From IMG/VR virus record IMGVR_UViG_3300031520_000196, positions 1 through 38,973 of that record: a stretch of DNA of 38,973 nucleotides; one strand, given 5' to 3'. Within the stretch, counting starts at the first letter, position 1, and each line of letters opens with the position of its first letter. The notes beneath the pieces are model-generated. The model saw only the letters and a list, made by a program, of their open reading frames with translations, had not been told where the DNA came from and searched no databases. This DNA is from a virus (lineage: Duplodnaviria > Caudoviricetes). The position numbers and the translations under genes are program-made. Below are positions 1 through 38,973 of this stretch, piece by piece.

Positions 1-735
1 TTATCTCTTGAGAAGAGAGAAACCACGATTGCCGTTTAGTGGAGCTGCCAGTGGGTCATACTCTTTTTTCGCTTGTGCAACCTCGCAGGATACCTCCTGC
101 ACTTTTGCTATAGGCGCAGGCTGCTTCTTGCGCCTGGCAAGGTAGGCGTCAACCGCCTTGCCGTGCTTGCACATCTTGTCGTCTGCCTCGTCACAAGTGC
201 AGCCGACTGTAAACTCCTTGTGGATCAACGGCAGACGATGGCCGTCTACCATGCAGGCAACAATCTTGCCGCCAGTGACAATCTCCTCGATCCTGAATTT
301 CTCGTCGGTGGCCTGCGCGTCCTGGCTCTTAGCCGGTGCCTGACGAGCTGCCTTGATCGGTCCATCAATGATGATCTGCTCCGCTTTGATGTGAATAGGC
401 TGTCGTACCTGGGTGAGCTGCGCGACCTGTGCGCGTAGCTCGTCGAGCTGCTCTTGCATGGTGGCAATTAATCCGCGTACCTCTGCCTCTTGTGCAATGC
501 GCGTCATCTCGGCCTGAATGCGTGCATCCTGCAAGCGTTGCACCTCAATCAAGACAGCGCGAACATGCTTGCACTCGTAGCTGCTCTCCGCGGAATGCTT
601 GCGAAAATCAGGACAAGAGCATATCCATCTGTCGGCGATCCTGCGGATGATGTAGGTGATGTCGGGGTTGGTGTCGCTGGCGATCTTGAAGTAGCGACGG
701 AGCTCTGGCTGGTGGATAGCAATTTTGTTGCTCAT
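1..735 (-). CDS. Protein with two SWIM-type zinc fingers and a central coiled coil
   Basis: CSCPDF...CKH and CTCD...CKH motifs; start taken at MSNKIA (ATG 735) after GAAAGGA; TAA at 1-3. Confidence 0.8.
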   Translation of the reverse strand: MSNKIAIHQPELRRYFKIASDTNPDITYIIRRIADRWICSCPDFRKHSAESSYECKHVRAVLIEVQRLQDARIQAEMTRIAQEAEVRGLIATMQEQLDELRAQVAQLTQVRQPIHIKAEQIIIDGPIKAARQAPAKSQDAQATDEKFRIEEIVTGGKIVACMVDGHRLPLIHKEFTVGCTCDEADDKMCKHGKAVDAYLARRKKQPAPIAKVQEVSCEVAQAKKEYDPLAAPLNGNRGFSLLKR

Positions 736-778
736 GATGTATAATCCTTTCGGTTGAAACTGCTCTATAGAGTTGTTG

Positions 779-817
779 AGGTCGCTCACATCTGCGAAAT
801 GTGAGCGACCTTTTTTT
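779..817 (+). terminator. 13 bp hairpin followed by T7 (intrinsic terminator-like on + strand)
   Basis: AGGTCGCTCACAT-ctgcgaa-ATGTGAGCGACCT with T run 811-817; polarity is antisense to the flanking genes. Confidence 0.6.
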
Positions 818-1022
818 AGAGACCGAGATAGCGGCGATAAACGTGCGCGATGATTTTGGCTTTGTCCTCCTCGACGCCTTCTGCATTGTAGTATTTGATA
901 TCGGTATCCTCGATATGCTCCTCGTCGAGAAGAGCGTTCTCGACGCGAACAGCCTGTGAAACGCCTGCGACGTGTGCCTCGGCGACGACATCGCCTTGAG
1001 AATATGCTTTGATGTGGTACAT
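816..1022 (-). CDS. Small acidic hypothetical protein (68 aa)
   Basis: Strong RBS GAAAGGAG before ATG 1022 (MYHIKAY...). Confidence 0.75.
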   Translation of the reverse strand: MYHIKAYSQGDVVAEAHVAGVSQAVRVENALLDEEHIEDTDIKYYNAEGVEEDKAKIIAHVYRRYLGL

Positions 1023-1149
1023 GACTGGTCTCCTTTCGTGCCGCGTGCGAACTGTCCGCACGCGGGAAGGGCAGTTGTATTTGCTCTTCTATATATTAAG
1101 ACGTAACAGTACGTTAAAAGTAACATCGAATATCCTGATAAATCGGCTT

Positions 1150-2160
1150 GTGGAGCAGGTTCACGAGATCAAAATCAAGCGACCTATGCGACTTTAATGA
1201 GCCGGTACGCCTCAAGCCCAAGCCCGACCCCCACGCATTTCGAGCCAAAATAAAAAATGCACGTACTACGTCTCCTGCACTTGACTTTTTGAGAAGCTCT
1301 TCTCTTCCACTAGCACGCAAACACCAACAAAAAAAAGAAAAAAACACAGCAACACACAAACGAGAAACACGGCGATCACGGCGGAAAGCGGACAACCAAC
1401 GAAGAGCTGGCAACGAGCAACACCAGGGCAACCAACGAGAGCTGGGCGAGACGACGGACCAGGGCACGAGGCAGCGGATCGTCGTTTGCGCTTCCCGCTC
1501 GGCGTGAGCGCAACAAAGTGCTGCTGTGCGGCGGAGGGTTGGCGCGAGGCAAAAGTTGGCGATAACAAATGGAGTGGAGCAAGTCGGCGTAGCGTACCCT
1601 TGACTTGCGTAGGTACGCTTGGAGCAGAGAAGCAAGCCTCTTCATGTGCTGCATTAGCGTATGGATGGGAGGCTTGCTTCGGCGCGGAATGCATACCGAA
1701 GCATGTCAAGGGCGACGCAGCGGAACGGCCAAGGAATTGAACCAGCGCCACCGCGACACCGTGTCCTGTTGTGCATTTTGCTCTCGTGAAGGCACGAGCG
1801 AGCGGGGCACCCCCAAACCCGAAGCGCAGCCACCCAGCGACTGACCACGAAAACCTTCCCCAAAAGCCCAAAAACGTCCTGATTGAAAATACAGTTTATG
1901 TGGCCTGTCTACTTTGCAGTTGTCGTTTAGGCTGATTTGGTTTATGAGATATGTTGCAGTTTACAAACCCTTTCCCGTCGAGGGAACCAAAAACGGTTTT
2001 GTAGGCTTCTCAGGCGGAATTGAACCCTAAGAGCGAGCGGGGCGCAGGCGGGGCGATACAGGAGCGGGTTGAACTCACCTCGGTTCCCACGCCAAGAGCG
2101 AGCGGCCTTGCCTGCGGCGGTCCCCAACATGCAACCGGGGGTTTTCCCAAAAAAAATTGC
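1150..2160. other. Structured, compositionally skewed non-coding region
   Basis: No credible ORF; nested inverted repeats 1591-1712; T-poor tract 1312-1478; GAGCGAGCGG at 1796, 2031, 2096. Confidence 0.65.
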
Positions 2161-2183
2161 GGTGCCTCTATTATACTGTATAT

Positions 2184-3221
2184 ATGCAAGAGCACATTCG
2201 CTTCTATTGCGGTCTCACACATAAATACTGGAATTACCACCTGTGCGATCCGGGACCATACGCCTGCATCTCGCCCATCGTGGGACGCGGGAAGATTGGC
2301 TTTGGCATCAACAGCGTCTATGTGCCGCCTGGCACACGTGTGCTCCAGGACTCCGGTGCCTATGGAGAGCCAATGAGTACTGGCGTCCGTCTCTCATTTG
2401 CCGAGGCATTCAAGCGTCAGGAGCGACATGCCGACAAATATACCTATGCCGACAAACTTGCGTATCGTGCCTCGTATGATCTGCTCGTCGATCATCGCCT
2501 GGCCGAGAGCGCTGGCAAATCATCCAGGCGCAAGATACTGCGATGCTCTGAGTCTGACGGCGTAGAAGCGGTTGATGTGAGCGTGCAGGCGGCGCGTTTC
2601 TTAGACAAGCATAGAAACGGCTATGCTCTCGCGCTCAACGTGTAGGGCGTGACGCCTGCGCAATATCTGCGCTGTGTCGAGCGGGTGGTGCCACTGCTCA
2701 GAGATGGTGACATTCTCGGCTTAGGAGGATGGTGCGTGCTTGGACGTTTACCAAGCATGCTGTCAGACTTTCTTGAGACGCTGGCCCTCGTCATACCATT
2801 TCTTGCGCGTGAAAGCGTCCCACGCGTCCATCTGTATGGCTGCCTCTACACGCCTGCTGTGGCTGCACTCCTGGCGATCTGTGATGCACATGGCATTTCG
2901 GCATCGCTGGATAGTTCGTTTCCTTCGTTCGGGCCGCGTGTTGGCTGCTGGGGCTATGGCTCGTGGCGCAACACGTCCTACGCTCGTCCAAAGGTGCTGC
3001 TCAGTTGCTATAATGATACCTGTGAGCCTGGTACGACGCGCTGTATAGGACTAGAGTGCATTCGTCATGTGCATCTGACCCGTGCATGGCTCTCGTGCTT
3101 CCGAGATCGAGAGTATGGTCTGTACAGGAAGTATGGAGCAAACATTGGCCAGTATGCTCTCGGCCAGATACTTGACCTTGACCTGGATGATGTGATGAAT
3201 GGAGGCTTCCTTTCCGACTGA
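2184..3221 (+). pseudogene. tRNA-guanine transglycosylase/DpdA-like protein split by an in-frame TAG (2643-2645)
   Basis: Motifs DSGAY, NV*G (expected VQG; CAG>TAG), GLGG, HLYG, LDSS in one frame; TATACT at 2172-2177 lies 6 nt before the ATG (leaderless). Confidence 0.7.
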
Positions 3222-3264
3222 CTGAGGCGAATCCTAGACGCGAATGCGTCGTTGTCAGTCGGAA
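3212..3264 (+). repeat. Three-way-junction motif copy 1
   Basis: TTCCGACTGAC-TGA-GGcgaatCC-TA-GACGCgaatGCGTC-GTT-GTCAGTCGGAA. Confidence 0.85.
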
Positions 3265-3283
3265 TACAAAGTAGGAGAAGAAG

Positions 3284-3777
3284 ATGAGTGTTGGTGATGC
3301 GCGTGTGAGGAAGAGTCAGGAACCTGAAAAGGAGCCTGAACCGCCGCCAAAGGTGAAGACGCCGTGTGAGCATGCGCTTGATTTTATTCAGTCGCTGGCT
3401 AAGAGTGGTGCCAGGAGAGTTGGCATTGTCGGCTCTCGTGAATTCAGCGACATGCAGGCAGTCATAGATTTCGTCAATAAGCTGCCAGCAGGCTCTACCG
3501 TTGTGTCAGGGCGTGGTCGTGGCGTTGACAAGGTGGCCGAGGATATCGCGAAGGCTCGTGGCCTGAAGACCGATATCTACCCGGCTGACTGGAACAAGTA
3601 CGGCAGATCAGCCGGTCTTCGTCGCAACCCCTCATCGTTGGCAATTCTGATGTCGTTGTTGCGTTTCACGATGTTCATAGTACTGGAGGTAGTACTGGGA
3701 CCGCGAATTCTATGTCTATTGCGCGTGATACGGGGAAGCCGTTGTACGTTGTTCCACCGGGCTCTTGCGGTCATTGA
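3284..3777 (+). pseudogene. SLOG family (YspA/DUF2493-like) protein, frameshifted in the C run near 3628-3631
   Basis: VGSREF, VSGRGRGVD, PADWNKYGRSAGLRRN; the family-like C-terminus IVGNSDVVVAF...GTANSMSIARDTGKP continues in another frame to TGA 3775-3777. Confidence 0.8.
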
Positions 3778-3847
3778 TCTATACTAAAAACGCAAGCCCT
3801 CTGAAGAATCCTGGCAATCAAAAAGGCGACACCCACTTGTCCTCCTC

Positions 3848-3894
3848 TCCGAACGCCTGACCGAAGGGAGAACGTGAGTTCGTTGGCGTTCGGA
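3848..3894 (+). repeat. Three-way-junction motif copy 2, inside a larger stem (3823-3920)
   Basis: TCCGAACGCC-TGA-CCgaaGG-GA-GAACgtgaGTTC-GTT-GGCGTTCGGA; outer stem AAGGCGACAC/GTGTCGCCTT. Confidence 0.85.
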
Positions 3895-3927
3895 ATAAGG
3901 ATTTAGAGTGGTGTCGCCTTCTTTCCG

Positions 3928-3936
3928 TGATATACT
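3928..3936 (+). promoter_or_regulatory. Extended -10 promoter pointing antisense into the small toxin-like gene
   Basis: TGaTATACT; no plus-strand ORF follows. Confidence 0.5.
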
Positions 3937-4024
3937 GCGCACTCATCACGGTACTTTGCTTTAACTAGTTTATGGTGTCAGTATACAAGCTGTGTCAATT
4001 GAACGCGCTTACTCCTCCTTTTCC

Positions 4025-4147
4025 CTATGGGTCATCTACATGATCGCCCTTCTTGCCGCCCTTTGAACGCTCACGCCAAAGAATGATAGCCTGCACAACG
4101 AACGTTCCTGCAGCAATCACGAGGCTCATTTTTTCAAACAGTGTCAT
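4025..4147 (-). CDS. 40 aa single-TM peptide, holin-like/type I toxin candidate
   Basis: MTLFEKMSLVIAAGTFVVQAIILWRERSKGGKK...: hydrophobic helix plus charged tail, typical of type I toxins. Confidence 0.6.
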   Translation of the reverse strand: MTLFEKMSLVIAAGTFVVQAIILWRERSKGGKKGDHVDDP

Positions 4148-4381
4148 AGTACCCTTAGTGTCGGGGTAAGACAGACGTACCAAATCTATGCAATATCTTT
4201 CCTCAAGTTGCATGTAGAACCATAGCCTGCGCAAGCATGCGTATGGTATGGTATGAGTAGCATCTGTTCCCCGCGATGTGTGAGGCGGCATTGGTGCGAT
4301 GAGCGGCTCCTACACCTCCTTGTCGCACTTCAGCCGCTTGCGTAAGAATCTCTTACCCTTTAAGCATGCCTACTTTTTGTT

Positions 4382-4669
4382 TCAAATAAGGTCATTTTCT
4401 CTCTGATATTGAGGGATATAGCATATGTGTTTACTGAGAGAGCTTCGCCAAGTGCGATAGACATAGAGCATCCGTAAGACACACGTAGCCAAAATCTGTG
4501 ATGTCTTCTCCCAAAAACAAGACGACCCATACAGCAATGTATGAATCGTCTTACGTGCCGCCCACTCCACACTGTCGGCACAATGGCTGTGAAACTTCTT
4601 ATTATCGATAACACCTATCAAACGATAATAAGACTTCCCCATTGCGTGCTTATTATCGCCTGTGAACAT
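4382..4669 (-). CDS. Hypothetical protein (AT-rich, doubtful)
   Basis: ORF directly downstream of and co-oriented with 4679..5008; no motif. Confidence 0.35.
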   Translation of the reverse strand: MFTGDNKHAMGKSYYRLIGVIDNKKFHSHCADSVEWAARKTIHTLLYGSSCFWEKTSQILATCVLRMLYVYRTWRSSLSKHICYIPQYQRENDLI

Positions 4670-4678
4670 TACGCTTGC

Positions 4679-5008
4679 TTATGTCTCTCGTGAGATGGCT
4701 GCGTTGGCCCACATGACCGCTTCCTCAAGATGCGTCAGTGCAAGACTCTGCTCCCTGGAAGCTGGCGACATATGCGCAATCTCAGTGGCGAACTCCTTCG
4801 CCTTGTTGCGCATGGTCTCGTAGCGTGTCTGCTGACCGTCTTTGGGAGGATGATACGTAAAGTTGTGTTCGATGCGCTCAAGCTGCTGCTGCAGCGTGTG
4901 CTGCTCGCTGCTCATCAGCTTTGCCTCGTGTGTGCCGTGCTGTTGTTGTTCTGCGTGATGAGACTTGACTGCCTCGTGATGTGACTTGGTGATAACTGGT
5001 TCGCTCAT
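4679..5008 (-). CDS. Acb2/Tad1-like helical hairpin protein (candidate nucleotide-signal sponge)
   Basis: NFTYHPP...SREQSLALTHLEEAVMWANAAISR resembles the family C-terminal helix; RBS GGAGG; His/Gln-rich N-terminal extension. Confidence 0.65.
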   Translation of the reverse strand: MSEPVITKSHHEAVKSHHAEQQQHGTHEAKLMSSEQHTLQQQLERIEHNFTYHPPKDGQQTRYETMRNKAKEFATEIAHMSPASREQSLALTHLEEAVMWANAAISRET

Positions 5009-5151
5009 AGCTGTTTCCTCCTATGTAACGCTTTGTTACACTTTTTTCAACAAAAGGGGAGGCGTCGGTATGCATGTTCTACATGCGTACCGACACCCTG
5101 GAGTGTACCATCCCATCTCTCGGAGTTCTCAAATACATTATACTGATAGCT

Positions 5152-6627
5152 TCAATAACGACTTTCACCACTATACAAGCGTCTCGGCTTCACTACCTTT
5201 GCCTCTTGCACCTGCGTAAGTATCTCGCGTATCGCTTCAGTGCAGAGTGCGATACTCAACAAGAAGTCGTCGTGTCCTTCGTTCGCGTCAACCCTCATTG
5301 CGATCATCCCCTCGGATGGAATGCTGTATCTTGCCAATTTGAGTTGTTTCCAGCACTCGTTATATATCTCGGCTGGCGCCTTATCTTGCTCATATATCTT
5401 GAGTCTGCCGCTGTTCACCATGGCTAATAACTGGAAGGTCAGTGCGCTCTTACTTGGTCGTGAGAAGTTGAACCCGATAACCCGTTCATCACCAAATTTG
5501 TCAACAAGTAATGATGCTATACCCGCTCCAAGCCCTGTTTTGTCGATGACGATCTTGCGAATATTCCACTGCTGCATGAGCTCGATGGTGGTGGCGTACT
5601 GGTCGCTGTACTTCATCCCTGTAAACCAATAGTTATGCACAACCTCGATCTTGGGCAAGTCGAGTTCGTTGTATGACACGCGCCCTATGGTGATGATGGT
5701 CGAGTCGCGCTTTGCGTTCGCTTTCTCTTCTTGCCCAGGGGTAGGTCTCTCCTCGCCCCCAACGTCCATTCCTGCGATGTAAAACTCGTCTTCAACAGGA
5801 GCATCAAGCCAACTATGCACACCTTTAAGCAAATGACGCTGAATCTCGTTAAATAACAGACCTGCGCCACTGATGGGCAATAAGCGAAACTGTGTCCTGA
5901 TCGAGATACTGTCTTCGCCAAGACGCCGTATCTCGCCTTCAACAAACTTTTTGTACTTCGGATTGATGGCAGCAAGTGTACGCCAATCGAACTCGAAGTG
6001 CCGACGGATACCATCTTGCTCCTCGAGTTCCTTATTGTGCTCTATTTGCCTGGCAAGAAGCGTGTCGCTGCTCCAGGCCGTCCCCCATAAAATAGTGGTC
6101 GCATTCGTAGTCGATGCCATTGGCCTCAGTTCCACATCGAATTTTGATTGTGCGACATCCTGCGCCTCGTCAATCTCAAGCAAGAGTGAAGCGGTTGCGC
6201 CGACAATGGAGGAGTCGGGGCCCGCCGAAAAGAAAAATATTTTCGTTCCTGCTTGCACGTCCCTGAGTTCAGGGGAGGGTGCAAGGCCGATGATATAGCC
6301 CATGCTTTTCCAAAATCGGTCTCGCAAGAGTGGAGCTTCCATCATCTTCAATAATCTTATTCGACTGTTGTTGACCTGTGGAACCCATGTAGGAGCGCAT
6401 TTTACAAGAGAACCTTGCTCGTAAGCAAACAGGATGTAACTTTCGATAAAAGCCGATGTCTCGTTTTTCCCCATCTGACGTGCAAGCATACAGGTAAATG
6501 TATACCCGTGCCCATTGATAACACTATCCAGCACTGCATCAGCAATAGTTTCTTGATAGTCATAGATGGTGCGACCTAAAATGGTTTCCACAAACCATCG
6601 TATACGCTTTGGTGGTGGTGCAGTCAT
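5152..6627 (-). CDS. terL: Terminase large subunit
   Basis: YDYQ Q-motif, Walker A-like ARQMGKNE, Walker B LLEIDEAQD, GTA coupling motif, RNase H-like GMDVGG, IDKTGLG and HDD. Confidence 0.88.
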   Translation of the reverse strand: MTAPPPKRIRWFVETILGRTIYDYQETIADAVLDSVINGHGYTFTCMLARQMGKNETSAFIESYILFAYEQGSLVKCAPTWVPQVNNSRIRLLKMMEAPLLRDRFWKSMGYIIGLAPSPELRDVQAGTKIFFFSAGPDSSIVGATASLLLEIDEAQDVAQSKFDVELRPMASTTNATTILWGTAWSSDTLLARQIEHNKELEEQDGIRRHFEFDWRTLAAINPKYKKFVEGEIRRLGEDSISIRTQFRLLPISGAGLLFNEIQRHLLKGVHSWLDAPVEDEFYIAGMDVGGEERPTPGQEEKANAKRDSTIITIGRVSYNELDLPKIEVVHNYWFTGMKYSDQYATTIELMQQWNIRKIVIDKTGLGAGIASLLVDKFGDERVIGFNFSRPSKSALTFQLLAMVNSGRLKIYEQDKAPAEIYNECWKQLKLARYSIPSEGMIAMRVDANEGHDDFLLSIALCTEAIREILTQVQEAKVVKPRRLYSGESRY

Positions 6628-6643
6628 ACTATGTCAGGACTTT

Positions 6644-7084
6644 CTAAGCCTCAACCAGCTCTATATGCACCTCATAGCTGCAGGCGATACTGCCCCCTGT
6701 CGCAAGAGATATTATTTGAGAGTGGATATCGATCACACGCTCTAAGTAACCGTCGAAATGGGTCGCAACCGTCGTTGAGTTGTCGATTGGCACGAACAAG
6801 ATCGTGTTACCAACTGAATTGAGGTAGCTTGTCCTGAGCGCATCACGATACTGCTGGCCTGTCATACCTGTGGGAGTTCCGTCATATTTCACAAGCTCAT
6901 TCACACAGAGTATGACCATCGACCATACACGCTTGCCTGGTCCGAGATCGACATACGACTCGCCGCCATCGGCGCGAATGGTGGCCTTGCGGACTCGCGG
7001 CTGCTTGAGCATGTAACTATTTGGTTGGATGAAGTACCCTGAACCGTCGATCAGTACCTCGCAATCAACACCTAATTGGGGCAT
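6644..7084 (-). CDS. Hypothetical virion protein (beta-rich, distal-tail-like size)
   Basis: 146 aa in the morphogenesis operon; RBS GGAGGTGA. Confidence 0.6.
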   Translation of the reverse strand: MPQLGVDCEVLIDGSGYFIQPNSYMLKQPRVRKATIRADGGESYVDLGPGKRVWSMVILCVNELVKYDGTPTGMTGQQYRDALRTSYLNSVGNTILFVPIDNSTTVATHFDGYLERVIDIHSQIISLATGGSIACSYEVHIELVEA

Positions 7085-7088
7085 ACGC

Positions 7089-7514
7089 TCACCTCCAGAA
7101 GTGGCTGATGATAAAGATCGCTAGAGTAAGTGCCCAACCGCTGGTTGATACGACTAGCATCAGGCGGTTGGCGCGTCCGGTGGTGAGATGCTGATCCATC
7201 TTCTCCATGATTCGGTGTTCCAGGTCGATGATATTCTGGCGCATGGTCTTGGTCTCCTCGCCGACCTGCTTTTGCACCTGGGTAAAGCTCTCGTTGGCCC
7301 ACTGCATGCCTGCGCGGTTGAGTTCGTCCATCCTGGCGGTCTGAGCCTGTAGGCGTGTCTCGTTGGCGTCGATGCGCCGCTCAGCCGTTTCCATGCGCTT
7401 CTCAAACTCCGTGCGTATCGCATAGGTTGCTGGCATGGTAGAGATGAGTGCGTCTAGCTTATCGGTCAGGCGCACGATGGATTGTTGGATGCTGGTGAGG
7501 TCGGATGCTGGCAT
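7089..7514 (-). CDS. Coiled-coil protein with C-terminal transmembrane helix
   Basis: Heptad-like helix followed by LMLVVSTSGWALTLAIFIISHFW. Confidence 0.7.
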   Translation of the reverse strand: MPASDLTSIQQSIVRLTDKLDALISTMPATYAIRTEFEKRMETAERRIDANETRLQAQTARMDELNRAGMQWANESFTQVQKQVGEETKTMRQNIIDLEHRIMEKMDQHLTTGRANRLMLVVSTSGWALTLAIFIISHFWR

Positions 7515-7538
7515 GGTGGTTTTCCTTTTTACCCCTTT

Positions 7539-8708
7539 TTATAATCGATGCTGCCTGATACCTACGTCTCCCCAATGGACTCTTGCTGATGATGCGAAAT
7601 CACGTTGCTGCTTGATCTCCACCAATCTCGCTTCAAACTGTGCAAGCTTCGCGGCGGTGGCTGCTGCCCATGATCTCGGAATCTTCGTGTCGTCCACGCG
7701 ATCTCTGAGGCCGCCGTCCTGGAAGTCAAAGTTGTCGTTGGTCGGAATGCTGTATGCATCCATGCAGTAGCCAACTGCACCAAGCGCGATGATATCTCTG
7801 TGTATCTCTGGTATGGTGCTGCCATTTGCATCAAGCTGGTGTTTGGTGGCGTAGAACACTCTCATGCAGAGCGAATTATCTTTGGGCAGTTCGGCGCTGC
7901 TCAACTGCAGCGTGAATGATGGCTCAACGGTTCCTGTTGGCCCAGCGCTCGGCCCAATGGCTCCATTGATACCCATGTTGCCCCCTGCCGCGATTGCCGC
8001 CGTGCTGTCAAACAGATTGCTATACTCGTTGAAGCTGCGTTCAATCGGCGGCCAGAACATCACACCACTTGTGTTTACGGTTGGTGGTGGAGGCATACCG
8101 ATGAGCACACTATCTGGCGCTGTATCCACATAGGTCGTGGTGACGTTATCAGGGATGGTGTAGAGGTAGAGGAGTTGTGTACTCCCAACTGGAGTACGAT
8201 AGACGTTCCTGCCGATAACCGTGTTGGTGGCGATGCCTGGAATGCTCGGCTGCCCGTTGGCAACAGGAATAGCTGTAAGCGCGACCTTCTGATTACCTGC
8301 CGTCGTGGTGACGCTGCTCACTGGCGATGGTGTGGTCTCTCCACCTTGCGACAAGAAGGATACAGCGTACTGATACTGACCTATGCCCAAACCTGCACCC
8401 GCCTGCGCTGCTCCTGTTGGACCAAACCCCGGTGGGGTAAACTGACTCCCATACACCTGCAGGGGATAGAGTATGCGCTCGATCCATAGGACATTGTATT
8501 TGCTGTTGTAGCTGTTGGGGTAAGGGTACGTCCTTTGGAATGGTTGCATCTGCATATCTGCTTGCGCGATGTTAGGATAATATGCGCTGTAACGATCTAC
8601 AGCGCGGTCTATAGCGCGGTCGATATCAGAGTTAGCCCAGCGCTGGTTCGCGCCTGGGGGATCAAACAGGTCTGTTCTGACCGCCGATTCTAAATCACTG
8701 AGTATCAT
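7539..8708 (-). CDS. Probable head-tail adaptor/neck protein with inserted beta-sandwich domain
   Basis: N-terminal helices (LSDLESAVRTDLFD...WANSDIDRAIDRAV) and C-terminal IPEIHRDIIALGA are adaptor-like; the middle part (YQYAVSF..GETTPS..RNVYRT..TTYVDT) is FnIII-like; ATG 8708 overlaps the upstream stop. Confidence 0.55.
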   Translation of the reverse strand: MILSDLESAVRTDLFDPPGANQRWANSDIDRAIDRAVDRYSAYYPNIAQADMQMQPFQRTYPYPNSYNSKYNVLWIERILYPLQVYGSQFTPPGFGPTGAAQAGAGLGIGQYQYAVSFLSQGGETTPSPVSSVTTTAGNQKVALTAIPVANGQPSIPGIATNTVIGRNVYRTPVGSTQLLYLYTIPDNVTTTYVDTAPDSVLIGMPPPPTVNTSGVMFWPPIERSFNEYSNLFDSTAAIAAGGNMGINGAIGPSAGPTGTVEPSFTLQLSSAELPKDNSLCMRVFYATKHQLDANGSTIPEIHRDIIALGAVGYCMDAYSIPTNDNFDFQDGGLRDRVDDTKIPRSWAAATAAKLAQFEARLVEIKQQRDFASSARVHWGDVGIRQHRL

Positions 8709-9295
8709 GGCATCACCTGTGTAATGAATGGATGTGTTGGTCCAGTTTGCATATGGCATCTGCAATGAGGATGCGCGGGTGGATGCATATCTCCGCTGGG
8801 GAAGGCTTGATGCACGGGAATAGCACCAACTTGCATATTGGCGACGCAATCGTCACACGCGTCATGGAACGCATACCACTGCTTGAGCGTTACGATTTCT
8901 GGTTGGTCTCCGGGATAGCTTGATGCTGGTGGCGTCTTTGGTTGCCCTGCTCCGCCGCCGTTGGGCCAATTCCACGGTGGTACTGGAAACAGCGGTGGTA
9001 GTAGAATTGGCACTACTGGCTGCCGCTTCTTATGGTCGTGTGCGTTGGCTGGTCCTGCGTGCTCATCTGGCTCTGCTGGGCCTGCATTCTCACCCTTTGG
9101 GTCTGGCTCGTCTGGTCCAACTTCGTCAACCCACAGGCCATGACGTTTCTCTACGATGCTCCCAAACACGTTCTGGGCCTCGCTGATCTGTGCATCATGG
9201 TCCTCCTCTCCGAACGCCTGACCGTCAGGGAGACGCGAATGCGTCGTTGCAGGTCGGAATACGGAGTCGCACTCTGGACCGCAAAACTCGCACAT
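8705..9295 (-). CDS. Minor head protein (Mu gpF/SPP1 gp7-like C-terminal domain only)
   Basis: KQW...ACDDC...FPSGDMHPPAHPHCRC; the N-terminal half is low complexity. Confidence 0.7.
   Translation of the reverse strand: MCEFCGPECDSVFRPATTHSRLPDGQAFGEEDHDAQISEAQNVFGSIVEKRHGLWVDEVGPDEPDPKGENAGPAEPDEHAGPANAHDHKKRQPVVPILLPPLFPVPPWNWPNGGGAGQPKTPPASSYPGDQPEIVTLKQWYAFHDACDDCVANMQVGAIPVHQAFPSGDMHPPAHPHCRCHMQTGPTHPFITQVMP
9200..9268 (+). repeat. Three-way-junction motif copy 3 (P1 mismatched; inside the minor head ORF)
   Basis: TCCGAACGCC-TGA-CCgtcaGG-GA-GACGCgaatGCGTC-GTT-GCAGGTCGGA; the first 25 nt are identical to 3839-3863. Confidence 0.8.
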
Positions 9296-9666
9296 TACGC
9301 CGCGCCTTGTATGTGCTGTATTACTTCTGCTGGTGCTGCTGGTGCGACAGGAGCAACTGCATTCTGCTTGAGCGCGTACACGGCCGACTCGATGGCTGCG
9401 TCAATCAACGCTGGAGCTATCTTGATGTGCACTGCTGCCAGCATATCGACAATGATGTTCTTGGCGGCCATACGCTTATCGCTGCCAGGTGATCCGCTGT
9501 AGATCTGCTCAACCGCGGTGACAGCGGTGTTCGCAATGCTTGTGATAAGTTGGTGCTGGTTTTCTGGCAAGCGTGTCCAGAAGTATTTCGCGACGACCGC
9601 GATCAGTGCGAAGAGGATAGGCAGGACAACGGGAAAGAGGTCCGCGACGATGATTTGAATGTCCAT
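9295..9666 (-). CDS. Holin, LL-H family-like
   Basis: N-terminal TM helix, AVTAVEQ, GSDKR, IDAAIESAV; adjacent to the lysin. Confidence 0.8.
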   Translation of the reverse strand: MDIQIIVADLFPVVLPILFALIAVVAKYFWTRLPENQHQLITSIANTAVTAVEQIYSGSPGSDKRMAAKNIIVDMLAAVHIKIAPALIDAAIESAVYALKQNAVAPVAPAAPAEVIQHIQGAA

Positions 9667-9743
9667 GTGAAAGTCTCCTTTGTTTGGTGAATGGTGAGAT
9701 GTGTGTAAACTTTGGTGTAAACCAAGGGGGTGTAAGTTGGTGG

Positions 9744-10679
9744 TTACGCGTGCCGTGTGATGGCGTCGTGCAAGTTTGAGACTGCATGCTCGACATGCGT
9801 TGCCGCGTCATTCAGGTCGTTGTAGATCGAGATTGGCAGCGTTGGCGCGGTCTCGTGCTGCTGAACGAGCTTTCTCAGAGCGATGATTTCCTGGCCTGTC
9901 CACATGCGGAAGACTCCACGCTTCTGCGTCCACTCGAACGTGGTCATGCGACATACTTGCTGAGTTCCAGGCTCGATACCTGGGTTGCTCACTTCCATCT
10001 GGTCCGCGCCGTGTTCTAGCTCAAGCGGCCAATCTGCCGGGTCGTAGTATGCTGCGTTGATGACTGCCAGACGAAAGCCTTTGACCATAGCGATGCCGTT
10101 GGGGGCGGTCAACTTCTGGCCGTCGTCTTTCCAACCTGCGGCCTGTAAACGTTGTAGTGTAGACATAGGGGGTATATTCTCCTGTGGGTGAAGAGGTGCC
10201 AGCGGCCATACTTCGCTAAATTCAAGCATGCTGGCCCAGACTGCATCTGAGAGCACAACGTCTTGTGTGCTGTAGGGATCGCGTGCGGTAAGCGTTCCTG
10301 CTGGCTCATCCATGCCATAAAAGATGATGGCGTGACTCCAGCCGAGTGTCGGGTCCACGTAAGGATCAGGCTCGGTTCCGATTGCTGCAACGCCAAGAGC
10401 AAGTTGCGCACGGATCGCCTTCACGAGTGCTGGACCGTCGCCCTTGATAGCAAACAGCCTCACATTCTGCGCTGCGCAGTAGTCTATGTAGGCATCTGCC
10501 GACGTGCCACCAACATAGGCTGGTCCGTATACGAGGTCTTTGATGTTGGCTGCATTGTAGTCTCTGCCTGTGAGGTAACTGAGAGCGTCAGCAATGCATG
10601 TCGGAACGCAATCAAACTGCATATTTTTTTCGTTGATGTCTGCCAACTGACTCTTGTTTGGAAAGTTCTTGAGGTACAT
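9744..10679 (-). CDS. Peptidase C39-like cysteine protease, probable endolysin
   Basis: SQL...DCVPTC (Cys), WSHAII (His), ARDP (Asp); start at MYLKNF (ATG 10679) after AAGGAAA; upstream of the holin. Confidence 0.7.
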   Translation of the reverse strand: MYLKNFPNKSQLADINEKNMQFDCVPTCIADALSYLTGRDYNAANIKDLVYGPAYVGGTSADAYIDYCAAQNVRLFAIKGDGPALVKAIRAQLALGVAAIGTEPDPYVDPTLGWSHAIIFYGMDEPAGTLTARDPYSTQDVVLSDAVWASMLEFSEVWPLAPLHPQENIPPMSTLQRLQAAGWKDDGQKLTAPNGIAMVKGFRLAVINAAYYDPADWPLELEHGADQMEVSNPGIEPGTQQVCRMTTFEWTQKRGVFRMWTGQEIIALRKLVQQHETAPTLPISIYNDLNDAATHVEHAVSNLHDAITRHA

Positions 10680-10709
10680 GCTTGTGTTTCCTTGCTTGTG
10701 GACTCTGTA

Positions 10710-10757
10710 TTCCGAGTCGCTGACTGTGTAGACTTGAAAAGTCGTTGCGACTCGGAA
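10710..10757 (+). repeat. Three-way-junction motif copy 4
   Basis: TTCCGAGTCGC-TGA-CtgtG-TA-GACTTgaaAAGTC-GTT-GCGACTCGGAA. Confidence 0.85.
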
Positions 10758-10985
10758 AGGAGGACGTTTTGCGTTTATTTGAGGCTGGCGTAAAGGAAGT
10801 GGATACCTTATGAGGAAAACGCTTTGCGGAGTGCCACGCCTCGTATACGCGTTGTGGTGGTGGTTGTAGGGAGTGGGGGGAAGCTGTCTGATGAAGAAGG
10901 GAGGGTAAACTCCGGGACATGCGTTGTTTGTAGGGAAAAAGAGCACCCTCCCTCTCTCTACTACTATTCTACCTGATCAGTCTAA

Positions 10986-13046
10986 TTATGCGCCTTGCAA
11001 CAGGAAGTGTTGTTCGTAGTGCGCGGTCGCGGCGTCGAACTGCACTGTACTCTCGATGATACGAGCGCTGCCGCCCTGTCCGCTGCCAGTTGGCGCAGCG
11101 CTATCAGTAACGGTGATCACGTCGCTTATCTGTAATCCAGGGTTGGCCGGTACGGTCACGCTGTGCGCGAGTTGTGAGCGCTGCTGCTCTGCGATCAAGA
11201 AGCCGGCTTTGAGCGAACACTGCGCGGTTGTAGTGAGTTTCTGGTCCGTGTGATGCACCATACGCTCTAATCCAACCAGTGAGGCGTGTGTATCATCGTA
11301 TGCCTCGGCGGTGGTGAGTGAGCCGGCCTGTCCTCCAAATGGAGGCTTGCCACTCACGATGATGTGGTTGGCGCGGAGATCATCGGTGCCAAATGACACT
11401 AACTCAACCTCTGGTCTGTACGTCCACATCGACGTGACATTTGTGGACCGATCTATCACCTGCAGCGTCTCGCTCTGGTCGAGGAAGTACACGAGATCAT
11501 AGACTGATGCAAGCTCGTTGAGCGCGGCGCGATAGGTCTGGCCTGCGTGCAGTGTGAACGTTGGTACGGTCTGATTGATCTGTCCGGCCGCTGGAATATT
11601 CACGAAGAAAATTCCAGCTCGTGCGCAGACTTCGGCCACAAGCCAGGACATGCTTTGATTGGTGTAGGTGAGTTGATATCTCGATTCAGTATCGAGATTA
11701 CGACTCACATCATAGGCCACGAGTCGTATGCGATTCTCCTCTGGTGTGCGTTCAAATGTGATCTGCTGAATGTGGTAGCGCCCGACGTTCACGACTTCTT
11801 TGCCATTGGTTGTGAAGTATCCTTCGCTGAGCACAAGCATAGTATTTGGTCCCATCGGCGCGTATGCCCCACCAGTACAGACAAAACTGCTGTAGACACC
11901 ACTGGCGTTATCAATCAGCACATCGAGGCGCGCTGGTTTGTCCTGGCGATCTGTGCGCCTGTAGCTCAATACAGCGTTGCTCAGGTCTTTATACTGCGCC
12001 GTGTTGGAGGCTGCGTACATCGGCGCGGAAAAGATGGCTGCCTTGCCTGTGACATAGTATCTCGCGCCGCTTGTGCCGCTATTGGGACCATTGGGCAGCG
12101 CAAGGGCGTTTACTCCATAATTGGATGAGAGTCCATGCACAATGAGACCGTTGGACCAGTGCTGCATATCTGGTGACTGCCTCAAGCGGGGGTAGCTATA
12201 CACGCTGCCGGTCATCAGTCCTGAGTCGCCCTCGATGCAGGCCAGCGTCATGAGCTGCGCTGCCGCGTCATACGACAAACGCGGACCAGTTCTGATCAGC
12301 GCGGTACTCGTCGTTGGTGTGATTGTCTGCACATTGGACCAGGTGCCGCCACTTGTGTTGTACGTACACTGCTTGAGCGAATAACCATCACTGTAGACGA
12401 TGTTATAGACTCCGCTCGGCCCTGGCGCACCATACCAGGCGGCGAGTCCTGAGCCTTGACTAAATGTCGCGAGCGTCCAGGGGACAAGCGGTCCCCAGTT
12501 CGTCGTGATGATCGAGAAGCCAATTCTTTCGCCCCCCGCGACATCGTAGATGAGAAACACATCGTTGTTGCCCGCGCTGGCGATGCCTTTGATCAGTGCG
12601 CCTCCTGGGGGTGACAAGACAATGCCTGGACCATTCCAGGTGACTCCGTTGTTGCTGCTGTACCAGTTGTAGAGCGCGTTGCCGCCTGTGCCCTGCTGGG
12701 CGAAGATGCGGATCGTGTTGCCACTATTCAGAGAGATCGCCACGCCGCCATCCTGGAACATATTTGCTGTGCCGCCGGGTAGATTCGTCCAGGTTGTCCA
12801 TTGTGAGGCAACGGAGGGGTCAGTAATCCTCTGGAATTGCGCACTGGAGGTGAAGCCGCTGCGGGTGACTTGCGCCCGGATAATCGAGTTATCGGGCGCA
12901 ACAAGCGCATCGCTATACGCGTCAGGGTTGCCGGGACTTTGGTAGAGCGTATAGTGTTGGATGTGATCTTCCGCTGTAAGCGTCAAGGCGGGTCTGCGTG
13001 TGCTGGCGTTGATCGCTGTTTGAAGTGTTGTGGTTAAAGTTCTCAA
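10986..13046 (-). CDS. Large virion protein: propeller-like N-terminus with baseplate hub/tail-like C-terminus
   Basis: 686 aa; Asp-box-like SSNNGVTW; C-terminal pattern (YRAALNELA..YFLDQ..PGLQISDVITVTD) resembles hub proteins; TTG start. Confidence 0.6.
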   Translation of the reverse strand: MRTLTTTLQTAINASTRRPALTLTAEDHIQHYTLYQSPGNPDAYSDALVAPDNSIIRAQVTRSGFTSSAQFQRITDPSVASQWTTWTNLPGGTANMFQDGGVAISLNSGNTIRIFAQQGTGGNALYNWYSSNNGVTWNGPGIVLSPPGGALIKGIASAGNNDVFLIYDVAGGERIGFSIITTNWGPLVPWTLATFSQGSGLAAWYGAPGPSGVYNIVYSDGYSLKQCTYNTSGGTWSNVQTITPTTSTALIRTGPRLSYDAAAQLMTLACIEGDSGLMTGSVYSYPRLRQSPDMQHWSNGLIVHGLSSNYGVNALALPNGPNSGTSGARYYVTGKAAIFSAPMYAASNTAQYKDLSNAVLSYRRTDRQDKPARLDVLIDNASGVYSSFVCTGGAYAPMGPNTMLVLSEGYFTTNGKEVVNVGRYHIQQITFERTPEENRIRLVAYDVSRNLDTESRYQLTYTNQSMSWLVAEVCARAGIFFVNIPAAGQINQTVPTFTLHAGQTYRAALNELASVYDLVYFLDQSETLQVIDRSTNVTSMWTYRPEVELVSFGTDDLRANHIIVSGKPPFGGQAGSLTTAEAYDDTHASLVGLERMVHHTDQKLTTTAQCSLKAGFLIAEQQRSQLAHSVTVPANPGLQISDVITVTDSAAPTGSGQGGSARIIESTVQFDAATAHYEQHFLLQGA

Positions 13047-13389
13047 TGGCCCTCAAAAGCTCTCGTATGTAGAATGGTTTGGGGAGTATCTTGATACCGA
13101 CAAGTTCCTGTGTTCTACGATGTATCTCGTAGCTACTGGCTGCCGATATCATGATGATGGGGATATCCTGGCGCAATAGCTGTGCTGCCTTTGCAATATG
13201 CTCACCTTGCATCTTTCCTGGCAAGCAGAGGTCAACGATGAGAATGTCTACATGTGCTATGTCACTCAGAAGCTGCTCCGCTTCCTTGTACACCTGTGCT
13301 TTATGTCCTGCTAACTCTACTGTGAGTCGTATCATGTCGCATATGTCATTTGTCAGATAAAAAATGACGTTTGCCAGATAACCTGCCAC
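12922..13389 (-). CDS. Stand-alone response regulator receiver domain (atypical N-terminus)
   Basis: DILIVDLCLPGKMQG, PIIMISA and ILPKPF; N-terminal acidic pair missing; the tail overlaps the next gene by 125 nt. Confidence 0.7.
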   Translation of the reverse strand: MAGYLANVIFYLTNDICDMIRLTVELAGHKAQVYKEAEQLLSDIAHVDILIVDLCLPGKMQGEHIAKAAQLLRQDIPIIMISAASSYEIHRRTQELVGIKILPKPFYIRELLRAIENFNHNTSNSDQRQHTQTRLDAYSGRSHPTLYALPKSRQP

Positions 13390-13762
13390 GCTGCCAAGCG
13401 CGTTCAGCCAACTGGTTCTGCCTCATAATGTGGCGGAACATCCTTTTCTTCTTCCACTCCGTTTTTTCTTGTCTTTTTGGCTCTGTTTTTTAGCGTTCTG
13501 CCAAGATATGCGGCGGAAACGCCATTTTACTTGGCAAAGAAGAAAGCCGCTCTAGTAGCCACTTCCTGCTATCTACTCGTCGCGAGTGCCAAGTTATGAG
13601 GCACGCATTAACCCATTTCCTGTCATTGGATCAAACTCTTTCCGCACCTAAATCGTCCCAAATGGATGAATTCTACTGTTCCGGCATTTTATGTGGCAGA
13701 GATTTCCATGAGAAATCGTCTCAAAGCTCTTCACAGGCCACCTGTTGGCATTTTATCTGGCA
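13351..13762. repeat. Array of imperfect palindromic boxes, consensus YGCC-N9-GGCR
   Basis: Copies at 13372 (rev), 13420, 13500, 13521, 13588, 13683, 13747, plus a degenerate one at 13351 (rev), e.g. GGCATTTTATGTGGCA and GGCATTTTATCTGGCA. Confidence 0.7.
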
Positions 13763-13899
13763 AAAATCCGCCAGTAATCGGGTTCATACACAGCTTTGGT
13801 GAATCAGCTCGGTTGCTTCTTTCAGAGTATCTCTTCCTCAGTGATGATACACTCTTCGTGATACCTATTTTTCTCCGGTATCGCGAGGAGCTGACGTTG

Positions 13900-15495
13900 A
13901 TGGAAAAATCGCCTTTTTTGCCTCTTCTGGAAGGGTTGTGCATGATACAGATCCTCCAAGAGGAGACACTACTTACTGTCGAAGTGACCTCTGAGCGCTT
14001 GTCTTCGTGTTGCCCACTTTGTGCTCAAACGTCGGTTTCGGTTCATAGCCAGTTTACACGGATGCTACGAGATGTCCCGTGTGGAGGCTGCAGAGTTCGC
14101 CTTCGTCTTCTTGTACAGAAGTTCTTTTGTCGGAATCCTTTCTGCCAGCGGAAAATTTTCACGGAACGCCTCCCTACTTTTGTAGAACCCTGGGCACAGA
14201 TGACGCTTCGGCTCAATCGAACCCTTCAGATGATTGGTCTCGCCACATGTGGCAGCTTGGGAGCACGACTTGCGGCTCATCTGGGCATTTCTGTCTCGTG
14301 GATGACCATTGTCCGACGTATCATGGATATTCCCACCCCAGCCGCTGGTCTGGTCACTGTTGTAGGCATCGATGATTTTTCGTTTCGCCGAGGGCGCACG
14401 TTCGGCACCATTCTCGTTGATCTTGATCGCCATCAGGTGATTGACCTCCTCAACGAACGCTCCTCGAAGAGTTCTGCTACCTGGATGCGTACTCATCCTG
14501 AACTTGAGTATGTGAGCCGAGATCGTGGCAACGACTACACTCAAGGAGCCAACGAAGGGGCTCCTCAAGCCATCCAAGTTGCAGATCGTTTTCATGTGAC
14601 CAAAAACCTGGTCGAGTCGATTGAACCTGTGATTGCACGCTGTTACAAGCACATACGCCACGCTCAACTTCCACTTCCCTCGCCAGTGCTTCCTCAGCCA
14701 AGAGAGTGGCGACAAGTTTCTGATGGGGATGCGGAACGAAAACGCGTCGCACGGCTCACCGAAAACCAAGACCGATTTGAGCAGGTCAAAGCATTGCACC
14801 TGCGCGGCCTCAAGCAAGAGGAAATTGCTCGACGACTCGGAATGGCAGTGCGGACCGTGCAATGATGGCTTGAGCGAGGGACGTGTCCTGGGAGCCAGCG
14901 TCGGCGCAAGCGGCGCAGTATCTTTGATCCGTATGCTCCTTACGTTTTGCGGCGGTGGCAAGAAGGATGCCGAGATATATCGCTCCTGTGGCAGGAGATC
15001 CAGAAGCAAGGGTTTTCGGGAGAGATACGCACTGTGTATCGGTTCATCCGGGCACTTCATCAGGACCCCATCGAGCTTCCTCGTGCTTCCGTCCTTGACC
15101 GTGTCTCCGTTCAAGAAGCGATCTGGCTCATCGTTCGCCCTCCCGATGATCTGAAAGCAGATGAGCGTACAGATTGCCAGGAATTGTGCCAGGCCAGCCG
15201 AGAACTTTCCACACTCTATGCGCTTGTTCAATCCTTTGGGCAGATCGTGCGCAAGCGCGAAGGACATCGGCTGGAAAAGTGGAAACAGCAAGTTGCCGAG
15301 AGTGGACTGACCGAAGTACAGCGTTTTGCCAAGGGACTGGAACGAGACAAAGAGGCTGTGCTCGCTGGGCTCACGGTCATCTACTCTAACGGTCAGGTGG
15401 AAGGCCACGTCAACAAGCTCAAATTGCTCAAAAGAACCATGTACGGCAGAGCTGGGTTTCCCCTACTCCGCCAACGTGTGCTTCATGCGCTGTAG
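13900..15495 (+). pseudogene. ISL3 transposase with in-frame TGA at 14863-14865
   Basis: CPLC..FFC zinc finger, VGIDDF, SRDR, VADRFH, SNGQVEGHVNKLK..KRTMYGR; the frame continues through VQ*WL (probably CGA>TGA); RBS GAGGAG before ATG 13900. Confidence 0.92.
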
Positions 15496-15741
15496 CACAC
15501 GCAAACCGTGATCTTCTTCTTGTACCACCATCCTAGCACAAAACACGCTCCGTGTCTGTAATGCCCCTTACAGTCTCTGATTGGAAGTTCTCATATACTG
15601 TATCATGAACACGTCCTCGTCGTACCGTTGTGTCTTTCAACAAGGACTGTCTGTAGTGAACAAGATCGTAGAGACTTGTCTCGCGAAGACGCGTTGTCTC
15701 AACATGGAGAAAATCACATAGGATCAAGAAAGGGTTGATGT

Positions 15742-16482
15742 ATGACAATGAACACCTCTCATCCACAAAAACTCTACCTTCTCCCGCTTTCGACCTCAAC
15801 CATCCCTGTAGCACCTGGTCGAACGCTGGAAATGGTCTCAGGATGCTATCTCATCGAGACAAGAGATGGGAAGCATATCCTGATTGATAGCGGACTTCCT
15901 GCCGACTACATGCCACCAGTAGAGCTGCCGCCAGCCGAGAATGAAAAAAATGTGATCACGCATCTCGGTGATCTTGGTTTGCGTCCTGACGATATTGATA
16001 TCCTCATCTGCACCCATTTTGATATAGATCATGCGGGATATCACGATGCCTTTCCAAAGGCGGAACTCATCGTTCAGCGTGAACACTATGCGCTAGCGCG
16101 GAGTGGACACCCACGTTTTGCCGTCGCACGCGCTCACTGGGATCATCCGGGCTTGCAGTACCGACTGATCGATGGAGATACCGACCTCCTGCCTGGCCTG
16201 ACCTTGCTTGAGACCAGTGGGCATACACATGGACATCAGTCAGTCCTCGTGCGCCTGCCGCAGGTCGGTCCGGTGCTTCTGGCTATCGATGCAGTCGTAA
16301 TGCAACGCCTATTTACCCCTGATCGTCAGGCATGGCCGACGGATGAGAACGAGGCGCAACTGCGTGCCAGTACACGAAAACTCTTGGCTCTCGTTGAGCG
16401 CGAGCATGTCGCATTGGTTATCTTTGGTCATGATGGTCGGCAATGGCAAACGCTCAAGAAAGCACCAGCATATTATGAATAA
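15742..16482 (+). CDS. Metallo-beta-lactamase-fold hydrolase, N-acyl homoserine lactonase-like
   Basis: ILIDSG, THFDIDHAG, TSGHTHGHQS, LAIDA, IFGHD. Confidence 0.85.
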   Translation: MTMNTSHPQKLYLLPLSTSTIPVAPGRTLEMVSGCYLIETRDGKHILIDSGLPADYMPPVELPPAENEKNVITHLGDLGLRPDDIDILICTHFDIDHAGYHDAFPKAELIVQREHYALARSGHPRFAVARAHWDHPGLQYRLIDGDTDLLPGLTLLETSGHTHGHQSVLVRLPQVGPVLLAIDAVVMQRLFTPDRQAWPTDENEAQLRASTRKLLALVEREHVALVIFGHDGRQWQTLKKAPAYYE

Positions 16483-16764
16483 TTCTCTTACACCATCACG
16501 GGGAAACAGCGTATTTGTCTTTTGGTAAATGCCCTGAAGAGTGAGCATCTTTCTCTGCCCCATTGTTCCCTTCAGTTTTCACGTTGTGATGCACTTCTCA
16601 CACTGTGTTTTGTTCGATTCAAGCAAGCAAGCGGATTCACCAAAGCTGTGTATGAACCAGTAATCGAGTCAAATGACACATATGGCTTCGTTATCGTCTA
16701 GTATGCCAACTCTCATATCTTTCTGGCCTTTTCGGTATGTGCCGTTTCGATAGTAGCCTCCTTG

Positions 16765-16812
16765 CGGTTTTGCTGACCGTCAGGTAGACTCGCACGAGTC
16801 GTTGCAAAACTG
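16765..16812 (+). repeat. Three-way-junction motif copy 5
   Basis: CGGTTTTGC-TGA-CCgtcaGG-TA-GACTCgcacGAGTC-GTT-GCAAAACTG. Confidence 0.85.
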
Positions 16813-16853
16813 AACAAGAGTAGTTGCAGCATACTACATCTATAGGCTATCGT

Positions 16854-17153
16854 CTATGTCTCATCCTGCTTCTCTATGAGTGATATCGCCCCGACTTCGC
16901 CTCGCATCTGTCTCATGAGTGCTGCCAGGAAGATGTTGGTGTTCTGCTGTGGCGTGCCCGCTTCGACGGTTTGGCGAATCATGAGCATACGTGCCTCTTG
17001 GCCGATGAGCTTGGCAGCGCTATCGATGCGCTCTTTCGTGGTCATCTCCTCAATATTCAGGCTCACAAGCAAATCATCTATGATGCTCTCCATGCGCTCG
17101 ATCTGGCGGTTGGCCCTGCGCATCGTATCGTTTTCCTGCTGCTGCTCTGCCAT
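16854..17153 (-). CDS. Helical hypothetical protein (possible terminase small subunit)
   Basis: 99 aa, all-helical pattern, RBS GAAAGG; function is a guess. Confidence 0.55.
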   Translation of the reverse strand: MAEQQQENDTMRRANRQIERMESIIDDLLVSLNIEEMTTKERIDSAAKLIGQEARMLMIRQTVEAGTPQQNTNIFLAALMRQMRGEVGAISLIEKQDET

Positions 17154-17167
17154 GATAACAAGCCTTT

Positions 17168-17761
17168 CTACATGATGTAGCCATAGGTATACAGCGTAAT
17201 AGTGCATGCGCCTGTGTTGGCCTTGATATCAATGCTGCCACTCGCGTCAAGCGGCACGATACCATTGGCGTTGATAGTCACGTTGGCGACCGGTGTATTG
17301 CCGAAACTGGTATACGCGCTAATATCGCCCCCATGTGGTGCGATCTGCACGTAAGCCCCCACGGTTGCACTGACAAAAAACGCTTTGAACACGATACCAA
17401 GCGCTCCGACTGCGATACCTCCAACGCCTGCGATGCTCTGTGCTTGTAGTACGCCACTTGCGAGTGCCAGGCTATTGACCTGGTTGTAGCCTGGTACAAA
17501 CACAATCCGGCCTGGCGCGGGTGTTGGTACGCCACTACTGCCATTCGGGTAGATGGCAAGTATGCAGCCGTCCGAGAGGTTGTGCTCATCAAACAGAAGC
17601 ACAGCGCAGTATGCACCAACGGTCGCGCTGGTTCCATCGACTGACGTGTTGACCGGCACGCCTTGCAACTGCGTCGAAGTCGCTTCCATGAGCAGTATAT
17701 CGGCGGTGTAACTCGCCGGGTAGAACTTGATGAGGATGCCGCGTCTGATGACCTGTGCCAT
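17168..17761 (-). CDS. Virion protein, possible OB-fold spike-like N-terminus
   Basis: RRGILIKF..YTADI..LQGVPV..GAYCAVL resembles spike OB folds; beta-sandwich C-terminus. Confidence 0.55.
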   Translation of the reverse strand: MAQVIRRGILIKFYPASYTADILLMEATSTQLQGVPVNTSVDGTSATVGAYCAVLLFDEHNLSDGCILAIYPNGSSGVPTPAPGRIVFVPGYNQVNSLALASGVLQAQSIAGVGGIAVGALGIVFKAFFVSATVGAYVQIAPHGGDISAYTSFGNTPVANVTINANGIVPLDASGSIDIKANTGACTITLYTYGYIM

Positions 17762-17776
17762 GATGAATGCATGCCT

Positions 17777-18097
17777 TTACGGATGGGGAAGAATATCGAG
17801 TTCAAACACAAACGTCTCTGGTCCAGTGGTTGGAAAGCTGACCGTGATATACATCAGCCATCCGCCGACAGTGCTTGTGTCAGCGCTCAGCCACTGGTAG
17901 GCTGCCTGACCATTGCTGATCGTCCAGGCACCGGCGCACGTCTTGATCTGCGTCCTGTCGCTGGTACTCTGCATCTTCATGGCGAAGTTGGCCGCGGTGA
18001 CACCAGTCAGCGCAATCGCATTGCCGAGTCCATCGGCGAATTGTGGTGTGAGGACAGGCGATGTGTCGCCCTGGTACATGACATAGCCATTACTCAT
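17777..18097 (-). CDS. BppU N-terminal-like baseplate protein
   Basis: QGDTSP..L..G..IALTG...GQAAYQW..ADT..G....VSFP..G.ETF pattern. Confidence 0.65.
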   Translation of the reverse strand: MSNGYVMYQGDTSPVLTPQFADGLGNAIALTGVTAANFAMKMQSTSDRTQIKTCAGAWTISNGQAAYQWLSADTSTVGGWLMYITVSFPTTGPETFVFELDILPHP

Positions 18098-18102
18098 TCT
18101 AT

Positions 18103-19851
18103 CTATGCTCCTTTGACGATTTCGTTGTTGGGTGTGCCTGCGTTCACGATGAATGCCGCTGGCGCGCCGCTCTGCAGCGCCTGGCTATGCTGCGCCGACG
18201 TGCTTGCGCTCACGCCACTGCCTGCTGGTTTGCCGCCGCTGTCGCCCCCCGGTGGCGGCGCGGCCAGGATGGTGACATAGATGCCGATGTCAGTCTCGGG
18301 TATTTGGCCGGCGAAGGTGAAGGCGATGTTCTCTACATAGAGTGCGATCTGCGTCATTGTGGCGATATTGATGGATGCGGTAATCGTCACACTCGCGCCT
18401 GGCGCGAGTGTGCCGCTTACTTGACTGATTGAGAACCAGCTCAAGCCATTCGTTCTCGCGTTCCAGGTACCGGATGCAGTGCCTGTATTCGTGAGTGTCA
18501 CGGTTTGCGTCGGGGGGTTGCTGCCGCCGACGATCGCAGTAAAATTGATGGCCGATGTACTCACCGATGCCATTGGCGCGGTTGCCGCTGTGACTACAAG
18601 CTGTACTGTCACCACAGCGGCGGTGCTGCCCATACTGAACGTCACGGTCGCGCTATACGTCCCTGGCACAAGCCCTGTGAGACTCACTGAGAGCGCAACC
18701 ACTTGATTTGCCCCTGCCGCGAGCGTGCCGCCTGGACTCACTGAGAGCCAGCCTGTGCCACTACCATAGGTGATCGCGCTGGTCCACGCGCCCGATGTGC
18801 CGCCTGTATTGGAGATGGTTACATTCTGGTTTGCCGGATTCGTCCCGCCCTGTATGCCGGAGAAGTTGAGTGCTAGTGGCGATGCTGCTATGGCTGCCGG
18901 GCTGCCACTCAGGTATTTCGTGACTTCATTCGCGAGTGAGACATACTGCGGTGCTGTCGAAGTCGGCCCATTCTTGTTGGCGAGGTAATATTCCATCTCG
19001 AAGTGGCAGGCCATGTCTATGTTGTTGGCGACTAAGCCCTCCAGCGCATTGGTCATGTACTGGCCGTTGAAGCTGTTGTTGGCTGGTGCATTGCTCGTAT
19101 AGCCCTGGCTTGGCTGATTGGGGTCGGTGGGAGAGTTGTTGTACCACGCGTCACAGTTGTACTCGGTGCAACACATAGCCAGGTTCAGTGCAGCGTATGC
19201 CGTCCCTGCCAGTCGTTGTTTGACCTGTGCGCGCAGCGTGGCGCCCGACGAGCCAATTTTTGACGCGTCTGCTAACGCCTGCGCTTGGGCAACGCGTGTC
19301 TTGGTGGTCGTGGGATAGACGTGATACGAGATGGCATCGGGCATCACGTTGTTATAGACGCATTGGTCAAGCCAGGGCAGAAGAAATGATGACACATTGC
19401 TAAACACACCCAGCACGGGGCCAATGAACTTCGCGCCTGGATCGATGGCTCGGCAGGCGTTGATCGATGTTTGCCAGTAGCCGAAGTAGCTTTGCGCGGT
19501 ATAGCCGTTGATGTCTGGCTCATTGCCATGCTCGTAAAGAAAGCACGTGCCTTTGAACTTTGTCACCACGTGCTGGTTGAAGGTGCTATCCCTGGTTCTC
19601 AAGATCAGCAGTGGTACCGCGCCTGTTGCCAGGATCGCGTTCATCATGGCGTCCAACTGGGTGTCGCTGTAGTTATTGGGGGGCGATGCAGAGTCATTAC
19701 ACGATGCGCGAATGATGGTCACGCCCGCTGCCTTCATCTGGCCCTGGACGTTGGTGTTGGTGTAGAGCGCCGTATCGTAGTTCGGCGTGTTCGTACCGAA
19801 AATGAGGTTCGATACGCCTCCTACGAGCTGTTGGCCTGGAAGCAATGCCAT
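18103..19851 (-). CDS. Clan GH-A glycoside hydrolase (GH39-like) with two BACON/Ig-like repeats
   Basis: GNEPD acid/base, ISYHVY, TEYN nucleophile; repeats GGTNPANQNVTISNTG..WL and GGSNPPTQTVTLTNTG..WF. Confidence 0.75.
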   Translation of the reverse strand: MALLPGQQLVGGVSNLIFGTNTPNYDTALYTNTNVQGQMKAAGVTIIRASCNDSASPPNNYSDTQLDAMMNAILATGAVPLLILRTRDSTFNQHVVTKFKGTCFLYEHGNEPDINGYTAQSYFGYWQTSINACRAIDPGAKFIGPVLGVFSNVSSFLLPWLDQCVYNNVMPDAISYHVYPTTTKTRVAQAQALADASKIGSSGATLRAQVKQRLAGTAYAALNLAMCCTEYNCDAWYNNSPTDPNQPSQGYTSNAPANNSFNGQYMTNALEGLVANNIDMACHFEMEYYLANKNGPTSTAPQYVSLANEVTKYLSGSPAAIAASPLALNFSGIQGGTNPANQNVTISNTGGTSGAWTSAITYGSGTGWLSVSPGGTLAAGANQVVALSVSLTGLVPGTYSATVTFSMGSTAAVVTVQLVVTAATAPMASVSTSAINFTAIVGGSNPPTQTVTLTNTGTASGTWNARTNGLSWFSISQVSGTLAPGASVTITASINIATMTQIALYVENIAFTFAGQIPETDIGIYVTILAAPPPGGDSGGKPAGSGVSASTSAQHSQALQSGAPAAFIVNAGTPNNEIVKGA

Positions 19852-19915
19852 CTCTCTCTACACCTTTACTCCTCTGCGTTCAACCATGCCCGAATTGGTC
19901 ATGTTTGACGCAAGA

Positions 19916-20206
19916 TCACGCGTCGTTGCTGGCGCTGCCTGGGTTGGCGATGATATCTCCTGCGCCTTGTGCATGGAAGCTCGCAGCCGTATAGCTGGTG
20001 CCAAGCAATGCATTAAGGTTGGTGGCGATGTTGGCGAAGGTCTGTGTTGCAGAGGGATCGACGCGTACAAACGTTCCGTCCAGGGGCAGCACTCCATCGG
20101 CTGCGAGCTGCACAATGGCAAGTGTGCGTGGGTTGAGGTAGCTGCCTATTGGGGCAGTTTGGCCGCCGTTATAGCGACCATAGGTGAGTTCAAGAAGGTC
20201 TAACAT
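19916..20206 (-). CDS. Small virion-associated hypothetical protein
   Basis: 96 aa, RBS GAAAGGAA, in operon. Confidence 0.65.
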   Translation of the reverse strand: MLDLLELTYGRYNGGQTAPIGSYLNPRTLAIVQLAADGVLPLDGTFVRVDPSATQTFANIATNLNALLGTSYTAASFHAQGAGDIIANPGSASNDA

Positions 20207-20264
20207 TGTATGGTTCCTTTCATTTTCGCAAATGAATGAATAGAGGACAAAAGGAAGTGTGCAT

Positions 20265-21935
20265 TTAAGCCATGCGATACCAGAGGTTAGTCACACTGTC
20301 CCACACGAACTGTCGTGCGGAGGTTGCCGCAATCACATCACTTGCTCCATCGGCGACATTGCTGCTCGCCGCTGCGAAGGTGATGCTAAACGCGCTCTCG
20401 TTTACAACCGTGATCTTCTGGCCGGGTTGTGTGCCTGCCTGCAGGATGATTCCGGTTACTGCTGCCGCTGGTGCGACTCGTGCGACCTGTAAGCCTGCTG
20501 TGTTGATGGTACCTCCTGTGGCGAGTGCTGGCGCGGTGGCACTCTGGCCGCCGCACACGATACCATTGAACATCACGCCGCCAATGCCATCGAAGTTGAG
20601 CTGGTCGGCTAGGTTGTTGTAGGTGCCGCTCCACAGGTAGAGCGGTGTGTTGTTGACCAGCTCAAGCTTCTTGAACATCGTGTTGACGTTCAGGAAGTCA
20701 TTAACCCCATCATTGATGGTAAAGCCGCTGTTGGCCTTGGCCGTGAACGTATAACCGCCGCCTTTGTTGTGCGTCCCATCGGAAGCGAGTCCCTGGATAT
20801 GCAGTTTCAACACACTGGTTTGTTGCGACGTGCCATGCACAGCTTCACCTGCTGACTGATCGCAGGTGAAATCGAGGTCATTATAGCCGCCCTCATTGGC
20901 AAGGTAGAGCGCGCCGTTGGCTCCCTGGCAATTCGAGATGCGACTGTTGATGCGGCAATGTGTCGGCGCGTAGCCAGTCGTTAGACCTGCATTTTGCAAG
21001 ATCATGCCTGGGTAGGGTGTTTGTCCCCCTACCTGCCCGATCTGGAATCCGCTGCCCGTGGTGGTAGAGCCGCCGAAGGCGTTGCCACCGATCCAGTTGA
21101 AGCCGCTGCCGAGCACCACGCATTGTACGGTGTCGCTACTTTCGGCCTGGCAGTTCAGACAATAGGTGTCGGCTGCCTCACACAAGAACGCTACTGCGTT
21201 GACTGCATAGTTTGGCTGCCACGCGTGCATGGCGGTGAGCTGACAGCCGACAGCATTGGGTGCCAGGTGCAGACAATGGTTCGTCTCAAAAAACGAAACG
21301 AGATTGACGAACTGGCTATCATGTGGTCCGCCAAACTGCACGCCAATGCCGCCGCTGTGGTGCGTCTTGACGTTGACCCACTGCGCCTCCATCGAGTCGG
21401 ACGCGAAATTGTTGTTGCTATTCCAGTCACTCAAAATGTTGCCGGAGTAGCCGTAACGGACTTCCAGGTTTTGCAGGATGTAACTATAGCCATAGAAGCG
21501 CAGAGGATACGATGGGCCTGCGGTCTGGTTGGCCTTGTTGCCATCCAGGGTCATATCGCGGAACGAGAAGTTGTAGAGCGTGCCCTGTGGACCAACACCA
21601 AACGCTGCACTCAAGTTGATAAGGTTGGTCTGCGCGCTGAACAGGTCAGCGTTCGCGCCATTCTTGAGCTTGATGATTGTCGCGGCCTTGCCAGAACCGA
21701 CGTAGTTCACACGTGGGTAAATGGTTTGTGGGCCAGTGATGTATACGCCGGGCGGGAAGTAGACGGTGCCACCGTTGACGTTGGCGGCTGCGATGGCGGC
21801 TGTGATGGCGGCGGTATCGTCGGTGACGCCATCGCCCGCGGCGTTGTAGTTTTTGACGTTGAGGTAGGTCCCGGCCAGGCCAGCCATGGAGGCGATGTTG
21901 ACCAGGAGATTCCCTTGAGCATCATAATTGGACAT
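20265..21935 (-). CDS. Tailspike-like right-handed beta-helix (pectate lyase 3-like) protein
   Basis: NVKNYNAAGDGVTDDTAAITAAI..GGTVYFPPGVY signature; G/N/T-rich. Confidence 0.8.
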   Translation of the reverse strand: MSNYDAQGNLLVNIASMAGLAGTYLNVKNYNAAGDGVTDDTAAITAAIAAANVNGGTVYFPPGVYITGPQTIYPRVNYVGSGKAATIIKLKNGANADLFSAQTNLINLSAAFGVGPQGTLYNFSFRDMTLDGNKANQTAGPSYPLRFYGYSYILQNLEVRYGYSGNILSDWNSNNNFASDSMEAQWVNVKTHHSGGIGVQFGGPHDSQFVNLVSFFETNHCLHLAPNAVGCQLTAMHAWQPNYAVNAVAFLCEAADTYCLNCQAESSDTVQCVVLGSGFNWIGGNAFGGSTTTGSGFQIGQVGGQTPYPGMILQNAGLTTGYAPTHCRINSRISNCQGANGALYLANEGGYNDLDFTCDQSAGEAVHGTSQQTSVLKLHIQGLASDGTHNKGGGYTFTAKANSGFTINDGVNDFLNVNTMFKKLELVNNTPLYLWSGTYNNLADQLNFDGIGGVMFNGIVCGGQSATAPALATGGTINTAGLQVARVAPAAAVTGIILQAGTQPGQKITVVNESAFSITFAAASSNVADGASDVIAATSARQFVWDSVTNLWYRMA

Positions 21936-22012
21936 GTGTTTCCCTCTTTCTTGAGGCTGGTCAACTGTCCATAAGATGAGGAAAGTTGACCGTTGAGCTT
22001 CTTTGAGGGAAA

Positions 22013-24121
22013 CTAGATGCCTCTGTATAAGCCTCTATAATCTACTGCACAGCCTCCGTACTCATGACGCACCTTATACGAAATGGCATCCTGAGTGAAG
22101 TTCAGGCCGAATAAAGGTTGGTCCTGGATGAAGAGCGCGGGATTCACCTGTCCTCCAACAAACCCGATCTCGATGGTGTCGATCTCTCTCGGATCGCCAA
22201 TCAAAAACCACTGTGTCGCGCTCGACAACTGAGGTGAGATGATCGGCATGACGTAGCCGAGCATGGGGTTGATGTCGTTGTTGTTGTTGCCTGGCACGCC
22301 TGCCGACTTGGTCACGACCATGCTCTGCCACTCTAATTCAGGCGGGACAACCAGGAACCTTGGACGTAAGCCGATACGCTTACCTGCATAGTTGGCCTGC
22401 TCTCTCATTGCCGTGATACCTGTCTGCATGGCGGCTGTCGAGAGTGCTGCCGCGCCGAGATTGTTGTGTGGTGCGCCTGTGGTGAAGAGTGCGCTGCCGT
22501 CATAGATGTTTGGGTTCGTCGAGAGGAAGCTGTACACGAACTCTGCAAGCGTGTACGCTGCGGCTACAGCGAGTTTGGTTGGTATTTGTTTAATCGCCAT
22601 GAGATCGTCATTGATGATCGTCTCACGGCTCACAGTCACCAGGTTACCACGCTTCTGTGGTACATATGTGGCTGCCGAGTCGGTCAGTGTCACTGCGCTG
22701 TAAGCGGTATCCTCTGCCACAACCGGTAGTGAACCGAATGCGCCGAACCTCACGCGTGACTGTTGTTTGAAGTCGCGCACTGGCGCTATTGTGCAGAATC
22801 TTTGCCATTCAGCAGGCCATGCCTGGTAGTCTTTGAGCAAGCGCTTATTCATGCTTGTGCCAAGCAGGTAGCTAAAGCTGGCGGTGGTGGTATCAGCCTC
22901 GGAGATGCGCCCCATGGGAGCACTCTCATTGACCCGGATGCTGCCGAGACTGGTTCTGTCAGAGATGCCACCCATGAGGCTCGCATCTCCCGTTACTCTC
23001 GCATAGGCTTCACGAATGCTGCTAAAGGGATTGATGTTGCCCAGCTTGGTGGTGTCGATATCCAAATCGAACATTCTATCAAAGGCGGCCTGTACCTTTT
23101 CGGCCTCGGTGATCTGGCTGGTGATGTCGGCCTTGCTGTAGCCATTGCCACGTACAAGACCTTGCTTGGTCAGCTCAGCCAGCATATTCAGCGCGCTGGA
23201 CATCTCATCGTCAAGCTCCTGGTCCTCGAAGACACGCCCGACGAACTTGGTTTTGATGTTGGCCTTGACAGGATCAGGGAGCTTGCTGTCCTGCAAGATG
23301 CGTTCGAGGCGTACACCTGCGCGTTCGAGCTTGGCGTCCTCAAGCATCTGCTCGATCTGCAGACGCTGTTTCTCAAGTGCCTGCTTTTGTTCGATGATGT
23401 GGCTATTCATCGTTGCAGGATTACTTGTCGTGTCTGCTGTAGCAGGTGTAGCAGGGTCTGCTTGCTGCTGATTCTGTTCCTGGATGTTGGGGGTAGTTAC
23501 TTGGTCTCCCATTGTTGGGTCTCCTTGTGGGGAAGTAGTAGAGGTTGTAGTAGGAGGGGGTTGCTTTTGTGACTCGTCGGTATCTTCTGACAAGTCGTGA
23601 AGTATTCTTCGGAATGCTCCACCTGCGGAGGGTCTGGTAACGATATCGCAAGAATTGAGGCTTACGACACTTGTAACATGTTTGGCTTTTGTCGATTCGT
23701 TGTGCTGCCATTGACCGAATATATCAATGGACAAGCCAATAAGCTCTGGCCTGCCAAGTGACACGGCTTCGGCCAGCATGGACCAGAGCCACTCGGACGC
23801 CTCAAAGATGTGCAGTGTGGCGTCAACGCGGCCAACGCCTTCGGTGATGTACTCCGCATCTTTGTAGAAACCGACCACATCACGAATAGAGCGGTTTGTC
23901 TGGTCCGCTGGTGTCCTGGCATGGTCGGCGTAGGCACGCGCTCCCTCGATCATTTGAGCGATGTTTTGTAACGCTTTGGTGTCGTAGGCGAACCCATTTT
24001 TGGATGTTCCGCCTGTAATGATCGTGACGCGTACCTCGTGGCCTGCCAGGTCATCGATGGTTTGGCCTTCGATGATAAAGCTTTCGACGTGTAAAACTTG
24101 CTCCTGAATCTGCTCTGGCAT
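22013..24121 (-). CDS. Prohead protease-scaffold-major capsid protein fusion (Mu gpT-like HK97 fold)
   Basis: Protease-like GTSKNG..Y, YADH, GLSID, SCDIVTRPSAGG; coiled-coil linker; capsid-like RDFKQ, SRETIINDDL, PRFLVVPPEL, YKVRHEYG..VDYRG. Confidence 0.88.
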   Translation of the reverse strand: MPEQIQEQVLHVESFIIEGQTIDDLAGHEVRVTIITGGTSKNGFAYDTKALQNIAQMIEGARAYADHARTPADQTNRSIRDVVGFYKDAEYITEGVGRVDATLHIFEASEWLWSMLAEAVSLGRPELIGLSIDIFGQWQHNESTKAKHVTSVVSLNSCDIVTRPSAGGAFRRILHDLSEDTDESQKQPPPTTTSTTSPQGDPTMGDQVTTPNIQEQNQQQADPATPATADTTSNPATMNSHIIEQKQALEKQRLQIEQMLEDAKLERAGVRLERILQDSKLPDPVKANIKTKFVGRVFEDQELDDEMSSALNMLAELTKQGLVRGNGYSKADITSQITEAEKVQAAFDRMFDLDIDTTKLGNINPFSSIREAYARVTGDASLMGGISDRTSLGSIRVNESAPMGRISEADTTTASFSYLLGTSMNKRLLKDYQAWPAEWQRFCTIAPVRDFKQQSRVRFGAFGSLPVVAEDTAYSAVTLTDSAATYVPQKRGNLVTVSRETIINDDLMAIKQIPTKLAVAAAYTLAEFVYSFLSTNPNIYDGSALFTTGAPHNNLGAAALSTAAMQTGITAMREQANYAGKRIGLRPRFLVVPPELEWQSMVVTKSAGVPGNNNNDINPMLGYVMPIISPQLSSATQWFLIGDPREIDTIEIGFVGGQVNPALFIQDQPLFGLNFTQDAISYKVRHEYGGCAVDYRGLYRGI

Positions 24122-24126
24122 GGCCG

Positions 24127-24930
24127 TTACTTTTCCTCGTCGCGCAGTCCGTCCATGAGCAAGCTCATATGACGTGCGCGCGTGTTGTTATAGCCTCTCT
24201 GGTCCATCTGACTTGACGGATAGTCTTTGTCTGCGATGAGCTGCGCGGTCTTCGAGGAGTCCATCACATCGAGCGCTGACGGTTCGAGGTCGCCTGGTCG
24301 CGTGAACATATGCACTTGTTGTGTCAGATCGGGGTGCTGCAGATCAGGTACCATCGGGTCTGGCATGAGAGGATTCCGATTAACCATGAGGCCGTTGGGC
24401 TGGTCGTAGTTGAGAAGGTCATTGACGCTTGGATCAACCACCAGCACATCGGTGCCTGTGTGGATATCGAGGCTGTGAGGGTGACTGTACGCGCTCAGTT
24501 CTGGCACTGCTGGGTCTGGTGCATACTCTGGATGCTGACTGATGCCAGGTCCTGTCAGATCGCCGTGCGCGAGTCCTGGCACACCAAAGTCAGGCATACC
24601 AAAGTCGGGTGCGATACCAACGGCTGGCACATTCGGACGTGCGACCACATCTGGTGTTGGCACTCCATCCACTCCTGCCAGGTTGAGGTCGGGGATAGTA
24701 TTACCTGGGTCAATGCCGCCCTGCTCCGGGGAACCTGAAAGCTCAGGAATGGCAGGGATGACCTTCTCAGGTGTGGGGGTAGGCGGTTGGATGCTGCTGC
24801 CTGATGCGACATTCCAGCCGTCTGTACCGGCTAAATTGAGGTCTGGTACTGTGCCGCCAGGAGGCATGGGGTAGCCTGGTCCTTGAAGTGAGTTGTCGGG
24901 GTAGTTGTGGTAGTTGGGGAATTTGTTCAA
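24127..24930 (-). CDS. Pro/Asp/Gly-rich repetitive, probably disordered protein
   Basis: Repeated (V/I)P(D/E)L motifs, e.g. TVPDLNLAGTDG and TIPDLNLAGVDG. Confidence 0.7.
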   Translation of the reverse strand: MNKFPNYHNYPDNSLQGPGYPMPPGGTVPDLNLAGTDGWNVASGSSIQPPTPTPEKVIPAIPELSGSPEQGGIDPGNTIPDLNLAGVDGVPTPDVVARPNVPAVGIAPDFGMPDFGVPGLAHGDLTGPGISQHPEYAPDPAVPELSAYSHPHSLDIHTGTDVLVVDPSVNDLLNYDQPNGLMVNRNPLMPDPMVPDLQHPDLTQQVHMFTRPGDLEPSALDVMDSSKTAQLIADKDYPSSQMDQRGYNNTRARHMSLLMDGLRDEEK

Positions 24931-25349
24931 CGTAGTCTCCTTAGTTTCGCTTCTATGTGGGTTCCAGTGGGTACGATTCCTTGTGGTACAGCCTCGATTA
25001 TCTCGTACTTCTTCGCCGAGGCGACAGCTGCTGCTGTGGCGGTGGTGGTATCCGCGATAAACGCAACGCCTGTGAAGTTGGTGCCGAGTGGCGCAATGCA
25101 GAGCATGTCGAAGTAGAGTCGAGGTGGTATGCCTGCTGAATCGGGTATCTGGGGATCGATGATGCTTTCAGGTCGGAAAATGACGCTGATTGCCACGTAT
25201 GAATATACGCCTGCCGCCTGGTACACAAACACGACAGTTTTCGTGCGTCCGGCGAACGTCTTATTCACAATCTGCTGAATGTGTGCTGCCTTGCGTGGAT
25301 CAAGTGGCATTGCGGAAAGCTCCATACTGAGAATGACAATCATTCTCAA
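24927..25349 (-). CDS. Hypothetical protein, possible head-closure (start may be ATG 25310)
   Basis: Beta-rich, ending YEIIEAVP.G...THIEAKLRR as in head-closure proteins. Confidence 0.55.
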   Translation of the reverse strand: MRMIVILSMELSAMPLDPRKAAHIQQIVNKTFAGRTKTVVFVYQAAGVYSYVAISVIFRPESIIDPQIPDSAGIPPRLYFDMLCIAPLGTNFTGVAFIADTTTATAAAVASAKKYEIIEAVPQGIVPTGTHIEAKLRRLR

Positions 25350-25352
25350 TTG

Positions 25353-25550
25353 CTAGAATGGCTGGTGCTCAACGTCGCGATTGGGCTTCTCGTGGATGTG
25401 GTGCTGGTGCTGCACCTTCTTGTGCTTGGGGTGTGGGTGTTTCTGTGCCTTGGGATGTCCACCGTGACGTGCATGGCCGCTGCCTGTACTTCTGTACACC
25501 GCAGAGAAGTTGAGTGCGCTGGTCTCGAAGCCTGCGTTATTGTTACTCAT
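25353..25550 (-). CDS. Small His/Lys-rich protein
   Basis: RBS GGAGG at 25557-25561; GHARHGGHPKAQKHPHPKHKKVQHQHHIHEK. Confidence 0.6.
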   Translation of the reverse strand: MSNNNAGFETSALNFSAVYRSTGSGHARHGGHPKAQKHPHPKHKKVQHQHHIHEKPNRDVEHQPF

Positions 25551-25554
25551 ATCT

Positions 25555-25597
25555 GACCTCCTGAGCGTAAGCTAGACGCGAAGCGGCGTTGGAGGTC
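25555..25597 (+). repeat. Three-way-junction motif copy 6
   Basis: GACCTCC-TGA-GCgtaaGC-TA-GACGCgaaGCGGC-GTT-GGAGGTC; fills the gap after the portal gene. Confidence 0.85.
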
Positions 25598-25603
25598 TGA
25601 ATA

Positions 25604-27082
25604 TCAAAAGTGTTCATTGGTCATAGCTCCTGCTTGCGTTGTCGCCATAGCTCGAATGCGATCAAGCTCCTCGTGGACATTGACTTCCTGGTTGAAGGAT
25701 TTGTACATCAGCGTCATAGCGGTTTCGTCGGATATCCATCCCTGCGCCTTTGCGAGTGCTAGAGCTTGCGTGACATAGCTCAACGCCTGGCCCACCAGGC
25801 CAATATCTTCCGCGTCAATCTCTGGAAAGATAATCTCGTAGGCAGCATTCTTTGGTACCTTGTTGCCAAACTTGCCGGCTTTTCTGGCTTCGTCAATGAC
25901 TCTATCAAGTATGGCGGTGAGAATATAGCGCATCACCTTCTGGCGTCTCTGGAACTTGAGGAGTGTTGGTAGTCCCATCTCCGCGGCCGTGGCGCGGTTG
26001 CCATTGCTGCCGTCTGATAGATAATGCTCCGGGATGATCGCGCCGAGAGCCACCATGAGTTTAATCTGCCTGCCGTCTTCCGATGCATCACCGGCATTGA
26101 TTTTTGGTTCTACGGCTGCCCACGTCTCGGCGTCGTTGTGGATAATCACACTTCCTGGCTCCGGGGGATATCCATAGTCCATCTGTTTGGATGCTATGGT
26201 CTTTTTGTCCGCTCCCCTGAGTGTCACATCATACAGAAACGCGCCTTTGTACTTGTTGATCCTGACGCGATCTGTGAGCCAATCTTTGTACCTGCGCAGC
26301 CAGGGCAAAAGTGTTGCCAGATCGCTCTTACCACGTTTGGCGTTAGAGACTTTGTTGATGGCGAACTGCAGCACCTCCGGACCTGTATTGCCCTTTGGCT
26401 GGCAACTGAACCACTCGCCTTCTGTTTCGGCCTCGGTCGGTGCGTGCGATGGGTCAAAGTGCTGTGGATCACCACTGGTCGCACTCATGACCTGACCAAT
26501 AGGCCGCCTATGCACGCGCAGAAGCTTCTCGATGTCCTCCGGGTCGGTCTCGATCTGGTCTATGACTGAGGGGTCAATCTGCCTGACCACCACGGTTCCA
26601 TCGTACTGATTGACAAAGAACCTGATGAACTGCTCGCCGTATAACGCAAGCTCGGTACAAATGAGGTAGACGCGCTCGTCCATCTTATTTGATGGGTCAT
26701 TCCAGAAATCGTCTAAGACCTTCTGTACACGAGGATTGGCTGCTGAAATAGTGAGGCCGCGGCCGAGGACGAATGAGGTGGTGATTTCGATGATGGCGCT
26801 TGCCAGAGGATTGGCGTTGAACGCCTCGTAGCAATCATTATGTATTTGGAGATAGGTTGAGGGAATGACATCTTTTTGGTAGAAATTGTCACTCAAACGA
26901 CGCCATAGGAAGTCCTCTTCATTCCCGCTGGCAGTTCTTCCCCAGAGCTGGTCCTCCTGCGTCGGCGTTCCTGAAAAAGCAGTGGGATTGATTTGCTCAG
27001 TCACACGGTCAAGTTGAGCCTGCTCTACTGATGCTGGCTCCTGTGGTTGGGCTGTGCTTCTGAACAAATCAAATAAACTCAT
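25604..27082 (-). CDS. Portal protein
   Basis: About 490 aa; NPLASAIIEITTSFVLGRG, LALYGEQF, RGKSDL, IPEHYL..NRATA, GWISDETA; upstream of the capsid gene. Confidence 0.85.
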   Translation of the reverse strand: MSLFDLFRSTAQPQEPASVEQAQLDRVTEQINPTAFSGTPTQEDQLWGRTASGNEEDFLWRRLSDNFYQKDVIPSTYLQIHNDCYEAFNANPLASAIIEITTSFVLGRGLTISAANPRVQKVLDDFWNDPSNKMDERVYLICTELALYGEQFIRFFVNQYDGTVVVRQIDPSVIDQIETDPEDIEKLLRVHRRPIGQVMSATSGDPQHFDPSHAPTEAETEGEWFSCQPKGNTGPEVLQFAINKVSNAKRGKSDLATLLPWLRRYKDWLTDRVRINKYKGAFLYDVTLRGADKKTIASKQMDYGYPPEPGSVIIHNDAETWAAVEPKINAGDASEDGRQIKLMVALGAIIPEHYLSDGSNGNRATAAEMGLPTLLKFQRRQKVMRYILTAILDRVIDEARKAGKFGNKVPKNAAYEIIFPEIDAEDIGLVGQALSYVTQALALAKAQGWISDETAMTLMYKSFNQEVNVHEELDRIRAMATTQAGAMTNEHF

Positions 27083-27083
27083 G

Positions 27084-27548
27084 CTATGCTTCGTTCTCCT
27101 CAAGTGGCTTTATACCAAACATGCGTTCCATTATTGCGCCATAGGGGTTGCCATCATCCTTCTGATAGCGTTCTGGTAGTGGGGTAGGATTGAGATTATA
27201 CCTCACGTTAAAGCATGGGTGAAAGTGGCGAATGAGCGCGGTTTCCGCATCGTCTACATCTCCAGCGACTAATCCTGGCTCCAGGTATTGTGCGCAATCC
27301 TCAAGCGTCCATAGCTCATATGTCCATGTGCCGGAGTGTGGTGCCTGTTCTAGTATCAGTGTACCAACCTCACTTGCATCTGCCTGCCATGTTTGGCCGA
27401 GATGCTCCATGAAGCGTGTGAGTGGTTGTCGTGATTGACCGACGTAGAAGACGATAGCATCTTCTCGAAAGAGGTAGATGGGATGCCCTATGGCATCACT
27501 CGGTTTCAGTTTCCTTGCAATAATATTCTTAATGGTTGTCTGTATCAT
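27084..27548 (-). CDS. GIY-YIG nuclease-like protein
   Basis: PIYL..FYVGQS...RFMEH...ETALI..FHPCFN. Confidence 0.75.
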   Translation of the reverse strand: MIQTTIKNIIARKLKPSDAIGHPIYLFREDAIVFYVGQSRQPLTRFMEHLGQTWQADASEVGTLILEQAPHSGTWTYELWTLEDCAQYLEPGLVAGDVDDAETALIRHFHPCFNVRYNLNPTPLPERYQKDDGNPYGAIMERMFGIKPLEENEA

Positions 27549-27569
27549 GGCAACTCTCTTCTCCTTATT

Positions 27570-27615
27570 CCGAACACAAACGCCGCTTCGCGTCTAGCTT
27601 CGCTCATGTGTTCAG
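27570..27615 (-). repeat. Three-way-junction motif copy 7 (inverted orientation)
   Basis: Minus strand: CTGAACACA-TGA-GCgaaGC-TA-GACGCgaaGCGGC-GTT-TGTGTTCGG; about 10 nt after the recombinase stop. Confidence 0.85.
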
Positions 27616-27624
27616 CAATGTAGC

Positions 27625-28584
27625 CTAATACAACTCGTCGGTTAAACCGACTTCCAACTCATCAAGCACATAATGCTTGGCTGTCACTTCAATTGACTTA
27701 TGTCCTAGCGCAAGTCGCGCTTTGCGAATATCCTTCTTCGCTAGCTGCGTCCCAACGAACCTTCTAAAGTCATGTGGCTTTACATACTGTAATCCGCATT
27801 GGTTCGCATAGTGCCTCACGATGGACCAGACCGCTGCTTCTGAAAGATGCTCACACGATGGAAGTCTCCCTCGTGTCGAAAACGACGTAAAAATAAAGTT
27901 TGAAAGCGTTGGTCTACGCTGTACCCACTCATTGATGAGCCTGTACGCTTCTGGCGAAAGATGCGCGTCTCGATACTCAGTATCAGTCTTGCCGCAGACT
28001 TTGACCACATAGCCACGTCCGCGCTTCTCGATCTGGCTGAGCGTCAGTGTCGCGGCTTCTGATGCTCGTATGCCTGATGAGGCAAGCAACGCAAGTATAG
28101 CCGCGTCTCTAGCACCTATGTCTGTGCTGGTATCCGGTGCGTTGCACAGTCGGCGCATATCCTCTGGTGCTATGCGTGTGCGACTATGCTGCTTGAGTCG
28201 AGACTTGAGGGCCTTGACTTTCACTCCTGGCACATCGGCGAATGCAACTCTGAGTCCGGTATCAATCATCTTGCGTAGTGCGGCTTCTTTGACTAACCGT
28301 TTGACTGCACTCATCATGCGGTTGATGGTGTGAGGTGACATGTATGTCTCTAAAGAAAGATGATCGCGCCACTTTGCCAATGTTATTGGGTCGAGTGCAT
28401 CATAGTCCGATTGCTCTGCGAAGTCTGTATAATCAGCAACATCGCGTTTATACATTGCGATAGAAGACTCGGTAAGTTGCCCTGCTAACAAATGTTCCAT
28501 TCGGAAAATGTTTGTTCCAGGAACCAGATCGTGCGACTGAATAACCTCAAGAGAACGCTCGTCCATACCTTCAAATACCCCCAA
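27625..28584 (-). CDS. Tyrosine recombinase (XerC/D-like, no arm-binding domain)
   Basis: SGIRASE (R), GK, PHDFRR (HxxR), LGH, catalytic Y in AKHY; 319 aa. Confidence 0.92.
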   Translation of the reverse strand: MGVFEGMDERSLEVIQSHDLVPGTNIFRMEHLLAGQLTESSIAMYKRDVADYTDFAEQSDYDALDPITLAKWRDHLSLETYMSPHTINRMMSAVKRLVKEAALRKMIDTGLRVAFADVPGVKVKALKSRLKQHSRTRIAPEDMRRLCNAPDTSTDIGARDAAILALLASSGIRASEAATLTLSQIEKRGRGYVVKVCGKTDTEYRDAHLSPEAYRLINEWVQRRPTLSNFIFTSFSTRGRLPSCEHLSEAAVWSIVRHYANQCGLQYVKPHDFRRFVGTQLAKKDIRKARLALGHKSIEVTAKHYVLDELEVGLTDELY

Positions 28585-28627
28585 CTCATAAAATTAAATA
28601 AGCCTTTAATCATGCTTTATTGAGGGC

Positions 28628-28656
28628 ATTTTATGCTACTTAAGATGTGCTGTCAA
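28628..28656 (-). promoter_or_regulatory. Sigma70-type promoter upstream of the recombinase
   Basis: TTGACA-17 nt-TAAAAT on the minus strand. Confidence 0.75.
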
Positions 28657-28704
28657 TGATATGATGTATAACGTTACTAAGAGGTAGTAGTGTTGAAAAT
28701 GTTC

Positions 28705-28890
28705 CTACTCTTGAGCTTTCTGCTCTTCCTCTGGTGCTGTTTGTTGTTTGTCCAGAAAGAAGAATGGAATACCCGAATGCTCACAGGTATGGCACATGAT
28801 TGTTGTTCGCCCTGTCGGTTGCTGGTGTTCGTCCACCTCGCCGATTACATTGATCGGCCTTGCAGTGCCGCCGCAATATTCACACTGCAT
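28705..28890 (-). CDS. Small zinc-ribbon protein
   Basis: CEYC...CHTC. Confidence 0.6.
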   Translation of the reverse strand: MQCEYCGGTARPINVIGEVDEHQQPTGRTTIMCHTCEHSGIPFFFLDKQQTAPEEEQKAQE

Positions 28891-29098
28891 AGCGTTTCAC
28901 CTGCGCTTTACACTGACACCGGAGTATACTGCCGAGAAATGGCGCTTTGCATGCTGTACATGTAGCGAGTGCCCTGTTACGTTGGAACAAGCGCATGCTA
29001 TAGGGTAGTCGTACTTTGCTTATGGCTTTTGCGTAGGCTCGTCGCCATGCTCTGTTAGGTTTTGGTGCTGGGTTGTCGAGGGCTATGGTGCCGTTCAT
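28880..29098 (-). CDS. Small basic Cys-containing protein
   Basis: RBS AGGAG; CTAC...CQC. Confidence 0.5.
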   Translation of the reverse strand: MNGTIALDNPAPKPNRAWRRAYAKAISKVRLPYSMRLFQRNRALATCTACKAPFLGSILRCQCKAQVKRYAV

Positions 29099-29254
29099 GT
29101 GGTGATGCTCCTAGATGAGAAGAAAATAGGGGGAAGCTCTATCGGCAAGGTTGCGCAATGTTGGGGTGGGATTACGAAGCCTTGCGCGATAAGCTCCTGT
29201 ATGAAGAAGTATGTGAGCTGCTACGATGCTCGGTGGTGTAGCGGGGGCTTCCTT

Positions 29255-29304
29255 TCATTATGACTGAGGCGAAGCCTAGACTCGAAGAGTCGTTGTCATG
29301 ATGA
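29255..29304 (+). repeat. Three-way-junction motif copy 8
   Basis: TCATTATGAC-TGA-GGCgaaGCC-TA-GACTCgaaGAGTC-GTT-GTCATGATGA; left flank GGCTTCCTTTC is shared with copy 1. Confidence 0.85.
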
Positions 29305-29710
29305 GTAAGAAGTGGTTCCTTCGTCGCCTGCTCTCGACGAGGGAAGGGTTGCCGTTTGTCTCCTGTGGGGATGTACAGGTAGTAGAGGTAAGACCTGGGG
29401 ACAGAAGCCAGGTGACACACAAACTGCCCTACCTCTAGTATAACAGATACTCCATAATGTGTATATATATTTAAAATATCTAGTTATGTGGTGAGTGCTA
29501 CGTAACGTGACTCATAAGGGGGGCAGAGTAGCGGCTATAAACTGTAAATTACAAAATTCGACAGATGGGTTTTCTTCTTATTCTTCAACGGTGGTCTACC
29601 TTAAAAAAGAGTAAATGCTGAATATCGGTGAAGAAATCACTCATCCGTCGAATGTGTAATTTATAGATGACTGCCAGGTAGTTGCGTATCCTTACGCAGG
29701 AAACGTAACC

Positions 29711-29887
29711 TTACTGCTTTTTGAAACCAAACGGCTCTTTCGGTTGTTCAGGCACGTGTAGCGCATACAACGGTAGGAAGGTGCAAAGTACACCAGTGGC
29801 AACCAGAACAGCCAGGATCAGAACCAATGCCCATACGGCTACACCATTGAACTCAATGGTATGGTGAACATGCAAAGTTAAATCCAT
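29711..29887 (-). CDS. Small single-TM membrane protein
   Basis: MDLTL...VAVWALVLILAVLVATGVLCTFLPL. Confidence 0.5.
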   Translation of the reverse strand: MDLTLHVHHTIEFNGVAVWALVLILAVLVATGVLCTFLPLYALHVPEQPKEPFGFKKQ

Positions 29888-30039
29888 ATTGTAACTACTT
29901 TCTTCATAAGCCCTATATAAACTTTGATGATTAGATGTGCGGAAGTCACCTCGACCTGGTTGACTTGTGGAGATACTGCCCCACTCGTCTCTGGATAGAG
30001 AATAACATGCTCGTACAATAATAACAATACAGCCACTTC

Positions 30040-30068
30040 TTGCATACTTTCGCATAACGATGTATTAT
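30040..30068 (+). promoter_or_regulatory. Sigma70-type promoter, probably leaderless transcript
   Basis: TTGCAT-17 nt-TATTAT, ATG 30075 six nt downstream. Confidence 0.6.
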
Positions 30069-30074
30069 GGGAGC

Positions 30075-31316
30075 ATGGACGAGAATACTTTGATGAACAC
30101 TGAAGAGACCGCTGAAGCGTTGATAGTGCGTGTGTCCTCCCATGGTTTTACTGTAACAAAAACAGAGCTGGCGCGATGGCATCGGGCAGGATTATTGTCG
30201 CGCCCCCAGCGCCGCTCATTGGGGCGGGGACGCGGCATGATCTCGATTTATCCACCAGGAACGTCGGAGCAACTTCTAGCTCTTTGTACCATTCATCGTT
30301 CAGAGAAGCGGCTTCCTTATGTTGCCTGGCGCTTGTGGTGGGAGGGATATGAGGTCCCAATTGGGGTGATCCGATCGTTTTTAGAAGGAATGTGTCAGCA
30401 GTGGCAGCAAGGAATTGAGGAGATGCAGCACCTTCAGGCGCATCCTGAGCAGTTGTCGAATGTGTTGGACCGAAACACCGTGATGCGTTTTTCGCGCAAG
30501 ACGATGAGCAGCGTGCGAAAGCGTGTTGGTCGGAAGGACTTCCCCATCTTTGTCGGCGTGCTGGTGCGTATCGCATCGGGGACGTTTGAAGGATATGAGA
30601 TCCATCCTGAAATGGGGATTGATGAGCGCCACATTGTAGAGAAAGGCTTGGGTCTCCTACGAGCCAGGAAGAATCGATTGGCCGATGTGGGACCGTGGCT
30701 GACAGGGGATACAGGTGAAGTCCTTCAGGGGCTCAGTTCCTGCCTCCGTCATCATCCGTTAGGAGAGGATCTTAACATAGTTTCAGAAAGAGACCTTGTA
30801 GGGACGTGTGAGGATCTTCGCAGCTTCCTTTCCGCTTTTGAGGGTATAAGCAGGATGTTCGATCTCGTGTTTAGCAGGGGAGCGTTTGGGTTCTCGACTC
30901 TGGCCGATGCAATCCGTGAGTTTGGGCCACAAGATGAAGCGATGATGCTGTTGTTCTGGAGGATGTTCCGATCCTGGGGATTGGGACCGAATATGGATCA
31001 GCTGCTTGGAGTGGCGAGGCAGTGGCATCAGGTGTGGTTTCCGCTTTTTCAGGGCTTGGAACAGTTGCGCAACGAGGTTCCGGTCACTGAGGAGGCTCTT
31101 GCACCCAAGCAAATGGGATTCGCCTTACGTTGGAAATCGACCATGGAAGGAGTATTGGAGGTCTTGAGTCAGCTTGTGCAGCATCCCGACGTCCTGGCTT
31201 TTTTTGCTCGCCATCCAGAATTGACTGAAGTGGTGGGTGCTACTGGTGATGGAGAGCCGAAACACCAGGTGGAAACAGAACATTGGTCATTGAGAGCATC
31301 CAAGCCGCTCGAATAG
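30075..31316 (+). CDS. Hypothetical protein with MerR-like HTH N-terminus
   Basis: VTKTELARWHRAGLLSRP..GRGRG...YP; the remainder is helical and unassigned. Confidence 0.65.
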   Translation: MDENTLMNTEETAEALIVRVSSHGFTVTKTELARWHRAGLLSRPQRRSLGRGRGMISIYPPGTSEQLLALCTIHRSEKRLPYVAWRLWWEGYEVPIGVIRSFLEGMCQQWQQGIEEMQHLQAHPEQLSNVLDRNTVMRFSRKTMSSVRKRVGRKDFPIFVGVLVRIASGTFEGYEIHPEMGIDERHIVEKGLGLLRARKNRLADVGPWLTGDTGEVLQGLSSCLRHHPLGEDLNIVSERDLVGTCEDLRSFLSAFEGISRMFDLVFSRGAFGFSTLADAIREFGPQDEAMMLLFWRMFRSWGLGPNMDQLLGVARQWHQVWFPLFQGLEQLRNEVPVTEEALAPKQMGFALRWKSTMEGVLEVLSQLVQHPDVLAFFARHPELTEVVGATGDGEPKHQVETEHWSLRASKPLE

Positions 31317-31453
31317 CAGACAGTTTTGCATTTTGTGGTGGTGAAAGATCCAACTCCATGCATTTCAGAAAATTGATGCTTCTTATGCCGCTACCCTGCC
31401 CTTCATGTCAGCTTACGTAGTACTAGCCCGAGAAGAAGGGAGAAAGAGAGTAT

Positions 31454-32236
31454 ATGCTTAACAACCAACCTGCACCTCCGGGTCATTCACGGGAGTTTGT
31501 CGAGTACCTTTGGGATTCTCAACCAAATGAGAGCATGTTGTTTCTCATAGAGTCGCTTATGAGTAACATACACATTCTGTCGCAGAATCTTCCTTTGCCT
31601 ACTACAGAAGAAGAGAAGAAAATGCATTTATTCCATGATTTCATGATTAACAAAGTTGGTCAGAATATGTCTGCCGAGCAGTATAGGCGATGGTGGATAG
31701 AGGTCTGGATATCACGTATTGTAGATGCGCTTCAAATCTACCTTTCAGAGATATTGGTTCGGATATACACGGAGAAACCAGAAACCCTCAAAGGGTCTGA
31801 CAATAAAGTAGAAGTTCGTGAGGTGTTAGAAGCTGGAAGTATAGATGAATTTACTCAAAGGTATGCAGAACACAAGGTTTCAGGCTTGGCATACAAAGGA
31901 CTTCCAAAACTTATTGAGTATATGAACAATTCTTTTAACCTCCGGTTTGACACTTCGGATTCAAATTTCCAATCTGCATGTGAGATCGTTGAGGTACGCA
32001 ATATTATTGTTCACAACAGGGGACGAATTAGCAAAAGCTTCTTGCAGAGGCTACCGAACAAAGCAAATGAGGGTCTTCAAGTGGGTGAGCTTTACCCCTT
32101 GGACTTCAGTTATGCAGTACACACAAGCGAGCATCTTCGTAAATTTGTGGAAGTGTTAGACCAACGAATTGTCGAGCATTTCAGGCTTAATCCATCTCTT
32201 GGGCCTCGAATTACAAAATTACGTACTCCAAACTGA
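31454..32236 (+). CDS. HEPN-like protein (putative RNase)
   Basis: RNIIVH (R-X4-H) late in a helical protein; AT-richer than its flanks. Confidence 0.6.
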   Translation: MLNNQPAPPGHSREFVEYLWDSQPNESMLFLIESLMSNIHILSQNLPLPTTEEEKKMHLFHDFMINKVGQNMSAEQYRRWWIEVWISRIVDALQIYLSEILVRIYTEKPETLKGSDNKVEVREVLEAGSIDEFTQRYAEHKVSGLAYKGLPKLIEYMNNSFNLRFDTSDSNFQSACEIVEVRNIIVHNRGRISKSFLQRLPNKANEGLQVGELYPLDFSYAVHTSEHLRKFVEVLDQRIVEHFRLNPSLGPRITKLRTPN

Positions 32237-32245
32237 ACTACTAGC

Positions 32246-32290
32246 AGTTATGAACAGATGTGCTACAGTTTTGCACATCTGTTCATAACT
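32246..32290. terminator. Perfect 18 bp hairpin between convergent genes
   Basis: AGTTATGAACAGATGTGC-9 nt-GCACATCTGTTCATAACT. Confidence 0.7.
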
Positions 32291-32293
32291 ACT

Positions 32294-32488
32294 TTACGCC
32301 CATGCGATCGTCCGAAATATCAGCACTGTCCCGCAGTCCTTACTCATCAGTCTCACCTGCTCTGGCCTTTTAATCTCTGGTTCCTCGGCCTGTATCTTCT
32401 TGAACTGCTCTTTTGACAAGTAGACGTGCCTGCCGCACACTGGACAGGTCGCATGTGCAATGTCGTGGCCCGTTGGCTCATTGGTCAT
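32294..32488 (-). CDS. Small zinc-ribbon-like protein
   Basis: CPVCG...KDCG; start overlaps the upstream stop. Confidence 0.6.
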   Translation of the reverse strand: MTNEPTGHDIAHATCPVCGRHVYLSKEQFKKIQAEEPEIKRPEQVRLMSKDCGTVLIFRTIAWA

Positions 32489-32703
32489 TGTCTCTGCCTC
32501 TCCTCGTTGTAGGTCTGCCAGAACACATCAACATACAACTGATACCATTCAACTGGTGCACTGTACTCTTCCAGAATCAGGTCGAGCACCTGCGTCATTC
32601 TGCTATTCAAGGTAGCCTGTGGCTCGTGATCACCATTTTGCCTGACTGCCTCGAGCGCGATATGCGCGTGAGCTTGAGCAATCTGTATGATGTACTCTCT
32701 CAT
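32485..32703 (-). CDS. Small helical protein, paralog of 38764..38973
   Basis: MREYIIQIAQAHA...FWQTY; RBS GAGGAG. Confidence 0.7.
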   Translation of the reverse strand: MREYIIQIAQAHAHIALEAVRQNGDHEPQATLNSRMTQVLDLILEEYSAPVEWYQLYVDVFWQTYNEERQRQ

Positions 32704-32714
32704 AGAATTCTCCT

Positions 32715-33032
32715 CTACATTGGGTCTATACCTACTTCTAAGCACTGGTGTATCCATGCATCTATCTCTTGAACTGACTTGAGCGTCTTGATGCTTTCCC
32801 TCAAGCGTGTAAACTGCGTCTCCATGCCTTCAACTGTCCAGCATGGGGCATTGATGTAATACTCAAAATACTCACGTACAAGCTCGATCTGCTCCGGCGT
32901 GATAGGCGTCTTCACCACGTGATGATCGACGAACGCCTTCATCGCTGCTGGCAATTCTCCGCTGACATCATCCTGCCAGCGAAGCGGGCCACCGATTGGG
33001 GGCCGATAGAAATTTGGTATTCTTGATGGCAT
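32715..33032 (-). CDS. Hypothetical protein
   Basis: RBS GAGGAG; in operon. Confidence 0.7.
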   Translation of the reverse strand: MPSRIPNFYRPPIGGPLRWQDDVSGELPAAMKAFVDHHVVKTPITPEQIELVREYFEYYINAPCWTVEGMETQFTRLRESIKTLKSVQEIDAWIHQCLEVGIDPM

Positions 33033-33049
33033 TTTCTATTGCTCCTCTC

Positions 33050-33358
33050 CTACCAAAGTACAAACTCTAGCCCAGACTGCCGCAGTTCCGTCAGATACTC
33101 GTCAATATGCTCCGGCGACTGCACCCGCATGGCATGTGCGAAAATATAACAAGGTCGCAGTCCCTCTAACTCTCTTTCTAGTACGCTACTCATCAATGGC
33201 TCTACAATGAGCTTCACCAGGAGCATGATACCTCGATGCCTGATGTGGACCACTATTTCGCACTGGTTATAGCGCATATTCTCCTCTATACCATGTGGGT
33301 CCTGTGCGTCCCAGCACTCGTGCTTTATGGCGAGCTGGGCCGCTTCACTTACATTCAT
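33050..33358 (-). CDS. Hypothetical protein
   Basis: Start overlaps the upstream stop. Confidence 0.65.
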   Translation of the reverse strand: MNVSEAAQLAIKHECWDAQDPHGIEENMRYNQCEIVVHIRHRGIMLLVKLIVEPLMSSVLERELEGLRPCYIFAHAMRVQSPEHIDEYLTELRQSGLEFVLW

Positions 33359-33867
33359 ACGTCATGCACTCCGGCTTTTTTCGCCCACTCATCGATGACC
33401 TTGAGCAGTGCTCCCTTGTCATCTTTTTGTAGTGCATTGGTGATCAGCGTCAAAAACGTGGTGATCTGACACGTATTTACCAATGCATCTTGTTTGGCAT
33501 GTGATTTATCGCAGCCATCCTCATCCCATATCTTGATGCTCAAATACATGTTGACGCGCATCTGTTCAGAGATCGCCGCCATGATCGCGTCGATCCGCTT
33601 CATCTGCTTATACAGCTTCAGGTTTACCTCGCTATTCTTGTCCATACCCATGTTCTCTTTTCCTCCGCTTTCTTGTTCTCGTTCTCTCAGCCAACGATGC
33701 AAGCCTTCATCATTCCATCCGTAAGGCGCGCCAGCCTCAATATAATCGCTGATCGGCTGGATGTAGCGCTTAAACGTCTGGCTCTTTTCCAGGTAGTCCT
33801 TGTATTCTCGCTGTGTCTTCCAGTGATCGTAAAAGATATAGATCATGTAGATCGTGTGACTATTCAC
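33355..33867 (-). CDS. Hypothetical protein; possibly two fused genes (internal RBS and ATG at 33651)
   Basis: GTG 33867 overlaps the upstream stop; GGAGGAAAAGAGAAC-ATG is in frame at 33651. Confidence 0.55.
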   Translation of the reverse strand: MNSHTIYMIYIFYDHWKTQREYKDYLEKSQTFKRYIQPISDYIEAGAPYGWNDEGLHRWLREREQESGGKENMGMDKNSEVNLKLYKQMKRIDAIMAAISEQMRVNMYLSIKIWDEDGCDKSHAKQDALVNTCQITTFLTLITNALQKDDKGALLKVIDEWAKKAGVHDV

Positions 33868-34417
33868 TCGTAAACTCTCCCTCAATTGCTCCACTCTGCC
33901 CGATCTGCTTATTTTTCTGTTGAGACTCTCCACCACCTAAGCCTGGAAGCAATGGTGGCATTTTCCCTGATGCATACATTTCTTCCAATTGCGGATTTAC
34001 CCACTCTTTGACCGTCTGGTTGTTTGCCATCACGGTATACGCCAGGAACTCATCTTCCATCGTCATAATGCCACTCTTCACGGCGATAAGCTTGGCCTTG
34101 ATCACGAGAGCAAGCTCGCGCCACAAGCGTTTCTCCTCGGCCTCGGCTGCCGTTCTCATTTGCGCCTCTGTCCGAACTGCACCTGCACCCGTTTTACGAA
34201 ACGAGTCTATCGGAGGATAGCGCAGCTCAATCCGGTAGCGTCTGCCTTTGAGCTGAAACAGGATAGCTGCTACATCATTGTCATAGCCAAAGGCGAAACC
34301 GTTCGCACCATACGCCTTGAGCAGCTTCTCGATCTCTTCGCGAGAACGCGGTACAGTGACTTTGGTGCCCTCGGCATATTTCTTGTTGGTTGTCCTTGCC
34401 ATTGCCTTGCCGCTCAT
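33860..34417 (-). CDS. Phage hypothetical protein
   Basis: YAEGTKV...SREEIEKLL..YGA..F...WR.L.L.IKAKL.AV..G.....EFL pattern recalled from phage early regions. Confidence 0.75.
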   Translation of the reverse strand: MSGKAMARTTNKKYAEGTKVTVPRSREEIEKLLKAYGANGFAFGYDNDVAAILFQLKGRRYRIELRYPPIDSFRKTGAGAVRTEAQMRTAAEAEEKRLWRELALVIKAKLIAVKSGIMTMEDEFLAYTVMANNQTVKEWVNPQLEEMYASGKMPPLLPGLGGGESQQKNKQIGQSGAIEGEFTSE

Positions 34418-35067
34418 AACTCAATTGGTCCTTTCTCTATGTCGATCAATTCCACGCCTTTAACCGCTTGTAAAGGTCGTTCGTGTTGCGCAGCCGCAGC
34501 ACCTTTGGCTGCTACTGCCTTGATAAGCTGATAGGTTGCCATTGCATCGGCCAGAGCGCGGTGTGCTCCGTTCAACTCGACGCCTTGCTGTGCGCAGGCA
34601 ACTTCCAATTTCTGCCACTTGTACGATCTTCCAAATTTGTCAGGCTCTTTCCAGTACGCGGCATATGCTTCCATCGCGCACAGCCACGTTAATTGTGGCA
34701 GCGGCTTCTGGTTGTACATCGCGCTCTGCACAATGCGCTCTCGGTCGAATTTGGCGTTATACGTCACGATCCACCGCTCCCCGATGATTTCTTCAATCCG
34801 GGGCCAGACCAGCTCGAACGTCGGCTTATCCCACGTGTCACCCGGCCTGATCCCGTGAACTGCCGTTGCCTCCTCGGTGATCTTCTCCGTCGTGGGATGA
34901 ATGAGACTATTAAACAAGACAGTGCCGGTTGCACCATCGATGATCGCTATGTCGATCACCTCACCGTACATCCTGGTCGTTTCGGTATCCAGGATGACGC
35001 ATTTGTCGAGTAACGCGGCGATCTCGTGGATGGACCGCTTCAAGTGGACTTGTCGTTCAATCTGCAT
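34414..35067 (-). CDS. DEDDh 3'-5' exonuclease (DnaQ-like)
   Basis: LDTETT, YNAKFD, HRALADA. Confidence 0.9.
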   Translation of the reverse strand: MQIERQVHLKRSIHEIAALLDKCVILDTETTRMYGEVIDIAIIDGATGTVLFNSLIHPTTEKITEEATAVHGIRPGDTWDKPTFELVWPRIEEIIGERWIVTYNAKFDRERIVQSAMYNQKPLPQLTWLCAMEAYAAYWKEPDKFGRSYKWQKLEVACAQQGVELNGAHRALADAMATYQLIKAVAAKGAAAAQHERPLQAVKGVELIDIEKGPIEL

Positions 35068-35095
35068 AATGGTTTCCTCACTTTCAAAATAGAAA

Positions 35096-36403
35096 CTATT
35101 GTTCGTATGGATTGCCTTGCCGCTCCTTGTACACTTCGTTGAGCCAATCAATGGCAAGGTCTGCCAGCGTCTCGATGAAATATGGCATCCTGTTCATGCC
35201 GCTTTTATCGGGCGTCTCTTTGTCGATGCTGTGCTTGTTGGTCTTCGTGCGAGCTGAGTACATCATCTCGATGAACTCAAACTCTGTGATGCCATACTGT
35301 GTCATGGGGTCATAGATATTCATCACCTGCGTCTTACTCGACTTGGGGGCCTGGTCTTTGAAACCTGCTGAGAAGTCGCTTACCTGCCGATGAAATACCT
35401 GTGGCAACTGCTTGCCACTCTTGCCATAGTGATTAATCAGCGTTCGGTAGCTTGTATACTGTCTGCTTGCTTGCGCCGCCGCCGCGCCGCCCCCAGCTAC
35501 TTCTAACGTGGGTTTTCGATATTCTCGATTTTCGACTGGATTGTTCCCAACAGTCGTATCCGAATTTGAAGTAGTTGGAGTATGAGAATTCTTTGAACTC
35601 TCATTCATATCACTGTATGGTTGTTGGCATGATTGTCGATTCGTATAGCCATCGGGGGATGATTCACCAAAAAAGCCTTCATTTAAAGCCTTCGAGATTC
35701 TCGAAGAATCCGTATCCTCTTGATAGTAATCTTTATTCGATTCTCTATATAGCTGCTGTGTCGTTAGCGATGTCGTTAGCGATTCCGCAGGGGATACCCT
35801 TTGGTTTAGCATGGTATTTTGCTCGTTCTGCATCTCATGTGTTGCATCATCGTGTGAATCGTCCTGATAATATCCTGCGTTCTTCCAGCGCTGCTTCCCT
35901 GCTAGCCGAGCACGCTCTGACCTTGCAAGCATTTTCTTGAGGTAGGCTGCCTGGGCCTCGCGCATTTTCTCTGCATCATCGAGGGCTTTGATACGTTGGT
36001 AGGTCGGTGTGAAGTCGTGCAAGCAGACGATACGCTCGTCGCCTCCTGGCATGGTGCCGTAACGAATAATAAGCAACTCTGCCTCAATCAGTTCTCTACG
36101 GATGGTGTAGGTCGTAAAATAGGCTTTGTTGATTTCCTCGGCTATCGAGTCGGTGGTAGGGAACGGTAGCCCTGGTCCTTTTTGAAATGAGTTGACCGCA
36201 CACATGTAATCATATTGCCGTTTGGTCATACCGATAAGGTGATAGCGGTTCTTGATCTTCTTGAGTTCTTTGGTCCAGCCTTGTTCGTTGAGCGATACGT
36301 CAGTCTCAAGCAGAATGACTTCCTCTCCTAGCGCAAGCTCAAATGCGGGAATAGGTTGTGGAGGCGGAATGTATGGACGCTCCTGTATCTCTACTGCACT
36401 CAT
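35096..36403 (-). CDS. Probable replication initiator (N-terminal wHTH, S/T-rich linker, C-terminal helical domain)
   Basis: FPTTDSIAEEI...RRELIEAELL; C-terminal NRMPYFIETL; position in the early operon. Confidence 0.6.
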   Translation of the reverse strand: MSAVEIQERPYIPPPQPIPAFELALGEEVILLETDVSLNEQGWTKELKKIKNRYHLIGMTKRQYDYMCAVNSFQKGPGLPFPTTDSIAEEINKAYFTTYTIRRELIEAELLIIRYGTMPGGDERIVCLHDFTPTYQRIKALDDAEKMREAQAAYLKKMLARSERARLAGKQRWKNAGYYQDDSHDDATHEMQNEQNTMLNQRVSPAESLTTSLTTQQLYRESNKDYYQEDTDSSRISKALNEGFFGESSPDGYTNRQSCQQPYSDMNESSKNSHTPTTSNSDTTVGNNPVENREYRKPTLEVAGGGAAAAQASRQYTSYRTLINHYGKSGKQLPQVFHRQVSDFSAGFKDQAPKSSKTQVMNIYDPMTQYGITEFEFIEMMYSARTKTNKHSIDKETPDKSGMNRMPYFIETLADLAIDWLNEVYKERQGNPYEQ

Positions 36404-36891
36404 GACTGCACCTGCTGTAGCTTTATGAGCCTCTTAAAGAGTGGGGCAAGCTGGTAGAAACGTGCGCTACTATCGTAGCCTTCCTTGTTTCTGAATAAGG
36501 AGCTAGGAAGTCGTTGCCTTCCAATAAGCAGCTTCCCATCATTGAAGAGGTTTCTGTACTTGCAGATAACCTTATGTGATTTCTGCATGTGCTGCGCTAG
36601 CTCTCCTGTGGTAAGCCATACTCGCTTGTGCTTGTATTGGAGAAATGCGACGACAAGTAAAAAGTTCAATTCCTGCGATGAAAGTGTTTTCTTTGGCAAG
36701 ATGTTTTGTGCATGTGTTGCAATGAGGTAGAGCACATCGTTATACTGCTGCTCTGAAATATCTATGAACTCTTCGCTATACTCCGGTATGAATGTAGTTC
36801 GTATGCGCTCTTGCCTGCTCCTGGGAATATTGACATTCATATCTCTATCTGATAGCATTACAGTGTGCCTCATACCCGCGACCCGTGCCAC
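36400..36891 (-). CDS. wHTH protein (start uncertain)
   Basis: LTTGELAQHMQKSHKVICKYRNLF..GKLL; YQLAPLFKRL. Confidence 0.6.
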   Translation of the reverse strand: MARVAGMRHTVMLSDRDMNVNIPRSRQERIRTTFIPEYSEEFIDISEQQYNDVLYLIATHAQNILPKKTLSSQELNFLLVVAFLQYKHKRVWLTTGELAQHMQKSHKVICKYRNLFNDGKLLIGRQRLPSSLFRNKEGYDSSARFYQLAPLFKRLIKLQQVQS

Positions 36892-37143
36892 GGGCGACTA
36901 GAGCCAACTGAGGGGGATTGCAGAACTGGAAAATCTTGGTCCCCTTGGTTGGCTCGACTCATTTCTACAGTGCTCTTCTCTTCGTCCAGTCCCCGCACTA
37001 CATTCCTAAATGTGTGTACTTCCGTCTGCTTGCTTACGTACTAATAAGTAGGAGTACACTAGCCACTCGGCTTGTATCGTCCTTTGTGATGTGCAAGCGT
37101 CTTGATGTTCCCGCATGTTTGTCGCTTGCGCCCACGTTTTGTA

Positions 37144-37728
37144 TTAGTCCTCCTCGCCAACTGGGTACAATACTCCACCTGATAGCTCCTGTACCTGCTC
37201 TGTGCTCAAGAACACTGTGTCGTCAGAACTGCTCTGTTCATCGTCCCTATACTTCTCCTTCATCCTCACAAGGTTGCACTGCTCGCATATGGGCAGAATC
37301 ACAAACGCGCCTGACCTACTCAAGTCCTCGGTCATATGCACACGCCTGGCTCTGCTGCCGCAATCCTTCTTCGAGCAATAGAGACCGACCTTGCTCAGCA
37401 AGGTTGGTACGCTGTTCAAAAGCAACAACTCTTCCGCATTGGCTTGCTGGCGTTCGTATGCAGCGCTGGCAGCATGGAGGCCAGCCCAGATTACGTCTGG
37501 CTCCTCTGAGCCGTGATAGGCACGCCAATATGCCGTTGCGCTGATCTGGTAGATCGTACTGGTCTCTCTCCCTTTGAGCGTGACTGCCCCAGGTGCCACG
37601 CTCTCTATGGCTACAGCCTCGGCGCTCTCGCGGCTGTAGCCTTCTAAGGCGATCAAGAGTGCTGCTCCTTCCTGGTAGATGGTGATCGGCACGTTCATGC
37701 TGATCTCGTTTGTTTGAGTGGTTCTCAT
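37144..37728 (-). CDS. Hypothetical protein with Cys cluster
   Basis: CSKKDC...ICEQC. Confidence 0.65.
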   Translation of the reverse strand: MRTTQTNEISMNVPITIYQEGAALLIALEGYSRESAEAVAIESVAPGAVTLKGRETSTIYQISATAYWRAYHGSEEPDVIWAGLHAASAAYERQQANAEELLLLNSVPTLLSKVGLYCSKKDCGSRARRVHMTEDLSRSGAFVILPICEQCNLVRMKEKYRDDEQSSSDDTVFLSTEQVQELSGGVLYPVGEED

Positions 37729-38195
37729 AATCCAAAATCCTTTCTAACCGCTCCTTCGAGCGTATCAATCAACGTTATAATGTCATCCTCTAGCACCTGG
37801 TCCGCTTCATACGCGTCATCCGTCGGCGTATGTGTGCCTCGCGCTGCTCTCCTGCCGAGGTAGTCCCTTTCGCGCTTCTGCTTTGCCAGCAACCTCGCCC
37901 GAATATCGGCGATCATTGCCAGCGCCTCCTCCGGCGTCATGTCCTCAATCTGCTTCCGTTGCGCCTTGGGGACATACACCGGCACCATGCGTGATGCTGG
38001 CCGTGCGGGTGGCGATGGCATCTTTTGTTGTCTTGCTGGCATGGGCTGGTGCAGATTAACCGTCGTAGTATTGGGTGGACAGACTGCGCACTTGCTTCTT
38101 GCGGTCTTCGGCGTATGCAAGTAGCACAACCTCGCATTACACTTGCCGCACTTGCCTCGGCATGGCTGCCTGCATACTGCGCACGTCGCCGCCAT
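37725..38195 (-). CDS. Cys-rich zinc-finger protein
   Basis: CAVC..C..KCGKC...LCYLH...CAVC, then a Pro-rich linker and helical C-terminus. Confidence 0.65.
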   Translation of the reverse strand: MAATCAVCRQPCRGKCGKCNARLCYLHTPKTARSKCAVCPPNTTTVNLHQPMPARQQKMPSPPARPASRMVPVYVPKAQRKQIEDMTPEEALAMIADIRARLLAKQKRERDYLGRRAARGTHTPTDDAYEADQVLEDDIITLIDTLEGAVRKDFGL

Positions 38196-38196
38196 A

Positions 38197-38748
38197 CTAC
38201 TGCCTACCCTGCTGCAAGAATGCACGCATGCCACGTGGCTGCATCGCTCTGACCACTGCATCAGAAAGATCGCGACTGCGCCAACCTGCAATGAATGCTT
38301 GTGCCATCATGCCATCAACGGGAACATCGTCCTGGAAGAGGACCAATTGGCCTGGTCTGCCTTTGCCCGTGCGCATCACTGTGTAGAGTGTGGCGTGCTG
38401 GCTGAATGGTGCTACTGCTTCCACAATGAGGAACATCGCGCATTCTCTAGATGGCACGTTACCAGGTGGCTTCATGCCAGGATTGGGGTTGCTCTGCCCC
38501 GACGTTAGCCATACCTCTGAGACAAAGCAGATTTCTTGCAACGCTTTGTCGGCATACTCTGGCTTATGCCCAACCTCGCGACCGAGCACAAAAAGCTGAT
38601 GTGCTTTTGTGCGACCATCGCCGATAAAATTGAACAGCGGAAATTCCTTCACGGTGCTCTCTGAGAACTCGGCATAGACGGTCGGTCGCACCTGACCATT
38701 TTGAACCATGCTCCTCATGGCGCGATCAACTAGTTCGTGAATGTTCAT
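38197..38748 (-). CDS. Hypothetical protein
   Basis: RBS AGGAGG; 183 aa alpha/beta pattern. Confidence 0.7.
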   Translation of the reverse strand: MNIHELVDRAMRSMVQNGQVRPTVYAEFSESTVKEFPLFNFIGDGRTKAHQLFVLGREVGHKPEYADKALQEICFVSEVWLTSGQSNPNPGMKPPGNVPSRECAMFLIVEAVAPFSQHATLYTVMRTGKGRPGQLVLFQDDVPVDGMMAQAFIAGWRSRDLSDAVVRAMQPRGMRAFLQQGRQ

Positions 38749-38763
38749 TACTTGCCTCCTGTT

Positions 38764-38973
38764 TCATCTCGAACTGTACTCTTGCCAGAACGCATCGTTA
38801 TAGACTCGATACATCTCTGGATAATCCAGAGTAAAGCTCTCTAGCAACGATTCCACAATGCGTTCCCCTGCTCGCACAAGCGCACTCTGTACCTCTTCCT
38901 CGCCCATTTGCTTCTCTGCCATACGTGCAAGCTGTGCATGCGCCTGTGCAACCTGGATGATCTGTTCTTTCAT
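38764..38973 (-). CDS. Small helical protein, paralog of 32485..32703
   Basis: MKEQIIQVAQAHA...FWQEY. Confidence 0.7.
   Translation of the reverse strand: MKEQIIQVAQAHAQLARMAEKQMGEEEVQSALVRAGERIVESLLESFTLDYPEMYRVYNDAFWQEYSSR

Follow-up and report, generated by a model that had tools for sequence, protein, structure and literature searches.

A repeat with a three-way-junction architecture in Ktedonobacteria chromosomes and prophages: an apparently undescribed, very probably mobile family

The spread of REP-like repeats and of orphan MITEs is still largely unproven. Among the closest described systems, the REP/BIME sequences linked to RAYT (TnpA-REP) are, in the available parts of the papers cited, small, high-copy, mostly intergenic and lineage-specific stretches of strand-asymmetric folded DNA, the ends of which often supply stop codons and which also occur in clusters (PMC8266576, PMC3733652, bioRxiv 10.1101/279083). 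The same limit on the sources applies to the other systems. Non-autonomous members of the IS200/IS605 group (PATEs, ISC, IS605B) insert at short targets without duplication, have structured ends and are expected to be mobilised in trans (PMC4810608), and Y1-mobilised elements go in on the 3' side of a short target, duplicate none of it and have a strand-specific hairpin, which is the geometry found here (PMC4810608, PMC8266576). Bacterial MITEs (Correia, ERIC, RUP, YPAL, RPE) are non-coding units of less than 200 bp with filled and empty sites and TA beside their ends, and their insertions lie in frame within genes, inside other mobile elements and close to dyad symmetry (PMC2229807). The NTS/SRM repeats of the Ssn GIY-YIG proteins are high-copy folded single-stranded DNA (PMC11893778). 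All these traits recur in the repeat described here, one copy of which is even followed by a GIY-YIG-like gene.

We analysed a stretch of 38,973 nt from a Caudoviricetes record (IMGVR_UViG_3300031520_000196), hereafter the window; the sequencing runs listed as matching include no RNA data. The initial annotation had described eight dispersed copies of a P1-TGA-P2-(T/G)A-P3-GTT-P1' motif, and their number, positions and architecture were all confirmed (Table 1). A covariance model, as it had proposed, was trained on 19 copies with copy 3 left out and found exactly these eight in the window, plus a weaker reverse-strand match on copy 4. With a strict descriptor (P1 of at least 7 pairs) we found 6/8 copies and no match in 60 dinucleotide shuffles; a relaxed version brought in copy 4, and copy 3 was recovered only when the P1 filter was dropped, which agrees with the statement that P1 is complementary in every copy but this one. 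The G-T wobbles reported for copies 5, 7 and 8 and the split into five copies antisense and three sense to local genes also held. The extent of the repeat had to be revised, as the unit is longer than noted: it also includes a 5' tail that is conserved, a lower stem interrupted by an internal ATA loop, and a 3' tail. The whole is gene-less, about 62-74 nt long and made up of a 5' tail reading CTWC, the long stem that bears the conserved ATA loop, the three-way junction and a 3' tail of 5-10 nt.

Table 1. Copies of the three-way-junction repeat in the window.
Copy	Position	Strand	Remarks
1	3206..3274	+	full element, tails approximate; covariance model 79 bits
2	3841..3905	+	covariance model 64 bits
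3	9202..9269	+	inner P1 broken; covariance model 56.8 bits, outside training set
4	10700..10771	+	covariance model 51.5 bits on +, 27 bits on -
5	16757..16824	+	AGTAG repeated at both boundaries
6	25545..25611	+	covariance-model match
8	27558..27623	-	covariance-model match
7	29248..29312	+	65-nt insertion relative to closest phage L005, site empty there

The ORF upstream of copy 1 (2649-3221) stops at a TGA within P1, and the SLOG gene comes after the element; copy 2 follows the SLOG gene and is enclosed by the two arms of an 11-bp inverted repeat resembling a terminator hairpin. Copy 3, within the open frame 8705-9295(-) of a head-morphogenesis-like gene, has a chimeric look, its left half being identical to copy 2 and its P3 to copy 1. 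Upstream of a predicted lysin gene, copy 4 has a P2 of only 1 bp and a core that is inverted relative to its tails, the sole such case in a search for this pattern in the loci analysed. Copy 6 takes up the whole space from the portal stop codon to the start codon of ORF 25353-25550(-), and its tails contain both codons. Copy 8 lies directly after the stop of a XerD-like recombinase gene, and its 3' tail supplies AAGGAG ahead of the GIY-YIG-like gene.

As proposed in the initial annotation, it is the structure and not the sequence that is kept: across 118 distinct copies, 94% of cells were paired and 17/18 pairs were compensated. The junction nucleotides, taken to be invariant, are nearly but not strictly so (TGA in 110, TA in 113 and GTT in 117 of the 118). 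The TGA...GTT strand was borne out as the folding strand, with G-T exceeding A-C by 51 to 23 in these copies, a fairer count than the 37 to 5 that the motif finder inflated. In the window, 7/8 copies fold only 0.1-2.1 kcal/mol more stably on this strand than on the complementary one, and 1/8 less stably. When folded as DNA, six of the eight copies, copies 3 and 4 being the exceptions, had the three-way junction as the minimum-energy structure, with z values from -1.3 to -5.5. The folding strand was sense to both neighbouring genes 39 times and antisense 40 times, and GNA or GNYA loops outnumbered GNRA loops (67 vs 22 of 121 distinct loops). On the basis of these sequence features we favour a repeat that behaves as folded DNA rather than as an mRNA element, as had been suggested before.

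We found the motif in 43/101 Ktedonobacteria genomes, and its expansion is patchy. Strain brp13 carries at least 157 near-identical copies in a chromosome of 8.9 Mb and four other genomes at least 126, 145, 124 and 80, while K. rubrisoli, T. aurantia and T. tsumagoiensis have none. Five of 151 sampled Chloroflexota genomes were positive, all five being part of the Ktedonobacteria sample as well. The phylum of an Acidobacteriaceae-labelled MAG gave 0/121 in a search that had no positive control, and blastn with copy 1 returned no match in PLSDB plasmids or GenBank phages. The earlier reading of a signal that punctuates the prophage did not survive this survey: the motif is a repeat of Ktedonobacteria host chromosomes, is missing from 86/95 related prophage loci (1.45 Mb) and is polymorphic by whole-unit insertion. 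Five whole related viral records hold 2, 3, 1, 0 and 0 copies, and those of the closest phage (L005) sit at different positions. The hundreds of chromosomal copies largely contradict the specificity for this element that the initial annotation had implied; the density of the window (8 in 39 kb), about tenfold that of the richest chromosome counted, a set to which the prophage's own host does not belong, leans toward it. The repeats are selfish DNA of the host clade and not a new phage-specific signal; they also mark host range, tying these phages to Ktedonobacteria.

Evidence for mobility came from orthologous sites in one hand-curated 400-kb block each of K. racemifer, K. robiniae and K. sp. 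SOSP1-85. Among 63 comparisons, 21 sites were empty, 40 filled and 2 of another kind, and 7 further comparisons lacked an orthologue. Inserts at filled sites measured 69-74 nt, or 87-105 nt where a small hairpin was nested inside, and the flanks of gained or lost copies were about 90-100% identical between genomes. A 65-nt insert also lies within an IscB HEARO/omegaRNA and is lacking from 8/8 aligned relatives; the repeat is a passenger there and not part of this RNA (RF02033), as only 1/30 IscB loci has it in the omegaRNA. One copy sits in frame within a tnpB gene, head-to-tail tandems and self-nesting occur, and most copies are intergenic, beside stop codons or ribosome-binding sites. The whole unit thus occupies some sites and leaves the corresponding ones in close relatives neatly empty, and we are highly confident that the repeats are copies of a mobile non-coding element. 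Local effects of copies on single genes are possible.

The left end is fixed at CTWC (CTAC 44, CTTC 30 and ACTC 10 among 126), and insertion takes place 3' of a YWTA-like core, with TA just 5' of the element in 127/210 copies and CTTA and TTTA the commonest. We read by hand the junctions of 20 events, comprising 19 sites in the trio and the omegaRNA: 10 were clean, 8 had one or two substitutions at most 4 nt from the junction, 1 had 3 extra nt and 1 was complex. The final 3 nt match those of the left flank in only 4/10 clean events, so that duplication is not obligatory. Boundary repeats of 3 nt are present in 40/126 copies (32% vs 21% in within-genome shuffles, maximum 27%), with only a slight excess in a larger set, and TTA stands at both ends in 22/24 brp13 copies. 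In 28/223 copies, an antisense frame of at least 150 codons terminates at the last 3 nt, against a background of 0.7 per offset. At six stop codons, four TGA and two TAG with one site included twice, the tail end looks derived from the host and the left flank is mostly element-like; together with the excess of boundary repeats, the host-like tail ends fit a staggered two-strand exchange as well. In family B, 14/108 copies are flanked by inverted repeats of at least 7 bp (4% in shuffles, maximum 10%), about 10 of the 14 being, by eye, insertions into another copy. Family A showed no excess of hairpin targets (3/102 copies). No covariation indicative of a target-matching internal guide was found, and the first 100 of 142 brp13 copies had no lagging-strand bias (51 vs 49, origin placed at dnaA).

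Our best explanation, in which confidence and doubt are about balanced, is that a gene-less element inserted at many chromosomal and prophage sites of Ktedonobacteria and is moved as folded single-stranded DNA by a trans-acting enzyme, most likely of the HUH (TnpA-like) type. Taken separately, folded single-stranded DNA is probably the substrate of movement, and an HUH-type mobiliser is a tentative assignment. In this model, an enzyme that cuts and joins DNA and is provided in trans would use the folded stem and the junction as its recognition features and swap strands inside the core of about 4 nt. The strand would peel out and close into a small dumbbell circle with its two tails joined, and tandem arrays show this joined-tail form, which matches the tail junction of the presumed circle. 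The circle would then be joined into a single-stranded target, e.g. a hairpin loop or DNA at a gene end. A stop codon hit in this way would be kept because the last bases of the element resemble the target core, which would allow such insertions to survive.

Profiles for Y1, RAYT, Y2, GIY-YIG and integron integrase, together with the IscB loci, yielded no mobiliser among the enzymes tested, which counts against our explanation. The covariance model matched at 0/28 and 0/29 Y1-transposase loci, and the presence of Y1 genes does not follow that of the motif, a Y1 match being absent from 10/43 positive and 10/58 negative genomes (p 0.46) and from K. formicarum with its at least 80 copies. RAYT-like genes occur in 22/43 motif-positive and 10/58 negative genomes (p 0.0005; p 0.18 when restricted to genomes with at least 10 copies). 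All four RAYT-like loci examined carry repeats unlike this element, GTAG-started at three, and the one copy that lies 1 kb from a RAYT gene is within another hairpin repeat, that gene having GTAG repeats of its own. The motif was present at 0/29 GIY-YIG loci, and a small GIY-YIG gene of brp13 has an adjoining copy. The GIY-YIG-like neighbour of copy 8 was rejected as the enzyme, since a homologue was lacking from all of five genomes, four of which carry copies. The Y2 profile matched in 0/101 genomes, its positive controls likewise giving no match. Pairing of left and right ends in brp13 disclosed no autonomous version, as the 25 regions read, most of them between close copies, contained ordinary genes only. 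Clustering of 246 neighbouring proteins revealed no recurring mobile-element gene or parent IS, nor did 302 metagenome neighbours, and no ends are shared with a TnpA-coding element, the only likeness being a short CTTCC at an IscB right end.

In an alternative that we regard as unlikely, the mobiliser of the same element is a tyrosine recombinase or some other enzyme with staggered cuts, which exchanges an overlap of 4-6 nt in spite of mismatches, in the manner of conjugative-transposon integrases. Each junction would first be a heteroduplex and later be resolved to the letters of element or target. The core does show all four outcomes (left target/right element, left element/right target, both element, both target), junction mismatches cluster from -4 to +2, and IntDOT, according to the part of the source available, uses a 5-bp coupling sequence that can vary (PMC2817482). 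However, a single-strand enzyme with a variable cut inside the core yields the same mixtures, the targets have only about 4 nt in common, and the fold is strand-asymmetric, which points to DNA in single-stranded form. Homologues of the XerD-like gene that copy 8 abuts are present in 6/43 positive vs 2/58 negative genomes (p 0.07), but this is only 8/101 in all, with none found in K. racemifer; 8 of 9 such loci were scanned and gave one weak motif match, and integron integrase was detected in 1/101 genomes, one without the motif. As the cognate enzyme, the XerD-like neighbour was rejected, having no viral relatives and no consistent link to the repeat.

It is improbable that the repeat is a classical MITE, mobilised by a DDE transposase that duplicates 2-3 bp (TA/TTA), or a small element that spread via an RNA copy and reverse transcriptase. 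The preceding TA, the paired TTA in brp13 and the pairing of the element ends into a long stem would suit such a history, but the outermost 3 nt do not form inverted repeats, only a minority of clean insertions duplicate 3 nt, the tail varies in length, tandems and self-nesting are present, the loops are of DNA type and no parent IS appeared among the neighbours.

A regulatory structured RNA acting on mRNA stability, processing or translation, and selected for host function, is very improbable. It would account for the strong covariation, the tolerated G-T/G-U wobbles and the location near stop codons or ribosome-binding sites; the unbiased orientation, the fast gain and loss between near-identical flanks, the insertions within tnpB and an omegaRNA, the species without any copy and the lack of a recurring adjoining gene family speak against it. 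A phage-specific folded single-stranded signal for replication, packaging or a hairpin promoter, which the density of the window, a prophage locus with 6 copies in 11.8 kb (L057) and three near-clonal metagenome DNA data sets without a contig that skips a copy (two may be the window's source) would favour, is already largely refuted by the prophage and chromosome counts above and is hardly credible.

The repeat offers an unusually tractable case: its hosts are in culture, brp13 shows a recent burst, about 20 filled/empty pairs fix the two ends, and hundreds of covarying copies delineate a naturally occurring three-way junction of folded DNA in which the junction bases are near-invariant. The putative enzyme would be a single-strand recombinase that is guided by structure and needs a target of no more than about 4 nt.

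Consistent with the initial annotation, which did not recognise a described family, Rfam gave no match in the window (E up to 5) or in 10 loci; the best overlap was a 25.7-bit chance match at copy 5 (cut-off 53). Our literature search, in the parts of the sources available, returned no description of the family, and the unclassified K. racemifer repeats Rep1-3 mentioned in PMC4810608 may overlap with it. As far as those same sources go, the element differs from the simple hairpins of REP/BIME in its three-way junction on a long stem, from the REP GTAG class in having CTWC and no GTAG 5' of the stem, and from both in that it was not found flanking the RAYT genes examined, which carry their own repeats; its tandems are head-to-tail, and whole units with defined ends insert singly. 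Insertion without duplication is PATE-like (6 of the 10 clean events among 20 lack a 3-nt repeat), with a looser target than that of IS608. Unlike in non-autonomous IS200/IS605 elements, one fold serves both ends (PMC4810608), the ends match none at 57 Y1 loci or 29/30 IscB loci, and the target is loosely conserved without guide covariation; unlike IS608 and ISDra2, the element has no lagging-strand bias in brp13. In contrast to MITEs, it has no true terminal inverted repeat, as the stem begins at least 3 nt inside the left end and the 3' tail is unpaired, no obligatory duplication and no parent IS among its neighbours, and its junction nucleotides are near-invariant. SRMs are simple hairpins (PMC11893778), the 29 GIY-YIG loci tested here lack the motif, and unlike integron attC sites the copies lie in both orientations with core genes between them. 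A new class of minimal transposon is a doubtful but conceivable reading; it would be defined by a DNA three-way junction with a set tertiary fold (TGA/TA/GTT plus ATA loop), movement in trans by an enzyme that belongs to none of the known RAYT, TnpA, Ssn and integron families, duplication-free integration at a core of about 4 nt, restored stop codons and its own parasite, an 18-nt hairpin element. Compared with these systems, the three-way-junction repeat is apparently an undescribed REP/MITE-like mobile family of unusual architecture.

The initial annotation had described eight copies of a three-way junction (P1-TGA-P2-(T/G)A-P3-GTT-P1') in the window, and a structure descriptor together with a covariance model confirmed all eight as described. 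With P1 set to at least 7 pairs, the descriptor matched 6/8 copies and found nothing in 60 shuffles. The covariance model, of the kind proposed as a check, was trained on 19 copies (7 from the window and 12 from related loci) and recovered exactly these eight window copies, including copy 3, on which it had not been trained. When 118 distinct copies were aligned to the model, pairing held in 94.2% of cells, with two-sided changes at 17/18 pairs, compared with 32-45% of cells in slid controls; this alignment is biased toward the model, and an independent MAFFT alignment gave 90% pairing and 17/18 pairs. The junction bases TGA, TA and GTT were present in 110, 113 and 117 of these copies, respectively, and a TGCG junction variant is common in the Ktedonobacteria genome brp13. 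The conserved unit exceeds the extent first given: a 5' tail led by CTWC precedes a lower stem, which a conserved ATA interrupts, and P1 and the junction are followed by a 3' tail of 5-10 nt.

The element had been read as a signal of the prophage, which its distribution contradicts: hundreds of copies lie in Ktedonobacteria chromosomes, and only 9/95 related prophage loci carry it, sporadically and with 16 copies in all. Five whole related viral records held 2, 3, 1, 0 and 0 copies. The covariance model detected at least 140 copies in brp13, at least 126 in K. racemifer, at least 80 in K. formicarum, at least 145 and at least 124 in two more Ktedonobacter genomes, at least 18 in one MAG and none in the K. 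rubrisoli genome; these counts are minima because scoring stopped at 150 candidates per genome. Copy number is also high in Ktedonospora, whereas Tengunoibacter and Thermogemmatispora have no copies. An exact end pattern occurs 157 times in brp13 (reversed control, 0). By genome, 43/101 Ktedonobacteria were motif-positive, a tally that, like the co-occurrence tests below, includes two unpublished positive genomes (G061 and G070); 5/151 Chloroflexota genomes were positive, all five also within the Ktedonobacteria class sample. A tight pattern found at least 121 metagenome loci, and in each of the 114 distinct matches listed, at least 3 of the 4 P1 positions left open by the pattern are paired. 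The element is thus a host-chromosome repeat of Ktedonobacteria. Counting against this reading is its density, 1 per 4.9 kb in the window versus at most 1 per 57 kb in brp13 (about tenfold), for which either relaxed selection in a decaying prophage or a host very rich in repeats might account. Coverage of brp13 is otherwise even, apart from a stretch of about 0.7 Mb (~1.43-2.11 Mb) without copies by either end pattern.

The window itself covers part of a tailed (pro)phage, which also encodes a holin and tail proteins. Among the matches listed, relatives of its capsid protein occupy at least 80 genome loci; almost all of these carry a Ktedonobacteria or Chloroflexota label, identifying the host clade of the prophage. 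Relatives of the protease-capsid fusion (L035-L114) are mostly 55-80% identical and occur in about 80 Ktedonobacteria genomes of every named genus; this may represent either a prophage family of very wide distribution or a domesticated cluster resembling a gene transfer agent. The ends of the ISL3 insertion are multi-copy in DNA sequencing runs. The SLOG-family gene lies between copies 1 and 2, which point the same way; neither this gene nor the broken gene before it had a match in the loci compared. Copy 8 supplies the ribosome-binding site of the GIY-YIG-like gene.

Features of the window and the element copies referred to in the text
Feature	Position	Strand	Remarks
Unannotated gene of ~350 codons, then SLOG-family gene	2157-3787	+	one in-frame stop in the first gene
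Copy 1	3206-3274	+	
Copy 2	3841-3905	+	
Acb2/Tad1-family anti-defence gene	4679-5008	-	Pfam E 2e-21; adjoins terminase
Terminase	5152-6627		
ISL3 transposase and metallo-beta-lactamase-fold gene	13400-16700		transposase broken by stop; inserted in tail module
Protease-capsid fusion	22013-24121		
Portal	25604-27103		
GIY-YIG-like protein, 154 aa	27084-27548	-	weak PHROG and NCBIfam hits
Copy 8	27558-27623	-	
XerD-like recombinase	27625-28584		
Copy 7	29248-29312	+	

We are highly confident that the element is a mobile non-coding element. Of 63 orthologous comparisons across 400 kb from each of three Ktedonobacter genomes, 21 were empty and 40 filled, with flanks mostly 90-100% identical. The differences are whole units, measuring 69-74 nt, or 87-105 nt where a hairpin is nested in them. 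Since either genome pair can share a filled site, gain must occur alongside loss or exchange. Relative to L005, the closest phage, copy 7 is an insert of 65 nt; both copies in L005 itself lie at sites where the window has none. At locus L224 (5014-5350), a 65-nt copy missing from 8 relatives interrupts the HEARO/omegaRNA joining region upstream of iscB and leaves the iscB frame intact, providing a natural test of where the IscB omegaRNA scaffold tolerates inserts. Another copy sits in frame within tnpB. Copies also occur in tandem (L057, L133, L498, L528), nested in one another (L524, L550, L558) or fused head to head (L388). At L220 (5689-11213), a 2.76-kb two-gene unit is duplicated in tandem with copies at its boundaries, which suggests either duplication mediated by the repeats or an artefact of assembly. 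In many copies (L306, L330, L333, L349, L360 and other Ktedonobacter loci), P2 or P3 carries a second inserted element, a CCCC-GAAT-GGGG hairpin about 18-20 nt long, its presence varying between orthologous copies; of 76 exact matches to it across 1.6 Mb, 33 fall within the junction element, on the same strand.

Junction rules were read by hand from 20 insertion events, of which 10 were clean, 8 carried 1-2 substitutions at -4 to +2, one had 3 extra nt and one was complex. The left end is constant (CTWC), and the four bases 5' of it are mostly YWTA-like, with TA in 127/210 copies. No duplication is obligatory, as the last 3 nt are repeated in only 4/10 clean events. Boundary repeats are copy-specific (40/126 versus 21% in within-genome shuffles, with a small excess in the 210-copy set), and the junction cores agree variously with the element, with the target or with both. 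An antisense gene takes its stop codon from the final 3 nt of the element in 28/223 copies (22 TAA, 4 TGA, 2 TAG; background 0.7 per offset; some sites orthologous), reflecting either targeting or survival.

Movement probably relies on a trans-acting enzyme that cuts and joins single strands. Because the geometry of the element is that reported for IS200/IS605-type elements in the accessible text of PMC4810608, PMC8266576 and bioRxiv 10.1101/279083, the likeliest mobiliser may tentatively be placed among HUH-type enzymes. Tests of adjacency or co-occurrence yielded no mobiliser among Y1 transposases, RAYTs, IscB, GIY-YIG nucleases or integron integrases, and a Y2 search of the 101 Ktedonobacteria genomes was as silent as its controls. 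RAYT-like genes co-occur with the motif by genome (p 0.0005) but not with high copy number (p 0.18); the repeats of four such loci (L604, L138, L142, L145) differ from the element and start with GTAG in 3/4 (REPtron-like). Some junction elements occupy the loop of such a RAYT-flanking repeat. Neither guide covariation with the target nor replichore bias was seen. The main rival, a mismatch-tolerant tyrosine recombinase, has a precedent in the available part of PMC2817482 and appears unlikely; the window's own recombinase and nuclease showed no consistent link by adjacency or co-occurrence.

In DNA, a closing C-G pair makes GNA and GNNA loops extra-stable. The 121 distinct hairpin loops comprise 38 GNA, 29 GNYA, 22 GNRA and 32 others, and the folding strand of the 118 copies has 51 G-T pairs versus 23 A-C. 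Relative to both neighbouring genes, the folding strand is sense in 39 cases and antisense in 40, with 26 and 18 in mixed arrangements and 20 further copies called inside naive ORFs. The even orientation, DNA-type loops and G-T excess together favour selection on one folded DNA strand. Energy models hardly distinguish the folding strand from its complement.

A search covering mostly non-subscription literature, including the accessible text of PMC11893778, PMC3733652, PMC2229807 and bioRxiv 10.1101/2024.01.18.576219, yielded no description of the element, although the unclassified K. racemifer repeats Rep1-3 mentioned in PMC4810608 may overlap with it. The element works similarly to REP sequences, PATEs and MITEs, yet lacks the GTAG and RAYT flanking of the first, the TnpA-element ends, guide and strand bias of the second, and the TIR and fixed duplication of the third. 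It represents a real, recently active and apparently undescribed mini-element family of Ktedonobacteria.
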